IMG/VR virus record: IMGVR_UViG_3300050120_000152
Coordinates: 186,001-250,000 of that record
Direction: 5' to 3' (one strand)
Length of the DNA: 64,000 nucleotides
Part shown: in pieces, positions 1 to 64,000 of the stretch
Layout of the letters: the number at the start of each line of letters is the position of its first letter
Numbering within the stretch: the stretch's first letter is position 1
Made by a program: the position numbers and the translations under genes
Notes under the pieces: generated by a model
The model's database searches: none
Told to the model about the DNA's origin: nothing
Seen by the model: the letters and a program-made list of their open reading frames with translations, nothing else

Positions 1-37
1 TAATGGATTGTCAACTACTATATTTTAAGAATACTCC

Positions 38-66
38 TTGCAAAGATTGCCCAAAAGGAATATAAT
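38..66 (+). promoter_or_regulatory. sigma70-type early promoter
   Basis: TTGCAA(38-43)-17 bp-TATAAT(61-66). Confidence 0.75.
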
Positions 67-90
67 GCATTACCAAAGAGGAAAATCGTC

Positions 91-249
91 ATGATTACCA
101 TTCGTCGGTTGCATATTTTTGCATTCATTCTGGGATTTGTGCAGATGTGGCATTTTGGTGATGCAGTGGGTTGTCCTACTGCTGATGATAAAATCTGGAA
201 TGATGCATACGAAAATGGTGCTGACATAGCACAACGCTTGCACCATTGA
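91..249 (+). CDS. small hypothetical protein with hydrophobic N-terminus (52 aa)
   Basis: Hand-translated MITIRRLHIFAFILGFVQMW...QRLHH*; AGAGG at 77-81; promoter upstream; below the ORF-track length cutoff. Confidence 0.55.
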   Translation: MITIRRLHIFAFILGFVQMWHFGDAVGCPTADDKIWNDAYENGADIAQRLHH

Positions 250-266
250 TTCAATTCTGTTATAAT
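238..266 (+). promoter_or_regulatory. sigma70-type early promoter
   Basis: TTGCAC-17-TATAAT. Confidence 0.75.
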
Positions 267-290
267 ACACGCATCAAAAGGAGATTCATC

Positions 291-452
291 ATGCCGAATT
301 TTGTAATCCAACATGAATTTGACTTTGAACCGACATATATTGTCAATAAAGATGATGAAGATCAATACATCAAACTCGATGTGAATATTCCGTGGAAAAA
401 TCGGTTGACTGCTGCGGAAAAGATTGCCAAAATTCTTAATGAATTGGAGTAA
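291..452 (+). CDS. small hypothetical protein (53 aa)
   Basis: Track ORF 246..452; ATG at 291 follows an AGGAG RBS. Confidence 0.65.
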   Translation: MPNFVIQHEFDFEPTYIVNKDDEDQYIKLDVNIPWKNRLTAAEKIAKILNELE

Positions 453-457
453 TAATC

Positions 458-628
458 ATGGTCATTCAACTTGCCGAGTATTGTGACAAACGTGCTGAAC
501 TGACGTTTGAAATCCTTGCAAACTCTGCTAACGGCATGTTGGAACCGCAGCGTAGCAGACTGGTGCGTATTCTCAAGCATTGTCAAAAGGTCAAACGGTT
601 TCAGCGTAAACTGACAAAAGTTGCTTGA
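458..628 (+). CDS. small basic hypothetical protein (56 aa)
   Basis: Hand-translated MVIQLAEYCDKRAELTFE...RKLTKVA*; stop lies inside the next TTGACA. Confidence 0.55.
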   Translation: MVIQLAEYCDKRAELTFEILANSANGMLEPQRSRLVRILKHCQKVKRFQRKLTKVA

Positions 629-654
629 CAATCTGAAATATTGTAGGATATAAA
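621..654 (+). promoter_or_regulatory. sigma70-type early promoter
   Basis: TTGCTT-17-TAGGAT or TTGACA(625-630)-18-TATAAA. Confidence 0.6.
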
Positions 655-673
655 TCAACCAAGGAACATTAGC

Positions 674-835
674 ATGGACAACATTCTTCCCGAAATCAAG
701 TATCGTGGATTGTCCTATACGCTGGACAAAGTTGAAAATGGTGTAGTATACTGGACTTGTCTCTATTCACGCCATACGGATCAATGTTCGGTGGATACGT
801 GGAAGTCTGGCTCCCCCTATGAGGAACGCACCTGA
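674..835 (+). CDS. small hypothetical protein (53 aa)
   Basis: MDNILPEIKYRGLSYTLDKVENGVVYW...; AAGGA RBS; TGA overlaps the ATG at 835. Confidence 0.6.
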   Translation: MDNILPEIKYRGLSYTLDKVENGVVYWTCLYSRHTDQCSVDTWKSGSPYEERT

Positions 836-1110
836 TGAAGCCAAAGACCCTGATTTTCATGCTGCTGATGCTATGCATGGGCATAGCTCATGCGGCACAA
901 TCACACGCATCCTTTTCCATATCGGTTATGGTTGTGGACGCATGTGATACGCATGTATCGAATAGTGGCAAGATTGTTGCGCAGTGTTCGGGAAAGAATA
1001 CCGCAGCGCAGCAGGTTATCACGGTCACACCACCAACACCTGAACAGCTGGCGATGTATGGTGTAAGCTATACATCACAGAATGTGAAAGTCGTTACAAT
1101 AACCTACTAA
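835..1110 (+). CDS. secreted mini fimbrial-subunit-like protein
   Basis: Signal peptide MKPKTLIFMLLMLCMGIAHA, ASFSISVMVV strand, Cys pair, C-terminal VVTITY. Confidence 0.6.
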   Translation: MKPKTLIFMLLMLCMGIAHAAQSHASFSISVMVVDACDTHVSNSGKIVAQCSGKNTAAQQVITVTPPTPEQLAMYGVSYTSQNVKVVTITY

Positions 1111-1115
1111 AAAGC

Positions 1116-1144
1116 TTGCTACTAGCATGTGACAATGTTATAAT
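1116..1144 (+). promoter_or_regulatory. sigma70-type early promoter (extended -10)
   Basis: TTGCTA-17-TGtTATAAT. Confidence 0.75.
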
Positions 1145-1172
1145 AATCCCATCATTCAAGGGAAACCCCATC

Positions 1173-1430
1173 ATGTCGAAAGCATACCGTTTTGAAGTGA
1201 TCCCCCATATGGTTTGGAAACATGCCCTTACTGGTGCACAGGCTTCTATCTATGGTGCGTCTCCGCAGGGTGATGATTGGTCTATTGTGGAAGATGGTTT
1301 TACCTTCCGTGACAATCGTTACAATACGGTGGGCAGCTATGGTGTTCGTGATCGGCGCACTGTCGAGGAAATCGAAGGATACCTTACCACGCAATATGGT
1401 TTCGATTGGCGCTTGCAGCATGCACAGTGA
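1173..1430 (+). CDS. hypothetical protein
   Basis: Track ORF 1116..1430; ATG 1173 follows the AAGGGAAA leader. Confidence 0.65.
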   Translation: MSKAYRFEVIPHMVWKHALTGAQASIYGASPQGDDWSIVEDGFTFRDNRYNTVGSYGVRDRRTVEEIEGYLTTQYGFDWRLQHAQ

Positions 1431-1441
1431 TAGGGTATAAT
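1413..1441 (+). promoter_or_regulatory. sigma70-type early promoter
   Basis: TTGCAG-17-TATAAT. Confidence 0.7.
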
Positions 1442-1447
1442 AATACC

Positions 1448-1663
1448 ATGAAAACACTCATTGCCATTCTGCTCTATCTAGTTCTCTTTGCTGTCATGGC
1501 TCAGAGTGGTATGATTACCTTCACTGGTAGAATTTTGGCAAGCAATGGCCCTAGCATCACGACACAATCTGTCGTAACATCCTCAAATATTCCGCTGGTG
1601 AGTTATGCACTGAGTCGTGTACAAGGTAGCTCAGTCCTCATCAAAACCATTACATATCAGTAA
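1448..1663 (+). CDS. secreted mini fimbrial-subunit-like protein
   Basis: Signal peptide MKTLIAILLYLVLFAVMA, SGMITFTGRI (fimbrial-type GxITFTGxI), C-terminal KTITYQ. Confidence 0.6.
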   Translation: MKTLIAILLYLVLFAVMAQSGMITFTGRILASNGPSITTQSVVTSSNIPLVSYALSRVQGSSVLIKTITYQ

Positions 1664-1677
1664 AGCTAAAGTCTTGT

Positions 1678-1780
1678 GCGAGCCTACCTCTTAAAGGATA
1701 GGACAAAGGTGAATTAACACCTGACGGCTACTCAATGCCGTGCTATCTCCAAAGGGTAGCAGCCTGAATTAACAGGTCGC
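1678..1780 (+). ncRNA. candidate multibranch structured RNA (unassigned)
   Basis: Five contiguous hairpins closed by GCGA(1678-81)/TCGC(1777-80); G-U pairs favour the + strand; no ORF. Confidence 0.45.
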
Positions 1781-1787
1781 CATCCAT

Positions 1788-1814
1788 TGCTTCCCATCCA
1801 CATCCCTATTTTAC
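1788..1814. repeat. 27-bp direct repeat, copy 1 (copy 2 at 6666-6692)
   Basis: tgcttcccatccacatccctattttac is identical at both sites. Confidence 0.95.
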
Positions 1815-1837
1815 ATTACATATAATACAATTGTCAA
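1808..1837 (-). promoter_or_regulatory. leftward sigma70-type promoter
   Basis: Minus strand TTGACA-18-TAAAAT. Confidence 0.55.
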
Positions 1838-1860
1838 TAGATATTATAATAAAATAGTTC

Positions 1861-1889
1861 TTGCATTACGGTACATACTTGTTTATAAT
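1861..1889 (+). promoter_or_regulatory. sigma70-type early promoter
   Basis: TTGCAT-17-TATAAT. Confidence 0.75.
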
Positions 1890-1917
1890 GGCTCATCATT
1901 TAATCATGGACACCAGC

Positions 1918-2256
1918 ATGACTCGCAATGAATTACATAAGCTGCTCATCAAATTGCGCACTATGGTTAAGGCTGGTAACTATCCTTCTAACTATAGGAC
2001 TGGTATCTGTGGCAATTTGGACACGTTATGCGAGTTTTACGTATCGCCGTTAGTACGTAAGTATCAGGAATCATGGACATGGTATAGCGGTGATTGGATT
2101 TTTCCTGTTCCTGCTCCTTCAATGTATGATGATACATACATTGATCCTAAAGCTGGTGCTGTAGCTGTGTATATGAATACCCGCAACAAATGGACAGGTG
2201 AATATGGTAAGCTACGCTTGTCGCTGCTGAACCATCTGATTCGGATGACACGATAA
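1918..2256 (+). CDS. hypothetical protein, paralogue of 5431..5718
   Basis: Shared GIC.N, W...SG...PVP and KW.GE.G..RL.LLN.LIR.TR motifs; start chosen by alignment with the paralogue. Confidence 0.7.
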   Translation: MTRNELHKLLIKLRTMVKAGNYPSNYRTGICGNLDTLCEFYVSPLVRKYQESWTWYSGDWIFPVPAPSMYDDTYIDPKAGAVAVYMNTRNKWTGEYGKLRLSLLNHLIRMTR

Positions 2257-2528
2257 TGCATAATATGTTCATGTTCCTTGCTGACATGCTGAACCATTCC
2301 CCTTGGCATGGAATCATCATGATGGTGCTATGGGTCATTCTGTGGTTGTTCTTACTTACCTGTCTGTTTACATGGTTGTCACCGTGGAAGCCAGACCCTG
2401 ATGGTAATCCATATCGCAGGTATTGTAAAGAATGCGGAACAGGTCAGAGTTTATGGGGCCGAACATACAATGATTATACGGAATGGTGTACATTCTTGCC
2501 AGTGCATCCATGCTCAAAAAAGCATTGA
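2256..2528 (+). CDS. membrane protein with C-terminal CxxC
   Basis: Hydrophobic helix followed by CKEC; coupled to the upstream stop. Confidence 0.65.
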   Translation: MHNMFMFLADMLNHSPWHGIIMMVLWVILWLFLLTCLFTWLSPWKPDPDGNPYRRYCKECGTGQSLWGRTYNDYTEWCTFLPVHPCSKKH

Positions 2529-2553
2529 CAATGTTCTAGCATTGTAGGAGAAT
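2525..2553 (+). promoter_or_regulatory. sigma70-type early promoter
   Basis: TTGACA-17-GAGAAT; the -35 contains the upstream TGA stop. Confidence 0.55.
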
Positions 2554-2560
2554 GTTCCTC

Positions 2561-2656
2561 ATGGAAACCTATTTCACTACTGAAGAACTTGCCCAAGCTG
2601 ATGCCATCCGTGCCGAGCTTGAAACCGCTGAATATCTGGACTATTCCCATGCATGA
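2561..2656 (+). CDS. small acidic protein (31 aa)
   Basis: METYFTTEELAQADAIRAELETAEYLDYSHA*; AGGAG upstream; overlaps the next ATG. Confidence 0.5.
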   Translation: METYFTTEELAQADAIRAELETAEYLDYSHA

Positions 2657-2969
2657 TACCCAAAAGAACTGTCGTGATCTGGCTGATCATCTGGAACATA
2701 ACGTAACGGATGCCGAGTATAATCAGAGCAGTTTTCATTGCGAATCTCGTAATACATCTTGTGCGGCTGGTCATGCTGCATGGGTTGGTATCGGTGGTTT
2801 GGTTATGGATGTATATGATGTTCCTTATCATACCGATTTCGTCAATAGTCTCAGTCGTTATGGAAAATCCATTATCACAGTTTTTGGCGAAGATAAACGA
2901 TATATTTTTCATAGTGATAGGGGTGATTTAACTCGATTGGATGCCATTGATTTGCTACGCAAGGCATAA
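2649..2969 (+). CDS. hypothetical protein
   Basis: Track ORF 2589..2969; likely start MHDTQK; FHCESRNTSCAAGHAA motif. Confidence 0.65.
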   Translation: MHDTQKNCRDLADHLEHNVTDAEYNQSSFHCESRNTSCAAGHAAWVGIGGLVMDVYDVPYHTDFVNSLSRYGKSIITVFGEDKRYIFHSDRGDLTRLDAIDLLRKA

Positions 2970-2971
2970 CC

Positions 2972-3070
2972 ATGATTCTCGACGTGAAAGACCTTACTCT
3001 GGATGTGAGCGTGGAGGAAGCTTTAACGCTCATACAGACGCTTACAATCATGCTGGCAGACCCGTCATAA
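2972..3070 (+). CDS. possible 32-aa ORF overlapping hairpins
   Basis: MILDVKDLTLDVSVEEALTLIQTLTIMLADPS*. Confidence 0.35.
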   Translation: MILDVKDLTLDVSVEEALTLIQTLTIMLADPS

Positions 3071-3210
3071 GGGTTATCAGCAAGTCGTTACTCAAACGCT
3101 TCCATTGATCGTACAGGACGGTTCCAAGCCTAATGGGGAACCTCGTTACATGACTGACTCATTTTGCCTGATGATGGAAAACAAAGGTTGACAAGCCTGT
3201 CCATTGGGGA

Positions 3211-3239
3211 TTGACACGGCAGTTTCTTTGTATTAGAAT
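3211..3239 (+). promoter_or_regulatory. sigma70-type early promoter
   Basis: TTGACA-17-TAGAAT. Confidence 0.75.
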
Positions 3240-3266
3240 GCTTGCCTACTATATAAGGATTTTATC

Positions 3267-3671
3267 ATGTTTGAACTCAATGCTGAACATCAAGCTATTG
3301 TCAAAGGCATGCGCGAATGCATGTTGCATGACTTTAAACGTGATGAAGTTTTTTGGAAAATGGTGGAACTCTGCCCATCGGTGTTCATCTTGGCATTGAA
3401 TGGTGGTATCATTCGTGTTGCATGGCCTGTTCATATTGCACCAACCATCGCAGATTTAGCCTCCGTGCCATGTCTGACCGATGGTGAATATAACATGCTG
3501 CGAAACCATTGCCACGCTAAAGATAAAGTCGCAGCCATCAAAGCATTGCGTGCTATGCGTGGCATGGCTTTGAAGGATGCAAAAGATATTGTGGAAGCAT
3601 GGTTCTATGAACCCGATTCAGACTATGGGAATTCATATTGGCGATTGAAACGGGTTCAGCCTGATGAATAG
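3267..3671 (+). CDS. protein with ribosomal L7/L12 C-terminal-like motif
   Basis: KVAAIKALRAMRGMALKDAKDIVE resembles the bL12 CTD (KI.vIK.vR.itglgLkeAKdlVe). Confidence 0.65.
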   Translation: MFELNAEHQAIVKGMRECMLHDFKRDEVFWKMVELCPSVFILALNGGIIRVAWPVHIAPTIADLASVPCLTDGEYNMLRNHCHAKDKVAAIKALRAMRGMALKDAKDIVEAWFYEPDSDYGNSYWRLKRVQPDE

Positions 3672-3849
3672 CATAGGCATGACCAATCTTTTCCTTTATG
3701 TTGGTGTAGGCTTTGCCATCTTTGATGCATTGTTTTTAATCGGTTATCTCTATGGTAATGACAGACGATACGGAACAGGTGCTGTCTGGAGTGGTGGCCT
3801 TGCATTGTTATGCTGGCTCATTGCTGGACTCATTGCATTCTTTACTTGA
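3664..3849 (+). CDS. small two-TM membrane protein
   Basis: Two hydrophobic segments; stop lies in the next TTGACA. Confidence 0.65.
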   Translation: MNSIGMTNLFLYVGVGFAIFDALFLIGYLYGNDRRYGTGAVWSGGLALLCWLIAGLIAFFT

Positions 3850-3875
3850 CAATCGCTGCGGACTTCTATTATAAT
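3846..3875 (+). promoter_or_regulatory. sigma70-type early promoter
   Basis: TTGACA-18-TATAAT. Confidence 0.7.
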
Positions 3876-3903
3876 AGCCTGAATTCCATACTGGATAGTG
3901 ATC

Positions 3904-4002
3904 ATGGCAAAACTTTCGGATAACCCCACGGGTGTTCATATCCTCATGGCTGTCATCGTGGTGTTACTCATCATCCCATTCTGCTGGATGACTGGTGTAT
4001 GA
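3904..4002 (+). CDS. small single-TM protein (32 aa)
   Basis: MAKLSDNPTGVHILMAVIVVLLIIPFCWMTGV*. Confidence 0.5.
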   Translation: MAKLSDNPTGVHILMAVIVVLLIIPFCWMTGV

Positions 4003-4103
4003 GACTGCGCATTTTTCCACATGAAGCTCCTAACAGCAAATGGTCTGAATATACGATCCCTTTGAATAATTTCAAAGAATATATTGACAACGTAATAAAA
4101 TAG
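3999..4103 (+). CDS. small hypothetical protein (34 aa)
   Basis: ATGA overlap with the previous gene; MRLRIFPHEAPNSKWSEYTIP... Confidence 0.45.
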   Translation: MRLRIFPHEAPNSKWSEYTIPLNNFKEYIDNVIK

Positions 4104-4111
4104 GGTATAAT
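4084..4111 (+). promoter_or_regulatory. sigma70-type early promoter
   Basis: TTGACA-16-TATAAT. Confidence 0.7.
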
Positions 4112-4138
4112 AAACCCATCATCAATAGGTGAACTGTC

Positions 4139-4312
4139 ATGAAAGTCAGAGAACTGATTGCCCTACTTCAAACATTCGATCCTGAGCTGGACGTTAACAA
4201 AACGGACAGTGCTGGTTGCAATGAATGTAATGAATTTGGTGACGATCATTTCAACGATATTTATGATGTACGCCTTTATGAGGTCTATCTAGACAAGCTA
4301 GTTGTATTGTAA
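4139..4312 (+). CDS. small phage protein (57 aa)
   Basis: MKVRELIALLQTFDPELDV..., a common small phage protein N-terminus. Confidence 0.65.
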   Translation: MKVRELIALLQTFDPELDVNKTDSAGCNECNEFGDDHFNDIYDVRLYEVYLDKLVVL

Positions 4313-4318
4313 TAGAAT
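4290..4318 (+). promoter_or_regulatory. sigma70-type early promoter
   Basis: TAGACA-17-TAGAAT. Confidence 0.65.
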
Positions 4319-4348
4319 ACTATTATTCCAACCAACTGAGACCATGTG

Positions 4349-4822
4349 ATGACTTCACCAGTTCGCGGGACGCATTATTCTCTCGCTCAATCTCCCGCTG
4401 AGATGTGGCAGAAAGCTGCTGCTATCGCTGCAAAGCTGATCGCTGATGCCAAAGCCCACAAGGCCATTCCGGTGCTGGCTTATACTGGCATGTCTGGGAC
4501 TGCAACGGCAACCGCAGTTTCGTTGTGGCTGGCAACGAAAAAGCCGAGATTCAAATTTTATATGATCTATGTTCGCAAGCCACGCGAAAAATCACATGGA
4601 AGAAAAATCGAACACAATTTCGAGTATGATTTTCTCATTGACGAAAGCATTACCAAAAAGAAATTTTTCATTGCTTTCGTGGATGATCTGATCTGTTCGG
4701 GTGCCACTAGCAAACGTGTACTAGCAAAAATTGCCGCAGAGTGCAAGACCACCAACTACATGCTGTTCACAAAATTGGCTGGTGCCGTGAACAATGAGGG
4801 ATACTGTACCAGCGATTACTAA
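4349..4822 (+). CDS. type I phosphoribosyltransferase-like protein
   Basis: PRPP-loop motif IAFVDDLICSGAT; YTGMSG loop. Confidence 0.7.
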   Translation: MTSPVRGTHYSLAQSPAEMWQKAAAIAAKLIADAKAHKAIPVLAYTGMSGTATATAVSLWLATKKPRFKFYMIYVRKPREKSHGRKIEHNFEYDFLIDESITKKKFFIAFVDDLICSGATSKRVLAKIAAECKTTNYMLFTKLAGAVNNEGYCTSDY

Positions 4823-4831
4823 AAAGAATGC

Positions 4832-4859
4832 TTGACATGGGCTAGAATTCTTTTATAAT
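4832..4859 (+). promoter_or_regulatory. sigma70-type early promoter
   Basis: TTGACA-16-TATAAT. Confidence 0.7.
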
Positions 4860-4890
4860 AGTCCCATACCAACCAACCCGGTCAAGCATC

Positions 4891-5091
4891 ATGATTTTTT
4901 CTACTGATACCAAAGCCTACGTCAATGAATTGTTTGCCGAAACTGCGGCTCATGAAGCGGCATATGCGGAAGCTGGTAATGTGATCATGGTGCCATCGCT
5001 TGAGGTCGAGTTCCCCATCGGTGAATTTCCTTACGATGATGCCGCATTCGAACGCCGTTATCCGCCATCCTATGATGTGGAGTCATTCTGA
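4891..5091 (+). CDS. small acidic hypothetical protein
   Basis: Track ORF directly after a promoter; coupled to 5091. Confidence 0.65.
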   Translation: MIFSTDTKAYVNELFAETAAHEAAYAEAGNVIMVPSLEVEFPIGEFPYDDAAFERRYPPSYDVESF

Positions 5092-5384
5092 TGGCTGTCC
5101 AGTATGAATGGGATGTGGAAACTGTCTCATGGGATGAAATCGACGGTGATCAAGTCATTGATCATTATCACTGTGTGACCTTCAAGGAAGCTCTACAACA
5201 GGCGGCGACAACTCCTGAAGATGGTTGTCGCCATGTTGTCGTGCTGGTGCGTGACGACGTTGCTGGAAGGCTCTGGGCCTATGTGGATGATATTGGTAGA
5301 ATATCGCCCATTTTCAGGGATAGTCAAGATAATGTGGCGATGTTGGTTCCTCAAAAATATCTCAGGGAAGTGTTGACAGCCTGA
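5091..5384 (+). CDS. hypothetical protein
   Basis: Track ORF; TGATG coupling. Confidence 0.7.
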   Translation: MAVQYEWDVETVSWDEIDGDQVIDHYHCVTFKEALQQAATTPEDGCRHVVVLVRDDVAGRLWAYVDDIGRISPIFRDSQDNVAMLVPQKYLREVLTA

Positions 5385-5400
5385 TTCATTCTGTTATAAT
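5373..5400 (+). promoter_or_regulatory. sigma70-type early promoter
   Basis: TTGACA-16-TATAAT. Confidence 0.7.
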
Positions 5401-5430
5401 ACATTCAACCAATCACTGAGAGTATCCACC

Positions 5431-5718
5431 ATGAACCGCAAGACTTATCACATGCGTCTGCTCGCCCTGCATGACTGTGTGAAGGCTGAAGACATTCTTT
5501 ATCCTAATAGAGGCATCTGCTTTAACGTGTCAAGTCTGGGTAAGACAGATTCCGCTGCTTTCAACTTGACGGACAAGTATGCAATGGGTTGGCCGGAACA
5601 TTCAGGCATCACAAACCGCCCTGTACCGTTCGAATATGGCGCTGACCTGAAATGGGTAGGCGAAGAAGGTGCATCGCGTCTGCGACTGCTGAACTATCTC
5701 ATTCGCAAGACGCGCTGA
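5431..5718 (+). CDS. hypothetical protein, paralogue of 1918..2256
   Basis: Shared motifs, see paralogue. Confidence 0.7.
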   Translation: MNRKTYHMRLLALHDCVKAEDILYPNRGICFNVSSLGKTDSAAFNLTDKYAMGWPEHSGITNRPVPFEYGADLKWVGEEGASRLRLLNYLIRKTR

Positions 5719-5722
5719 ATGC

Positions 5723-5751
5723 TTGACAGGATGATATAGTTCTATTAGAAT
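5723..5751 (+). promoter_or_regulatory. sigma70-type early promoter
   Basis: TTGACA-17-TAGAAT. Confidence 0.75.
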
Positions 5752-5782
5752 ACTCCCACACCATCCAACAAGGCTCAAGCCC

Positions 5783-6091
5783 ATGTCCATCCTGAATGCC
5801 ACCATCGCCACCATCGCCACCATCGCCACCATCGCCACCATCGCCTATTGGTTCAGCTTCCGTGGTGAAGATCAAGAAGTGCTGTGCCTGCGCGATGTTA
5901 ACAGCGATGGCCCGTGGCATGATGCCTTTGCCTATATCCATATCGTTACTAACGGCTCCTGCCGTCACGATGATCAACTGTACAACATCATGATGGAGCT
6001 TGCTGACTTGGCTGACAGTGCATCCATCTATGCGCTTGAAATCAGCGGCGACGTGGCCTATAACGAAGCCTATCGTGGGTTGGATGCTTGA
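5783..6091 (+). CDS. N-terminally anchored hypothetical protein with (ATI)n repeat
   Basis: Track ORF; follows a promoter and C/A-rich leader like its neighbours. Confidence 0.65.
   Translation: MSILNATIATIATIATIATIAYWFSFRGEDQEVLCLRDVNSDGPWHDAFAYIHIVTNGSCRHDDQLYNIMMELADLADSASIYALEISGDVAYNEAYRGLDA
5798..5845 (+). repeat. 9-bp tandem repeat (gccaccatc)x5 + gcc
   Basis: Read directly from the sequence. Confidence 0.95.
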
Positions 6092-6116
6092 CACTCTATA
6101 ATAATCCCTGTATACT
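6088..6116 (+). promoter_or_regulatory. sigma70-type early promoter
   Basis: TTGACA-17-TATACT; the -35 contains the upstream stop. Confidence 0.7.
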
Positions 6117-6143
6117 GCACCCATCATCAAGGGGAACTCTGCT

Positions 6144-6317
6144 ATGTCATCTGCCACTGTCGCCTCTCTCACCGCTGGACTGACGCTGTTCGCTATTGAA
6201 CAGTACAATGGTCACTGTAAGGCCGTGTACTCTGATGGACGTAAGCTCATCATCTCCTATGCTGACGCTGCTCGCCTATCTATGGCGCATACCGTTACCA
6301 TCCTCAACAAACGATAG
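6144..6317 (+). CDS. small hypothetical protein (57 aa)
   Basis: MSSATVASLTAGLTLFAIEQYNGHCKAVYSDGRKLII...; AAGGGG RBS. Confidence 0.55.
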   Translation: MSSATVASLTAGLTLFAIEQYNGHCKAVYSDGRKLIISYADAARLSMAHTVTILNKR

Positions 6318-6324
6318 GCCAATT

Positions 6325-6555
6325 ATGCTCACCCTGCTAACTATCTTCTATATCTGTGCTGCATCCTGTGCTATGGGCATACTGTGTGCTACACTGTGTA
6401 TCATCCTTGCCTCTGTCTTCACTGATGACAGACTGACCACTTCCATCCCTCAAGCATTCAAGCATACTGCCAAGCATCTGGGTTATTGGTCAATAGGTAC
6501 AGGCTGTGCTGCTATCGTAGCATATAGCATACTTATGTGTCAATGGTTGACATGA
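6325..6555 (+). CDS. small two-TM membrane protein
   Basis: 3' part of track ORF 6196..6555; two hydrophobic helices. Confidence 0.6.
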   Translation: MLTLLTIFYICAASCAMGILCATLCIILASVFTDDRLTTSIPQAFKHTAKHLGYWSIGTGCAAIVAYSILMCQWLT

Positions 6556-6575
6556 CATAACCTTAGTGCTATGCT
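6547..6575 (+). promoter_or_regulatory. sigma70-type promoter with no downstream ORF
   Basis: TTGACA-17-TGcTATGCT. Confidence 0.6.
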
Positions 6576-6581
6576 TATCAT

Positions 6582-6641
6582 GCGTCACGGGTCACAGTAA
6601 CCAAGAGCCTAGCATATGTTGGCGCATGTGTCTAGGCTTTA
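6582..6641 (+). ncRNA. candidate small RNA ending in a 13-bp hairpin
   Basis: Upstream promoter, then hairpin agcctag-catatg/catgtg-ctaggct (6606-6638) followed by tt. Confidence 0.35.
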
Positions 6642-6665
6642 CTATGTCCTATGCTGTCACTGCTA

Positions 6666-6692
6666 TGCTTCCCATCCACATCCCTATTTTAC
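6666..6692. repeat. 27-bp direct repeat, copy 2
   Basis: Identical to 1788-1814; contains a minus-strand extended -10 TGgTAAAAT. Confidence 0.95.
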
Positions 6693-6699
6693 CATAGCA

Positions 6700-6887
6700 T
6701 AGCTGAACGTACCATGAACAGGCTGGGCTATCGTTCAGCTAGGGTACAGGTAGGGTGTGGTATGCTATACATGCTGAGACAAGTTTAAGTTTTTAATCAA
6801 TTACTTTTTTTATTTAATACAATAGCCCCCTATACCCTAGGCTGAGCCTGAACGTATATCAAATCAATATAAAAATTTTTTTATATT
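6700..6887. repeat. nested inverted repeats around an AT-rich tract
   Basis: tagctgaacg 6700-09 / cgttcagcta 6732-41; taccctag..ctgaacg 6833-54 mirrors 6732-46; aatataaaaa/tttttatatt 6866-87. Confidence 0.75.
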
Positions 6888-6956
6888 TTTATTTCTAGTA
6901 AATAAGTTTTTCATTAATATTATTGTTTACTAAATAGTAGATAATGGTATATAAAT

Positions 6957-7574
6957 ATGAAACATAAAGTAATACATAATTGCAAATGTGGAGAAACTGA
7001 CTCTACCAAATTCTACAAATATAGAACATATGAATGTAAAACTTGTATAAGTAGAAAAAATAAAGATAATTCCAATTCTCGTAGACGATGTAGTTGTGGT
7101 GAATGCGATCCATTAATGTTTTATAAACGAAGATGTAGTAAGTGTAAGAAATGTACTCGTGAAGATAGAAAACAAGAATATAAAAATATAATGTCTGATG
7201 ATGCAAAGCGGCTAACCAAAATAGAATATAATATAGCTTATCAAAAAGCTAATATATTCAAATATAGATTAACATCAGCAAAACGAAGAGCCATGGATTG
7301 GGACAGAGAATTTGATCTTGACGAAAATTATTTAAAGGAATTATTTAAATACCAAAATGGTTGTTGTTGTTATAGTGGAATACCCTTTGATATAGATGAC
7401 AAGAATTTTACATGGTCTATAGATAGAGTAAATAGCGTCAAAGGTTATACTAAAGACAATGTAGTGTTGTGTACTAATATAATGAATATTATGAAAGGTA
7501 GTCTAACTATAGAAGAATTTTTGACTATTAGTAAAAAATTTATAGAATATCAAAATCATATTACAGGCTTTTAG
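6957..7574 (+). CDS. HNH-like homing endonuclease with N-terminal Cys clusters
   Basis: CxC/CxxC repeats; SIDRVNSVKGYTKDNVVLCTNIMNIMKG nuclease motif. Confidence 0.8.
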   Translation: MKHKVIHNCKCGETDSTKFYKYRTYECKTCISRKNKDNSNSRRRCSCGECDPLMFYKRRCSKCKKCTREDRKQEYKNIMSDDAKRLTKIEYNIAYQKANIFKYRLTSAKRRAMDWDREFDLDENYLKELFKYQNGCCCYSGIPFDIDDKNFTWSIDRVNSVKGYTKDNVVLCTNIMNIMKGSLTIEEFLTISKKFIEYQNHITGF

Positions 7575-7694
7575 GCTAATAAAATTTTTTCTGGACAATT
7601 TTTTAGTGTTCGGTTATGATGTATTGACATGACCCTAAAAAATTTTTGGAAAATTAATGTATCTTAAAAGAGAAGATGTATATAAAACTAGTGC

Positions 7695-7712
7695 TGAGAC
7701 AAATTTGTCTCA
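7695..7712. repeat. 18-bp perfect palindrome
   Basis: tgagacaaa|tttgtctca. Confidence 0.9.
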
Positions 7713-7846
7713 ACTGTATACAAAGATTAAAGAATGCGAACAATATTAGAGAAGAATTGTCCCATAGACATATGAACTGGTTGACTAATTGAATTGTAAT
7801 CTGCTACACTTTTGGGGACTATAACTGTTTGGTGAGGAAGATGCCC

Positions 7847-8365
7847 ATGTTTGATTGGTTCAAGAAAGATGATAAGACGAAAGAGTCTAATAAGATAGTC
7901 GTTCCAAAAACATTGCAAGCGAATCAATATTTGGGTAATTATGTTGTAGCAGAATCCCGAGAAATGAGTACGATTATTTATGAGGGCGATGTACAAACAT
8001 GGTTAAAGAGTGGAACCCTGAATGAATTTTTTTATTGTCACGCTAGAATGATGAAAAATATGATCGGTGATTCTTATATTAAAGCATCCGATTCGTGTAT
8101 ATTATTTAATATGCATGATACTAAGGGTAAATCGCAAATGTTCAGATGGAATGCTACTCCATCAGCCGTAACGGGTAATTTATCGTGGTATAATGATATG
8201 CTCGCTCGCGTGGAGGATTTATCAGGTTTACCTATTGAAGAATTTACTCATGGAACCTTTCATTATTTGTCTGATCTGGAAATGAAAGAATTTTTGAATA
8301 AAAATTACGGTTCAACTACATCCGTGTTGTTTAATATGCCTTATGTAGGTATAACATATTTTTAA
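7847..8365 (+). CDS. 'IEEFT' paralogue family member 1
   Basis: WYNDMLARVEDLSGLPIEEFTHGTFHYL; ATG start after GAGGA. Confidence 0.8.
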   Translation: MFDWFKKDDKTKESNKIVVPKTLQANQYLGNYVVAESREMSTIIYEGDVQTWLKSGTLNEFFYCHARMMKNMIGDSYIKASDSCILFNMHDTKGKSQMFRWNATPSAVTGNLSWYNDMLARVEDLSGLPIEEFTHGTFHYLSDLEMKEFLNKNYGSTTSVLFNMPYVGITYF

Positions 8366-8378
8366 TGGTAGAAGAAGC

Positions 8379-8876
8379 ATGACATTACTAGATGATGACA
8401 GTATAGCACACAAGTACACAGAAACCTTGAAATTTTATAAGATTTACAATCGGATTGAAAAAATATTCAATCGGTTGAATTATAGTGATTTCACATTTTC
8501 CGATGCTTTTTCTTATAGTAAGATAAAGCGATCCATCATGAATTATCCTATGACACCTGATCTTAGACATGATTTTTCTTATGTGAGCAGAGATGGCAAT
8601 CATTATGGAATATCTTTTATTATTCAGGTAAGAGAAAATGAACATGCTAAAATGATGATGAGAGATACTTTAAATTTAAATATCAATAATGATCATGTTG
8701 CACTTATGATGGATGATAAGCATGGAGAAGCGGAGCATCTTATTAATTTATTGTTTCGATTTATTGAAAATATGACAGAAGTAACTATTGAAGAGTATTC
8801 AGAAGGTAGTTTGACCTACATGGATGATAGTAGATACAATGGGATATTTTTTGATGAAAGGTTTAGTGAATTATGA
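8379..8876 (+). CDS. 'IEEFT' family member 2
   Basis: FIENMTEVTIEEYSEGSLTYM; N-terminal LKFYKIYNRIEKIF. Confidence 0.8.
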   Translation: MTLLDDDSIAHKYTETLKFYKIYNRIEKIFNRLNYSDFTFSDAFSYSKIKRSIMNYPMTPDLRHDFSYVSRDGNHYGISFIIQVRENEHAKMMMRDTLNLNINNDHVALMMDDKHGEAEHLINLLFRFIENMTEVTIEEYSEGSLTYMDDSRYNGIFFDERFSEL

Positions 8877-8941
8877 CAGATGAAGGCATTACCATTGAAG
8901 AATTTATTAATTATACTATTAATTATAAGGATAAGAAATGA
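8873..8941 (+). pseudogene. relic of the family C-terminal motif
   Basis: 22-aa ORF MTDEGITIEEFINYTINYKDKK*. Confidence 0.3.
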
Positions 8942-9250
8942 AAGTTAAAATAACACACCAACAATTATTGGAATTACTGAGTATCGGCTTACGTAATCGT
9001 GGACTCACGGGAATCGAAATGTCTGATATGAAAGTTAGTTCTTTTTGTTTTATAAAAGGTGATTGGGATGATAGTGTAGAATTAACAATAATTCCGTACA
9101 ATGCTTGGGATAAGTAATATTTATTCGATTAAATTTTGTGAAGGACAACACCGTGGATTGTGATTTCACACAATAAAAACTGCCTAGTAAGATGGCGTTT
9201 TATATGTTAGACTTCTGGGATGGTTGAGAATATAGATTGGAAATATTTGT

Positions 9251-9646
9251 ATGTATGAAGACGAAATTAAATCAAATAACATGGATTTGGATTACATCAT
9301 TGCTAATCCAGAGCGAGCATATGAAGTAAGTTTTACTCATACATTAAGCAAAGATCTTTATATCAATGCGCTTAACTTTGAAGTTCAAATTAGCCAACGT
9401 GGCACTTACACACGTACTCCCTCGTTATCCATTACTGCGCTTCCAGCCGTCAAACGGCCGCTTTCAAACCAAAAATGTAACTATATCTTGTATGGTTTTA
9501 GTGAAGATATTATTAACTATAATGGCGGCATTATTAATTATCCAGGCCCAGAGAAATATAATAAGCTATTATCTATTGTTGAAGATATTACGGGAATTCC
9601 TATTGAGGAATATACTAAATATGCTTTTACCTATCACCCGGAATAA
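9251..9646 (+). CDS. 'IEEFT' family member 3 (family N-terminus absent)
   Basis: KYNKLLSIVEDITGIPIEEYTKYAFTY. Confidence 0.75.
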   Translation: MYEDEIKSNNMDLDYIIANPERAYEVSFTHTLSKDLYINALNFEVQISQRGTYTRTPSLSITALPAVKRPLSNQKCNYILYGFSEDIINYNGGIINYPGPEKYNKLLSIVEDITGIPIEEYTKYAFTYHPE

Positions 9647-9677
9647 TTTTTCTTTGTTTATTGCGATATTACTTATC

Positions 9678-10134
9678 ATGTCACTTAAATATAAAGAACC
9701 GTTAGAATTTTATAAAATGTACAATCGGATTGAGCGAGTATTGAGTTATGATTCAAAATTATATAGACCTTGAGTTTATGCTAGATCATCCCTGCGATAT
9801 CTACACGATTAATTTTTGTGTGGGTCGATCCGCTGGATATCTCATCAATAATATTACTCTGGAAGCCACCCCGCGTAAAGCACCTGTTTTTGGTGGGGTG
9901 CCATTCTTTGTTAATGTGTTACCACGTATTATTTTTATGGCTCTTGATATCTCAAAGAATGGTTCAAAGCATGTGGCAGGTATAATGACCCCTACAATAG
10001 AATATACATTAATGCAAGCTACTCACCCTTTGATCGGTGTAATCAAATATAATAAATTACTTTCTATTGTAGAAGATGCATTGGATGTATCTATAGAAGA
10101 ATTTACGCAAGGTGTATTTCATTATTTGGAGTAG
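9678..10134 (+). pseudogene. 'IEEFT' family member 4, split by a frameshift near 9750
   Basis: 9678..9773 encodes the family N-terminus (LEFYKMYNRIERV); 9748..10134 in the +1 frame encodes the rest (KYNKLLSIVEDALDVSIEEFTQGVFHYL). Confidence 0.6.
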
Positions 10135-10166
10135 GATTTTTTATTATCCTTATAGTATTATTAGGA

Positions 10167-11258
10167 TTATTGTTGTGCTTGTTGTTGCTTATGAATAGCA
10201 TCAAGAATTTTTCTAGTAGTTTTTTCTGCTTTATTAATTTCATTGATATCTGTAGCATCACCATATTTCTCAAAGCCGCTGGGCAAGCGATTTGCCTGCC
10301 GAAGGAACTCACTCAATGAACCTCTAATATAAATGCTGTACTTCAACAATTCTTCTTCGGGTTTAGTTAATAAATGCTTTATTAATTTTAAAGAATCCAT
10401 AACTAAACCAATATGATATCGAATATAAGAGGCATAGCAGTCTTTTTGTTTTTGCTTCAATTTTTCTATAGTTGCAGCATCCACGGCTTTGGGTAATTTT
10501 TCATCGTCTAAAGTCTTACCAATTTCTAAAAATGAATGATATGCTGCATTATCATTAACATGTTTATTTAATAACTCTTTAACAAACTCTGCTAATTTAG
10601 TATATACTGATGTATCTCGGGTTGATTGCACTTTTTCATGTTCACTAGCATCAAGAACGATATGCCATAATTCATTTTCGGATATACCTAATTCACTAGC
10701 CAATTCCATACGAGAAATTGTATTATCTCTTTCATCGAAACATTCAGTGTTTACATAATCGGCGTTACCTTTACCAATAGCAACTGCAAAACGTGTTCCA
10801 TGAGATTTATTAATAAAATAGATAAGAGTAATTCCGCGATCAAAATAGCTGTCGAAATAATTATCTGACTTAGTAGCTGCTGTACACCATTCAGTTCCCT
10901 TACCGTAGAAGCATGAGGCTCCTTTACTTAATGGAATAAGTGCTATCCAATCTCCAAATACTTTTAAAGTGATCGAATTACTTTTAACATCTTTCTTGGT
11001 TTGTTTTCCTGATGGGGTTATTTCTAATTGACGAACGAACTTATGAAGTTCTTCGAAGGGTTTTTTCATCCATTGGGTTATATCTTTATATTCTGGTTTG
11101 ATTCTGTTAGCGTTTAGTAATTGTTTAAATTTATTTAAGGTTTCATCAACGGTTACATCATCATTATCTTTAGAAAAGAGATTTTGAGCATCTTTAAAGG
11201 ATTCTGTTATGCTATAGGTTTCCACTAGATAATTAATAAAAGAGTAGGATAGTTTCAT
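10167..11258 (-). CDS. putative virion-packaged protein with ASCFYGKGTEWCT motif (PcfJ-like region)
   Basis: Motif common in jumbo-phage proteins; N-terminal LVE/ITE candidate maturation sites; TAAATA upstream. Confidence 0.6.
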   Translation of the reverse strand: MKLSYSFINYLVETYSITESFKDAQNLFSKDNDDVTVDETLNKFKQLLNANRIKPEYKDITQWMKKPFEELHKFVRQLEITPSGKQTKKDVKSNSITLKVFGDWIALIPLSKGASCFYGKGTEWCTAATKSDNYFDSYFDRGITLIYFINKSHGTRFAVAIGKGNADYVNTECFDERDNTISRMELASELGISENELWHIVLDASEHEKVQSTRDTSVYTKLAEFVKELLNKHVNDNAAYHSFLEIGKTLDDEKLPKAVDAATIEKLKQKQKDCYASYIRYHIGLVMDSLKLIKHLLTKPEEELLKYSIYIRGSLSEFLRQANRLPSGFEKYGDATDINEINKAEKTTRKILDAIHKQQQAQQ

Positions 11259-11447
11259 GGTATAATCGTGTTTACTATATTTAGATTTAATACTATATCA
11301 AGATGGTATATAATATAGGTAAGTTATGCTATGATATCTAATTGACTTAAGGAAAAATCGTTTAAATTCAGAAATTGTAACAAATACCATGCTTAGGTAT
11401 AGAGCTGAAAATAAAATTCTAAATAATAGACAACTGATGATCTATTT

Positions 11448-11801
11448 ATGACCGTATTATATCCCCTACAAGTAATTTTTTATAATAATTCTCTACAGGC
11501 TCCGTCTGAAGTTTCGATATCCCTACCCAATACTGTAGTAAATTCTTTTGTAATAGTTGCATGGGGTGATGGAACATCATCTAAAGTATATGGTGGTGTT
11601 GGCAACCGTATAGCACATTCCTACGGAAATCCTTCTCAACGTGCTGGATATACAGTAAGTGTTACGGGCGATGCGTCAACAGTAAGTTTTTATGATGCAA
11701 GCGGGGATCGTGCTACAGGTCAAATGGTGGGTTGGGGTAGTTATAATGTATCTAAAGTCATTATGCCTAATAATACGATAGTGACCACTCCCATCTCTTA
11801 A
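11448..11801 (+). CDS. stand-alone PKD-like domain protein
   Basis: AWGDG...HSYG...YTVSVTGD...WGSYNV matches the PKD-like module in 29278..30870 and 46641..48797. Confidence 0.7.
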   Translation: MTVLYPLQVIFYNNSLQAPSEVSISLPNTVVNSFVIVAWGDGTSSKVYGGVGNRIAHSYGNPSQRAGYTVSVTGDASTVSFYDASGDRATGQMVGWGSYNVSKVIMPNNTIVTTPIS

Positions 11802-11834
11802 TACTTCCACATTTATCATTCATGTGATAGAATC

Positions 11835-12401
11835 ATGCCTAATCTTATTAAGGTATGGAATATTAGAATGAAACATTCTCAAATAGATAGTCAATCTAAA
11901 TTAGATAAAATTATAAAATCCCAAGAATATATTAAACACATTGAGTATGTGTCTGAAATTTATGGTAAAATCCATAATATATTTGAGAAACAGTCATCAA
12001 AGATATTAATAGAATATAATACACCTATTGATTCTATGGTTGTTGTATTAAATCAGATGCCAATTTATAAAGATGATATAGAATGGTTTAACAATTCATT
12101 AGAATTCATTGAAAATCAATTGAACATATCCATTGAAGATTTTACACATGGTAGTTTTCACTATGTAAATGAAAATGACGAATCAAAATTGCTTAGTAGA
12201 TATACGGCATCCGATATCATGGCTCAAATGGAGACGTTTGTTGGTTATTCTAAAATGCTTAGTAAGCAATATTTTATGGATTACTATTTAAATACACCTA
12301 TTGATTTCATAGATTATTCAGATCAGTATGAAAAATTTTGTAAAGAACAACATGATATAGACGTTATCGATAAAGTTATTAAACAAGTGAATGACTTATA
12401 A
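11835..12401 (+). CDS. 'IEEFT' family member 5
   Basis: FIENQLNISIEDFTHGSFHYV; N-terminal IYGKIHNIF. Confidence 0.8.
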   Translation: MPNLIKVWNIRMKHSQIDSQSKLDKIIKSQEYIKHIEYVSEIYGKIHNIFEKQSSKILIEYNTPIDSMVVVLNQMPIYKDDIEWFNNSLEFIENQLNISIEDFTHGSFHYVNENDESKLLSRYTASDIMAQMETFVGYSKMLSKQYFMDYYLNTPIDFIDYSDQYEKFCKEQHDIDVIDKVIKQVNDL

Positions 12402-12808
12402 TGAAATATTATTTCGACAAAGAAATAGGTGAGCAATTATTAAAAATCTCATCAGAAATACGACAAATATATTTCACTGAAAATGGATATACATCGCCTC
12501 GTCCATTGGGATCGGTTGAGGGATACATTGAAGATTCTAAACATGCTTTTATAAATTTTATTATGTTGGATGATAGTGTTTATTGTCTAGACAATTTAAT
12601 GTATAATATCTATGATATAGAAATATATAACACTATTCTTACTTTAGTAGAAGAGTTGTTGCAAATTTCAATAGAAGAATTTACTAATAATAGATTTACA
12701 TATTTAACTATTGATAATGTAAATGATATGCTTAATGATTGTAATGAACAATACACCTTTTATGCACCATATATCCCTTTACACCGCGCCCGGCAACTTT
12801 TACAGTAA
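12401..12808 (+). CDS. 'IEEFT' family member 6
   Basis: YNTILTLVEELLQISIEEFTNNRFTYL. Confidence 0.8.
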   Translation: MKYYFDKEIGEQLLKISSEIRQIYFTENGYTSPRPLGSVEGYIEDSKHAFINFIMLDDSVYCLDNLMYNIYDIEIYNTILTLVEELLQISIEEFTNNRFTYLTIDNVNDMLNDCNEQYTFYAPYIPLHRARQLLQ

Positions 12809-12836
12809 TAGATATCTAATTCAAATAGGCGACATT

Positions 12837-13265
12837 ATGAATTTTGTAACAGAAATATTGAATAAATTATATGAAACCTATGAGACATGTGATATCGAAA
12901 TATTACATAGTAAAGGTATAAAAAGATTTCATACTTCAAACTGGCGCGCTGATATGCGAGAATCAAAAGTTTCTGAGTTGCAGATGGAAATATTATCATT
13001 TAAATATTTGCCAGAAGAAAAGTTGAATATATTCATAAGATTAAAGTCAAACTCAATAAAATTTTGGATAAAATCTGGTAAAAAAATTACAGAACACCGA
13101 CTCGATGAATATGATATGAGTTTTAGTTCTTATTATAATCAATTAATTGAAATAGTAGAAAATATAATACAAGAACCTGTGGAAGAATTCACCGATAAAA
13201 ATATAAAATTTATAGAACCGCCGAAGTTTAAACCTGATAGACTTTCGCGACAAGAATATGAATAG
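12837..13265 (+). CDS. 'IEEFT' family member 7
   Basis: YNQLIEIVENIIQEPVEEFTDKNIKFI; start chosen after the upstream stop. Confidence 0.75.
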   Translation: MNFVTEILNKLYETYETCDIEILHSKGIKRFHTSNWRADMRESKVSELQMEILSFKYLPEEKLNIFIRLKSNSIKFWIKSGKKITEHRLDEYDMSFSSYYNQLIEIVENIIQEPVEEFTDKNIKFIEPPKFKPDRLSRQEYE

Positions 13266-13800
13266 ACCCAGAACAAATACACCATTGGAGCGCTATATCG
13301 ATATATTCGACAGAACTAAATCAACCGTTAATGGAATTGATTTTATCAAACAGTATTCTATGGATAAAGAAGATAGGTATAATCGTCTATCTTATTTTAT
13401 AAACATTACTGCTTATTTACATGGCGGTGAAAGTGATACCCTAGTTGTTAAATTCAATAAAAATAAAATAATGGTATGGTTAACATCTAATATTTACTCA
13501 GTAATAACTCAAGAACCTTATAGTTATGCGTTATTTGCCCAAGATTATCAAAATTTAATAACCTTAGTGGAAGATTTGTCAAAAACCTCGGTTGAAGAAT
13601 TTTCATATGATAAAATTACTTACCTAACAGATAAAGAATTGGAAGAATATGTTGCAATTTTTAAAGCAGATATAAATGACCAAATAGAATATAGTTTGTC
13701 TAATATGTTAGTAAAAGAAATAAATAATAATATGATTGATGACATATTCGCATCAATGTCTAAAAAACCATCAAAATATAATAGCGCTACCAATTTCTAA
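13258..13800 (+). CDS. 'IEEFT' family member 8
   Basis: YQNLITLVEDLSKTSVEEFSYDKITYL. Confidence 0.8.
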   Translation: MNRPRTNTPLERYIDIFDRTKSTVNGIDFIKQYSMDKEDRYNRLSYFINITAYLHGGESDTLVVKFNKNKIMVWLTSNIYSVITQEPYSYALFAQDYQNLITLVEDLSKTSVEEFSYDKITYLTDKELEEYVAIFKADINDQIEYSLSNMLVKEINNNMIDDIFASMSKKPSKYNSATNF

Positions 13801-13875
13801 CATGAATAGCAGCGTGTCATCCTGTTGTCTTTTATTCCTATGTAGTATAAACTGTTGGCTCAATAGAACTATTTT

Positions 13876-14238
13876 ATGAATATAAAAATATTAAACATGT
13901 CTGCTCCTTTCATGGTTATGGAAGATGTGATATTCAATCCTCGTAATACCCACCACTATGATACTATTAGTTATAATTATATTGACAAAAAATTAGAATT
14001 TATGGTGGATATTATTTCTAATAATATCCATGTCGATACTTTAATAATTTTATTGCATAATGATAAAATTAAAGTATCTATGTTATCCAAGTATGCAGAT
14101 TATATAGTGATGACCTCCGATAATTTTAAATATCAATCCTATATTAGACGATTGACGAAAATCATTGAAGAACAGACGGGAAAATCATTAACGGATTTTA
14201 CCACATCTATCAATGTTTCAATGATGCCGCCTTTATGA
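13876..14238 (+). CDS. 'IEEFT' family member 9 (divergent)
   Basis: YIRRLTKIIEEQTGKSLTDFT. Confidence 0.7.
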   Translation: MNIKILNMSAPFMVMEDVIFNPRNTHHYDTISYNYIDKKLEFMVDIISNNIHVDTLIILLHNDKIKVSMLSKYADYIVMTSDNFKYQSYIRRLTKIIEEQTGKSLTDFTTSINVSMMPPL

Positions 14239-14618
14239 TTAATCTTGTTGACGAATTAGAAGCATACATAAATTCTATAAAAAATATGTCTGCTGAAGAA
14301 CTAAAAAAATCTAATTTAGATATTGTATTTGGTAAATTATTATATTCTACTGCCGATACTGTTGTACTAGTTAATACCATAGAAATACATGAACTAAACC
14401 TTAGATTAATATTAAACATAAGCGGAGTCCCAACAGTCATTCTACGAGACGGACACTTAAACTTTAGTTGTTCTGATAAAGATTTAGATAAATTAGTTTT
14501 TATAATTGACGATATTTACGCCATATGCGAAAATGTTACGGAAGTTAGTATTGCCGATATAACTAATGATATGTTTGACTATCGTAGTTTATCACATCTC
14601 ACATTTAATGTAGGATAA
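14235..14618 (+). CDS. 'IEEFT' family member 10 (divergent)
   Basis: IYAICENVTEVSIADITNDMFDY. Confidence 0.65.
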   Translation: MINLVDELEAYINSIKNMSAEELKKSNLDIVFGKLLYSTADTVVLVNTIEIHELNLRLILNISGVPTVILRDGHLNFSCSDKDLDKLVFIIDDIYAICENVTEVSIADITNDMFDYRSLSHLTFNVG

Positions 14619-14699
14619 CAGACTAAAAAATTGGCCCTAAATAATAGAACATGATAGAATACACCATGACACGCGCTGGGAAGACATATAGTTCGATAT

Positions 14700-15446
14700 A
14701 TGAAAATTATAGAACGCATAAAACAGAGACTAAAAATGATTACCGATAAGAAAACGTTCAGAGATACCATGTATGATTACGCAAATATCAATGAATATTA
14801 TTCATTTTTCGGCAATGTCATCTACATATCAACCGATTATTTAGAATCTAATGACTATTTTATTATTCTAAAAAATTACAACAAGTTTGCCCTTGTGACC
14901 ATTTCCAAGGAAAATTTATTAAGATTTAGAAATTTTCAAAATAGAGATAACTTGATCGCAGAATTAGAAGCCTTGGCACCTACAATTCAATATGTTGAAG
15001 GTTATAATAACTTTATTCCAAAGATAGGATGGTATCTGCAAAATACTTATTTCAACAATCATTCTCGTAATGAATTGATATCATTAAAAAACAGCTCATT
15101 TGTATCGTGGAACTTGGTTAACGTTGAAAATTTGGTCAATTTCCATAGAAAAAATAAGACGGTTTCAACAAAACAGTTCTTACATGAAACTAGACAATTG
15201 AATCCTGAAATTTATACATCATTAGTCACTGTGGTCAATATATATAACTCACAATTTACGTTAACCTTTGATTGGGTAGCTGGCAATCCATTTTTTGAGT
15301 TAAGTATTTACCACTTCAATTATAAAATGGTTAAACGATTATATCTTTATGATCTTATGGAATTGAGTGATTTATTTGCTATCATGACAAACAATGATGA
15401 TTATCAATCTTTACAAGCTATTGACGCCTTCAAAGCTGCTGCTTGA
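14700..15446 (+). CDS. hypothetical protein
   Basis: 248-aa ORF; no recognised motif. Confidence 0.75.
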   Translation: MKIIERIKQRLKMITDKKTFRDTMYDYANINEYYSFFGNVIYISTDYLESNDYFIILKNYNKFALVTISKENLLRFRNFQNRDNLIAELEALAPTIQYVEGYNNFIPKIGWYLQNTYFNNHSRNELISLKNSSFVSWNLVNVENLVNFHRKNKTVSTKQFLHETRQLNPEIYTSLVTVVNIYNSQFTLTFDWVAGNPFFELSIYHFNYKMVKRLYLYDLMELSDLFAIMTNNDDYQSLQAIDAFKAAA

Positions 15447-15471
15447 TTAACTGAGTTACATCCTTTATACT
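15443..15471 (+). promoter_or_regulatory. sigma70-type promoter
   Basis: TTGATT-17-TATACT; the -35 contains the upstream stop. Confidence 0.6.
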
Positions 15472-15498
15472 TATACACTTACTTAAGAGAGATACTGA

Positions 15499-16662
15499 AT
15501 GGGCGATATCGTATACACCTACAATAGAGATGCGGGTGATTTGGCTCTTACATACATGAATTGTTATTATGACAATTTTGGATGTATGTATAATCATACC
15601 TATAGACGTTCAATCCAATTAGAAAGTAAAATTGCTTTCCAAAAACTTCAACCAGTCATGGAGTTTAATGATTATGGTATTACTTTTGAAAAAACAATTA
15701 CTTCTATTATTCGTGGATTAAATACTTTAGCCTATGAAGATGACGATGAAGATGGGTTTTCGGATGTAGATTTATCGACAGATTATCTAGATCATATCTA
15801 CATGTTCAATAATTCCGATAAAATTGGTATTTGTATCAATTATAATAATAACGGTCAGCACTATTTGGAAATGGCTGTCACCTATGTAGAAGAAAAAAGT
15901 AAAGAAGCCGCTATGCGCGCTTTCAATTATTTGGATGCCATGCTTTCAAAGTATACCAAAATCAAAAACACCAAAAAACGTGTAAATTTCATCTGCCAAT
16001 CGCCGTCCGGCCTATTTCTTCAAGAAATGGTACTCAAAACAAATATAAATTTCGACATCGAAAATCATTATAATGATGATTTTAAAGAAGTTTCTGATAA
16101 AATTCTCGCGTCTTTGGATAAAAACTCCAAAAAAGGTATTATTTTGCTACATGGCAAGCATGGTACTGGAAAAACGACTTATTTACGATATTTGATCAAT
16201 AATTTAGAAAAAAATATCATCTACGTGTCGCCGGATATGAGTTCTAGGGTGTCAGAACCTTCATTTTTGACTTTCTTATTGAAGCATAAGAATAGTATTC
16301 TTATCATTGAAGATGCTGAAAATGTCATTAAGACTCGTGAAGCTGGAGAAAATCAGGCGGTATCCAATTTATTGAATATTACTGATGGTATTTTGGGCGA
16401 TGGTCTTAATTTCCAGATTATTTGTACATTCAATACCAATTTCGATCAAATTGATCCAGCTTTGAAACGTAAAGGTCGAATGATTGCACAATATGAGTTC
16501 AAAAATTTGACTGTTGATAAAACTGCCAATTTAGTCAACCATTTATACGGCGAAGATGCTATTGTTCCCGATTCCGAAATGAGTTTAGCCGAAATTTTCA
16601 ATATGAATGAAGATAATTACGACAAAAAAGTAGTAAAACAAACATTTGGATTCAATAGATAA
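15499..16662 (+). CDS. AAA+ ATPase
   Basis: Walker A GKHGTGKT, Walker B ILIIEDAE, sensor TFN, ALKRKGR arginine finger. Confidence 0.9.
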   Translation: MGDIVYTYNRDAGDLALTYMNCYYDNFGCMYNHTYRRSIQLESKIAFQKLQPVMEFNDYGITFEKTITSIIRGLNTLAYEDDDEDGFSDVDLSTDYLDHIYMFNNSDKIGICINYNNNGQHYLEMAVTYVEEKSKEAAMRAFNYLDAMLSKYTKIKNTKKRVNFICQSPSGLFLQEMVLKTNINFDIENHYNDDFKEVSDKILASLDKNSKKGIILLHGKHGTGKTTYLRYLINNLEKNIIYVSPDMSSRVSEPSFLTFLLKHKNSILIIEDAENVIKTREAGENQAVSNLLNITDGILGDGLNFQIICTFNTNFDQIDPALKRKGRMIAQYEFKNLTVDKTANLVNHLYGEDAIVPDSEMSLAEIFNMNEDNYDKKVVKQTFGFNR

Positions 16663-16690
16663 TAAAAAGCCCCGAAAGGGGCTTTTTATT
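16661..16690. terminator. bidirectional intrinsic terminator
   Basis: aataaaaagcccc-gaaa-ggggctttttatt between convergent genes. Confidence 0.9.
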
Positions 16691-17151
16691 TACTGCTGTG
16701 GCTGATTAAATCGTTTAGGTTGTTGGCGATTAGGGTCAATGGGCTGTTGCTGACTTCTACCAAACTGTTGATTGGTTCGGTCGATTGGTCGCTGATCAAA
16801 CATTTGCTTACCCTTCAATGACTGTTCCATAGATTCCAAATCAGTTGTAATAGCTTTGGTCAATCTGCTTACCAAAGCGCGTAATTGATTCAAATTTCTG
16901 AATACCCGAGACTTCTGTTCAGGATCACCTAATTTATTAGCAATTTTTACTGCATTTTTAGCAGCTAAAAATCGTTTTCTGGCTTCTTCAAACATGAATC
17001 CAAGATCATTGCTATCAAAATCTAGCACACCTTCATTGATATTTTTCTTCATTTTACCTACTTCTTTATAATAATGTTTGTGCGCTGCTAAAATGATACT
17101 TTTGATATCATCTAATTCTGCCTCAACCATTAATTTTTGTAATGTTTCCAT
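16690..17151 (-). CDS. putative head/scaffold-associated protein
   Basis: LMVE/INE motifs, coiled-coil, Gln-rich tail; late operon context. Confidence 0.5.
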   Translation of the reverse strand: METLQKLMVEAELDDIKSIILAAHKHYYKEVGKMKKNINEGVLDFDSNDLGFMFEEARKRFLAAKNAVKIANKLGDPEQKSRVFRNLNQLRALVSRLTKAITTDLESMEQSLKGKQMFDQRPIDRTNQQFGRSQQQPIDPNRQQPKRFNQPQQ

Positions 17152-17163
17152 GCATGCTGTTCC

Positions 17164-17532
17164 TTAAAAGAATTTAAATTTACGTTCGTCGTCTTCGTCA
17201 TCTAGGTTGAATTCACCTTCTTCAGGTTCTTCTTCATTCTCATCCCCTTCTTCAGGTTCTAAAACTTCGATATTTGGATCACCATCTATCCCCTCTTTAC
17301 CTTCACCATCTTCATGGTCATGGCAAGGGCATTGACATGTCTCAGGATCATGAGCATCATGAGCATCATGATCTTCGTCTCCCGTGGTACCTTTTCCATC
17401 TACTGAAAATTGTACTTCATCTTGACTTTCATCTTCATCTTCTGTACCATCACCTGTTGTGATTTGATCTTCATCTGGTGTTGGTGTGCTAAAAATAGCA
17501 AATTCGTTTATTAGCTCTTTAAGAACTGACAT
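17164..17532 (-). CDS. very acidic protein, possibly prohead core/scaffold
   Basis: D/E-rich; start MSVLKELINE after GGAG; TATAAATA upstream. Confidence 0.6.
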   Translation of the reverse strand: MSVLKELINEFAIFSTPTPDEDQITTGDGTEDEDESQDEVQFSVDGKGTTGDEDHDAHDAHDPETCQCPCHDHEDGEGKEGIDGDPNIEVLEPEEGDENEEEPEEGEFNLDDEDDERKFKFF

Positions 17533-17556
17533 TATCTGATTCTCCAAATCTTACAC

Positions 17557-17564
17557 TATTTATA
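17557..17564 (-). promoter_or_regulatory. T4-like late promoter
   Basis: TATAAATA on the minus strand. Confidence 0.65.
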
Positions 17565-17588
17565 TTCAATTAAAAGGAAAGATACAAA

Positions 17589-18077
17589 ATGCGATTATAT
17601 TCATTTGTAAACGGCAATTATCTTAGTGGCGGTCAACATGGTCTTCAAACTGGTCATGCAGCCGTTCATATAGCACGTATGGCTCATAATAAAATGGCTG
17701 TTGAATGGGCTGATAAACATGAAACCTTCATCATATTGAATGCTCATAACTATGCAGGCTTATTACGCATAACTAATGAGTTATCCGATTTAATTACCAT
17801 GTACAATGCATTGCTCCGGGATAAATCATTGTCTCTACCATACACTACCTTTTTTGAAGATTTTGATTCATTAGGTGGTATACAGACATGTTTCGCATGT
17901 GTGTTGCCGGAAGAATTTTATACCGAAATTCCATTGTTAAACCGTGATGAAGCTAAACAACTTGTAGAAGAATATTGGAATGGTGTAAATAATTTTCACT
18001 GTATGTCTCACACGACACAAAAGTATCGTGACTTGATTATCAACACCATAAAAGCGTACAATCTAGTTCAACTCTAA
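17589..18077 (+). CDS. peptidyl-tRNA hydrolase 2-like phage protein
   Basis: YLSGGQHGLQTGHAA, WADKHETFIILN, FFED.DSLGG..TCFAC follow the PTH2-like pattern. Confidence 0.5.
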   Translation: MRLYSFVNGNYLSGGQHGLQTGHAAVHIARMAHNKMAVEWADKHETFIILNAHNYAGLLRITNELSDLITMYNALLRDKSLSLPYTTFFEDFDSLGGIQTCFACVLPEEFYTEIPLLNRDEAKQLVEEYWNGVNNFHCMSHTTQKYRDLIINTIKAYNLVQL

Positions 18078-18086
18078 GAGATTATA

Positions 18087-19118
18087 ATGATAATTGAACA
18101 AGATATTAAATTAGATTTTAATGATGTAATGTTTGTACCAAAGAAAAGTAGAGCTACATCTAGGCAAGATATCAATCTGGTGACAAAATATTTAACATTA
18201 CATTCCAATCAACGTATGGAAGGTATTCCGATTATATCCGCTAATATGAGTTCAGTATCTACCTTTGCTATGGCAAAAGCTTTAGCCAATCGAAATATGT
18301 ATTGTGCATTACACAAACATTATTCTATAGAGGATTTGGTATGGTTTTTTAATAGTATAAGTAATATGCCGCATTCTGAAACGCATATATTTTATACTTT
18401 AGGTATTAATGATTTAGCCAATTTTGATATATTTTTAGAATCGTGTTCTATCCCAAAATTATTATGTCTCGATGTAGCCAATGGTTACATGAATGTATTT
18501 CATGATTTCATTAAACTTATAAGAGAGCGTTGTCCTGATAGCATTATCATGGCTGGTAATGTGGTCACTCCAGAAGGCTGTGAAGATATTATAAACGCTG
18601 GTGCCGATATTGTGAAGGTTGGCATAGGTAGTTCTGCTGTATGCCGTACACGTACCGTGGCAGGCGTAGGGTATCCACAATTTTCTGCCATTATGGAATG
18701 TTCCCAAGCAGTACAGGAATTAGGTGCTTTAATGTGTTCAGATGGTGGCTGTAATGTACCCGGTGATTTTGGCAAAGCTTATGGTGCGGGTGCGAACTTC
18801 GTCATGTCTGGAACTATGTTTGCTGGACATGATGAATGTGGTGGAACTATTATAAATGGTAATAAGATGGAATTCTACGGAATGTCATCTGAAACAGCTA
18901 TGAATAAACATCATGGTGGAATGCCATCATATAAAGCATCAGAAGGTATTGTAACTTTAGTAGATTATAAGGGATCAGTCAATAAGACGGTTGATACTAT
19001 CCTTGGTGGAATCGTAAGTGCTGGCTCTTATATTGATGCGTTAGAATTATCAGAGTTTCACGGAAAGGCCCATTTTATACAGGCCAATCGTCTTTACAAC
19101 AATATTTTCGGAGCATAA
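18087..19118 (+). CDS. guaC: GMP reductase
   Basis: KLDFNDVMFVPK, GADIVKVGIG..AVC.TR...GVGYPQ.SA, SDGGC..PGD, ASEG; 343 aa with no CBS domains. Confidence 0.85.
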   Translation: MIIEQDIKLDFNDVMFVPKKSRATSRQDINLVTKYLTLHSNQRMEGIPIISANMSSVSTFAMAKALANRNMYCALHKHYSIEDLVWFFNSISNMPHSETHIFYTLGINDLANFDIFLESCSIPKLLCLDVANGYMNVFHDFIKLIRERCPDSIIMAGNVVTPEGCEDIINAGADIVKVGIGSSAVCRTRTVAGVGYPQFSAIMECSQAVQELGALMCSDGGCNVPGDFGKAYGAGANFVMSGTMFAGHDECGGTIINGNKMEFYGMSSETAMNKHHGGMPSYKASEGIVTLVDYKGSVNKTVDTILGGIVSAGSYIDALELSEFHGKAHFIQANRLYNNIFGA

Positions 19119-19124
19119 CAATAG

Positions 19125-19814
19125 ATGGGAAGCAAGAAAATATCTATAATATGCGAGCAATGTAATTTGTTATTTGAAAGAAGAAATGATGCTCTTAAAA
19201 AATCAAAAGCAAAATATGGCAAAAATTTATGTATTAAATGTTCATTTAAAATAGTATTATCGTTACGGCCATCTCCAAGGATTTATTGGACAACTGAAAA
19301 GCGTGAGGCCATGAGTAAATCGGTTAAATCTAATCCGGTTTATTATGAATCTATAAAATTAAGAAAATCAATTGTTGGTGCTTTAAATCCGATGTATGGA
19401 ATTCATCATTCATCACAAACTAAAGCCAAAATGTCAACAGTTAGACGAGGTAGATTTGGGAAGAATGCAAATGGTTGGAAGGGTGGCAAAATGTCGCTTA
19501 ATCGAAGAGTTAAAAGTTATATTCAAAAGAATTATAAATGGTTTTCTAAAATTTTTGAGCGAGATAAAGTATGTCAAAAATGTGAGTCTAACAGCAAACT
19601 TGATGCTCATCATATAGAACCAATTAGTAATATTATAAAAAGAATAACTTTGGATAAAATATTCTTGACAGAAGATGAGAAATTTATATTCATTGTCAAT
19701 AATCCAGAAATCGCAGATTTACAATTAAATAATGGAGTGTGTTTATGCAGAACATGTCACAAAAAAGCGCATATAAAATGGGGGAGCCATTATGCGAACA
19801 GTAATAATAAATAA
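19125..19814 (+). CDS. HNH homing endonuclease
   Basis: CQKC...LDAHHI...NGVCLCRTCH; NUMOD3-like NPMYGIHHS..TKAKMS. Confidence 0.85.
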   Translation: MGSKKISIICEQCNLLFERRNDALKKSKAKYGKNLCIKCSFKIVLSLRPSPRIYWTTEKREAMSKSVKSNPVYYESIKLRKSIVGALNPMYGIHHSSQTKAKMSTVRRGRFGKNANGWKGGKMSLNRRVKSYIQKNYKWFSKIFERDKVCQKCESNSKLDAHHIEPISNIIKRITLDKIFLTEDEKFIFIVNNPEIADLQLNNGVCLCRTCHKKAHIKWGSHYANSNNK

Positions 19815-20514
19815 TAATTCGCCAAGCTTAACTACTCGCATGCAAGGATATGAGCAAGCATATTCCACAACATTTACCAAGAGAATGCCAATTATCGTCC
19901 GTTTAGATGGAAAAGGCTTCAGCAAATTTACAAATCAGTATTTTAATAAACCATTTGATGATAAATTCAGTCTTGCTATGCAAGAAACAGTAAAATATTT
20001 GATGCAAGAGATTCAAGGATGTGTATTTGCATTCTCACAATCTGATGAAATTTCATTATTCTTACGAGATTATGATTCGCTAAATACAGAGTCATGGTTT
20101 GGATCAAATCTTCAGAAAATTGTAAGCGTGACGGCAAGTATGGCTACAGCAAAATTTAATCATGTTGCTGGTACTTATGGCGATTTACCGTTAGTGCAAT
20201 TCGATTCTAGAGCTTTTATTTTGCCGAAAGAAGAAGTTGTTAATTATTTTATCTATAGACAGCATGATGGTGTGAGAAATAGTATTCAGATGTTAGCTCA
20301 ATCTGTGCTTGGTCACAAAGAATGTCAAGGCAAAAACAACAATATTCTAAAAGAAATGCTGGAAACTTCAGATAATAACTGGTATGATATTGATACCGTG
20401 TTTAGACATGGATTTTCCATGACAAAAGGTGGTAATGGTATTGATACCAATCTATCATTATTCAAAGATGATAGAAGTTATATCGAAGACTTAGTTTACA
20501 TTAAATCAGAATAA
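19792..20514 (+). CDS. tRNA(His) guanylyltransferase Thg1-like protein
   Basis: IVRLDGKGFSKF, KPFD, QSDEISL, FDSRAF, RQHDGVRNS. Confidence 0.9.
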   Translation: MRTVIINNNSPSLTTRMQGYEQAYSTTFTKRMPIIVRLDGKGFSKFTNQYFNKPFDDKFSLAMQETVKYLMQEIQGCVFAFSQSDEISLFLRDYDSLNTESWFGSNLQKIVSVTASMATAKFNHVAGTYGDLPLVQFDSRAFILPKEEVVNYFIYRQHDGVRNSIQMLAQSVLGHKECQGKNNNILKEMLETSDNNWYDIDTVFRHGFSMTKGGNGIDTNLSLFKDDRSYIEDLVYIKSE

Positions 20515-20523
20515 GGAAAATTA

Positions 20524-20880
20524 ATGAGTGACGTAAAAGGTTTATTGTTCGCCAATGGCGTTCAGGCATTAGCAATTGTTAGAAAAGAAGATGACCATTT
20601 CTTATGGGTTGAGAATATGTTAGCATTACAGATGAAAGTTGATGATGAAGAAGGAGAAGCAGCGATGAAAGAACGTCGTGATCCTGTTCCAAAATTATAT
20701 TTTGAACATTTCACCCCGTTTGCTGAATTAGCTAAGACCGGATTAGATACAAAAATTCCGCAATCAGCTATCATGTTCACCTTTCTACCAGAAGCAAGAA
20801 TTTTGGCTGGTTATAAGAATAGAACTAGCTTAGTAGCTCATAGAGATGACACAGCACCAAGCATTATTGTTAGATCATAA
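20524..20880 (+). CDS. hypothetical protein (possible Sm-like fold)
   Basis: AGGA RBS; pattern resembles small beta-barrel proteins of T4-like phages (weak). Confidence 0.6.
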   Translation: MSDVKGLLFANGVQALAIVRKEDDHFLWVENMLALQMKVDDEEGEAAMKERRDPVPKLYFEHFTPFAELAKTGLDTKIPQSAIMFTFLPEARILAGYKNRTSLVAHRDDTAPSIIVRS

Positions 20881-20885
20881 CAATA

Positions 20886-21194
20886 ATGCATTTCACCAGT
20901 ATAGCATACAAATTTAATCATAAAATATATATTGGTCAAATAGAAAGCGGCTTGAAGAGCATAGAATCCTTCAAGCCGCTTTCTAGGGTGATGGGTGATG
21001 GATTTTTAGAGAATATATTATATGTTGTCATGATAGCTGATACTACGGCTTCTACCGGGTTATATGAACTTGATAAAATCCCTTTTGTTACTCTGGCAAG
21101 CCATATAGAGTTCAATAATGTACCCGATGACGAAAAACTAATGATATGTAATACGGTATTAAAGCAATACACCAATACTCTCGTATTACATTAA
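20886..21194 (+). CDS. hypothetical protein
   Basis: In operon; no motif recognised. Confidence 0.65.
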   Translation: MHFTSIAYKFNHKIYIGQIESGLKSIESFKPLSRVMGDGFLENILYVVMIADTTASTGLYELDKIPFVTLASHIEFNNVPDDEKLMICNTVLKQYTNTLVLH

Positions 21195-21527
21195 TTACAG
21201 ATAGGTTGGCCCACTGTTGGAGTTACCTGAATTTAACATTTCGAAGAATTGTCTTTCTGCATTATCCAAATCAAAAGTAATTCTATTAATATTCCAATCT
21301 TTTGGATGGATATTATACATAAGAATGGTCTGCGCATTCTTCTGTTCTAGCCAATAGGCTACATTACCTAGAATTCTAGGACGCTCTTTCCCAAAATGTA
21401 TACCAGTTTTTATGGTATAGTGATAAAGAAATTCAGCAATTTTGGTTGTCATGCCATTAAACGATGCCATGCTGCTAACCATTTCTTTTTCTAATTCTTT
21501 ATCTTTTATCTTTTTAGTCTCATCCAT
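21195..21527 (-). CDS. hypothetical protein
   Basis: Coupled to 21520..21813. Confidence 0.65.
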   Translation of the reverse strand: MDETKKIKDKELEKEMVSSMASFNGMTTKIAEFLYHYTIKTGIHFGKERPRILGNVAYWLEQKNAQTILMYNIHPKDWNINRITFDLDNAERQFFEMLNSGNSNSGPTYL

Positions 21528-21813
21528 ACATATCTTCTAATTCTATATCGTATTTATTCATTAAATATGGAAGTTGTGCTGTGAGTTGATGATATAATTC
21601 TAAGAATTCTATAGATTTACTACAATGGGTTTCGGCGTAATCTAAAAATAACTCATGAAAACATAATGATTTAAATCGTGGGAATTTAAACAGTAAATCC
21701 AGATGTTGTGAGCCATAATTGAGGATAACTACATCAACGACTGCATCCGCTATCACATATGTAGATATGTTCCAAAAATTAACATGATCTAGCTCAAAGC
21801 TATTTAATTTCAC
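21520..21813 (-). CDS. hypothetical protein
   Basis: AAGGA RBS, GTG start. Confidence 0.6.
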   Translation of the reverse strand: MKLNSFELDHVNFWNISTYVIADAVVDVVILNYGSQHLDLLFKFPRFKSLCFHELFLDYAETHCSKSIEFLELYHQLTAQLPYLMNKYDIELEDMYG

Positions 21814-21877
21814 ATAAATTCCTTGTGTTAAAATTATTTATGATTTATTGGTATTAAAACTTAGGTTTTAAATTATC

Positions 21878-21885
21878 TATAAATA
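21878..21885 (+). promoter_or_regulatory. T4-like late promoter
   Basis: TATAAATA 12 nt before the ATG at 21897. Confidence 0.65.
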
Positions 21886-21896
21886 ATGATACAGTT

Positions 21897-22520
21897 ATGG
21901 CAACTAATATGGGCTTATTTGAAGAAATCATTATACTAGAAAACCAAAAAGCCTCTTCTAAAGAGCTTGAATATACCGTATCATTAATTAATAAAACTTA
22001 TAATGAATGGCGTAAAATCAGACGCAGAATAAACGCGGTCGATATTATAACTACTACGGTAAATCGTATTATCAAATTGAATCCAGATTCGGTACAATTT
22101 CTTAATGATGAGATGAAAATGAAAATGGCAATCATCATGATGCGTTGCATGGATAATCCCTTTTGGAAATCTGTCAGCGTCAAAGAAAAAATTTACGATA
22201 AGCTATTTCCATTAATCAAATCATTAGAAAATTATCCATTAAATACGGGAACCAATGGAACCTTGAAACAAGTCATATTAACACGTTTAAGCGCCAACAT
22301 AGCCATGCAAGATAAAGCCAATGGCGGCAAAATAATGGTCTGCTACGAGCCTTCCATGCCTAAAACATACTCTAGATATCTATTCGGAGAGCATGCTCCA
22401 GATAAAATTTATAAAATGCAATCATTGTCTATGCCGAATGATTTCAATACATTAGTAGATATTCTAAGAATAGACCTAGAAAAAGCGACAAAGAAGTTTA
22501 ATCAAGCTGTAACCAAATAA
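21897..22520 (+). CDS. late hypothetical protein (possibly virion-packaged)
   Basis: Late promoter; LFE/ILE motifs near the N-terminus. Confidence 0.7.
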   Translation: MATNMGLFEEIIILENQKASSKELEYTVSLINKTYNEWRKIRRRINAVDIITTTVNRIIKLNPDSVQFLNDEMKMKMAIIMMRCMDNPFWKSVSVKEKIYDKLFPLIKSLENYPLNTGTNGTLKQVILTRLSANIAMQDKANGGKIMVCYEPSMPKTYSRYLFGEHAPDKIYKMQSLSMPNDFNTLVDILRIDLEKATKKFNQAVTK

Positions 22521-22528
22521 ATAATACA

Positions 22529-23275
22529 ATGAATTCAGGAAATATCATGGACACAAATATCAAACATGGCTTAGGCCATATAGCATTAGAAGACCCTAGA
22601 GATAAGTTATACCCGTTAGCTGCTATACTTCCACCCGTACCTTTCATTACACAGAAAATGTGGTGGGATAATGGTTGGTGGGGTGATCAGGGTAATACTT
22701 CAATGTGTACTGTTTATTCGTGGTCACATTGGTTAGAAGATGGCCCAATGATTCAAGATAGTCTACCAACTAATCAAGAAAAGCCGTTATATGATGTAAC
22801 CCAGCTTTATCATAAGGCTCAATTAAACGATGGTATTCCGGGCAGCTCCTACAACGGATCAACCGTGCGTGCCGTCGCCAAAATTCTTAAAGGCTTGGGC
22901 ATTTTGAAAGAATATCTGTGGGCAGCATCTATTGAAGATATTGCGACATGCTTATTGACACTGGGGCCAGTTGTTGTAGGTACACCTTGGATGACGGATA
23001 TGTTCAAACCTGATCCTGATACCTTTATTGTACATGCTACAGGTGGCTTAGCTGGTGGTCATGCTTATTTACTTAATGGCGTAGATTACGAAAAGAAATT
23101 ATTCAGAATCAAAAACTCGTGGGGTAGATCATGGGCAGATCAAGGCCATGCTTACATCTCTTTTGATGATTTTGCAAAATTATTCGCTAATGGCGGGCAA
23201 GCTTGCATGGCAATCGCCAATAAGCTTACTTCAGTTCCACCATTAACGAGTTTTCCAGATTCTGATATATCTTAA
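22529..23275 (+). CDS. papain-like (C1A) cysteine peptidase
   Basis: QGNTSMC (catalytic Q/C), GGHA (H), KNSWG..W...G (N). Confidence 0.9.
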   Translation: MNSGNIMDTNIKHGLGHIALEDPRDKLYPLAAILPPVPFITQKMWWDNGWWGDQGNTSMCTVYSWSHWLEDGPMIQDSLPTNQEKPLYDVTQLYHKAQLNDGIPGSSYNGSTVRAVAKILKGLGILKEYLWAASIEDIATCLLTLGPVVVGTPWMTDMFKPDPDTFIVHATGGLAGGHAYLLNGVDYEKKLFRIKNSWGRSWADQGHAYISFDDFAKLFANGGQACMAIANKLTSVPPLTSFPDSDIS

Positions 23276-23304
23276 AAATAAAGCCCCGAAAGGGGCTTTA
23301 TTTT
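23275..23304. terminator. bidirectional intrinsic terminator
   Basis: aaaataaagcccc-gaaa-ggggctttatttt. Confidence 0.9.
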
Positions 23305-24611
23305 ATTGTTTTATATAATTTATTCAAATCAATACCGTACTCGATTTCTGGTGTTGTTGCTTTGCAATAGGTAAGACGGTCATTTAAATCGAGATATCTA
23401 TCTGACAGCTTATCTATTTCATCAGTTGTAAGATGGTAAAAATTCATATTTAAAAGTGAATTAATATGATCTGGTCTAAATTTTGACTTTATCAAATCCT
23501 CAATCAATATTTTTTTAGATTTCTGTTTGAATATGATCTTATTAGCTAATATCATTTCGATAAATGTTATCTTGGATTTTAGTAATGCCATATCATGCAT
23601 CAAATCAATAATTTCTTTCTCTATCCTCTTTTTTACATAAGTTATACGAAAATCGCAAAAGTCTTTGATAAGTTCAATGGGAGTGCTATATTCTTTAAGC
23701 TTTCCATCATGATTAATTACAGAAAGATTTTCCATGACACTTTTACGTAATTTGAATACTTTTTCAATATCTCCAGCAAAGTTACGAGGCAACGTTACAC
23801 CAAATTGAAATCCATGCATGCCACATTCATCGGAATAATTAGCAATAACTCCATTTTCTTCCAAAGCATCCAACACTTCAATATAGGATTCTCTATCATA
23901 TTGATAGGGTATTTCCGTAATAGTCAATTTGGTTTTGGATTTTAGTTCATAAGTACCAACTAAATCCCAACCGCCTTTGATATTAGGTTCGATCTTCCCA
24001 GTAAACTGAGGATATTTTGGTACAAGCTTTCGACTATCTATATTCTTACCGCTTAAATGATCCATGATGAGCTTCGTAACATCCTTGGCATCGTAGGGTA
24101 GGATGTTAGTAGCAAAGCCCGTAGCAACGCCGCTTACACCGTTTAATAATACATATGGGATGAGGGGAAGATAGTATCTTGGGGTCTTGATATCCTCATC
24201 TTCATTTGGTGGCGCTAAATCAGTATCTGTGAAAAAATCAAAGAAATTTTTACTTACTGTAGCATAAATGTAACGAGCGGCAGCGGCTTTTTGTATAAGT
24301 CTGCTACCAAAATTGCCATCACCTTCTAATAAAGGATTGTTATTTTGCCATGTGGAACTCATGGCAGTTGCAGCATTTTCTACCGAAACTTCACCGTGAT
24401 GATATCCATAGGATGATACATTACCGGCAATTTCAGCAACCTTTATGAATTTGTCCTTTGCATTTTTTAATGCAGAGTATAATATGAATCGTTGGCTTGG
24501 CTTCAAACCATCCACAATTGAGGGGATGGCACGATCTTCCAAGGTATACAATGCATATTCTCGCCAATATTGCTTTGCGATTTGAGATAACGTAATATTT
24601 TTATTTTTCAT
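23298..24611 (-). CDS. type IIA DNA topoisomerase medium subunit (T4 gp52-like)
   Basis: DGLKPSQR, YHHGE, GNFGSR, AAARY catalytic Tyr, LLNG.SG.ATG. Confidence 0.95.
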   Translation of the reverse strand: MKNKNITLSQIAKQYWREYALYTLEDRAIPSIVDGLKPSQRFILYSALKNAKDKFIKVAEIAGNVSSYGYHHGEVSVENAATAMSSTWQNNNPLLEGDGNFGSRLIQKAAAARYIYATVSKNFFDFFTDTDLAPPNEDEDIKTPRYYLPLIPYVLLNGVSGVATGFATNILPYDAKDVTKLIMDHLSGKNIDSRKLVPKYPQFTGKIEPNIKGGWDLVGTYELKSKTKLTITEIPYQYDRESYIEVLDALEENGVIANYSDECGMHGFQFGVTLPRNFAGDIEKVFKLRKSVMENLSVINHDGKLKEYSTPIELIKDFCDFRITYVKKRIEKEIIDLMHDMALLKSKITFIEMILANKIIFKQKSKKILIEDLIKSKFRPDHINSLLNMNFYHLTTDEIDKLSDRYLDLNDRLTYCKATTPEIEYGIDLNKLYKTIK

Positions 24612-24612
24612 C

Positions 24613-26418
24613 TTATTCCATCATAAAAAGTTTGCGAGGTTTTGAATCATCACCATACATCATAGAAAATAATGCAGCATCATCAATTGATATCGTTTCG
24701 TAGTATGGGTCGTGTATCATATCCTTGTACTCTTCTAATCGCAACGTCCCTAATCCCTTAATATAAGCCACATCATACCCTTCTTTGGAACCTTTGAAAT
24801 TATCAAATTCCAATTTATCATAGAAATAGTGGCGTTGTTTCTTACTTCTTAAAATATATCTTGGTGAATTTAAAATTTTAATTCTCTTTTGTTCAAATAG
24901 TTCAGGCCAATTATAAAAGAAATTGATTAAACCACACCTAATAGAACTACCATCCACATCTTGATCAGTCATAATTACAATAGTTCCGTAAGTCAACCCT
25001 CTTGGCGGTTTACCTAATTCTAAACCTAATACTGCCATAAGTTCGCTATATTCTTTATTACCAAGCACTTCATGTGCCGGTCTACCAAATGAGTTCATTA
25101 CCTTACCACGCAAGGGTAACGCGCCTTGCGTTTCTGCATTTCGTACAGAAACAAATGGGCCATTTGCTGAATCACCTTCTGTGATGAATAAAAACTTTTT
25201 TTCCACAATATGACTTGTAGCTGGAATATGCTTAAGCACTTTTTTAGTTTTAATGTTCTTAGATGCTGCATTAGCTTTTTTCATATTTTCTAATGCTTGC
25301 TTATTTTCTGCCCATTCTATAATATTTTTAATAATAGGAGATTTAATAATTTCTTTTATGAATTTATCAGAAACAGTCCAATCGGTTTTATAGGTACTTG
25401 GTTCCGATATCATGAATGATTTTGTTTGAGAATTGAATTTTGGCCTGTTTATATTACAATTAATAAACACCGATAATTGTTGTTTGATATCATTGGGTTT
25501 AACATCAAATTTATATTTTTTAACAAAATATTCTCTAAGTTTTACTATAACAGGATTTAATACATAATTTATATGTGTTCCACCTTCAATAGTTTCAATA
25601 GAATTGACAAATGAAATCTGATTAAATCCCGTATCAGAATGAACTAATCCAATAGTCCAATCTTTATTTTCATCAAAAATAATTTCATTAGTATAACTTA
25701 ATGCATAGTCTTTAAAATATTTATATCGTATTTTTGTACCATTAATTTCAAATTTTATTCCAATATTGCAACCGGCACAATCATATACTCGCTTAACCAT
25801 CTTTTGATAATTATCATTAGACAACCCCGATTCACCAAAATAAGCATAATCTGGCGTAAAAGTAATATTAGTATACTTTGCTGTACTTTTTGCTATTTTT
25901 TCTTTATTGATATGACGAAGGCCATTAGTAATCAATTGTGAAAATTTATTTGAACCATCAGCAGTTTCGATATGAAATTGAGTTGATAAAATAGATACGA
26001 TAGTGCTACCTACACCATGAGTACCAATTAATGATTGATCAACTTCATCATTGAAGTTTGAGCCTGCTCTTAAATTAGTAAAAATCATAGTAGGAATATA
26101 TTGATTAGTTTCTGCATGCTTTGTTACTGAAATTCCACCATTATCCCATATAGATATACTACCTGTTGTTTTATCAATGGTAATTTTTATATTTGTTAAT
26201 TTTTTAGGATTACGCTTATGTTCATCAATAGAATTATCTAAAATTTCACAAAATAATTTTAAAATGGCTGGATTGTAAGTAATATTGGACTTTGTAAACG
26301 TTTCGTTGTTGACTATCCAGTCATCTTTTTCTATATTGACAATTGATCCAACGTACATGCCGGGTCGCTGTCTTACATGTTCTATATCATCTAATAATTT
26401 ATATTCAGGTATTGTCAT
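24613..26418 (-). CDS. type IIA DNA topoisomerase large subunit (T4 gp39+60-like)
   Basis: EHVRQRPGMYVGS, EILDNSIDE, GSNF..G.HGVG, TEGDSA, PLRGK, DQDVDG, YIKGLG. Confidence 0.95.
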   Translation of the reverse strand: MTIPEYKLLDDIEHVRQRPGMYVGSIVNIEKDDWIVNNETFTKSNITYNPAILKLFCEILDNSIDEHKRNPKKLTNIKITIDKTTGSISIWDNGGISVTKHAETNQYIPTMIFTNLRAGSNFNDEVDQSLIGTHGVGSTIVSILSTQFHIETADGSNKFSQLITNGLRHINKEKIAKSTAKYTNITFTPDYAYFGESGLSNDNYQKMVKRVYDCAGCNIGIKFEINGTKIRYKYFKDYALSYTNEIIFDENKDWTIGLVHSDTGFNQISFVNSIETIEGGTHINYVLNPVIVKLREYFVKKYKFDVKPNDIKQQLSVFINCNINRPKFNSQTKSFMISEPSTYKTDWTVSDKFIKEIIKSPIIKNIIEWAENKQALENMKKANAASKNIKTKKVLKHIPATSHIVEKKFLFITEGDSANGPFVSVRNAETQGALPLRGKVMNSFGRPAHEVLGNKEYSELMAVLGLELGKPPRGLTYGTIVIMTDQDVDGSSIRCGLINFFYNWPELFEQKRIKILNSPRYILRSKKQRHYFYDKLEFDNFKGSKEGYDVAYIKGLGTLRLEEYKDMIHDPYYETISIDDAALFSMMYGDDSKPRKLFMME

Positions 26419-27622
26419 TTGTGATTGCTCTTAATGCTCGTTTATATCCATAATATTTTGATAATTCTATTAATGATATGTGTATATCATGGTCACTTAA
26501 TATTTTCAATATTTGTTTCCTGTTGTGGTCTACCGAATTTTTGCCCGAGATTCTATATAATGTATATCCATTATCGAATGCTAATTGAGTCTTAATTATA
26601 TCTGTTGATTGTACAGTTGATTCATTTGTATTGCTTGTATTCGTATAATGAAAATAACCATCATATTCAATTATAATTTTTTTATCTAAAATAGTAAAAT
26701 CATATCTATAACGCTTATTACTGCTGTATTGTAGCCACATTTCTTTACTTCCAAAGGCTCCTAAAGCAATTTTATATCGTTTATATAAAATTTTGTATAA
26801 TGGGCCAAAATATCTTAAAGACTCTTTGGATGCTTGCTTTTTTGAAAGTTTATATTCTGATATTAATTTTTTAACATCTTCAATAGAGTTTATATTGTCT
26901 ATCGCAGTTAACAAGAACGATATATAAGATTCCCTATCTTTATTATTGATTGATTCTATCCAATTTCTTACCCCAATATTAACAGATTCTGCACGAGAAA
27001 TATATGCGAATATACCAACAGTATCTTGCCGTTTTCTTAACATATCATTTGTTTCATCTGCTGTATAAAGTTTTCCAGTATTAACATTTTTTCTATTTAA
27101 CCAATATTTGGTTTGTGTCGAAGTGCGATCTTCTCGATCTTTGTGTTTTGATACGTTTTTTTTGGATTGGGTTTTTTGATATTGAGATAATGTTTGAGTT
27201 GCCTCTTCGAATGATAATTTTTTATTTAACCAATATTCGATGTTGGTTGGCCTTCTTTTTTTAATTTCGTGAGAAGCTTCTTCTATGGTATAATTTTTAT
27301 TAGTAGATGGATTAATCAAATCTATCCATGTGGAAACGGTATAAAAACTTTTTCTTTTGATAACCGATTTGTTAAATTCTTTACATTTATTAATAGAAGT
27401 ATCGTCATCCCATCCTCTTAAACTATAGTAGTATTTGCTACTAAATGAATAACTTTTATTTAATTTTAATTTATCTCTTATCTTTGATAATAGTTTATCT
27501 TTATTAGTTAAATTCATTATGCTTTCATCATTCACTAATTCACGTAACAAAGTTTCTTTAAATTTTGGTTCAAGATTTTTTACTTTAGTGTCTAATATTT
27601 GCTCAATAATTTTTATGTCCAT
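26405..27622 (-). CDS. homing endonuclease, DUF559/Vsr-like PD-(D/E)XK (Hef-like)
   Basis: RYDFTILDKKIIIEYDGYFHY...KTQLA...GY; repeated W...S.EEA modules; overlaps the topoisomerase start. Confidence 0.75.
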   Translation of the reverse strand: MDIKIIEQILDTKVKNLEPKFKETLLRELVNDESIMNLTNKDKLLSKIRDKLKLNKSYSFSSKYYYSLRGWDDDTSINKCKEFNKSVIKRKSFYTVSTWIDLINPSTNKNYTIEEASHEIKKRRPTNIEYWLNKKLSFEEATQTLSQYQKTQSKKNVSKHKDREDRTSTQTKYWLNRKNVNTGKLYTADETNDMLRKRQDTVGIFAYISRAESVNIGVRNWIESINNKDRESYISFLLTAIDNINSIEDVKKLISEYKLSKKQASKESLRYFGPLYKILYKRYKIALGAFGSKEMWLQYSSNKRYRYDFTILDKKIIIEYDGYFHYTNTSNTNESTVQSTDIIKTQLAFDNGYTLYRISGKNSVDHNRKQILKILSDHDIHISLIELSKYYGYKRALRAITNDNT

Positions 27623-27760
27623 AAATTATCCCATTATATCGTATTATTTATGTGACGTATCAAATAATATCCATTTATACCCATTGGTCAACATTTAATA
27701 AAAAATCTGGAACCTTGCGATTCCAGATTTAAGTGTATCAAACTTTAGGCAGCGATGCAA

Positions 27761-28111
27761 TTAGAAGTGGGTCTTAACCAACTTGCTAACGGCAATCTTC
27801 TGGCGTACACGTTCGCCAGACTTATTAGTCTTGCTCAAACGTACATAGGTCTTGCCAGCAATTTCTTCTGTAGCCAAGTAATCACCCTTACTGAAAGAAA
27901 ATACTCTTCCGTCAATGGTTACAGCATAATTGGTAAACTGCTTTATCATCTTGTCTTGCGGCACAGTTGCATGCGCAGTACCATCGATAACACGACGAAT
28001 ATGTCTTGCATCGACTCCGAATTCATCGGCTAAAACTGCGGTTGATGTGCCTTGACCATGTAAACGTCGAATATCAACAACATCGCTAACTGATAATTTT
28101 GAATTTGTCAT
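27761..28111 (-). CDS. HTH + NUMOD4-like DNA-binding protein lacking a nuclease domain
   Basis: KLS..DV.DIR.L...S...LA.EFGV...HI.R HTH; NYAVTIDGRVFS...YVRLSK...VSKLVKTHF NUMOD4-like. Confidence 0.65.
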   Translation of the reverse strand: MTNSKLSVSDVVDIRRLHGQGTSTAVLADEFGVDARHIRRVIDGTAHATVPQDKMIKQFTNYAVTIDGRVFSFSKGDYLATEEIAGKTYVRLSKTNKSGERVRQKIAVSKLVKTHF

Positions 28112-28149
28112 AGTAATTTCTCCTAATTAGTAATTTACTAGTAAGGGAC

Positions 28150-28178
28150 ATTATACTAAGAAAATTAGTTAAAGTCAA
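28150..28178 (-). promoter_or_regulatory. near-consensus sigma70 promoter overlapped by an 11-bp inverted repeat
   Basis: Minus strand TTGACT-17-TATAAT; IR aattagttaaa 28163-73 / tttaactaatt 28182-92. Confidence 0.75.
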
Positions 28179-28190
28179 TAGTTTAACTAA

Positions 28191-28469
28191 TTATGCGGAC
28201 GGTGAAGGGCAAACATAATTTGCCATATTTGACTGAAGAGCAGTAATAGCATCTTCTAAGGTTAAATATACATTTGCATCAAGAACTGTCGCAGTTCCGG
28301 CATTACATTCTAATAAAATTAAATAAGATATGTTAGTTGCAACTGTATTGGGGGTAATTGGTACAACATTGATAATGGTTTGTAGACATGTACCTTTCTT
28401 AACAGAATTTCCATCAAGAATCCATGCTACATCATTTGTTTGTAATTTGTAAGTAACCGTGTAGGACAT
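28191..28469 (-). CDS. small protein resembling the N-terminal module of 53755..54657
   Basis: NDVAWILDGNSVKKGTC..I vs GDLIYYVVGGAVDYGVC.AI; TVLDANVY vs TVLVANAY. Confidence 0.6.
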   Translation of the reverse strand: MSYTVTYKLQTNDVAWILDGNSVKKGTCLQTIINVVPITPNTVATNISYLILLECNAGTATVLDANVYLTLEDAITALQSNMANYVCPSPSA

Positions 28470-28506
28470 GTATATTGCCTTCCCATAATGAGATATTTAT
28501 CACATT

Positions 28507-29247
28507 TTACTTTAATGACAAATCTTTATCTTTAAGTTTGTTGCCAAGATCATATAATTTATCCATATATCCATTATTTCTTAAAGTCTTGAACACTAAA
28601 TTCTCAAGGCTCATTTCGCCGCCACGAGAAATAGATGCTTTGCGCATATTCTTAATCTTATCCTGAAGAGCTTTAATAATAATTTCATTAGTATTACTAC
28701 CTTTAATAATATCATCAATTTCGTCCATTAAAGATTTGGCTTTAATTTTAATTTCTTTGGTATCATAAACTAATTTTTCTTCTTTGGTAGGTTTGCGAAT
28801 CCAATCATCTTGAATTAATGAAAAACATCCTGCATTACCCGAAAAGAATTCGGTAGGTGGTTGTACATAGACTTCAACGGCTGAACCTTTAATGGTAACA
28901 TCATGGCCCATATTCCACACGGTTTTCTTGGCTTTCATGCAATCATCAAGATTGAAATTATTGCTTTCACAATCTTTACATACCTTATCATAATCTACAA
29001 TAACATGTAAATCAATATCTGACATACGTGACCAGTTATAGTTAGCATTTGATCCCGTAACGAAAATTTCCATTACTTCTTCTTTAGAAACCTTAAGAAC
29101 GGTAAGAAATGAGTTGGCAACTTTTTCCAAGGCTTCTTTAACATCAGAATGCAATTTCATGTCTTTATCCCACAATGCCGGATTTAGGGTATCATGATAC
29201 TCTAGATGCGTTTTTAATCTTTTTAAGGAAATTTCATTCAATAACAT
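28507..29247 (-). CDS. pol-beta superfamily nucleotidyltransferase
   Basis: VTGSNANYNW...SDIDLHV, VEVY; MLLNE N-terminus. Confidence 0.85.
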   Translation of the reverse strand: MLLNEISLKRLKTHLEYHDTLNPALWDKDMKLHSDVKEALEKVANSFLTVLKVSKEEVMEIFVTGSNANYNWSRMSDIDLHVIVDYDKVCKDCESNNFNLDDCMKAKKTVWNMGHDVTIKGSAVEVYVQPPTEFFSGNAGCFSLIQDDWIRKPTKEEKLVYDTKEIKIKAKSLMDEIDDIIKGSNTNEIIIKALQDKIKNMRKASISRGGEMSLENLVFKTLRNNGYMDKLYDLGNKLKDKDLSLK

Positions 29248-29277
29248 TGTACTGATTCAATTGTTTATTATTTATCA

Positions 29278-30870
29278 TTATGCTGGGCATGTTCCCCAAA
29301 CTGGTCTAGCATCTGTCCATGCTGTTGCATTTGTATCAAAATCTGCTGGTAATGTTGAAATGAGTGTGACACACCAATGAGATAAATCTTGATTGAATGC
29401 TTCAGCATTTGCAAACATAGCAGACATATTTGATACTTTACTGGTATTCCATGTACCAATATCTTGATTGAATACTGAAGCACTTTGAAACATTTGACTC
29501 ATATCAGTTACATGACTGGTATCCCATGATGATAAATCTTGATTAAATGCTGAAGTATCATAAAACATATTATTCATATTAGTTACAGCACTAGTATTCC
29601 ATGATGATAAATCTTGATTAAATGCTGACGCACCACTAAACATACTATTCATATTAGTTACAGCACTAGTATTCCATGATGAAATATCTTGATTGAATAC
29701 TGAAGCACCATTAAACATATTAGACATATCAGTTAATGTTGTTGGTATTGATGATGGCACTTCATATACTGAAGTAGGAGGGACAATACTAGTCACATTA
29801 TATGTACCAAATGATAATATTTTAGAATTAGATGGTGGTACAGTACCATCCTGTTCATAACCAGATATGGATGATGAGTCGCCATACATTTTAACTATAT
29901 AAGTTCCAACAGAACCATAAGTATGTAATATATAAGTGGCATCAGACATAGTATCAATAGCTGATCCGTCACCCCAATCTAAAGTTATCCCAGAATCGGC
30001 ATCAACCTCAACTATTCCTGTTGAATCAAATTGAATTGTATATGGGGTCTGGGCAATTGCTGATGGGGTAGGAGTTGGAACAGGTGAATAAGGTACATAT
30101 TTTACTAAACTTATATTATCTATGGTATAATCATACCCATTAGGAGCATACATATTATAATTTGAGTCTGCATATAATGATATAGCTACTTGTATAGATG
30201 TTACCCCTGATGGAATTAATAGTTCATAATTAAATGATCCACTACTCATATTCGTGACGTTAAATATATCACTATTAGATACATTAATACTCATTAATGG
30301 AATATCTGATCTAGTTAACGATTGGGTTAAAGCATAAATTTCAATAATAGCATATTGGCACGCGCCTTCATTAAATCTGGCATTAAATTTATAATTACCG
30401 CCAGCCGTTACAGTCATTGGTGATGATGTAAAATCTACTTGCTGCGTTCCACTATTATTGGAAATAAACTTAGTTAGTATATCTGTTTGTACAACTGTAC
30501 CATTATTTGTAGTCCATGCGGTATTAGCCAACAAATTTGGGTAAATGACTGGCGATGGTGTTGGTGTCATTGTCAATGTTGATGATGGCTTAGGAGTTCT
30601 TGTAGGAGTGGGAGATAATGACTGTGAAATAGATGGTGTAGGAGTAATCAAAAATGTATTTTTATACACTTCAGCTCTACCAAAGGTACCATGTAGCGTT
30701 GGACTATTAAAAGTTTCATTGCTCATCGTATCGTACATAAAAATGGTGATCGAATCCCCATTAATATCAACAATGACACCATTTCTTATGTTTAGACTAT
30801 CAATTAGCCAAATATTGTCATTAATTTCCCAAGCATACCCATGTAAATTATATCTAGCCATATATGTCAT
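29278..30870 (-). CDS. modular surface protein: N-domain/TP linker/CBM-like/TP/PKD-like/5 DUF285 (BspA-like) repeats
   Basis: PTPS linkers; DWGDG..HTY; 25-aa FNQD.SSW.TS.VT.M..MF repeats; ends PVWGTCPA. Confidence 0.85.
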   Translation of the reverse strand: MTYMARYNLHGYAWEINDNIWLIDSLNIRNGVIVDINGDSITIFMYDTMSNETFNSPTLHGTFGRAEVYKNTFLITPTPSISQSLSPTPTRTPKPSSTLTMTPTPSPVIYPNLLANTAWTTNNGTVVQTDILTKFISNNSGTQQVDFTSSPMTVTAGGNYKFNARFNEGACQYAIIEIYALTQSLTRSDIPLMSINVSNSDIFNVTNMSSGSFNYELLIPSGVTSIQVAISLYADSNYNMYAPNGYDYTIDNISLVKYVPYSPVPTPTPSAIAQTPYTIQFDSTGIVEVDADSGITLDWGDGSAIDTMSDATYILHTYGSVGTYIVKMYGDSSSISGYEQDGTVPPSNSKILSFGTYNVTSIVPPTSVYEVPSSIPTTLTDMSNMFNGASVFNQDISSWNTSAVTNMNSMFSGASAFNQDLSSWNTSAVTNMNNMFYDTSAFNQDLSSWDTSHVTDMSQMFQSASVFNQDIGTWNTSKVSNMSAMFANAEAFNQDLSHWCVTLISTLPADFDTNATAWTDARPVWGTCPA

Positions 30871-30916
30871 TCTATTATAGCTATATTTAGTCTAATTTAC
30901 TACATGAATAATATTT

Positions 30917-31297
30917 TTATAGATATCCATTAGAACTAAATTGAGTGGATTCGATAATGTAATTATGAGAATAATAACCATTATGAGAATTACCTAAAGT
31001 AATTTTAAGAGTGCCTGCAGAGGTTATAATATCTACAGTAATTTCACCCCCGCCATCGTAGTAGTCTACTGTGGATGGTTCTTTAGACTCTTCTATATTA
31101 AGTAATTCTTTGTCAATGAACTGGGCAAGCTCATCAGGAGAGTGAGTTGCATCCCATCGCTCGCAACAATAGGATGTATTACAGATGCCCAATTTAATGG
31201 TTTGTTCAGTTGTGACAATAATACATCCATCATAAGAATAATAACTGCTGTCAGTTGTCGAGAATCCATTTGTTGAAATTGATATAATTTTTTCCAT
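30917..31297 (-). CDS. conserved phage hypothetical protein
   Basis: CCE...HNGYYS motif common in phages. Confidence 0.7.
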   Translation of the reverse strand: MEKIISISTNGFSTTDSSYYSYDGCIIVTTEQTIKLGICNTSYCCERWDATHSPDELAQFIDKELLNIEESKEPSTVDYYDGGGEITVDIITSAGTLKITLGNSHNGYYSHNYIIESTQFSSNGYL

Positions 31298-31299
31298 AC

Positions 31300-31998
31300 T
31301 TAAACCCCTGCCAACTCTTGTAATGATGCTTCAATAACACCCTCAATATTATTTCTGGCAATATTTTCATACTTATTGTGAAAATATTCTGTATAATAGA
31401 TGGTAGGCTTTTTAAGTATGCTTGTTAAAAACGTTATACGATTTTGAATCATTACATCTTTATACAACCCTAATTCAGCATATTCCTCAAATATTTTATC
31501 AGAATCAAGATATACTTGACCAAATTTACGCCCAAAACCTGCCATATCCATATCCAATAGAATTGGAGTCGTGTCATATCTAAATTCTGTTATATACGTT
31601 AGGTGTTTTTCTGTTGCGCGAATATTATGTTCTATTTCAGCACTATAATGGTGTAGTACAAACTTTTTATCCGAAGATACATCAGATGTTCCATAAAGCC
31701 AATTATTAAATAATTTTGCTGACTCCAATTCATTTGAAGAATGTTCATAATACGGATAAGGAGAATAAATGGCATCATGAAACCACCATGAATATACAAT
31801 TGCTTCTTCCTGTTTCGGTGATAACGTAACAGAATTCCGACATTCTGCAAACTTAGATAAACCAAAATTAATGTGGTTCATATCATGATAATATCGCTGT
31901 GGCGAATTATATAGCGGAACTAACAATTGCATTGCATTTGGATGAATAGTAAACATAAAAACCCCCGGCATAGTTGGTCTTAACCGGAATTGTATCAC
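31300..31998 (-). CDS. HD-superfamily phosphohydrolase
   Basis: RYYHDMNHI, WFHDAIY, NELESA, LLDMDMA. Confidence 0.85.
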   Translation of the reverse strand: MIQFRLRPTMPGVFMFTIHPNAMQLLVPLYNSPQRYYHDMNHINFGLSKFAECRNSVTLSPKQEEAIVYSWWFHDAIYSPYPYYEHSSNELESAKLFNNWLYGTSDVSSDKKFVLHHYSAEIEHNIRATEKHLTYITEFRYDTTPILLDMDMAGFGRKFGQVYLDSDKIFEEYAELGLYKDVMIQNRITFLTSILKKPTIYYTEYFHNKYENIARNNIEGVIEASLQELAGV

Positions 31999-32013
31999 AA
32001 TTATGTTATATAG

Positions 32014-32808
32014 TCAAATTGATAGTTTGTCTATATTATCAAGGCTATCCATATAATACCACTCTTTATATTGCATTGCATCAGATAAACAGCGTCGTCT
32101 AACCTGTACTGTACTACTAAAATTAAAATATTCTACTACCGCCGTTACACTAGGAAATGTTCCATTAGGAGTCATTATAACTCTATTAGATAATTTTATA
32201 TTGTTCGATGCAATAGGCACAATAGAATTATATGACCATTTATATCCTTTACAATTTGAAAATTTGCCTTCGGCAGTATATTTAATATTAGATGGTGATG
32301 TATTTACAAAATCAGCAGCTTCAGATAGGCACATAAACGTATGAGCTAATGTCCCATTAAGATGAAAACAAAAAATTTTTTTCTCGTGAAATAGACGTAA
32401 AGCCTTTTTACAATTTTCTGAAATTTTCTTTTTAGATTTTTTACTATGAACATGACCTCTAAATAATCCATTTTTAACTTGTTCTGATGGATTATCTTTA
32501 TAATTTTGTTTCTTTAAAGTTGAAATTTTTCTTTTAATCCATCCATATTGTTTATTGGTTTGTCTTCTATCAGTATCGTGAGTAGCCAATAATGATGCTG
32601 CAAATGCTAATCCCAAATTAAATGGATATATTTTTGTCAATAATTGATGGGCTAAATAATGTTCTTCGGGCGTTAACTTGACTATATTATTTGGGTCATT
32701 ACTCCCATTCATACATTTTGGAATTATGTGGTGTTTTTCACAATAACCGATTAGCTTCCGATCTTTTGCTTTACTAATTAAATTGTCATAAATTTTAATA
32801 TAATTCAT
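32014..32808 (-). CDS. HNH homing endonuclease with NUMOD1-like domains (Mob-like)
   Basis: YCEKHHIIPKCMNG...NIVKLTPEEHYLAHQLL; EAA.FV..SPSNI; TPNGTFPS; adjacent to nrdB. Confidence 0.85.
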   Translation of the reverse strand: MNYIKIYDNLISKAKDRKLIGYCEKHHIIPKCMNGSNDPNNIVKLTPEEHYLAHQLLTKIYPFNLGLAFAASLLATHDTDRRQTNKQYGWIKRKISTLKKQNYKDNPSEQVKNGLFRGHVHSKKSKKKISENCKKALRLFHEKKIFCFHLNGTLAHTFMCLSEAADFVNTSPSNIKYTAEGKFSNCKGYKWSYNSIVPIASNNIKLSNRVIMTPNGTFPSVTAVVEYFNFSSTVQVRRRCLSDAMQYKEWYYMDSLDNIDKLSI

Positions 32809-32829
32809 TTAAATACTCTGATATCAGAG

Positions 32830-32837
32830 TATTTATA
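32830..32837 (-). promoter_or_regulatory. T4-like late promoter
   Basis: TATAAATA upstream of the HNH gene. Confidence 0.6.
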
Positions 32838-32877
32838 CTATAAAAATACATTTATATTAACTTAATACGTATTAACA

Positions 32878-34002
32878 TTATTTAAGAAATTTATTTAAAT
32901 CTTTGAGAATTAGTCGTTTATCTTTTGATTTATCTAAGCCACCCACAATATAGCTTACAGATTCGCTTTCTTGGTTAGCTACTTGGGTATCTTTTCCCGA
33001 TATCCAACTCTGAGTCCATGGTAATGGATTGGCTGCTGGGACAGCATAGGGTAATTTCAGACCGATTGAATCCATGCGTTTTTTGGCTATCCAATCAACG
33101 TAATCGCCTAAGACACTCTCATTCAACCCCAAAATAGACCCATGTTGAAATAGATATTTTGCCCATTCTTTTTCTTGTTCAATACATTCTAAAAACATAT
33201 TAATACTATATTGTTCTAAATCTTTAGATATTTTAACAAAATCTTCATCATCCTGTGGTAAAATTTTAAGTAAATATTGAGTAAATCCAAGATGTACATT
33301 CTCATCTCTGCATATAAGTTTAATTATATCGGCATTTCCTATCATAAGTTTTTGCTCAGCAAATGCCCATGAGCATGCGAACGAAACATAAAACCTTATA
33401 CCTTCTAATATATTAGCTGCCATAAGAGCTTTCCATATATTAACTTTATGATCGTAAATATTGTATCCATCAATATATCCGAATAAATCGACATGTTGAT
33501 TATAGTGGTGTAGATCATCATATGGTTTTGTGATTGCAGCAGCACGTTGGATAATTTCATCAATTTCTGTTACTGTGTCAAATACTTCGGTCGTGTTGGT
33601 TATAATATTTCTTAAAATATGTGAATAAGAATTTGAATGAATTGATTCGAAGAATGCCCAAGCTTTGCAGAAATGTTCAATCTCTGGCAATGTTGTTATA
33701 GCAGAAAATAATGCCTCTGGTGCGCGACTTTGTACACTATCTAATAATGTCTGAAACTTTAAATTACTAGTAAATATGTGTTTAGCTGCAATAGAAAGAG
33801 TATTAAAATCTCGTTCATCTTTTTCTAGAGATATTTCTTGTGGACGCCAGAAAAATCCTTCTTGTATTTCTCTAAATTTTTGTATTCTTGGATATTTTAC
33901 TTGTTCAAATCTTGACAAAGTTACGCCATTATTATCATCATCCAAGAATATTTTACATTTTATGGGAGATTTTTTATTGTTTAAATTAAATAGTGATTTC
34001 AT
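32878..34002 (-). CDS. nrdB: class Ia ribonucleotide reductase beta subunit
   Basis: FFWRPQEI, LLDSVQ, ESIHSNSYSHI, LEGIRFYVSFACS, RDENVH. Confidence 0.97.
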   Translation of the reverse strand: MKSLFNLNNKKSPIKCKIFLDDDNNGVTLSRFEQVKYPRIQKFREIQEGFFWRPQEISLEKDERDFNTLSIAAKHIFTSNLKFQTLLDSVQSRAPEALFSAITTLPEIEHFCKAWAFFESIHSNSYSHILRNIITNTTEVFDTVTEIDEIIQRAAAITKPYDDLHHYNQHVDLFGYIDGYNIYDHKVNIWKALMAANILEGIRFYVSFACSWAFAEQKLMIGNADIIKLICRDENVHLGFTQYLLKILPQDDEDFVKISKDLEQYSINMFLECIEQEKEWAKYLFQHGSILGLNESVLGDYVDWIAKKRMDSIGLKLPYAVPAANPLPWTQSWISGKDTQVANQESESVSYIVGGLDKSKDKRLILKDLNKFLK

Positions 34003-34011
34003 ATAGTTTCC

Positions 34012-36456
34012 TTATAATTTACAGGCAGAGCAATCATCTTCTTCGATTAAATCAGGTTGGTTTTCTTTTATATGATGATGTGTGATTAACGGTTCAGAAT
34101 AATCATCGGTGGCACCATCATGAATATTATTATAATATAGGGTAGTTCCACCCAAGTTATAATGCATGAATATATCTTTGATAATAACATCGAACGGGAT
34201 TTTTCCATTAAATTTTTCTGGATTATATGATGTATTAACCGATGTTGCTTGATCAATCCATTTAGAAATAACTCCTATTATTTTTAAATACCCAGTCGCA
34301 CCCTCCTGATCCCATAACAGGTCATACTTATTTTTAAGTTTTGTGTATTCTGGGACAACCAATTTAAGTACACCATCTTTGGATTTCTTTTTAGACACTA
34401 ATGTTCTTGGTGGCTCAACACCATTAGTAGCTCCAACCAACTGTGAACTACTCTCACTCGGCATATTAGCCAATAATGAAGCATTTCGTATACCATAGGT
34501 AAGTAAATCACTTCTAAGAGTTTCCCAATCCATTCTAAGCTTCATAGGAACTAATTTATCAATAGCCTTAGCTCGACGTTCCCATGGAAATTCACCCTTG
34601 GCCCATTTAGTACGTCCCCAAGCTTCACACGGCCCAAATTCTTTAGCTAATTGGACTGATGCTTTAATAGCATAATAGGACATAGCTTCCATATATTCAT
34701 CGACTAATTCTAATGCAGATTCATCATATCTTACACCGTGTTTAGCAAGAAAATATGCTAAATTATTAATACCAATACCTAATGTTCTGAAATCTCTCGT
34801 AGCCAATTCCGACTCAATTAATGGGTAATCTTGATAACTAAGAATAGCGTCTAATGCTCTAATAGCGGCTTCCATGGGTTTTTCAAAATCTTCAGGTTTT
34901 TTAATATTACCCCAGTTTATTGCACTTAATGTACATAGAAAAATTCGCGCTCCATTCAATGTAATGCCATAAATGGTTCCAGAATCGGTAATTTCTAATC
35001 GTTCAAAATTAATTACTTCTCTATTTTTTGACCATTCTAACACTTGTTCTAACTCGAATCTTTTATCTACTTCTACAGTTTTTGTTATTGTTGTTCCCAT
35101 GGGTTTTGAATTCAATAAAATTTCTTGACAAAGATTACTTTGTTCAATAGGATCAATATCTGGATCATATGGACTATGATAATTAGCATTGTCAATATTT
35201 AAAAGATAAATTCTACCTGTATTAACTCGTTCTTCAATAAATTTATCCATTAAACTATAAGCAGATATTCTTTTTGTTTTAGCAAATTTAGGGTCAGCTT
35301 CATATTTTTCATACAATGATTCAAACGCATCATTATCAGAATGATAAAATGCCTTCATTAAATCGGGTACGTCCGAAGGATTGAACAATGTAATAACACC
35401 ATCTTCAGCTACTCGCTTATAAAATAATCTATTAACTGTGAATGAATAATCCATTTGACGGACACGATTATCTTCGGTACCCTTATTATTTTTAAGAACT
35501 AATTGATTTTCGATTTCGGGATGAAAATATATGATATGAGTAGTCATCGACCCATTTCTAACAGAACCTTGAGAACAACTTTTTAATGATGCCTGAAAAG
35601 TTTTTAGAAACGGTGTTACGCCGGTATGAACTGCATTACCACCGCGAATAGCTGATCCTTCAGCACGAATTCTACCCACGCTTAGACCGATACCAGCTTT
35701 TCTTGACACATAATCAATAATAGCTGCGTTACCTGCTTTTATACTTTCTAAAGAATCATCTACACTGATGCCAACACACGAACTAAATTGACGTTCACTG
35801 GTTCTCAATCCTGCTAATACTGGTGTAGGAATGGTTATATAAAATTGGCTCAATAAATTATAATAATCTTTGACATGCTTTATACGAACATCTTTGGGAT
35901 AAGCATTGAATGCTGTTGCAGCAATAAGCATGTATGCAATTTGTGGCGTTTCATATTTTTCTTTGGTTACACGATTTTGCACTAAATATTTACTAACCCA
36001 TTGTTCCATTCCAGCATAAACAATATCGAAATCTCTATCATGTTTGATGAATTTATTTAATTCATCAAACTCAGTTTCATCATACCAATTTAATAGTTCA
36101 GGTGTGTATACTTCTTTTAATACATTAGATTTTACTATCGTATAAAGATCAAATGGATTAGATTGGTTGTAAATATCTTTCCTCAATTGATAATTTAATA
36201 ATTTTGACGCAACCAATTGATAATTTGGAGCTTCTTCTGAAATAAGATCAGCAGCAGTTTTTATCAATGTACTATGGATTTGTTTAGTTGTGATTTCTTG
36301 AAAAAATTTTAATTGACTTTTCATTTCTAAATCTGAAATTGATACCCCAGATATTCCTTCACATGCCCATGTCACCACCCTATGTATTTTTTCTAAATTT
36401 AGCTCTTCATGAGTGCCATCTCTCTTAACTACCATTATCTTACTATCGTTTACCAT
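34012..36456 (-). CDS. nrdA: class Ia ribonucleotide reductase alpha subunit
   Basis: ATP cone VVKRDG; TP.LAG; FSSC; SQGSVR; SNLCQE; LCTLSA; GIGINN; MPSESSS. Confidence 0.97.
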   Translation of the reverse strand: MVNDSKIMVVKRDGTHEELNLEKIHRVVTWACEGISGVSISDLEMKSQLKFFQEITTKQIHSTLIKTAADLISEEAPNYQLVASKLLNYQLRKDIYNQSNPFDLYTIVKSNVLKEVYTPELLNWYDETEFDELNKFIKHDRDFDIVYAGMEQWVSKYLVQNRVTKEKYETPQIAYMLIAATAFNAYPKDVRIKHVKDYYNLLSQFYITIPTPVLAGLRTSERQFSSCVGISVDDSLESIKAGNAAIIDYVSRKAGIGLSVGRIRAEGSAIRGGNAVHTGVTPFLKTFQASLKSCSQGSVRNGSMTTHIIYFHPEIENQLVLKNNKGTEDNRVRQMDYSFTVNRLFYKRVAEDGVITLFNPSDVPDLMKAFYHSDNDAFESLYEKYEADPKFAKTKRISAYSLMDKFIEERVNTGRIYLLNIDNANYHSPYDPDIDPIEQSNLCQEILLNSKPMGTTITKTVEVDKRFELEQVLEWSKNREVINFERLEITDSGTIYGITLNGARIFLCTLSAINWGNIKKPEDFEKPMEAAIRALDAILSYQDYPLIESELATRDFRTLGIGINNLAYFLAKHGVRYDESALELVDEYMEAMSYYAIKASVQLAKEFGPCEAWGRTKWAKGEFPWERRAKAIDKLVPMKLRMDWETLRSDLLTYGIRNASLLANMPSESSSQLVGATNGVEPPRTLVSKKKSKDGVLKLVVPEYTKLKNKYDLLWDQEGATGYLKIIGVISKWIDQATSVNTSYNPEKFNGKIPFDVIIKDIFMHYNLGGTTLYYNNIHDGATDDYSEPLITHHHIKENQPDLIEEDDCSACKL

Positions 36457-36594
36457 GCTACTATATTTCCCTTATTTTTATTCTTTTTGCGTCTTTCATT
36501 TTGCTGGTTTACTATTTAGATGCTTATTTTTAGTTATTTTATTTTACCATCATTATCATCAACTTAAGTTGAAGTAATACAATTCTTCAGCAAT

Positions 36595-37125
36595 TTAGGC
36601 TGAAGTAATGAAATTCTCATAATTTTCAATGAGAGAATATCGTATCGCATAATAATATGGAATGTCATAAATTATGATTTCACTGTTAGTTGCTAATCCT
36701 TCTATAAGATTATCAAATGTATATTGGTACTTAAGAACTTCCTTGAAAATTTTAAGACCTTTTTCACCATAATTTTCGATTAATGTAGCTAGAGTTGTCT
36801 TATATACTTCAGTAGTATTAGCCACATTTTCTGCAAACAAAAATTTATATCCATTTATCGGAAATATATAAAATGGTTCAACTTCATCACTGCAAACGGG
36901 AATGAATGAGTTCATTCCATGTGCAAATATTGAACGTTCCATCAAATTCGAATGATTATTGAATGTTTCATTGAAGGCTTCGATCAGAACATTTTGCTGT
37001 TTCTTCTTTTTTCTAACCTTTACTTTTCTAAACCCATGGTTATCCACTGGCAAATTTTTTAGTAATGGAAATCCGTTGGATTCTTGTAGAAACTGGGAGC
37101 ATTCTTCGGTGATAGTTGGTAGCAT
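36595..37125 (-). CDS. conserved jumbo-phage hypothetical protein
   Basis: 176-aa ORF; RKVKVRKKK; FYIFPINGYKF. Confidence 0.7.
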   Translation of the reverse strand: MLPTITEECSQFLQESNGFPLLKNLPVDNHGFRKVKVRKKKKQQNVLIEAFNETFNNHSNLMERSIFAHGMNSFIPVCSDEVEPFYIFPINGYKFLFAENVANTTEVYKTTLATLIENYGEKGLKIFKEVLKYQYTFDNLIEGLATNSEIIIYDIPYYYAIRYSLIENYENFITSA

Positions 37126-37178
37126 TTATACACTCTTAAAATTATCTAAATATATCGTATTAATTGCGATGTATTTAG

Positions 37179-37829
37179 ATGATGAATGATACCAAAATGC
37201 GAGATGGAATGCAACGATTTTATAATGAAGTCTCGGGTAGAGAAGTTTTCGTTATAGGTGGAGGCCCAAGCTTCCAATATGTTGACAAAAAAATGTTGGA
37301 AGGTAAATTGGTAGTATGTATAAACACTGCCTATAAAGAATTTAATAATCCTACTGCTTTATATTGGTGTGATGAAAGTTGGGTTGCTAATCATTATGAT
37401 AACATTATGAAGCATCAATGTCCATTACGGTTTACCGCTAGACATGCGGCAGATGGTCATATAACTAAAAATATTTTGGGAACTGGCAATAGCATTGTCT
37501 TGAAACGTACTGGTGATTTTGGTATAGACACTGATTTTAATCATGTTAAAGGAAATAATAGTGGCGCACATGTTATAAATTTGTTAGCTAATATGAAGGT
37601 TAGACGCATTATTTTATTGGGCTACGATTTAACCATGTCAAAAGGTAAATCTCATTGGCATGATGGACATGGATTACCTATGGCAAATCATATTTACAAT
37701 GAGTTATTTATCCCATGCTTGAATAGCATGGCAGATCCCTTGAAGAATTTAAAAATAGATATTGTAAATTGTTCGGTAGGCACTGCATTGAAATGTTTCA
37801 GAGAAGATAAATTGGAAAATTATGTATGA
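37179..37829 (+). CDS. Maf/CstII-like (GT42/DUF115 fold) putative nonulosonate transferase
   Basis: VIGGGPSF, CIN, NSGAH.INL...IILLGYD, HWH. Confidence 0.65.
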   Translation: MMNDTKMRDGMQRFYNEVSGREVFVIGGGPSFQYVDKKMLEGKLVVCINTAYKEFNNPTALYWCDESWVANHYDNIMKHQCPLRFTARHAADGHITKNILGTGNSIVLKRTGDFGIDTDFNHVKGNNSGAHVINLLANMKVRRIILLGYDLTMSKGKSHWHDGHGLPMANHIYNELFIPCLNSMADPLKNLKIDIVNCSVGTALKCFREDKLENYV

Positions 37830-38560
37830 TATCGTGTCTAATAGTAAATTTAAATTGTGCTAAACACACAGAAAATTTAATAAAAGATTTAGAACGTCAA
37901 ACTTATAATAATTTTGATATAACTGTAGTTGACCAAAATTCTACCGAACCATACACAAAAATATTATTAAATTCATTAACTTTTTCTGGTTATAATATAA
38001 TTAAAAATTCCTATAACAAACCACTAAATCTTATTTGGAATGAATTTATACGTAATTCTAAAAATGAATATTGTTCTTTTTTAAATAATGATATTCGTAT
38101 ACCGTATAATTTTCTCGATAATACCAAAACCATTCTTGATATTGAACCTAGCGTATCATGCGTAATTCATCCTACCAATCATCCGAATTGGTTTAAAACA
38201 CGTAAAATATTATCATATGATATACTAGATGATAGAACTCGCCAAGGATGGGATTTTACGTTTCGTAAGTCTCATTGGACAAATATTCCAAAATGTTTAG
38301 ATTTTTATTGCGGAGATGATTTTATTTTCGAAAATATTTACAATAATGATCATAAAGTTGCTATGGCAACCAGTTCACCTGTTATACATTTATTAGGTCA
38401 AACTAGAAAAAGCCCGTTAAATACTATTATACCTAATCGGAATCCTATTAAAGATATTGAAGAATATAAAAAATTAGGATACCGACACTACTTAAATGTG
38501 CTGGATAAATATTCGAAAATAGAACCTGAAATAGCCAAAATTTTTGAGGAAATCGAATGA
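37826..38560 (+). CDS. GT2-family glycosyltransferase
   Basis: VVDQNST, FLNNDI, YCGDDFI. Confidence 0.8.
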   Translation: MISCLIVNLNCAKHTENLIKDLERQTYNNFDITVVDQNSTEPYTKILLNSLTFSGYNIIKNSYNKPLNLIWNEFIRNSKNEYCSFLNNDIRIPYNFLDNTKTILDIEPSVSCVIHPTNHPNWFKTRKILSYDILDDRTRQGWDFTFRKSHWTNIPKCLDFYCGDDFIFENIYNNDHKVAMATSSPVIHLLGQTRKSPLNTIIPNRNPIKDIEEYKKLGYRHYLNVLDKYSKIEPEIAKIFEEIE

Positions 38561-39021
38561 ATATAGAAATAATTAAAGAACATAATGTTAGAATAGATGA
38601 TACGGTAAAAATTATTGGTACTGGAAAACTAATTTTACATTCTGGTGTACAAATTCGATCTTTCACCGTCATCGAATTAGATGGTGAATTAGAAATTGGG
38701 GAACGAAGCGTACTAGGTTATCATAACTTCGTTCAATGTTCGGGGACATGTAAGATCGGTGCTGGCACATTAATAGGCCCAAGTACAATATTATTAGCAT
38801 CTAGCCACCAAATAACGGATATTCCTCTAATTGAGGAACAAATACTTAAAAGCACTTTAATAATCGGAAATAATGTGTGGATTAGCGCTAATTGTACTAT
38901 CAATCATGGTATAATTTTAAACGATAACTGTATCGTTGCAGCAAATAGTTTTGTAAATAAAACTGTAGAGCGCAATGCTATTGTCGGAGGTTCACCAGCC
39001 AAATTTATACGGTATAGATAA
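38557..39021 (+). CDS. hexapeptide-repeat sugar O-acetyltransferase
   Basis: Left-handed beta-helix repeats; IGNNVWI, VAANSFV, VGGSPAKFI. Confidence 0.9.
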   Translation: MNIEIIKEHNVRIDDTVKIIGTGKLILHSGVQIRSFTVIELDGELEIGERSVLGYHNFVQCSGTCKIGAGTLIGPSTILLASSHQITDIPLIEEQILKSTLIIGNNVWISANCTINHGIILNDNCIVAANSFVNKTVERNAIVGGSPAKFIRYR

Positions 39022-39974
39022 TGAATTTTTTATTTACTGTAGCACTTAATAATGATAATGGCGATAATTATAAAACTATTATGCAATTATTTCGAGATTT
39101 AGCGTTAACCTTAAATAGTATAGGCCATAACACTTTTATATTATCGCATCCTGCTGCATATATGCAATATGATCTGTATTCGACAGTATATCAAACGGAA
39201 ACATTAACTATAGATAATTACAATGAAATAATGGGTCATGTTGGGTTTAAGCCAGATTATGCATTTATATGGAATGGCAATACAATAAATGATACCAAAA
39301 CTATTACATTATTAAAATCTAATGGAATAAAAATTATTTATGGTGAGTTGGGATTTTTAAATCATTTTAATCAAACCTGTTATTTCGATTTAAGTGGAGT
39401 AAATTGTAGAATATCTGATATATCGTCTAAGCTTGATATGCACGATTTAAGTAAAGAAGAGAATGCTGAATTAACTCGATTATGCAACGATCATATTAAA
39501 CCACGATTGGTGGAAACTCCGTATATATTCATACCATTACAAATAGAATCAGATACTCAAATAACAAAATATTCACCCTTTAAAACGATGGATGAATTAT
39601 TAGAATATGTTACAGATATATTTAAAAATGATACTCGGCTTATATTGTATAAGCATCATCCAATGAAACGATCCATTACTAAACAATATGATAAAATTGT
39701 AGAAGTGAGTAATGATGTACATCATTACATTCCATATGCTGATGTGGTTGTCGGAATAAATTCTACCGTATTAACCGAAACATTAATATATCATAATAGA
39801 TTAATTAGTTTGGGTGCTGGTATAACATCAAAACAGTTTGTACATGATAATCAACGAAAACGATATATTTTACAGTTGAATAATAAACAATTGAATTGGT
39901 CAGATTTAGCGGATGTCTCAAAAATCGAAAATTCATATTTTTATCAACAAATCTTAAAGGATTATACGCGATGA
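39021..39974 (+). CDS. KpsS/KpsC-like capsular polysaccharide protein (putative beta-Kdo transferase fold)
   Basis: YGELGF, FDLSGVN, FIPLQIESDTQI, YKHHP, GINSTV..E. Confidence 0.7.
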   Translation: MNFLFTVALNNDNGDNYKTIMQLFRDLALTLNSIGHNTFILSHPAAYMQYDLYSTVYQTETLTIDNYNEIMGHVGFKPDYAFIWNGNTINDTKTITLLKSNGIKIIYGELGFLNHFNQTCYFDLSGVNCRISDISSKLDMHDLSKEENAELTRLCNDHIKPRLVETPYIFIPLQIESDTQITKYSPFKTMDELLEYVTDIFKNDTRLILYKHHPMKRSITKQYDKIVEVSNDVHHYIPYADVVVGINSTVLTETLIYHNRLISLGAGITSKQFVHDNQRKRYILQLNNKQLNWSDLADVSKIENSYFYQQILKDYTR

Positions 39975-40669
39975 ATGGGATAAAATGGTCGAAAATCGAA
40001 AAACCCGGTAAGCATAATACTGTCATTATTGTGTGCACTGGCCCAAGTTTAAAAAACTATGATTTTACTAAATTAAAAGAGATGGGTTATATTATTGCAG
40101 TCAACGATGCGGGCAAATTTTTACCATTTGCAGATGCTTGGTTTACTTTAGACCCGTGGGGCTGTGGCATTAGGGGTGCACAATTTCCGGCAGGGTTTCA
40201 TGGAGATATGTATGCTGCTGTGCCAGAAGCTTTTGGACTAGGTTCAGCAAGAAATTTGGCACATAGAGTTGAGGCACATCCACAAATCAATTATTTGCAT
40301 CGCATCCCCTTTCATTCTATTTCCGCCCATCAATTAACGGATTATGATTATTTACATTGGGGATTAAATGAAGACCCCGGTTCAATCAATACTGGAAATT
40401 CTGGTTATGGTGCGCTAAATATGGCTTATCATATGCGCCCTAAAAACATTATATTACTTGGGCTGGATGGCACAAAAGGATATTTTTATGATGCTGGTAA
40501 AGTTACTAGAAGTTTACATCATTTACCTAAAATATTCTCTTCTGCTGTACCACAACTGAATGCAGCAGGTATAGAGGTTATTAATGGCAGTCAATTTTCT
40601 ACCGTATCATGTTTTAACCGATGTAATTTGAATAGCGTAAATAAAAAATTGAGAGAATTAAATGGATAA
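39971..40669 (+). CDS. second Maf/CstII-like protein
   Basis: CTGPSL, AVND, NSGYGALNMA...IILLGLD; ATG overlaps the upstream stop. Confidence 0.65.
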   Translation: MNGIKWSKIEKPGKHNTVIIVCTGPSLKNYDFTKLKEMGYIIAVNDAGKFLPFADAWFTLDPWGCGIRGAQFPAGFHGDMYAAVPEAFGLGSARNLAHRVEAHPQINYLHRIPFHSISAHQLTDYDYLHWGLNEDPGSINTGNSGYGALNMAYHMRPKNIILLGLDGTKGYFYDAGKVTRSLHHLPKIFSSAVPQLNAAGIEVINGSQFSTVSCFNRCNLNSVNKKLRELNG

Positions 40670-41921
40670 GCTTGAAATATTTTTAGATGATATATTAGCA
40701 ATCAATGGTTCTCTAATAGATTTTAGAATATATGATACGAGTCGATTTACAACACTTATAACGCGAACATCATCTACAAATAAAAAAGTTTATGGGCTAG
40801 ATACATTTTGTGGGTTAGATAAGCCTAATATATATGATTTACTAAACCCTAATCATGGTGATATAAGCGAAGGTAAATATATAATTCAAAATGTGTTTCG
40901 GCCTAACAATAGTCGCATTATAATTAAAAAAACCAACCATTATAACGATCTTGACACTATTATACCAGAAGATGAACGTTTTTGTTTTGCTCTTCTTGAT
41001 CTTAAACAATTTTCTTCCACGGAAAAGGTATTGCAATTCATTTGGGATAAAATGTCATATGGCGGGACTTTATATGTTTATGATTATGATTCAACTGCCA
41101 ATCATTCCAGTTCATATGCCATATCCCATTTTATAAAAAAATATGACAAGTATCTTAATATATCTCGCCAGATGGTAGTAGATGGAAATCGAGAGAAATT
41201 TATTGCAATAAAATGTTTTAACCCTTTAATGAAACCTATTCTACAAACAGAAGCCGTTCCCCGTGAAAAAGTAACTATTGCGATGGTGCTTAAAACTGGT
41301 GGAAAAATATATGATTATAATTATGTTAATGCTTTAGCTAAAGGCTTGAAGAAGAATCTGACTATAAATCATGAAATCGTCTGTTTAACTGACGATGCAA
41401 CTGGATTTTCGAATGATATAGATCGAGTTATCCTTTTAGCCAATGATTACCCTACATGGTGGAGTAAAATCGAATTATTTAAGGAAGGTCAGTTTGATAC
41501 CAAGCACGTTTTTTATTTGGATTTGGATACTATTGTTGTTGATAATATTGATGAAATTGTATCATACAATAGTAAATTTAGTGGTCTTCGTGATTTTTAT
41601 GGATTACATTCTCTTGGAAGTGGATTAATGTCTTGGAATACTGATTACGTCAAGCAAATATACACAAATTTCGCGCCAATAGCTAAAACCGTCATGGCTA
41701 CTTATCGTGCAGGTGATCAAAAATGGATTGATGAGCAAAAACCGTCTATCGATTATTTTCAGGATAGGTTTCCTAATGAAATATTATCTTATAAGCGTCA
41801 TTGCGTAGACTCGACTAATAACGTTTCTATACCTTCTACAGCTAAAATTATATGCTTTCACGGCAATCCTAGACCGCATACAGTAAAACATCCAAGCATC
41901 ATGCTACATTGGCAACCATAA
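40662..41921 (+). CDS. TylF-like methyltransferase fused to a GT-A glycosyltransferase
   Basis: N: YGLDTFCGL, FALLDL, GGTLYVYDY; C: WWSKIELF, YLDLD, DQKWI, CFHGNPRP. Confidence 0.75.
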   Translation: MDKLEIFLDDILAINGSLIDFRIYDTSRFTTLITRTSSTNKKVYGLDTFCGLDKPNIYDLLNPNHGDISEGKYIIQNVFRPNNSRIIIKKTNHYNDLDTIIPEDERFCFALLDLKQFSSTEKVLQFIWDKMSYGGTLYVYDYDSTANHSSSYAISHFIKKYDKYLNISRQMVVDGNREKFIAIKCFNPLMKPILQTEAVPREKVTIAMVLKTGGKIYDYNYVNALAKGLKKNLTINHEIVCLTDDATGFSNDIDRVILLANDYPTWWSKIELFKEGQFDTKHVFYLDLDTIVVDNIDEIVSYNSKFSGLRDFYGLHSLGSGLMSWNTDYVKQIYTNFAPIAKTVMATYRAGDQKWIDEQKPSIDYFQDRFPNEILSYKRHCVDSTNNVSIPSTAKIICFHGNPRPHTVKHPSIMLHWQP

Positions 41922-41957
41922 GCATAAATAATGCATAATGATCGTTTCGGATAGATA

Positions 41958-44198
41958 ATGGCAACTATAACATATAAATGCAACATATGTGAAAGAAATA
42001 TTGATTTACTTGAAAATCCAATAGGACTAACCACATTTTCTAAATGTGTTATTACATACGGCTGCAAAGGTAAAATGTTATCGGTAAAACGTAATCAAGA
42101 TAATATCCGCGAAACTTTTCCCGTTGAAGTTCCGGGATTGATAGATTATAGTCCGCGTAACGTTCTATCAAACTTCAATCAAGTTATCCCGCTAACTACA
42201 TGGGTCATTACACACAATTTAAATACCATTCCGGTGGTAACAGTGTTTGTAGATAATACCACTGGTACGCAAACTGAGCTAAATCCTACTCAATTTACGG
42301 TTATTCCTATAAATTCTAATCAATTGAAAGTAGTGTTTACGACTGCATATAGTGGCTCGATACAATTGATTTCGAGAAATTCTATAAAAGTTAATCCAAC
42401 TATTGCAGCAGCACCTACTATATTAACACAAGTAACCTCTAATGGAAATTTTGTATTTGCTGTTCCAAAATATTTAACGAAATTTTCGTATCCACCTACA
42501 GTATTACCTGCTCCGGGGTTACCTTATGATTTAGCTTCTACCAAATTGAGAATAGAAGTGAGTATCCAGAAACCAAACGAAGAGACAATTGTTTGCACTG
42601 AATTTTTAAGCACTGATCTTAGTGGAACACCTTGGAATAGTTGGAATAGTATTTTAGTAAGAAAAAGAAAAAATTACTATCTATTTGCTATCAATATATT
42701 AAATTTTAGAACTTTTGGTGGTAATACTACACAATTTAACGATATTCCAGATGGAACCCGTTTACAAATAACCAGAGTAGATTATGGTACTGGTGTATTA
42801 CAACCAGTCGATACCGAAGGTTTATTTATTATGTTATCAAACTCGCCTTATACCATTAATGATAAAATAAAAGATTCAATTGTTGATGTTGGTGATATGG
42901 TAGATAATAATATTAATTATTTTACTTATAACACATCAGATTTTTTTGTCGATCCATCAAATGTAGATAGGACATATCCTGATATTAGTAAGGTAAATCC
43001 TGTAATCCCAGTAATTGCCCCCTTACCATCAATAACACCAACTATAACGCCATCAATAACCATAACACCATCAGTAACTTTAACACCACAGGTCACTCCT
43101 ACACCTACTCCTTCACCAATACCTTATAATTTACCCCCATATTTGGCTGAACTTAACTCTGATGGTACACCAGATACACATTTCATAGATAAACAATTAG
43201 ATTCTCATATGTATGTTTCATATGAAACTTCTGATGGTCATATCTACTTCGGCGGGGATACATCCACGTCCATTCCCGGTAATTATTCTTACCTAGGGCG
43301 TCTAAATTCTGATGGATCAATAGATACTACATTTACCAACTATAATTTAGATTATGATGTTGAAACAATATATCAAACTGCTGATGGTCACATTTATATA
43401 GGTGGAAACTTTTCCACGTTTAATGGTATATCTGTACGCGGATTTGTTCGATTAAATTCTGATGGATCATTTGATAGCACATTCGCTGGTGGGTGCGATG
43501 GTGATGTTATCACGATATGCCAAACTTTAGATGGTCATATTTATGTTGGCGGTGCTTTTAACACTATATGTGGAGCTTCATATAATGGTATTGCTCGACT
43601 ATCTGCAACAGGGGTAATTGATAGCACATTTATAGCACCAGTGTCAAGTTCTATATCAGTAAATTGCATCATACAAACTATTGATACCAATATTTATGTT
43701 TGTAATGCCTCCAATCCCACTACATATACTAATTTTTGTAGGTTGACTTCTGCTGGTATACTAGATACGTCTTTCACTGATTTGACGATTGATAATATAG
43801 TCAAGGTGGCATATCAAACTTCTGATGGATCGATCTACATTGGTGGCAGTTTTAATAATGTAGGAGGGTATTCCTACCCCAAGCTCGCCAAACTAAATTC
43901 GGATGGCACCATTAACAATGCATTTGCATTATCTAAACCCCAAGTAATATCAAATATAGAAATTTTTGGAGTAATATCAACTACCTATGTATACGCTATT
44001 ATGCAGGCTATTGATAGTAAAATTTATATAGGTAGTGACAACGTCTACATAAATGGAAATTCTTATACATATTTTAGTAGATTAAACTCTGATGGATCAT
44101 TTGATAATACATTCAATTCATTGAATTTAACTGGTAGTGTATATAATATTAATAAAATATCCTCTGGGGATATCTACATTTCTGGTGCATTTAATTAA
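41958..44198 (+). CDS. structural protein: CxxC N-domain/HNL module/TP linker/7 Delta-60 (DUF5122) repeats
   Basis: YKCNIC..KCVITYGCKG; W.ITHNL; 7x RLNSDG-type repeats. Confidence 0.8.
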   Translation: MATITYKCNICERNIDLLENPIGLTTFSKCVITYGCKGKMLSVKRNQDNIRETFPVEVPGLIDYSPRNVLSNFNQVIPLTTWVITHNLNTIPVVTVFVDNTTGTQTELNPTQFTVIPINSNQLKVVFTTAYSGSIQLISRNSIKVNPTIAAAPTILTQVTSNGNFVFAVPKYLTKFSYPPTVLPAPGLPYDLASTKLRIEVSIQKPNEETIVCTEFLSTDLSGTPWNSWNSILVRKRKNYYLFAINILNFRTFGGNTTQFNDIPDGTRLQITRVDYGTGVLQPVDTEGLFIMLSNSPYTINDKIKDSIVDVGDMVDNNINYFTYNTSDFFVDPSNVDRTYPDISKVNPVIPVIAPLPSITPTITPSITITPSVTLTPQVTPTPTPSPIPYNLPPYLAELNSDGTPDTHFIDKQLDSHMYVSYETSDGHIYFGGDTSTSIPGNYSYLGRLNSDGSIDTTFTNYNLDYDVETIYQTADGHIYIGGNFSTFNGISVRGFVRLNSDGSFDSTFAGGCDGDVITICQTLDGHIYVGGAFNTICGASYNGIARLSATGVIDSTFIAPVSSSISVNCIIQTIDTNIYVCNASNPTTYTNFCRLTSAGILDTSFTDLTIDNIVKVAYQTSDGSIYIGGSFNNVGGYSYPKLAKLNSDGTINNAFALSKPQVISNIEIFGVISTTYVYAIMQAIDSKIYIGSDNVYINGNSYTYFSRLNSDGSFDNTFNSLNLTGSVYNINKISSGDIYISGAFN

Positions 44199-44221
44199 TA
44201 AATAACATAAAAGAACACATC

Positions 44222-46471
44222 ATGCAAATAAATTTTCGACAAGGTATTATAAGCAGCCAATCCTTACCACGATTTTTACAAAAAAATCTTAATGGTAATA
44301 TTGATTTTAATGCTTCTGACTCACAAACGATATTAAATTTTGCAGATGGAGCTTCAAATTATCTTTGGTATGAACCAATATCTATTACAGATGCATGGAT
44401 TACCCCAACCGAACAAGCATGTTGGTTATATTGGGATATTAGTACAGAAAATGCTACACGTAGTTTTGGATATACCTTATATAACCCATTTTCTGTAGTA
44501 GCACCATCCAATCCCCAACTCAATCAGATGTATTTTAATACGTCTACATTCAAATATCAGTCATGGACAGGCCAATACTGGCGTGACGTTATCCGCGTCA
44601 TTGCAGGGGCTGTAGATGCCTCTGGCAACATTATTACACAGAGTAGTGGAACACAGATCAATTTGTATCAAACTGTAACTACTGACGTTATAGTTTATGA
44701 TTTTACACAAATGCCGATTAAGAATTATACCCCAAATGGTTATGAATTCTTAAATAAATTTACTATAACTAATTTTAAAAATAATTCAAAGGACTCATTC
44801 AAATACGAAAGAATTGTTAATGCCAATGGAATGGCATCAGAAGATATAATTAAACATTATTGTGTTACTTGGAAGGATTATAATACATTACAACTTGCTG
44901 ATCCTGAAAAAATCAATAATCCAGCTTTTGCTTTAGCTGAAAAAATGGTAAATACCGGAGAAATAATAAGTTTATGTACTGAAGGATTTGTTGTCAACAG
45001 AACAGACTGGAATTGGCCTAATCCGCCACATACATCATTGTATGTTGGAACTAATGGTATATTAACTCCTGAATTTGATCCTACATTTTCTAAATCGCTC
45101 CAATTAGTAGGTTACATTGTGTCGCCAAATACAATATATGTCAATTTTAATAATCAATATTCAAAATATATTACGAGTAATAATACTATATTACCGACTA
45201 TCTCAGTTACACCAACCCCAGAATCTACTAGCACAATGACGCCTACGCCAACTATAACTCCAACATTGACTATGACACCAACGGCAACAGTAACCATCAC
45301 TCCTACTATTACTATAACTCCAACATTGACTATGACACCAACGGCAACAGTAACCATCACTCCTACTATTACTATAACTCCAACACCAGCTATAGTCGGA
45401 ACGGTAGAACTTTTTGCTGGTGGATATTTTCAATCATTTCATAGTCAAGCATATGGCGGATTAGCTAAAATACATTCTGATGGTACTATAGATACTGCAT
45501 TGACTCCTTTCATATTTGATAATTCTGACGGGGATGGTGTTGATACATTATATAGAACTGCTGATGGTAAAATTTATATGTGTGGATATTATATTTCCTT
45601 AAATGGTTCAACCACCTATAGATATTTAACTAGATTAAATTCTGATGGGACATTGGACAACACATTTACCAATTTAAATTTGGATAATGAAGCATATACA
45701 GCATTACAAACTATTGATGATAAAATTTATATTGGTGGATGGCTTACCAGCATTGGTGGACAATCTGTTACTGGATTAGCACGATTAAATTCTGATGGTA
45801 CATTAGATAATACGTATACACCACCTGTAATAGACCATACAATGATAGGTGGAATAGTTTCTATACAGCATATGCATCAAACAATTGATGGTAAAATTTA
45901 TATTGGGGGTAGTTTTACCACTATTGATGGCAATGCATATGGTCATTTAGCTAGGTTAAATTCTGATGGTACGTTGGATACTACATTTACTAACATTGGA
46001 TTGCCATTGGGTAGTAACACTAATCATTTATTCGCAATCTGTCAAACAATAGATGGTAAAATTTATATCAGTTGTAGTGGTTTGTGTAGATTAAATTCTG
46101 ATGGTACTATAGATAATACATTCGTTGCTCCTAATTCAACATCACCATTAACAATATACCAAACTATTGATGGTAAAATATATATGGGTAATATGACTGT
46201 ATTTAATGGAACATCCTATCAATATTTAGGATTATATCGAATGAATTCTGATGGAACTTTAGATAATAATTTTGTTCCTATAAATAATGGAAGTTATATA
46301 GAAGTCATATATCAAACCTCGGATGACAAAATATATATGTGCGCAACCCGTAATGCTTCAGGTACATCACCATTGTCGCCTATTAGATTAAATTCTGACG
46401 GTACATTAGATAATACGTTTATAACAGGAAATAATACTCCTAGTATACTTACATTACTAGAAGTTATTTAA
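44222..46471 (+). CDS. fibre/spike-like protein: 'INFRQGI' N-domain/TP linker/7 Delta-60 repeats
   Basis: N-domain paralogous to 48850; 7 RLNSDG-type repeats; ATAAATA upstream. Confidence 0.8.
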   Translation: MQINFRQGIISSQSLPRFLQKNLNGNIDFNASDSQTILNFADGASNYLWYEPISITDAWITPTEQACWLYWDISTENATRSFGYTLYNPFSVVAPSNPQLNQMYFNTSTFKYQSWTGQYWRDVIRVIAGAVDASGNIITQSSGTQINLYQTVTTDVIVYDFTQMPIKNYTPNGYEFLNKFTITNFKNNSKDSFKYERIVNANGMASEDIIKHYCVTWKDYNTLQLADPEKINNPAFALAEKMVNTGEIISLCTEGFVVNRTDWNWPNPPHTSLYVGTNGILTPEFDPTFSKSLQLVGYIVSPNTIYVNFNNQYSKYITSNNTILPTISVTPTPESTSTMTPTPTITPTLTMTPTATVTITPTITITPTLTMTPTATVTITPTITITPTPAIVGTVELFAGGYFQSFHSQAYGGLAKIHSDGTIDTALTPFIFDNSDGDGVDTLYRTADGKIYMCGYYISLNGSTTYRYLTRLNSDGTLDNTFTNLNLDNEAYTALQTIDDKIYIGGWLTSIGGQSVTGLARLNSDGTLDNTYTPPVIDHTMIGGIVSIQHMHQTIDGKIYIGGSFTTIDGNAYGHLARLNSDGTLDTTFTNIGLPLGSNTNHLFAICQTIDGKIYISCSGLCRLNSDGTIDNTFVAPNSTSPLTIYQTIDGKIYMGNMTVFNGTSYQYLGLYRMNSDGTLDNNFVPINNGSYIEVIYQTSDDKIYMCATRNASGTSPLSPIRLNSDGTLDNTFITGNNTPSILTLLEVI
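45251..45385 (+). repeat. perfect 60-bp tandem duplication (2.25 copies)
   Basis: Unit actataactccaacattgactatgacaccaacggcaacagtaaccatcactcctactatt. Confidence 0.95.
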
Positions 46472-46490
46472 TTATAATATAAATTTTATA

Positions 46491-46565
46491 CAATTAGTAG
46501 GTTACATTGTGTCACCAAATATCATATATATTAATTTTGGTAAACAATATACCAAGTATCAATAA
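46491..46565 (+). pseudogene. intergenic relic of the 3' end of the INFRQGI anchor domain
   Basis: QLVGYIVSPNIIYINFGKQYTKYQ* vs QLVGYIVSPNTIYVNFNNQYSKYI at 45101; first 23 bp identical. Confidence 0.75.
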
Positions 46566-46640
46566 GATAAATAGCTTATCATCCTATAAACCGTATGAAG
46601 TCGTATAAATATTCCATTGAATATATATTTGGAATCATGA

Positions 46641-48797
46641 ATGTCTACTCCCATAAGTCCTACCCCATCGGTAACTCCTACTATCTCTGTAACGCCAACA
46701 CCCATAAGTCCTACCCCATCGGTAACTCCTACTATCTCTGTAACGCCAACACCCATAATAGTAAGGAATATGAAACAGATGTTTCGTCGCTATAGTGATG
46801 GAACCTTGGTTGCACGAGAACAACAATATGATTTATTAAGGGGATTTCAGTTCACCCAAGCTGAAGACGCACTTACATGGGAAGTTTGTCATAATATGCA
46901 ATCTGATATGTTTGATGTAGCTATTGTAGTTAATGATATAATGGTCAATGCTGATATACAAATTATAGATAAATGTAAAATATTGATAAAATTTAATGTA
47001 CCCACATCAGGTTATGTAAATTTATTGTTCATGGATAGCTTTCCTACAGTATCAGTATGTGATTGTATAGCACCATCAACAACACCAGCGCCACCAGCAC
47101 CAACATTAACACCAACACCATCTGTATCAGTAACATCAACCCCATCAGGATTAACTCCATTAACCTTAGTATCAACAAATAATGTTGATGTTACTTACAC
47201 TGTATATACATGTGGAGCATCCAATAATGCTTCCATTGATTGGGGTGATGGCACTATTGATCCTATCCCTAATGGTGCTGTCGATGGGAGTGATAACGCA
47301 TGTTATAATGGTATAGTACATATCTATAGTACAGCAGGAACGTATACAATTAAGGTATATGGAGATTATATTGATAATGGCACAAATTCCGGTGGAATTT
47401 CCATAACTACCGATGTATCAGCTACCGCAGAGTTAACTTCATGGGGAACTTATAATGTAAATCATGTCCGGTTGCCATCAGGAATCATTTCGGTGCCATC
47501 ATCCATTCCAACAACATTAACAGATATGTCTAATATGTTTAATGGTGCTTCAGTATTCAATCAAGATATTAGTTCATGGAATACCAGCAATGTAACTAAT
47601 ATGAATAATATGTTTAATAGTGCTGCAGTATTCAATCAAGATATTAGTTCATGGAATACCAGTAATGTAACTAATATGTCTGATATGTTTGATAGTGCTA
47701 ATGATTTTAATGGAAATATTGGTTCATGGAATACCAGTAAGGTAACAGATATGTCTTATATGTTTTATAGTGCTTATGCATTTAATCAAGACCTTTCATT
47801 ATGGGATACCAGTAATGTAACTAATATGGTTATCATGTTTGCTAATGCTAATGCTTTTAATGGAAATATTGGTTCATGGAATACTAGTAAGGTAACAGAT
47901 ATGTCTTATATGTTTGGCGGTGCATTAGCGTTTAATCAAGACATATCCTCATGGAATACTAGTGCTGTAATTAATATGAATAATATGTTTTATGGTGCGC
48001 GAGTATTCAATCAAGATATTAGTTCATGGAATACCAGTAATGTAACAAATATGTCTAATATGTTTGATAGTGCGTATGCTTTTAATGGGAATATTGGTTC
48101 ATGGAATACTAGTAATGTAACTAATATGAGTAATACATTTAATGGTGCTGCTGCCTTTAATCAAGACCTTTCATTATGGGATACCAGTAAGACAACTGAT
48201 ATGAATAATATGTTTGCTGGTGCAGCATTTAATCAAGATATTTCATCATGGAACACAAGTAATGTAACTACTATGAATAGTATGTTTTATGATACTCCAG
48301 CATTTAATCAAGATTTATCATCATGGGATACCAGTCATGTAACTGATATGAGTCAAATGTTTCAAAGTGCCTCAGTATTTAATCAAAATATTGGTGCATG
48401 GAACACAATTAATGTAATTAATATGAATAATATGTTTAATTCTGCACTATTATTCAATCAGGATATTTCAACATGGAATACCAGTAATGTAACTGATATG
48501 AGTCAAATGTTTGTACATGCTAATGTATTCAATCAAAATATTGGTTCATGGAATACCAGTAATGTAACTACTATGTATGATATGTTTGATAGTGCGTATG
48601 CTTTTAATGGAAATATTGGTACATGGAATACCAGCAATGTAACTAATATGAATAATATGTTTAATAGTGCTGCAGTATTCAATCAAGATTTATCTCATTG
48701 GTGTGTAACCTTAATACCATCAATACCATCTAATTTCGCGGCTTTTACACCAGCTTGGACATTAGCAAAACCAGTCTGGGGAACATGTCCACCGTAA
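46641..48797 (+). CDS. modular surface protein: TP repeat/HNL module/TP/PKD-like/16 DUF285 repeats
   Basis: DWGDG..HIY; 25-aa DUF285 repeats; ends PVWGTCPP. Confidence 0.85.
46650..46757 (+). repeat. perfect 51-bp tandem duplication
   Basis: cccataagtcctaccccatcggtaactcctactatctctgtaacgccaaca x2 + cccata. Confidence 0.95.
48298..48370. repeat. 73-bp perfect inverted repeat with 29480-29552
   Basis: Base-by-base comparison; a second 48-bp identity links 47523-47570 and 29683-29730. Confidence 0.9.
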
Positions 48798-48849
48798 TGA
48801 CTTATTAAATACATAAACCAATAAATACTATGATAAAACTATTGCCATT

Positions 48850-51800
48850 ATGCTTATAAATTTTCGTCAAGGCATCATAAATGCTCAAATAAACAATAAT
48901 TTCCTTCAATTGGTTAATGGAAATGTAAACATTAATGTTGATGTAGATAGAGTGGATTTAGCTTTTGCTTATGGTAATCATAACTATTTGTTTACAGAAG
49001 CACAGCAGGTATTAAGTGCATGGAACGGATTACCGTCAAATCAAACAGCCTACTTGTATTGGGATATAGACTTAATTTCTGGTATCAGAACTTATGGATT
49101 TACCGTCGTAGCCCCAAGTTTCGGTGGTCAATATCCAAGCTCGCCATTAATTAATCAACATTTTTTTAATTATACTACCAATAAAATGTATGTATGGTCA
49201 GGTACCATTTGGCAAGAAAAATTAAGAGTATTTGCTGGCTCAGTGCAAGACAATGCCATATTAGTAGCAAATGGCTTAGGATCACAAGTTAATTTATATG
49301 GTCAGGTTAATTTGGGCTATATTCTATTCAATTCCCAGAATAAACCGTTAAGAATAACCGATAATACAAATATATTTTATTTCGTTACTACCGAAGATGA
49401 AATTCATACCCAACAAGATTTAAATAATGCATATAAAATTGATGCATTATTGATGGATGGTAGAGCCATAGAACCAATCCCAGCATTTTCTTGTATTACA
49501 TGGAAAGGCCCAAAGCAAACTGGTGTAGCATCCTATGTTGATTATCAGCGACCATGTATAGGCATAGCTGCGGAATCATCTGGTGTGGATGAAGTTAAAC
49601 AATTCGTAACCAAAGGATTTTTAACAAATTATATAAATTGGAACTTTGATGTTCCACCAAGCACACCATTATTTGTAGGGATTACGGGACAAGTTACTAC
49701 TAGTGTACCCCAACAGTATTCATTGCAGCGCATAGGTCATGTGGTATCACCAAATACCATATTTGTAAATATTGAAGAAATAATATTATTAGAATCATTT
49801 CAAACAACCCCAACTCCAACTCCATCATCTTCCCCTACCCCAACATTGACACCATCACCTACACCAAGTGTTACACCCACGGCAACTCCAGTAATACCAT
49901 CAGGATTTTCGTTATATGCTGGGGGAGCGATGAGCAATGTTGGTGGTATATTAGGAATAGATTCGTTGAATGCTGATGGAACATTAAACACAGCATTTAC
50001 CAATTTGCAAGTTGATGGTTATGTTGATTATATGTATCAAACAGCTGATACAAAAATCTATACGCTAGGTTCCTTTACTTCTATAGGTTCTCATTATTTT
50101 CCAACTTTTGCTAGATTAAATTCTGATGGAACTTTCGATACAACATTTACTGCTATAACATTCAATAGTGAACCATTAGATATGCACCAAACTGCTGATG
50201 GTAAAATATACCTTGTGGGAAATTTTTCGGAGGTTGAGGGTGATACGACAACTTATACGAATGGCTTGGTTAGATTAAATAGCGACGGTACATTAGATAC
50301 ATCCTATACGCCTCCAACATTTGGTACGTTTCCATATCTATCCACATTATATCAAACAGCTGATGGTAAAATTTATATCGGCGGCACTTTTACTACTACA
50401 GTCGATGGAAATAATTACAATAGCTTGATTAGATTAAATGCTGATGGTACATTAGATACATCTTTCACTAATTTATTATTAGATAATGACGTTTCCAAAG
50501 TTTACCAAATATCATCTGGTAAAATATATATTGCTGGAGATTTCACCACTGTTGGTGGAAACAGCTATAGTAACCTAGCTAGATTAAATTCTGATGGAAC
50601 TGTCGATACGACATTTACTGCTATAACATTTAACAACCCCGTATATTCAGTATACCAAACTATTGATAATAAAATTTATGTTGTTGGTAGTTTTACTACT
50701 CTAAATGGAAATACTTTCCAAAATTTGGCTAGATTAAATTCTGATGGTACAGTGGATAGTACAATAGGTAATTTACAATTAGCAGGTCAGGCTTATAATG
50801 TCACACAAACCGCTGATGGTAAGATATATGTAGGTGGTAATATTGTACAATCAGTAATCGGTACGGCTGGTGTATATAATATGGTAAGACTTAATTCCGA
50901 TGGAACTTATGATAACACGTTTATCGATTCCTTAAAATTTAGTGGTACTATTAATAATATATTACAAATAAGTAATGGCACTATATATGTTGCTAGTAAT
51001 GGAATGGCACAAGCATATAATAATATGGTTAGATTATTTAGTTCTGGTACAGTAGACATAACATTTACTGAGTTGGGACTTCAACAAACTTATGGTGAAG
51101 TAGATGCCCTATTACGCTCTCATGTTGATAATAAAATATATATGGGCGGACAATTTATGCAGGTAGAAGCCTTAAATTATAGAAGTTTAGCTAGATTAAA
51201 TGCTGATGGTACATTAGATACATCATATACTAATTATGATATTATAGGTGGTGTACTTGATCTGTATCAAACTGTTGATGATAAAATTTATGTCAGCGGC
51301 AACTTTAATAGTGTTGGTGGCGCTACTTACAATTATCTTGCACGATTAAATGCTGATGGTACATTAGATACTAGTATGGTAGATTTAGCATTAAATAATA
51401 TTGTAAATTCTATATATCAAACTATTGATAATAAAATTTATGTCGGTGGCGGTTTTGATAGCAGCAGTACAGTTGGTTTTAATAGTTTAAATAGATTAAA
51501 TTCTGATGGAACATTAGATACAACATTTATAGATGTCGCTTTTCCGGCAGACTATTCCATTTACTATATTACACAAACATTAGACGGTAAAATTTATGTG
51601 GGGGGACAATTTTCTACAGTTGGGGTTTCAACGTATAATCATCTTGCACGACTGAATTCTGATGGAACGTTAGATACAACATTTACAGACTTAGGGTTAA
51701 ATGGTAATGTATTCGCAATATACCAAACTGTTGATGGTAAAATTTATATCGGTGGAGATTTCGTTGCTGGTGGAGCTAATACGTATGACTATATATTACG

Positions 51801-52002
51801 ACTAAATTCTGATGGAACATTAGATACAACATTTATAGGTGGTGGGATAAGTAGTGGTATACGAGTGCTACAACAATCTACAAGTGGAAAATTATTGATA
51901 GGTAGACATTCTGCGATAGAACTGTATAATTCTGATGGAACTTTTGATAGTGATATTATAACTAGTAATGGTAACATCATGGCACTATTGATTAATAATT
52001 AA
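48850..52002 (+). CDS. fibre/spike-like protein: 'INFRQGI' N-domain/TP linker/14 Delta-60 repeats
   Basis: 14 RLN[SA]DG-type repeats; ATAAATA upstream. Confidence 0.85.
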   Translation: MLINFRQGIINAQINNNFLQLVNGNVNINVDVDRVDLAFAYGNHNYLFTEAQQVLSAWNGLPSNQTAYLYWDIDLISGIRTYGFTVVAPSFGGQYPSSPLINQHFFNYTTNKMYVWSGTIWQEKLRVFAGSVQDNAILVANGLGSQVNLYGQVNLGYILFNSQNKPLRITDNTNIFYFVTTEDEIHTQQDLNNAYKIDALLMDGRAIEPIPAFSCITWKGPKQTGVASYVDYQRPCIGIAAESSGVDEVKQFVTKGFLTNYINWNFDVPPSTPLFVGITGQVTTSVPQQYSLQRIGHVVSPNTIFVNIEEIILLESFQTTPTPTPSSSPTPTLTPSPTPSVTPTATPVIPSGFSLYAGGAMSNVGGILGIDSLNADGTLNTAFTNLQVDGYVDYMYQTADTKIYTLGSFTSIGSHYFPTFARLNSDGTFDTTFTAITFNSEPLDMHQTADGKIYLVGNFSEVEGDTTTYTNGLVRLNSDGTLDTSYTPPTFGTFPYLSTLYQTADGKIYIGGTFTTTVDGNNYNSLIRLNADGTLDTSFTNLLLDNDVSKVYQISSGKIYIAGDFTTVGGNSYSNLARLNSDGTVDTTFTAITFNNPVYSVYQTIDNKIYVVGSFTTLNGNTFQNLARLNSDGTVDSTIGNLQLAGQAYNVTQTADGKIYVGGNIVQSVIGTAGVYNMVRLNSDGTYDNTFIDSLKFSGTINNILQISNGTIYVASNGMAQAYNNMVRLFSSGTVDITFTELGLQQTYGEVDALLRSHVDNKIYMGGQFMQVEALNYRSLARLNADGTLDTSYTNYDIIGGVLDLYQTVDDKIYVSGNFNSVGGATYNYLARLNADGTLDTSMVDLALNNIVNSIYQTIDNKIYVGGGFDSSSTVGFNSLNRLNSDGTLDTTFIDVAFPADYSIYYITQTLDGKIYVGGQFSTVGVSTYNHLARLNSDGTLDTTFTDLGLNGNVFAIYQTVDGKIYIGGDFVAGGANTYDYILRLNSDGTLDTTFIGGGISSGIRVLQQSTSGKLLIGRHSAIELYNSDGTFDSDIITSNGNIMALLINN

Positions 52003-52004
52003 TA

Positions 52005-52622
52005 ATGCTATCTAACTATTTCTCGCATTTATATTGTATAAATTTAGATAATAGACCAGATAGATGGGCTGAAACTCTATTAGAATTTAAAAAATATAAT
52101 ATACTAAATGTTGAACGAATATCTGCTGTGCAAGGTTCCAAGTTAAAGCGCAACCCATGTATAATGAATAGTGGGCAATGGGGCTTATTATATACATGGA
52201 TCAATATATTAAATGATGCAATAGATAAAGACTATTCATCGATATTAATTATGGAAGATGATATCGTGTTTGCCGAGAATTTTATTGAATTATTTCAAGG
52301 CTATATATCAGAACTCCCTGATGACTGGGATATGGTATATATTGGCGAAGTTACAAAAAGAGGTAAACATGGCTGTCGCAGAATTTCAGATCATATCTCA
52401 AAATTAGATAATACATTGGGACTACATTGTGTTGCCATAAATTATACAATATACAAAACATTGTTAACATTATTAACATCACCCGTAAAGAATGGCGAAG
52501 ACTATTTCTTAGACATGCAACGAACCAAAAAGGTATATGGTATTTTCCCTATATTAGCATATCAGAGAAAATCTTATTCAGATATTGAGAAGCGAGTCGT
52601 AAACTATCATGGATTAGGATAA
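52005..52622 (+). CDS. GT25-family glycosyltransferase
   Basis: CINLDNRPDRW, ERISAV, ILIMEDD, DWDMVYIG, P.LAYQR. Confidence 0.85.
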   Translation: MLSNYFSHLYCINLDNRPDRWAETLLEFKKYNILNVERISAVQGSKLKRNPCIMNSGQWGLLYTWINILNDAIDKDYSSILIMEDDIVFAENFIELFQGYISELPDDWDMVYIGEVTKRGKHGCRRISDHISKLDNTLGLHCVAINYTIYKTLLTLLTSPVKNGEDYFLDMQRTKKVYGIFPILAYQRKSYSDIEKRVVNYHGLG

Positions 52623-52671
52623 AAATCCCGATCATTAATAAATACTAAGATAATAAATTTAGGTTATTTTA

Positions 52672-53463
52672 ATGCAATATATTGATGATATCGAGTTAAT
52701 TGGTGGTTCTATCCATGGGGCCAAAATTGAGAATTTAAATCTTGATCCTGATTTTTTCATTACTGATAGTGGGCGAATATATTTCAATATTAGTGGAACT
52801 AAACTTAGATTAAATAATGGCGTAGAATGGATTGATCTATCTTTACCATCAAACTTTAGCAACTTAATTACTACCTTGGGCGCTAATTGGATTAATACCG
52901 ATTTTACTTTTAATCCAACCGAGTTTAATGCATTAACAAATATTACCGGATTAACCAGCAATGATTCATTATTTGATGTTATTTCACAATTAGATAATGC
53001 CATTAATTCTAATGGGGGTTCAACTCTATTATCATTAAATGATGTAGCAGAAACTACAGTATTGGACGCCGGAGATTTATTATATTATAATGGTGATAAT
53101 TTTACTTTTACTAATATTGATGCCATCATACAAACTTATGGACATATAAATTTTTCAGGATTGGAAGATGTTTCAGTTACTGGAGCTATAGCCAATGATA
53201 TTATTGTCTATGATGGTGCTAATTATGTACCCGCAAATCCATTTTTCTTTGGTACCGACTATTCATCAGTCATAGAACACACTATTATTCATACCCTAGG
53301 CGTACAATTGTGTGGTATAACAGTAATTAATGCAAATACTTTTACTGTTATCAATGATGCAACTATCGTGTTCACTGATATTAACACCGTTGATATAACA
53401 TTACAAATTGCTGCTCCGATATATGTAGTATTGGTATCACCACTACAATTTGGTGGTGGTTAA
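52672..53463 (+). CDS. structural (fibre-associated) protein
   Basis: IENL..DP...GRIYFN; L.DV repeats; C-terminal H.LG module; late promoter upstream. Confidence 0.65.
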   Translation: MQYIDDIELIGGSIHGAKIENLNLDPDFFITDSGRIYFNISGTKLRLNNGVEWIDLSLPSNFSNLITTLGANWINTDFTFNPTEFNALTNITGLTSNDSLFDVISQLDNAINSNGGSTLLSLNDVAETTVLDAGDLLYYNGDNFTFTNIDAIIQTYGHINFSGLEDVSVTGAIANDIIVYDGANYVPANPFFFGTDYSSVIEHTIIHTLGVQLCGITVINANTFTVINDATIVFTDINTVDITLQIAAPIYVVLVSPLQFGGG

Positions 53464-53735
53464 TGTCTAACTTGAACTTCAATACCATTTGAGCATTCAA
53501 TAGAATAAATATCTCCCATAATTCCAATTTTGGCTTGGGTAATATGTTCAGTTGCACCACACAAAGACTGATATTTTTCAATATTTTCAATTTTGGCTGG
53601 ATATTTAATAGTAATACCTAACAATAATCCAATGAATACACCACAAAAAAATGCGAAAATGATTGTTTCTAATTTTTCTGACATGATATTCTCAATATTT
53701 ACCTTCATATTTATCAAACATGATAAATAGTACAT
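53460..53735 (-). CDS. small membrane protein (possible i-spanin/lipoprotein-like)
   Basis: TM helix then two Cys; start uncertain (likely MSEK). Confidence 0.5.
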   Translation of the reverse strand: MYYLSCLINMKVNIENIMSEKLETIIFAFFCGVFIGLLLGITIKYPAKIENIEKYQSLCGATEHITQAKIGIMGDIYSIECSNGIEVQVRH

Positions 53736-53754
53736 ATAACTTGGGATTCTTATT

Positions 53755-54657
53755 ATGTTCTTTAATGTCGGTGATTTAATTTATTATGTGGTTGGTGGCG
53801 CGGTTGATTATGGTGTTTGCACTGCTATCAATTATACTTCTAATGTTGTTGTTAGCTATGTAGTAACAACTCTTGAAACTCCATTTACTCCTACTACAGT
53901 GTTAGTTGCAAATGCATATCCATCAGGATATGGTTTGATTCCAACCATTACCCCAACCCCTTCTCCTTCTATTGGATCAAGTCCAACCCCAACCCCAACT
54001 CATACGGTTACTCCTACTCCATCATCTTCACCAGCAGTACCAGTAAATATTTTTCCAACAGCATTAACAGATTGGACTTCTCCTAATGGTAATACTATTG
54101 CATTAGTTAATGGTGAGTTAGTGTTAACTAGTATATCAGCTGGCCCAACTTTTGTGCCAGCATATTTAGCCACTATTACCGTAAGTGCAAATACTTATTA
54201 TAAATTCTCCTTGAGATTCTTGGAAGGTACTTGTAGAAATGCTAGAATACAAGTATTTGGTAACGATACAGCAGCATTTGAACTTGCTGGCCCTCCTGCA
54301 CCAACAGTGAATGGTACTTTAATTAATAATGGTTATACTGATAGTGGATCAATATCGGCGAAGTTTAATTCAAAAACATCAACTACATTATATGTAGTAG
54401 TTTATTTATATGCTGATTCAAACTTTACGATAGCTGCCCCAACTGGCACAACATATAAAATTGCAGATACCTTCTTGGAACAGGATTATTCATATGTACC
54501 AGTAACACCTACACCATCACCTACAGCATCATTATCAGTAACACCTACCATTTCGGTAACACCATCTATTACAACTTCGATATCAGTAACCCCAACAATA
54601 TCAGTAACACCTACTATAACACCTACTATAACGGTGACACCAACACCAACACACTAA
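53755..54657 (+). CDS. modular surface protein: N-module/TP linker/CBM-like/terminal TP tail
   Basis: CBM-like domain paralogous to the one in 29278..30870 (YKF..RF.EG.C..A.I; LYADSN...AP.G..Y.I). Confidence 0.75.
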   Translation: MFFNVGDLIYYVVGGAVDYGVCTAINYTSNVVVSYVVTTLETPFTPTTVLVANAYPSGYGLIPTITPTPSPSIGSSPTPTPTHTVTPTPSSSPAVPVNIFPTALTDWTSPNGNTIALVNGELVLTSISAGPTFVPAYLATITVSANTYYKFSLRFLEGTCRNARIQVFGNDTAAFELAGPPAPTVNGTLINNGYTDSGSISAKFNSKTSTTLYVVVYLYADSNFTIAAPTGTTYKIADTFLEQDYSYVPVTPTPSPTASLSVTPTISVTPSITTSISVTPTISVTPTITPTITVTPTPTH

Positions 54658-54674
54658 TCAACCCGTTTGATTAT

Positions 54675-54704
54675 AAAAAATGGGGCCAACTGGCTCCATT
54701 TTTT
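54675..54704. terminator. bidirectional intrinsic terminator
   Basis: aaaaaatggggcc-aact-ggctccatttttt between convergent genes. Confidence 0.85.
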
Positions 54705-54718
54705 GTGACGTTTATAAA

Positions 54719-55699
54719 TTATAAAAATGATACCGTATCAGGGGTCACTTCGATAATTTTCCTTAGTTGAATCCAATTTTTAAAATTACCACTCCAAAAA
54801 CAGTTATCTTCTCTAAGGTCTACCGCACTTATTCCAGTTGGAGCATTAAATTTTCCTTCTGCATTCTGGCTTATATCATTAATATTTAATGGTGTGGCTT
54901 GATGTTCAAATGGAGAAAAATGCCATGGTTGTCCGGGTACACATAATTTAGATGCTATTCTCTTTGCTTTCTCTAGAGAAATATCTAAAGTTCTGTATGA
55001 TACTTGACAACAACATGATACGGAAATAGCAAGGGCATCATCTAAGGTATATCCCTCGTGTTCTACATCTTCGGGGGCATAATCTTTATATGCATTTATA
55101 GAATCATTTGGTGCCCAATATCCATCCCTAAAATAAGGAACATGCCACTCGTTATCATCTAATACTATAGGTGTACTTGCATTCATAGCTTTCCGCATCT
55201 TCTGCGCTAAAATATGAATTTCTGGTTGGGCATCATCATGGTCACGAAGCCAAAAAAAGTTCTCAAATTCTGTACCAGTAAGAACGGTTTTCATATGTGT
55301 AAACGGTTCAAGAATACGATTTACTACTTGTTTATGATACCCAGCTTCATCGTAAGCTGCTGCATGAAGAACTGCTGCATCTCTTGCTTCATACCACCAG
55401 TCTTCTCTAGTATATCCCACAAATTCGCTATCCCCAAAAATGAGGTTATCACATTCTTCTCTAGCACTCATACCGGGCTGATTCTTACCCCAATGTGATG
55501 GCATTGCAGGGTTAGCGTTAATTTGTTTAATGATATTTTTTACTGGCTGCGCCCTGCTACTTGACGAATTTTTTGAAAGCATTTTATGAGTATTTAATTC
55601 AGCTAGAATGAATCTTGGATATTCTAATTCAAATGTTGTTATGCGTTTACCAGTTGTTTTTGAAATCGAATCGGCAATAATTTTGGCTTCTATAGTCAT
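54719..55699 (-). CDS. thyX: FAD-dependent thymidylate synthase
   Basis: IIADS, RITTFELEYPRFILAELNTH...SKNSSSSRA.P, HFSPFEHQATP (phage ThyX subtype). Confidence 0.85.
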   Translation of the reverse strand: MTIEAKIIADSISKTTGKRITTFELEYPRFILAELNTHKMLSKNSSSSRAQPVKNIIKQINANPAMPSHWGKNQPGMSAREECDNLIFGDSEFVGYTREDWWYEARDAAVLHAAAYDEAGYHKQVVNRILEPFTHMKTVLTGTEFENFFWLRDHDDAQPEIHILAQKMRKAMNASTPIVLDDNEWHVPYFRDGYWAPNDSINAYKDYAPEDVEHEGYTLDDALAISVSCCCQVSYRTLDISLEKAKRIASKLCVPGQPWHFSPFEHQATPLNINDISQNAEGKFNAPTGISAVDLREDNCFWSGNFKNWIQLRKIIEVTPDTVSFL

Positions 55700-56112
55700 T
55701 TAGTTTCCTGTTTGTTATATTTTTCGTTTACTTTTTTATCAAAATTTTCAAATAATTTTGGTTCTTTTTTAAACCATTTATTAAAATGTATATAATATGA
55801 TCCATCTATAAATCGTTGAATGAATTCTTCTCTAGTTATATGCCCTAAAAAGTGTTCATCTAATGTTGTTCTTGGAATAATATATGAGTACAGTAGAATA
55901 TGATCATAATTTTTCCAACCTTCAAGAATATTTGCAGTACGTTTAACATTTGCAGTATCCAACTCATATCTTTCTTGCTCAAGACAATAATTATGGGCAT
56001 CATAGCAGCAACGTATAACACCTTCAGCAGTTACAACCCATCCAACATTAATAAATGTGTCTGCTATGATATTACCATTTTTCAGAAAATATGCTTGGCT
56101 AGGTAAACTCAT
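55696..56112 (-). CDS. hypothetical protein
   Basis: Coupled ORF in operon. Confidence 0.7.
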   Translation of the reverse strand: MSLPSQAYFLKNGNIIADTFINVGWVVTAEGVIRCCYDAHNYCLEQERYELDTANVKRTANILEGWKNYDHILLYSYIIPRTTLDEHFLGHITREEFIQRFIDGSYYIHFNKWFKKEPKLFENFDKKVNEKYNKQETK

Positions 56113-56276
56113 GAGTTTACCTCGTTTGGGTAATAAAATTTTGTTGCTTCACAATCGCAATATACGGGTTCATTCTCTAAATAAGTGATGACTCCTGTAC
56201 CACCACAATCATCACAATAAGGTGGTTTATATATTAATGGTTCGTCTAGTGCTTGTTCTATTTTATAGCATGTCAT
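56109..56276 (-). CDS. small CxxCxGxG zinc-finger protein (55 aa)
   Basis: Hand-translated MTCYKIEQ...YCDDCGGTGVITY...YCDCE... Confidence 0.6.
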   Translation of the reverse strand: MTCYKIEQALDEPLIYKPPYCDDCGGTGVITYLENEPVYCDCEATKFYYPNEVNS

Positions 56277-56277
56277 G

Positions 56278-56817
56278 TTAAATACTCATTATAAGATTAT
56301 TTCCGCCAACACCCGGAGAAAATTCAGCAGCAGCATTAATAGCTGTTTGAATTCTAGATTCTGGATCGGTTATAGCTGTTGTAGAGTATAATGATCCTAA
56401 TGCAAAATCTTCGCCACTTCCACAGGCATCAAATTCATTAATGCTTTCACCAACTTGAAAATCGCTTTCTATTTTATATAATTTAGTTTTATAACCTAAT
56501 AAAAATACACCACCGATAACAACATTTTCTTTTTTAGTTAGATACCCATGCGAATCATAACATTTAATCAATGCTGGAATAAATTTATTAACCAAATATT
56601 CCATATCGTCAGCGTCTTCATGTAACTGTTTGGGTGCAACAAATGAATATCTAAGTATTTGACCCATTCGATATGACGATGTAAATCCAAAAATCATATC
56701 ATTTTTAATGAATATTTTTTGATCGACTCGTATAACTTTTTTGTAATGGCTTGAGCCTAATGAATCTCCACCAATATAAACTTTTCCATTATCTTTAATA
56801 CCAACAATACATGTCAT
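56278..56817 (-). CDS. HslV/proteasome-beta-like Ntn hydrolase
   Basis: M-T-C-I-V-G start (Thr nucleophile), GGDS, ACGSG.DFALGSL. Confidence 0.8.
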   Translation of the reverse strand: MTCIVGIKDNGKVYIGGDSLGSSHYKKVIRVDQKIFIKNDMIFGFTSSYRMGQILRYSFVAPKQLHEDADDMEYLVNKFIPALIKCYDSHGYLTKKENVVIGGVFLLGYKTKLYKIESDFQVGESINEFDACGSGEDFALGSLYSTTAITDPESRIQTAINAAAEFSPGVGGNNLIMSI

Positions 56818-56837
56818 ATAGTTTCCCAATTTTTACA

Positions 56838-56866
56838 AGTATAACAGAGTTGAAACCTTCAATCAA
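56838..56866 (-). promoter_or_regulatory. sigma70-type promoter
   Basis: Minus strand TTGATT-17-TATACT; the -35 contains the upstream stop. Confidence 0.6.
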
Positions 56867-58059
56867 CCGAAGGAAGGTTCCATTTCACTAAAAATAACAT
56901 ATTGTACTTCAATGACCTCAATTGCGTAAATATCATATAATACATTATACAAACCTTTATCAGTTTTATACATGTAATTAGCAATACCTGCGCTTTGAGA
57001 AATATCTGCACTTATAGGAGTAACATCTTTAAAATCATTCAAAATAGTATAAATTTCTTTTTCGTCATCAGTAGTAAATCTTCCACCAAAAGACTCAAAA
57101 TAACTATTCATAACCAAATTGGCAACGTGCTGTTCATCTGTAATAGATTCTTCAAAAGATTGGAATGGGTTATCATGGTTGGCTCTAACATGTGCCATGA
57201 ATTGACCCAACTGTTTCCCGGCTAATCCTGTTAATTCTGAAACAATTGTACCATTAAATAATTTCTTAAATGCCTTCTGCTTTTCGTAGTTAGCTTTGGC
57301 TGTTTCAACTTCAATATGAAATTTATCACCAAAAACTAGGCGTGCACGATCATACTCAACCAATCGTTCTTCTGGCGTGAGTTTAGGTCTAGGTGCAATT
57401 CCTTTTTCGGAAATATACTCCAGCATGGCCTGATACATTTTACGCTTACGATTCCTAATACGATCAGCATGTGCCTGCTCTTCCAAGGTAAAGTATTGAG
57501 CATTGAAATATTTGCTAGTAGTAACAAATTGAAAAATATCTTCTTTAGTATCAAAACCTGCAAGCCATACTTTAGAATCATACCCCAAAAACTCCAATGC
57601 TTTGGCAGAATCGGCAGTAATATTAACAGAAATTTTATAATGATCATCAATATGATATTCATATGATAATCCATCTGAACCATATTTGAAATTTAAACCT
57701 CTAGCCACTCTACCAAAAAAGTTACCAATATCATTAAAATTCATATAACTCAATGTAGAAAGGAAATATTGTGACGAAGTTTTGATAAAATCTACCTGTA
57801 CTCCTTTATAAGCAAAGGAATAATAAGGCCCATTGGCATACTCATCAGCGGGGGAAAGTCTATCTCTTACCAATTCTTCGATATTTAATGTCGGTTGAGT
57901 TTCCACAATCATATCAATATCACCAAAATCATCTTTTTGGTAATAGGCTTTCACTGGCTTCATTTTTAATTCTGGAAAAATATCTTGAAGTTCATGACAA
58001 ATTTGAAAAAACTCACCTTTGTCGATTCTTCTAGCATTTTTGATAGCATTTCCACCCAT
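56863..58059 (-). CDS. nucleotidyltransferase (phage pol-beta-like)
   Basis: MGGNA start; KDDFGDIDMIV; VQVDFI. Confidence 0.7.
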   Translation of the reverse strand: MGGNAIKNARRIDKGEFFQICHELQDIFPELKMKPVKAYYQKDDFGDIDMIVETQPTLNIEELVRDRLSPADEYANGPYYSFAYKGVQVDFIKTSSQYFLSTLSYMNFNDIGNFFGRVARGLNFKYGSDGLSYEYHIDDHYKISVNITADSAKALEFLGYDSKVWLAGFDTKEDIFQFVTTSKYFNAQYFTLEEQAHADRIRNRKRKMYQAMLEYISEKGIAPRPKLTPEERLVEYDRARLVFGDKFHIEVETAKANYEKQKAFKKLFNGTIVSELTGLAGKQLGQFMAHVRANHDNPFQSFEESITDEQHVANLVMNSYFESFGGRFTTDDEKEIYTILNDFKDVTPISADISQSAGIANYMYKTDKGLYNVLYDIYAIEVIEVQYVIFSEMEPSFG

Positions 58060-58081
58060 GATAATATTCCTTTCACTTCAG

Positions 58082-58089
58082 TATAAATA
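58082..58089 (+). promoter_or_regulatory. T4-like late promoter
   Basis: TATAAATA upstream of 58116. Confidence 0.65.
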
Positions 58090-58115
58090 CAGAGTATATT
58101 GGAGTTTCTACCTAC

Positions 58116-59327
58116 ATGTCAAACGATTTATTCAACGTTTCAATTTCAACTAATATCAAAGCCGTAGAATATCGTAACGGTGAATCCAAATTATTATTCG
58201 AAAAAGCTAATAATATTCACCCACAAAATATGACTCGTATTCTTGCTAGAGCCTTATCACATGAAGCAAATTCCTATATTTACCGATTGGCATTAGGTAA
58301 TGGTGGTACTACTACGGGCGCAGACGGCTCTATTATATTTAAACCAGCCAATGATGGTAGTGATGGTAGTGGATGGCAATCAAGACTATATAATGAAACA
58401 TATTCTGAAGTCGTAGATGGTACTAGCTCATTGGTAGGAACCGATCCCGGTTCAGCCGATGCAAATAATGTTCGTCCCGGTGGTGGAGCTAATCCTGCTG
58501 ATGATCCTGCTCCTGATAATGTAGTATCTGTTGAAGTAGGTACAAAATCTAACGTTATTGTTACTATGTACTTAAACGAAAATGAACCATCTGCCGAATT
58601 ACTTGATATGACCCAACCTGCTGAAGGTGCTGCTGATTTATATTTTGATTTTAATGAACTTGGCCTCTATAGTTTTGGAAAACAGGCAAGAGATTCTTCG
58701 GGATATAGTTCAGTAAATGTTGGTAATAAAACATCATCGAGCAATTCTACGCTCACCCCAAGCACTTCCTATAACATCACTATAACAGTAGATGGGGTGC
58801 CACATACTGCTGTTATTACAACACCTTCGACTGGTACTGGAACGGCTGGCGCTCTTACTTATGGTGATATATGTGAAGGTATCAATGGTGGAGCGTGGAT
58901 CACTAGTGGCGATGCTCTTTATAATTTTGCTTATGTATATATTACAGATGATTCCAATGGAACGTATCCTACTATTTTAGCCAAACAATCTTACGGATAT
59001 TTAAATTTCCAAAGCTTGAGTTCTGGGTTGTCGTCCACTGTTAATCTATCATGCTCTACAGGTATTGGTACAGACTTTTTCAACGTATTGGTACTCGGTA
59101 TTTGTGGAAATGTTAATTACATTGTAGTCCCCGGTGCAATTGCGGGTGTCCAGAACGATAGCGTTACTCCAACTAATGAGCGTGAAAGACTATTGACACA
59201 TTTGATTTTTGCACCTATTAGAAAGACACAGGGAAGCACCATCGTTATCACTTATACATTGACTGTCTCAGTTAACCCCACTGTGTCAAGCATCACTAAC
59301 GAACTAATTGGTAATCCCCCTACATAA
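58116..59327 (+). CDS. putative baseplate/tail structural protein
   Basis: LALGNGGT, FNELGL, LLTHLIF.PI.K, ITYTLTV; late promoter. Confidence 0.6.
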   Translation: MSNDLFNVSISTNIKAVEYRNGESKLLFEKANNIHPQNMTRILARALSHEANSYIYRLALGNGGTTTGADGSIIFKPANDGSDGSGWQSRLYNETYSEVVDGTSSLVGTDPGSADANNVRPGGGANPADDPAPDNVVSVEVGTKSNVIVTMYLNENEPSAELLDMTQPAEGAADLYFDFNELGLYSFGKQARDSSGYSSVNVGNKTSSSNSTLTPSTSYNITITVDGVPHTAVITTPSTGTGTAGALTYGDICEGINGGAWITSGDALYNFAYVYITDDSNGTYPTILAKQSYGYLNFQSLSSGLSSTVNLSCSTGIGTDFFNVLVLGICGNVNYIVVPGAIAGVQNDSVTPTNERERLLTHLIFAPIRKTQGSTIVITYTLTVSVNPTVSSITNELIGNPPT

Positions 59328-59366
59328 TAGGAAACCGTTTTATGTGGGTGTCACTTTCTGAATTGC

Positions 59367-59777
59367 TTATGAATTATCAATTATATAAAATAATTTACGA
59401 TAATCATTCACCGTAAATTGTTCGCCAAATGGTTCCAATAATTTAATCATAAACTCGTGTAAATGGTACTGGTGCAATAATGCTTTATCATAATTCTTTG
59501 CATACCAGTTTAATGTATCCATGATTAATTTAAGTGATGTAGCAGAAAATACCTTACTCAAATCCCGGTTACGGATTAACCCATATAAACAATGATGGTA
59601 CATACTTAAATTAGATTGCCAATGATATCCACATACTATTGATTTGGTGCCGTATGAATGTGTATAATCATCTACTTTATACCTCTTATGCTTACCATCT
59701 CTAGTATATTGTTTCCATGATCCAATTATTGCTAAATATTGTTCTTTTGTCATGTTATTCTCCATTAAAATGTTCAA
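59367..59777 (-). CDS. hypothetical protein
   Basis: Start probably MTKEQY after GGAG. Confidence 0.65.
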   Translation of the reverse strand: MNILMENNMTKEQYLAIIGSWKQYTRDGKHKRYKVDDYTHSYGTKSIVCGYHWQSNLSMYHHCLYGLIRNRDLSKVFSATSLKLIMDTLNWYAKNYDKALLHQYHLHEFMIKLLEPFGEQFTVNDYRKLFYIIDNS

Positions 59778-59921
59778 TTTTATATATTACCAACCAATCA
59801 TATGCTGATTTAGCTTCTGCCTTCCATCGTGGAACATACTGTTCGTATCCACCTATCTTATTCCAATTTTCTGTATCTACCGGGATACCCGTATAAGTTG
59901 CCAGATATTTTAAAGCTTCAT

Positions 59922-60407
59922 CTATAGTTTTTTCATTGCTTCCGCACCAAACATGGCTGCATTGGAATGTAACTCAGCTAATGCAGTAATCATAAGAGTG
60001 CATAAATCTTGTGTCGATAAATTTTGGGCAAAAATTTGGTCTACTGACATAGTATGGCAATCCATATCATGGACAATCAGGTTGGAAATGATCGGTCGAT
60101 CTGGAAATAGGTCATCCCAAATTTCTTTAGATTTTTGTGCATGGTCAGGGAAATGTTGCTTACCAGCTTCATCAAACTTAATACAATAAGGCTTACCAAT
60201 ATCATGCCAGATATTGTAATGTTTAATAGTTTTGTAATCGTGAAGGTTATCAAAGATGTTATCTTTGTGATCGACATACCATTGCAGTAATCTAAATCCT
60301 TCGGTATCGCCTTCAAGAAGTTGGCGAGTATGATTCCAAACACTAAATCCATGCTGTAAGATGGATTGGGTTCCGGCCTGTTTGGTGGCTTTTAAGCGGC
60401 TAATCAT
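59922..60407 (-). CDS. HD-domain protein, probably C-terminally truncated
   Basis: QSILQHG, WHDIGKP, FPDHA, HDM, AELHSNA.MFG. Confidence 0.7.
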   Translation of the reverse strand: MISRLKATKQAGTQSILQHGFSVWNHTRQLLEGDTEGFRLLQWYVDHKDNIFDNLHDYKTIKHYNIWHDIGKPYCIKFDEAGKQHFPDHAQKSKEIWDDLFPDRPIISNLIVHDMDCHTMSVDQIFAQNLSTQDLCTLMITALAELHSNAAMFGAEAMKKL

Positions 60408-60418
60408 CTACGAAAGTT

Positions 60419-60604
60419 TCATGATACTTTTTTCCTATGTTGGGTTTTGTGAGTGAACCCGCAGTGGGTACACTTACTATTTAGGTGCACTTGTTTTGCG
60501 TCACATGCATCGCACCATATAGCATGTGAAGATTTTGGATATGTCTTTAACTCACGATTTAACTTTTGTGTTACAAATTCGATATCAGGATGATTTAATT
60601 TCAT
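60419..60604 (-). CDS. small zinc-ribbon protein
   Basis: CDAC...CTHC; TATAAATA at 60618-60625. Confidence 0.65.
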   Translation of the reverse strand: MKLNHPDIEFVTQKLNRELKTYPKSSHAIWCDACDAKQVHLNSKCTHCGFTHKTQHRKKVS

Positions 60605-60740
60605 GTTTCTTCAACTCTATTTATATGTTATACCCTTATAGCTTAATATTAGCTGAACAGACTTAATTTTGTAAAATAATCAAATCCACTACATGGTGCA
60701 TTATTTTTTGTTATGAATGGGATTACTAAATCTGAAATCA

Positions 60741-61196
60741 TTAATCTATTTTAATATTTAATAATTGTAAATCATGTGTAGATAAATCTTCATTAACTCT
60801 ACCAGCCATTTCACATTTCACGATTTGATGCTCACTCACCCCACCTTTAAGAATTCTACCTTGTGTAGTGGTCAAAATACTTAAAAATAAGGTTACTTCT
60901 GAATGATCTTCGCTGAATTGTAATCGTTCAACAATGGCATCGGCATCGGCGACATTGACTCTATAATTTTCCGTACCTTTACGCATACAAACTAGTGAGG
61001 TTTTAGCTTTAATTGTTTGCCCATATATATGTAACATATCTAATATTGAAGCTTTATCAATTTTGTATTGACCAAAATTAGTTTCATCAGCAATTTTAAA
61101 TTTTAATATGATATCAGTGTATGGATCAGTAGTAATAATTTCATCGGCAATAGGAAACGTCATAATATTCTCAATATTTAATACAAAGAATATCAT
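60741..61196 (-). CDS. hypothetical protein, possibly a degenerate prohead-protease fold
   Basis: ILTTTQGRILK resembles the gp21-type ILdTP.G.I.K; catalytic motifs not evident. Confidence 0.4.
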   Translation of the reverse strand: MIFFVLNIENIMTFPIADEIITTDPYTDIILKFKIADETNFGQYKIDKASILDMLHIYGQTIKAKTSLVCMRKGTENYRVNVADADAIVERLQFSEDHSEVTLFLSILTTTQGRILKGGVSEHQIVKCEMAGRVNEDLSTHDLQLLNIKID

Positions 61197-61203
61197 TTAT
61201 TTT

Positions 61204-62034
61204 TTATGTTGTCAATAACCACTTGGCTACACTAAGAGTGCTACAAGTAGCTAGAAACTTAGTTCTACAGTTATTTGATATGAAATTTAAATATTCAATA
61301 TCATTTTTATATGTTTCTATAAGATCAATCACATTACTAAAATCTGGCAAACATTCGATATAGTCGATACCAGCTTCAAATTTTTCCCCAAAGGGAAGTA
61401 ACGTAGAAATTTTGGATGTTATTACTGGAATACCAAAAGCGAAAGATTGTAGATGAGTTCGATCTAAAATATCAATTCGTGCACCCGGCACAACGACATT
61501 TATTCTGCAATTTTTCAACGATTCGAAGTATTGAAGTTGTTTAGTATAAGTAAAATCTACTGGAACACCATGGTACGACTCAAGCATGGATAATACCATT
61601 TCTCTACGTTCTGTAGCTGCGCCATAAGCTTTACATTTATAGAATATACTTCCAGTAGGATTATAGGTTACAACGTTTTCCAATCTATCATAGATATCCC
61701 AATCTATAAATGACATAGGTGGGAAAGGTAAACAGCGTGAATGGGATTTTTCTGTAGTATGTATTTTGAAATATTTTATATCTGCATCTAGTTTTTCTAA
61801 TTCTACCGTATTATAGTCAAAATCTGAATAATCAAACATGATACGCTTCCCATCTATAGTAACTATAAAATTATTGTTACTTGTACCATCTATGGTAGTA
61901 TCATCATTAGTAACAATGACATTCCCAACAAAAGATAGATAATTTTTAACATGCTTATAATGTGTTACATAATAAGCATGCTGGGCTTCTACACATAACC
62001 CTTGACACGCTTTGCCGGGAAATAATATATCCAC
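61204..62034 (-). CDS. GT-B-like glycosyltransferase
   Basis: YFESL..CRI.VVVPG...R..QSFAFG.PVIT...GIDYIEC..DFSN. Confidence 0.6.
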   Translation of the reverse strand: MDILFPGKACQGLCVEAQHAYYVTHYKHVKNYLSFVGNVIVTNDDTTIDGTSNNNFIVTIDGKRIMFDYSDFDYNTVELEKLDADIKYFKIHTTEKSHSRCLPFPPMSFIDWDIYDRLENVVTYNPTGSIFYKCKAYGAATERREMVLSMLESYHGVPVDFTYTKQLQYFESLKNCRINVVVPGARIDILDRTHLQSFAFGIPVITSKISTLLPFGEKFEAGIDYIECLPDFSNVIDLIETYKNDIEYLNFISNNCRTKFLATCSTLSVAKWLLTT

Positions 62035-62039
62035 ACCTA

Positions 62040-63743
62040 TTAATTCTTATAATGACGATTTTCTCTACGAGTTTTGCCATCGTAGTGATGTTTACGAAAA
62101 TGGTTAATAGGTGATGCAAACAAACTACCCACTTTCATCTTTTTATCGAAAATATATTGACATGCCAAACTACTTAATGTTTGTTCAAATATATGTTCAT
62201 ACATGTCAGATAAAAATAGTTGATAGTTTCCTTTCTTATTGAATAATAAAGGCCAATTAGAATAATGAAATTCTCCTACCGCATATGATACCCCCTTATA
62301 GGCTCCTGTGTAGTATATCTTGGTTTTCCAGCGTAGCTCATCACTTCCTTTATCATCGGGGAAGATTTCATCGCGTCTATGACTGGCAACATTCTTATAG
62401 CCCCAATTGAAATGACAATCGCCAAAGACTTCAGTATGATTCAGGCGTAAGAAATCAAGTTCATTGTCTTCTAGTATTTCAATACTCTTTTGGAATAATT
62501 CTGGGATATAGCGTACAAATCCATTTTTACATGGTTGACCTTTGAATATTTTACCTGATGAACTTTCAGCATAATCAGCATCATTATCACCATCGTTAAC
62601 CAAAAGCATGTCGTCCTCAAAGAAAACCATGTACTTATGTTCAGATTTATCAAAATGCTTGGCACAAAATACTCGGCCATCGTTGATACCAATATTCTCA
62701 CCTTCATGAATAACTTCAAACCCATACTCAGTGAATAATTTTGTATATTCTTTCTTTACCTTGGGGTCAGTTGAGTTATTGACCACATATTTTTTATGTT
62801 TATCAAATTCTTTTGGATATGCTTTTTTAAAGGCATCGGCCCACATAGTAAACTGTTTCGGTAAATTATAAGTTATGGCATAGAATGCTAATGGATATTC
62901 TGGATCGGGAGCCGTTACTTTGTTGGTCTGTAAATTTTCAAAGAACTTATACACTAATCCATTACCTTCAATAAATCGTAGATTATATTTTTTAGGGTCG
63001 CGATAGGTTAATAAAGTGAAAATACTTTCTTCTGTCCCCATGTAACCTGCGTTTAATGTTTCATTCAATAAATGGTAATAATTATCGTTGAATGCATTAA
63101 TGGCATCCTTGTTGCCGCCAAATATACCACCACGACATACATATTCTGTGTTACATCCCGCATATTGATTCATGGCAGCTTTTTTGAACCCATGTACTTC
63201 AACTTGACCATCATAGGGAAAGGCCACGAACATCATTTTATTAAGATGTGGCGTTATAAGTTTCTCAAAATCTTGATTAAAATAGGCATCAAGATTTACC
63301 GTATTTGCTAACCCGCCGTCTACCCACAGAAAGTACTTTGATGAGAATGGATTCGTCAATGATGCGTCATTTAACATAAATTGCTTAGACATTACTAAGG
63401 GATTATACAATTCCAATTTTGCTTGTGTACTACCCGCAAGCCATCCAGCTTGACCTAACCAGTCAGAATTTATCCGTATTTCTTGAGTTTTATTATAAAA
63501 TGGAAATTTGCGTAAATCATCAAGAGTTTTAATAATAACGCTAGTATTATCACGTTTTCTATGTTGCCATACCAACTCTTCATATTGTGGTTCAATATAG
63601 ATAATCATAGGAAAATCTAATTTTAATAATTTAGTAAAACATTCGAGATAATGATCGAAGGGTCGTTTCATATCACTGTCCATTTCCCCACGGCCAATGT
63701 TGAAAAGTCCTGTACAGATGGTTAGGTTTTGTCTTGTATTCAT
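62040..63743 (-). CDS. HtrL/YibB-like domain fused to a GT2-like domain
   Basis: TGLFNIGR, SKQFML..A...NPF.S.YF.WVDGG, GGIFGG, TEESIF; C-terminal NIGIN.GR..YMVFFEDD. Confidence 0.7.
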   Translation of the reverse strand: MNTRQNLTICTGLFNIGRGEMDSDMKRPFDHYLECFTKLLKLDFPMIIYIEPQYEELVWQHRKRDNTSVIIKTLDDLRKFPFYNKTQEIRINSDWLGQAGWLAGSTQAKLELYNPLVMSKQFMLNDASLTNPFSSKYFLWVDGGLANTVNLDAYFNQDFEKLITPHLNKMMFVAFPYDGQVEVHGFKKAAMNQYAGCNTEYVCRGGIFGGNKDAINAFNDNYYHLLNETLNAGYMGTEESIFTLLTYRDPKKYNLRFIEGNGLVYKFFENLQTNKVTAPDPEYPLAFYAITYNLPKQFTMWADAFKKAYPKEFDKHKKYVVNNSTDPKVKKEYTKLFTEYGFEVIHEGENIGINDGRVFCAKHFDKSEHKYMVFFEDDMLLVNDGDNDADYAESSSGKIFKGQPCKNGFVRYIPELFQKSIEILEDNELDFLRLNHTEVFGDCHFNWGYKNVASHRRDEIFPDDKGSDELRWKTKIYYTGAYKGVSYAVGEFHYSNWPLLFNKKGNYQLFLSDMYEHIFEQTLSSLACQYIFDKKMKVGSLFASPINHFRKHHYDGKTRRENRHYKN

Positions 63744-63792
63744 ATTATGATCTTCTTTGGATTAATTATTTATTTATTATACGTGAATTGCG

Positions 63793-63999
63793 CTACAATA
63801 CATCTTCGAAAAAAGTGCTAAAGGGTTTCATAGTAGATTCAAAGCAATCCCAATCTTCATGATACCACGTATCAAATTCATATATTTCAAATTTGTCAGG
63901 ATACTTTTGATATACTAAGGTAAAAATTAGTTCTTCGGGTAATAAGGTATTTTTTGATAAAATATAATTAACTATGTTATCAAACCCATCTTTTAAGAA
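63793..63999 (-). CDS. C-terminus of a second HtrL-like protein (truncated by window edge)
   Basis: Hand-translated ...LPEELIFTLVYQKYPDKF...FFEDVL* parallels GTEESIFTLLTYRDPKKY...FFENL. Confidence 0.6.
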   Translation of the reverse strand, partial: FLKDGFDNIVNYILSKNTLLPEELIFTLVYQKYPDKFEIYEFDTWYHEDWDCFESTMKPFSTFFEDVL

Positions 64000-64000
64000 A

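What the first reader, a model, noticed from the sequence alone, without database searches (positions are those of the whole stretch)
37146..54657. Candidate virion glycan-coat system: capsule-like glycosylation operon fused to mucin-like surface proteins
Seen: a TAAATA-led, tightly coupled run (Maf/CstII-like, GT2, O-acetyltransferase, KpsS-like, Maf/CstII-like, TylF-GT) leads directly into structural genes with long Thr/Ser/Pro tracts, and a GT25 gene sits between them. At least five proteins have such tracts, and 53755 ends in a bare TP tail. More GT genes lie at 61204-64000. Known: TP-rich linkers are typical O-glycosylation sites; Maf proteins put nonulosonic acids on Ser/Thr of flagellins; virion glycosylation is documented in some mycobacteriophages and giant viruses. 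Inference: this phage builds an acetylated/methylated, Kdo- or sialic-like glycan on its own fibres for shielding, host-surface mimicry or protease resistance. An alternative is host-surface or DNA modification.
Basis: partly seen in the sequence, partly recalled or inferred. Interest (0 to 1): 0.88.

Follow-up and report, generated by a model that had tools for sequence, protein, structure and literature searches.

The report
Glycosylation operon heading jumbo-phage fibre genes
A jumbo phage carries a conserved operon of sugar-transferring enzymes directly in front of its fibre genes, whose proteins contain long threonine/proline stalks, so the phage probably sugar-coats its own fibres, which is rare in phages and still unproven here.

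Summary
Window 37179-41921 is six overlapping genes for soluble enzymes: a Maf/CstII-fold protein, GT2, a hexapeptide acetyltransferase, a KpsC/S-like protein, a second Maf/CstII-fold protein, and a TylF-fold/GT8 fusion. They run straight into fibre-type genes. Five of those genes carry Thr/Pro/Ser tracts, and a GT25 gene starts 3 nt after one fibre gene.

The window belongs to a 340-kb contig related to the cultured jumbo phages XacN1 and Xoo-sp13. In 20 lineages, a core of the two Maf-like genes (one lineage lacks the second) and the GT8 gene sits between ribonucleotide reductase and the same fibre N-module. In XacN1, Xoo-sp13 and L104 the tail-sheath genes follow. A T4-late-like TAAATA box heads the operon in 14 of 15 loci. 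One fibre module is homologous to a proven neck fibre of cyanophage A-1(L). XacN1 virions show Schiff-positive protein bands.

Caveats: five lineages keep the enzyme core with no TP tract nearby. No sugar-nucleotide synthesis gene was found. The methyltransferase domain looks degenerate. Nothing shows a glycan on any protein.

Verdict: fibre glycosylation is the best-supported reading (about 0.5) and a new variant of phage virion glycosylation.

The parts
36595..37125 (-). Conserved 176-aa gene of unknown function, divergent from the enzyme operon
   Evidence: A homologue sits in the same position in 28 fetched loci, including XacN1 and Xoo-sp13. No Pfam or PHROG hit.
37146..37152 (+). CTAAATA box, T4-late-promoter-like, 33 nt upstream of the first enzyme gene
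   Evidence: [C/A]TAAATA lies 18-33 nt upstream of the orthologous start in 14 of 15 loci, although the rest of the spacer differs. Several loci read TATAAATA.
37179..37829 (+). Maf/CstII-fold protein A (P1 PmgO-like), core gene
   Evidence: PHROG 4603 at E 6e-39; Pfam MptE-like below its cut-off. The family profile hits CstII at E about 1e-3. Present in all 20 lineages.
37826..38560 (+). GT2 glycosyltransferase, variable cassette
   Evidence: Pfam GT2 at 38.6 bits. Present only in the window, L010, L011, L012, L102 and the unrelated L034.
38557..39021 (+). Hexapeptide-repeat sugar O-acetyltransferase, variable cassette
   Evidence: Pfam Hexapep at 47.8 bits. NCBIfam WcaF/WbbJ-like, below the equivalog cut-offs. 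Same distribution as the GT2 gene.
39021..39974 (+). KpsC/KpsS-like (Capsule_synth) protein, variable cassette
   Evidence: Pfam PF05159 at 30.7 bits against a cut-off of 20, partial coverage. PDB KpsC only at E 0.43. Present in the window, L010, L012 and L034.
39971..40669 (+). Maf/CstII-fold protein B (P1 PmgP-like), core gene
   Evidence: PHROG 2111 at E 3e-45. The AF2 model's best PDB match is Maf 5MU5 (E 1.2e-5, TM 0.59), followed by MptE and sialyltransferases. tblastn hits P1 pmgP and P7 hdmC.
40662..41921 (+). Fusion of a TylF-fold domain (residues 1-195) and a GT8 glycogenin-like domain (205-419), core gene
   Evidence: Fold search: glycogenin at E 4.5e-9; SpnH and NovP at E about 3e-7, rmsd 3.1-3.3. 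Profile against the Skp1 alpha-GalT at E 6.5e-8. D287-L-D289 is invariant. Pfam TylF hits the orthologues in L104, L105 and L107.
41958..44198 (+). Fibre protein 1: 4-Cys N-module (1-350), TP tract (nt 43011-43133), DUF5122 beta-propeller
   Evidence: The N-module follows the enzyme core in 20 of 20 lineages. In L104 it sits directly before gp15 and the sheath. ATAAATA lies 34 nt upstream.
44222..46471 (+). Fibre protein 2: gp82C-like N-module (1-320), TP tract (nt 45185-45397), DUF5122 propeller
   Evidence: A perfect 60-bp tandem duplication lies inside the tract at 45251-45385.
46641..48797 (+). Fibre protein 3: N-terminal TP tract, small conserved domain, second TP tract, DUF285 (BspA-like) repeats
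   Evidence: Pfam DUF285 at 673 bits. Tracts. TATAAATA lies 36 nt upstream. A perfect 51-bp duplication lies at 46650-46758.
48850..52002 (+). Fibre protein 4: gp82C-like N-module, TP tract (nt 49801-49899), large DUF5122 propeller array
   Evidence: All 18 homologues with at least 36% identity carry a TP tract right after residue ~315. The 10 more distant homologues carry none.
52005..52622 (+). GT25 glycosyltransferase, coupled to fibre gene 4
   Evidence: Pfam GT25 at 32.4 bits; PHROG 2835. Starts 3 nt after the fibre stop. No homologue in any related locus fetched.
52672..53463 (+). Conserved 263-aa protein of the fibre module, function unknown
   Evidence: Orthologues occupy the same position in L010, L015, L019, L028, L031 and L102. 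No PDB, Pfam or PHROG hit.
53460..53735 (-). Small conserved ORF closing the module on the opposite strand
   Evidence: Orthologues in L010, L013, L019, L028, L031, L035 and L102. No family hit.
53755..54657 (+). 300-aa protein with an internal TP tract and a 53-residue TP tail running to the stop codon
   Evidence: Its middle domain is conserved in L010 and L102. Other cluster proteins in relatives also end in TP tails (L010, L018, L020, L030, L103).
29278..30870 (-). Sixth TP-tract protein of the window (TP tract 74-111, PKD-like region, DUF285), outside the cluster
   Evidence: Homologues in L010, L011 and L012 also carry TP tracts.
62040..63743 (-). HtrL/YibB-domain protein; possible further glycan enzyme, link to the cluster uncertain
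   Evidence: Pfam PF09612 at 63.4 bits. In L016/L106 and L035 its orthologue lies 1-6 kb from the fibre N-module. In L106 it sits next to a PF11397 GlcNAc-transferase gene.

Best explanation
This is the fibre gene cluster of an uncultivated XacN1-like jumbo myophage. It is headed by an operon of soluble, phage-encoded glycan-building enzymes that modify the phage's own fibre proteins in the host cytoplasm before or during assembly.

Shown:
- The enzyme families, and a fixed core (two Maf-like genes, one lineage lacking the second, plus GT8) next to the fibre N-modules across a deep clade.
- A variable middle cassette, and a late-promoter-like leader.
- Fibre identity for one module, and Schiff-positive virion proteins in a cultured relative.

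Inferred:
- The two Maf/CstII-fold proteins put a first sugar on Ser/Thr. Those families typically use CMP-activated 8- or 9-carbon keto-acid sugars such as Kdo or nonulosonates, which here would be taken from host pools.
- The GT8 domain and the cassette enzymes (GT2, KpsC/S-like, GT25) extend the glycan, and the acetyltransferase decorates it.
- The uncharged Thr/Pro/Ser tracts (45% hydroxyl residues) form an extended mucin-like stalk. It links a trimeric N-terminal anchor to distal binding domains (DUF5122 propellers, DUF285 repeats). These tracts are the bulk acceptor sites where present.
- The core enzymes also have an acceptor in the conserved N-modules, because they persist where tracts are absent.
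- The swappable cassette would give related phages different glycans, much as O-antigen loci do in bacteria.
For: 1. Enzyme identities.
2. None of the 13 cluster proteins has a membrane segment. The six enzyme genes overlap by 1-8 nt.
3. Synteny. RNR, the 36595 homologue, the Maf-like gene(s) plus GT8, then the 41958 N-module occur in 20 of 20 lineages at 31-68% identity; one lineage (L030) lacks the second Maf-like gene. These include XacN1 and Xoo-sp13, where large TP-rich proteins, gp15 and the tail sheath follow. In L104 the N-module is followed directly by gp15 and the sheath.
4. The N-module of 44222/48850 is homologous to A-1(L) neck-fibre gp82 (E 6e-11). That protein is a trimeric virion protein by MS and cryo-EM (PMC10966104). 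The C-termini of homologues vary (Laminin_G_3, phage tail repeat, collagen, propeller), as in receptor-binding fibres.
5. TP tracts sit in fibre ORFs within 5 kb of the core in 15 of 20 lineages. The rate is about 0.6% of ORFs around stand-alone GT8 genes of other phages. Tracts persist from 30% to about 50% GC. Several proteins end in bare TP tails that link nothing.
6. GT25 is coupled to a fibre gene.
7. A conserved TAAATA leader occurs in 14 of 15 loci, and ATAAATA lies 24-36 nt before every fibre gene. The early-type TGTTATAAT boxes cluster at 1-6200 instead.
8. XacN1 virions show at least two Schiff-stained bands (PMC5852040).
9. The nearest structural relatives act on proteins or protein-bound glycans in the cytoplasm. 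They are Maf (flagellin), glycogenin, the Skp1 alpha-GalT, and the pneumococcal GT8 entry 5gvv. From memory, 5gvv is GlyE of the serine-rich-repeat adhesin pathway.
Against: - No glycan has been observed on any of these proteins. The XacN1 bands were not identified, and its authors credited two other GTs (ORF328 and ORF334).
- Five lineages (L016/L106, L019, L031, L035, L104) keep the core with no TP tract nearby, so the core does not need the tracts.
- TP-linker fibres also sit 40 kb or more from any GT, next to gp15, in the same genomes.
- The Maf-like proteins are about a third the size of Maf, score below the Pfam cut-off, and share their fold with the MptE kinase.
- No sugar-nucleotide synthesis gene was found.
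- The TAAATA box also precedes non-structural genes, such as 26405 and 34012.
- The synteny counts are not phylogenetically independent.
- P1 pmgO and pmgP, which belong to the same family, are dispensable and have no known function.
Confidence: 0.5

Rival explanations
1. The enzymes remodel host envelope glycans (LPS core, O-antigen or capsule) during infection. This could block superinfection or stop progeny sticking to debris. The TP tracts would be plain, unglycosylated flexible spacers.
For: GT2, WcaF-like acetyltransferase, Capsule_synth, GT25 and HtrL/YibB are all families best known from LPS and capsule loci. PHROG files the GT8 and GT25 families as 'moron/auxiliary'. The GT2-AcT-KpsC-like block also occurs in an unrelated 21-kb phage contig with no TP proteins (L034). 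Stand-alone GT8 homologues occur in at least 572 viral contigs with no TP tracts nearby. Five lineages have the core but no tracts.
Against: The core holds a fixed, co-oriented position at the head of the fibre/tail module over deep divergence. It has a late-type leader. There is no initiating transferase, flippase, polymerase or exporter, and no membrane segment. GT25 is coupled to a fibre gene. XacN1 virions contain glycoproteins.
Confidence: 0.2
2. The operon does glycosylate virion proteins, but the acceptors are other parts: the conserved 4-Cys N-module, the capsid, the sheath or neck proteins. The TP tracts stay bare and serve as extended spacers. They also act as recombination joints for swapping distal domains.
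For: The 41958 N-module, not the TP tract, is the universal partner of the core (20 of 20 against 15 of 20). The tracts sit exactly at the joint between the conserved N-module and variable C-termini. They contain perfect DNA duplications. Their length ranges from about 20 to about 600 residues between orthologues.
Against: Proteins that end in TP tails have nothing to space or swap. Tracts of several hundred uncharged Thr/Pro residues would be an odd bare structure on a particle.
Confidence: 0.15
3. The enzymes hypermodify phage DNA with sugars, as T-even glucosyltransferases do. Their position next to the nucleotide-metabolism genes would then be the meaningful neighbourhood.
For: The operon is flanked by ribonucleotide reductase (32878-36456) and a ThyX-type thymidylate synthase (54719-55699). 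Phage GTs are classically DNA modifiers, as reviewed in PMC12619734.
Against: None of the family and fold searches on these enzymes returned a DNA glycosyltransferase. The hits were Maf, CstII, GT8, GT2, GT25 and KpsC-like. No dCMP or dUMP hydroxymethylase was seen; the synthase scores as ThyX, weakly. In XacN1 and L104 the operon reads into tail genes.
Confidence: 0.05
4. The two small 'Maf-like' proteins are not glycosyltransferases. They would be MptE-type nucleotide-dependent kinases or assembly factors, and only the GT8 and cassette enzymes handle sugars.
For: The second-best fold hit is the MptE pyrophosphokinase (E 6e-4), and Pfam names the domain MptE-like. Scores are below Pfam's cut-off. 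The P1 homologues are annotated only as putative morphogenetic proteins.
Against: The best fold hit is Maf. Three different sialyltransferase families also appear in the PDB and viral fold lists, and the profile hits CstII over 150 residues. These proteins are always operon partners of a bona fide GT.
Confidence: 0.1

Closest known systems
Virion glycosylation in mycobacteriophages (Freeman et al. 2023, Cell Host Microbe; known to me through its citation in PMC12619734; the paper itself is not held)
   Same: Phage-encoded glycosyltransferases modify the phage's own structural proteins. Glycans sit on terminal extensions of those proteins, comparable to the bare C-terminal TP tails here.
   Different: Those are actinobacterial siphophages, and the acceptors are the capsid and tail-tube C-termini. 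Here the phage is a jumbo myophage with fibre proteins, Maf/CstII-fold and GT8 enzymes, a swappable cassette and mucin-like tracts. Glycosylation is not demonstrated here.
Xanthomonas jumbo phage XacN1 and relatives Xoo-sp13, Stenotrophomonas CM1 and RAS14
   Same: In XacN1 and Xoo-sp13: the same gene order (RNR, small divergent gene, the core of two Maf-like genes plus GT8, TP-rich large proteins), at 36-51% identity for the three core enzymes. XacN1 virions have Schiff-positive bands. CM1 and RAS14 each hold homologues of the second Maf-like protein and of the 41958 N-module about 1.3 kb apart.
   Different: XacN1 and Xoo-sp13 lack the GT2/AcT/KpsC-like cassette and GT25, and the fibre block is directly contiguous with gp15 and the sheath. 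CM1 and RAS14 neighbourhoods were not examined beyond those two hits. The XacN1 authors annotated ORF369-375 as hypothetical, saw no fibres by EM, and attributed glycosylation to ORF328 and ORF334.
Maf (motility accessory factor) flagellin O-glycosylation, e.g. Magnetospirillum Maf, PDB 5MU5
   Same: It is the best structural match of the 39971 protein. It is a cytoplasmic enzyme acting on Ser/Thr of a filament subunit before assembly (established knowledge of the family).
   Different: Maf is about 630 residues with extra domains, against 216-232 here. The match to 5MU5 covers only about a quarter of that chain (TM normalised to the target 0.24). No flagellin or nonulosonate-synthesis gene was found among the window ORFs scanned. 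The Pfam score is below the cut-off.
Serine-rich-repeat adhesin glycosylation in streptococci (GtfA/B plus GT8 enzymes such as GlyE; the pathway is recalled from memory, and PDB 5gvv appears)
   Same: Several soluble GTs, including GT8, are encoded beside a fibrillar surface protein. They O-glycosylate a long, low-complexity hydroxyl-rich stalk in the cytoplasm.
   Different: That is a bacterial system with Ser-rich rather than Thr/Pro-rich repeats, an accessory Sec export system and no Maf-like enzymes. The similarity to GlyE is weak (E 0.007).
Neck fibre gp82-gp81-gp80 of Anabaena myophage A-1(L) (PMC10966104)
   Same: Residues ~197-311 of the 44222/48850 N-module family align with the gp82 C-domain (E 6e-11). 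That is a trimeric 'bead' of a virion fibre encoded away from the other structural genes.
   Different: The gp82 N-domain that docks on the neck was not matched. A-1(L) fibres are chains of globular beads, with no TP tracts or adjacent GTs reported.
P1 PmgO/PmgP and P7 HdmB/HdmC
   Same: This is the same pair of paralogous Maf/CstII-fold proteins, adjacent to each other. In the P1 gene list they follow the baseplate and tail genes.
   Different: Identity is about 32%. The P1 genes are dispensable. No function, GT8 partner or TP-rich neighbour is known.

Membership tests
Maf / MAF_flag10 (Pfam PF01973) flagellin nonulosonate transferases | Domain match at or above Pfam's gathering score | tested here: not met
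   24.0 and 28.8 bits against a cut-off of 34.6. Many homologues do carry a precomputed PF01973 hit.
Maf / MAF_flag10 (Pfam PF01973) flagellin nonulosonate transferases | Sialyltransferase-like central fold shared with Maf | tested here: met
   AF2 model with pLDDT 89. Best PDB hit is 5MU5 (E 1.2e-5, TM 0.59), then MptE and sialyltransferases.
Maf / MAF_flag10 (Pfam PF01973) flagellin nonulosonate transferases | Multi-domain architecture of about 600 residues, and linkage to flagellin or nonulosonate-synthesis genes | tested here: not met
   The proteins are 216 and 232 residues. No flagellin, NeuB/PseI-like or CMP-sugar synthetase gene was found among the window ORFs scanned.
GT42 CstII-type sialyltransferases | Significant sequence-profile match and the catalytic residues | tested here: inconclusive
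   Profile A1 hits CstII at E 0.9-3e-3 over positions 13-166. Catalytic residues were not mapped.
GT8 retaining GT-A glycosyltransferases (glycogenin-like) | GT-A fold with a DxD metal/nucleotide-sugar motif | tested here: met
   Fold hits to glycogenin at E 4.5e-9 and to 6mw5. Profile E 6.5e-8. D287-L-D289 is invariant in 9 orthologues. No Pfam GT8 hit at E<0.01.
TylF-type sugar O-methyltransferases (Pfam PF05711) | TylF fold and family match | tested here: met
   The N-domain matches SpnH, NovP and CalS11 at E about 3e-7, rmsd 3.1-3.3. Pfam TylF is on record for the orthologues in L104, L105 and L107. The window protein itself has no Pfam hit.
TylF-type sugar O-methyltransferases (Pfam PF05711) | Intact glycine-rich SAM-binding loop (motif recalled from memory) | tested here: inconclusive
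   L015 reads E-F-G-I-Y-K-G. The window and its three closest relatives read D-F/L-R-I/V-Y/N-D-T/A/G. L016 and L018 lack most of the domain. Activity is therefore doubtful in this phage.
GT2 | Pfam PF00535 above the cut-off | tested here: met
   38.6 bits against 23.3.
Left-handed beta-helix sugar O-acetyltransferases | Hexapeptide repeats; WcaF/WbbJ-like | tested here: met
   Hexapep at 47.8 bits against 27. NCBIfam WcaF/WbbJ at E 1e-15 but far below the equivalog cut-offs, so the substrate is unknown.
KpsC/KpsS beta-Kdo transferases (Capsule_synth, PF05159) | Full-length family match | tested here: inconclusive
   30.7 bits against 20, but only residues 166-232 match profile positions 145-214 of 310. 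PDB KpsC at E 0.43.
GT25 | Pfam PF01755 above the cut-off | tested here: met
   32.4 bits against 24, covering the N-terminal half of the profile. PHROG 2835 at E 4e-15.
Phage virion glycosylation systems | Phage GT genes contiguous and co-oriented with structural genes | tested here: met
Phage virion glycosylation systems | Glycan covalently attached to a virion protein | not testable with these tools
   The only evidence is indirect: Schiff-positive bands in XacN1 virions, with identities not reported.
A-1(L) gp82-type neck fibre | Homology to the gp82 trimeric C-domain | tested here: met
   Profile A4 positions 197-311 against 8keg residues 129-239, E 6.2e-11.
A-1(L) gp82-type neck fibre | Homology to the neck-docking N-domain of gp82 (residues 1-125) | tested here: not met
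   The match does not extend into residues 1-125. Where the fibre attaches on the virion therefore remains unknown.
T4-type late promoter | TATAAATA about 25-35 nt upstream of the start codon | tested here: inconclusive
   The exact octamer precedes 46641 and 58116. The 7-mer ATAAATA precedes all six fibre-module genes, and CTAAATA heads the operon. The operon-head box is conserved in 14 of 15 loci. The octamer is not over-represented in the window overall: 10 found against 20 expected. No sigma factor or transcript data are available.

The most novel reading that the evidence does not exclude
A whole clade of jumbo myophages, from low-GC uncultivated phages known only from metagenomes to the Xanthomonas and Stenotrophomonas phages, builds mucin-like 'bottle-brush' fibres. 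Minimal Maf-type protein O-glycosyltransferases, fed by host CMP-keto-acid sugars, would densely glycosylate Thr/Pro stalks and terminal tails. A swappable enzyme cassette between the conserved core genes would give each phage its own glycan 'serotype', the viral counterpart of an O-antigen locus.
Probability: 0.35. Interest if true: 0.8.

Novelty: new variant of a known kind. Interest (0 to 1): 0.62.

Why it matters
Self-glycosylation of phage particles is documented for very few phages. There it changes how the particle is recognised by antibodies.

If this cluster works as proposed, a widespread group of 300-kb-class phages would make O-glycosylated, mucin-like fibres with their own enzymes. 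That would bear on three things:
- how such phages stick to hosts, particles or mucus;
- how they resist proteases;
- how fibre diversity evolves, with both the glycan cassette and the distal domains exchanged at the TP joint.

It would also assign a function to the P1 PmgO/PmgP family, which has had none since the P1 genome was annotated. And it would add small stand-alone Maf-fold enzymes to the toolbox for protein glyco-engineering.

The idea is directly testable, because XacN1, Xoo-sp13, CM1 and RAS14 are in culture.

Tried and rejected
- Megablast of the 17.5-kb region against 50,697 phage records found no match. tblastn of the 48850 N-module against the same records also found none.
- Single-sequence PDB searches of 37179 and 39021 gave nothing usable.
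- PDB profile searches of the 4-Cys N-module (A3) and the 52672 family (A5) found no relative. 62040 and 61204 likewise gave nothing.
- The literature gave no function for PmgO/PmgP and nothing on Xoo-sp13, RAS14 or CM1 virions. No paper linked Maf-type enzymes to phages. General searches on phage O-glycosylation returned nothing relevant.
- The 'moraphage' paper (PMC12619734) describes another jumbo lineage with four core GT families, but gives no sign that it is this clade.
- I considered that the TP tracts were a base-composition artefact. I rejected this because they persist in loci of 46-49% GC (L105, L107) as well as at 30-39% GC, and also occur in XacN1 and Xoo-sp13.
- I considered that tracts go with the GT8 family in general. 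I rejected this: the roughly 65 loci with a stand-alone GT8 gene have almost none.
- I considered a strict tract/GT co-dependence. I rejected this because of the five lineages with the core but no tract.
- tRNA and Rfam scans of the window were empty.
- The exhaustive representative-protein search and the metagenome and genome contig scans were not used.

Full report
**What the window is.** The window is part of IMG/VR contig IMGVR_UViG_3300050120_000152, which is 340,344 bp. It encodes a split T4-type topoisomerase II, class I ribonucleotide reductase, a ThyX-like thymidylate synthase and other phage genes. No record in the phage collection is close at the DNA level. At the protein level the nearest cultured phages for the cluster genes are the jumbo myophages Xanthomonas XacN1 (385 kb) and Xoo-sp13 (309 kb), and Stenotrophomonas CM1 and RAS14 (320 kb).

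**The observation.** All the ORFs exist as described.
- The six genes from 37179 to 41921 overlap each other by 1-8 nt, and none of the 13 cluster proteins has a membrane-like segment.
- 37179 matches PHROG 4603 ('alpha-2,3-sialyltransferase', E 6e-39). It matches Pfam MptE-like below the cut-off.
- 37826 is GT2. 38557 is a hexapeptide acetyltransferase of the WcaF/WbbJ type.
- 39021 is a partial but above-threshold Capsule_synth match.
- 39971 matches PHROG 2111 and 4603. 52005 is GT25.
- An AlphaFold model of 39971 (pLDDT 89) has the Maf flagellin glycosyltransferase 5MU5 as its best PDB match (E 1.2e-5). MptE and several sialyltransferases follow, and the family profile hits CstII.
- A model of 40662 (pLDDT 86) splits into two domains. 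The N-domain resembles the TylF-type sugar O-methyltransferases SpnH, NovP and CalS11. The C-domain resembles glycogenin and the Skp1 alpha-galactosyltransferase, with an invariant D-L-D motif. Pfam TylF is on record for its orthologues.

**The tracts.** Five cluster proteins and one protein 6 kb upstream carry tracts of 32-71 residues. Their composition is 32% Thr, 25% Pro, 13% Ser and 22% Ile/Val/Leu, with almost no charged residues. That is six of 82 ORFs, against 0.4 expected by shuffling. The tracts sit between a conserved N-module and a distal domain. The distal domains are DUF5122 propellers in three proteins and DUF285 repeats in one. Tracts also sit at the very N-terminus of 46641 and the very C-terminus of 53755. 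Two tracts contain perfect 51- and 60-bp tandem duplications.

**Are the downstream genes structural?**
- The N-module shared by 44222 and 48850 is a conserved unit of about 315 residues. It is attached to very different C-termini in 27 database relatives: Laminin_G_3, phage tail repeat, collagen, or propellers.
- Its profile matches the C-domain of gp82, the trimeric neck-fibre protein of cyanophage A-1(L), at E 6e-11. That protein is established as a virion component by mass spectrometry and cryo-EM (PMC10966104).
- In related 346-350-kb contigs a second copy lies immediately beside T4 gp15, and in the 346-kb and 175-kb contigs also the tail-sheath gene.
- The 41958 N-module begins with four invariant cysteines. 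In XacN1 and Xoo-sp13 it belongs to large proteins directly upstream of gp15 and the sheath. In L104 a 351-residue N-module-only version lies between the enzyme genes and gp15.

I conclude these are fibre-type virion proteins. Whether they attach at the neck, the sheath surface or the baseplate is not settled.

**Comparative anatomy.** I examined 20 distinct lineages at 31-68% protein identity.
- The order is constant: ribonucleotide reductase, a divergent 170-180-residue gene of unknown function (the 36595 family), Maf-like A, a variable insert, Maf-like B (absent in L030), the GT8 gene, then the 4-Cys N-module.
- The gp82C-like module, the 52672 family and the small reverse ORF (53460 family) often follow.
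- The insert varies. It is GT2 plus acetyltransferase plus the KpsC/S-like gene in the window, L010 and L012. It is GT2 plus acetyltransferase in L011 and L102. It is one unknown ORF in L019, L028 and L031, five unrelated ORFs in L035, and nothing in XacN1, Xoo-sp13 and others.
- The GT2-AcT-KpsC-like block also occurs in an unrelated small contig (L034). There it follows a larger ORF that joins a GT2 domain to a GT8-like domain.
- GT25 has no counterpart in any fetched locus.

The picture is a fixed core with a swappable cassette, as in bacterial surface-glycan loci.

**The link between enzymes and tracts.** TP tracts occur in a fibre ORF within 5 kb downstream of the core in 15 of 20 lineages. 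These include XacN1 and Xoo-sp13, as well as uncultured loci at 46-49% GC. Some reach about 600 residues (L010, L102). In the other five lineages the fibre genes are N-modules only and there is no tract. All 18 close homologues of 48850 have the tract at the same joint, and the 10 distant ones have none. Stand-alone GT8 homologues are common in small phages (at least 572 contigs), but tracts are almost absent around them.

Three points follow:
- The tract is the universal connector whenever these fibres have a distal part.
- It is strongly enriched beside the core.
- The core does not depend on it.

These counts share ancestry and are not independent trials.

**Timing.** Each fibre-module gene has ATAAATA or TATAAATA 24-36 nt before its start. 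The operon has CTAAATA at 33 nt. A [C/A]TAAATA box at 18-33 nt is kept at the operon head in 14 of 15 loci, while the surrounding spacer diverges. Several of those loci show the full T4 late consensus. The window's left end (1-6200) has a different repeated box, TGTTATAAT, in front of many tiny ORFs; it looks like an early region. Late expression of the operon is therefore plausible, but two things weaken it. The same box precedes some non-structural genes, and the octamer is not over-represented overall.

**External evidence.** The XacN1 paper reports at least two Schiff-stained protein bands in purified virions. It does not identify them, attributes them to two other GTs, and annotates ORF369-375 as hypothetical (PMC5852040). 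The Maf-like pair is also the PmgO/PmgP pair of phage P1. Those genes follow the baseplate and tail genes in the P1 gene list, are dispensable, and have no known function. Virion glycosylation is otherwise established for mycobacteriophages (cited in PMC12619734).

**Mechanism proposed.**
- The operon is expressed with the fibre genes.
- Its soluble enzymes O-glycosylate fibre proteins in the cytoplasm. The Maf/CstII-fold proteins act as priming transferases, and GT8, GT2, KpsC/S-like and GT25 act as extenders. The acetyltransferase acts as decorator.
- Donors come from the host, since no sugar-nucleotide synthesis gene was found.
- The donor chemistry (Kdo or nonulosonate) is inferred only from the habits of the Maf, CstII and KpsC families.
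- The TylF-fold domain has lost the two glycines that relative L015 keeps, so methylation is doubtful.
- The TP tracts would be the main acceptor surface where present and would give an extended stalk. The conserved N-modules must hold an acceptor as well, or the core has a second role.

I put about 0.5 on virion-fibre glycosylation and about 0.35 on the tracts being the main acceptors.

**Rivals.** They are:
- host LPS or capsule remodelling with bare linkers (0.2);
- virion glycosylation on other acceptors with bare tracts (0.15);
- the Maf-like proteins not being glycosyltransferases (0.1, which overlaps the others);
- DNA glycosylation (0.05).

**Novelty and score.** Phage self-glycosylation is a known kind. 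What I did not find described in the papers searched is this combination: a conserved minimal Maf-fold pair plus a TylF/GT8 fusion, a swappable cassette, and mucin-like fibres across a jumbo-phage clade. It is a well-founded and directly testable hypothesis, not a demonstrated system. Interest 0.62.

Noticed in passing
window 1-6700: GC is 42-46% here against 30-35% elsewhere. The stretch is packed with ORFs of about 50-170 residues on the + strand. Many are preceded by a repeated TGTTATAATA-type box and a conserved ~25-nt leader. It looks like a sigma-70-driven early-gene region. No Rfam or tRNA hit.
   Followed up: partly
window 5798-5845: A perfect 9-bp tandem repeat (GCCACCATC, about five copies) lies inside the small-ORF region.
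   Followed up: no
window 36595-37125 (-): A 176-residue protein with no family hit is always placed divergently between ribonucleotide reductase and the enzyme operon, in 28 fetched loci including XacN1. It may belong to the system.
   Followed up: partly
window 23298-27622 (-): The T4-type topoisomerase II is split into large (24613-26418) and medium (23298-24611) subunit genes. A 405-residue ORF with weak HNH/homing-endonuclease matches lies immediately upstream (26405-27622).
   Followed up: no
window 18087-20514 (+): An IMPDH/GMP-reductase gene, a NUMOD3-motif (homing-endonuclease-like) ORF and a Thg1-like tRNA-His guanylyltransferase gene lie in a row. The IMPDH and Thg1 genes are also neighbours in L103.
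   Followed up: no
L014, L017, L020 and L031 (ribonucleotide reductase large-subunit region): In several relatives the reductase large-subunit gene is broken into two or three ORFs with extra ORFs between them. In L031 one of these resembles the window's HNH-like ORF. This suggests intein or homing-endonuclease insertions.
   Followed up: no
L106 7291-8430 (-): An IS605 OrfB / Cas12f-like TnpB gene is inserted between the reductase gene and the enzyme operon of one relative.
   Followed up: no
L105 15614-16156 (+): A 180-residue ORF with a weak Mtd_N hit (the tropism determinant of Bordetella phage BPP-1) sits between two TP-rich fibre genes. This hints at diversity-generating machinery. No reverse transcriptase was looked for.
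   Followed up: no
L005 12628-13875 and L006 13300-14355: Just after the second fibre copy, my ORF finder reads a + strand ORF that is almost entirely TP tract. The public gene calls place a gene on the - strand there. Thr/Pro codon repeats read as Gly/Val on the reverse strand, so calls in such tracts are unreliable.
   Followed up: no
window 56278-56829 (-) and 55696-56112 (-): An HslV-like peptidase gene lies beside a 138-residue ORF whose first 33 residues match a 'major head protein' PHROG. Both lie between ThyX and a DNA-polymerase-like gene.
   Followed up: no
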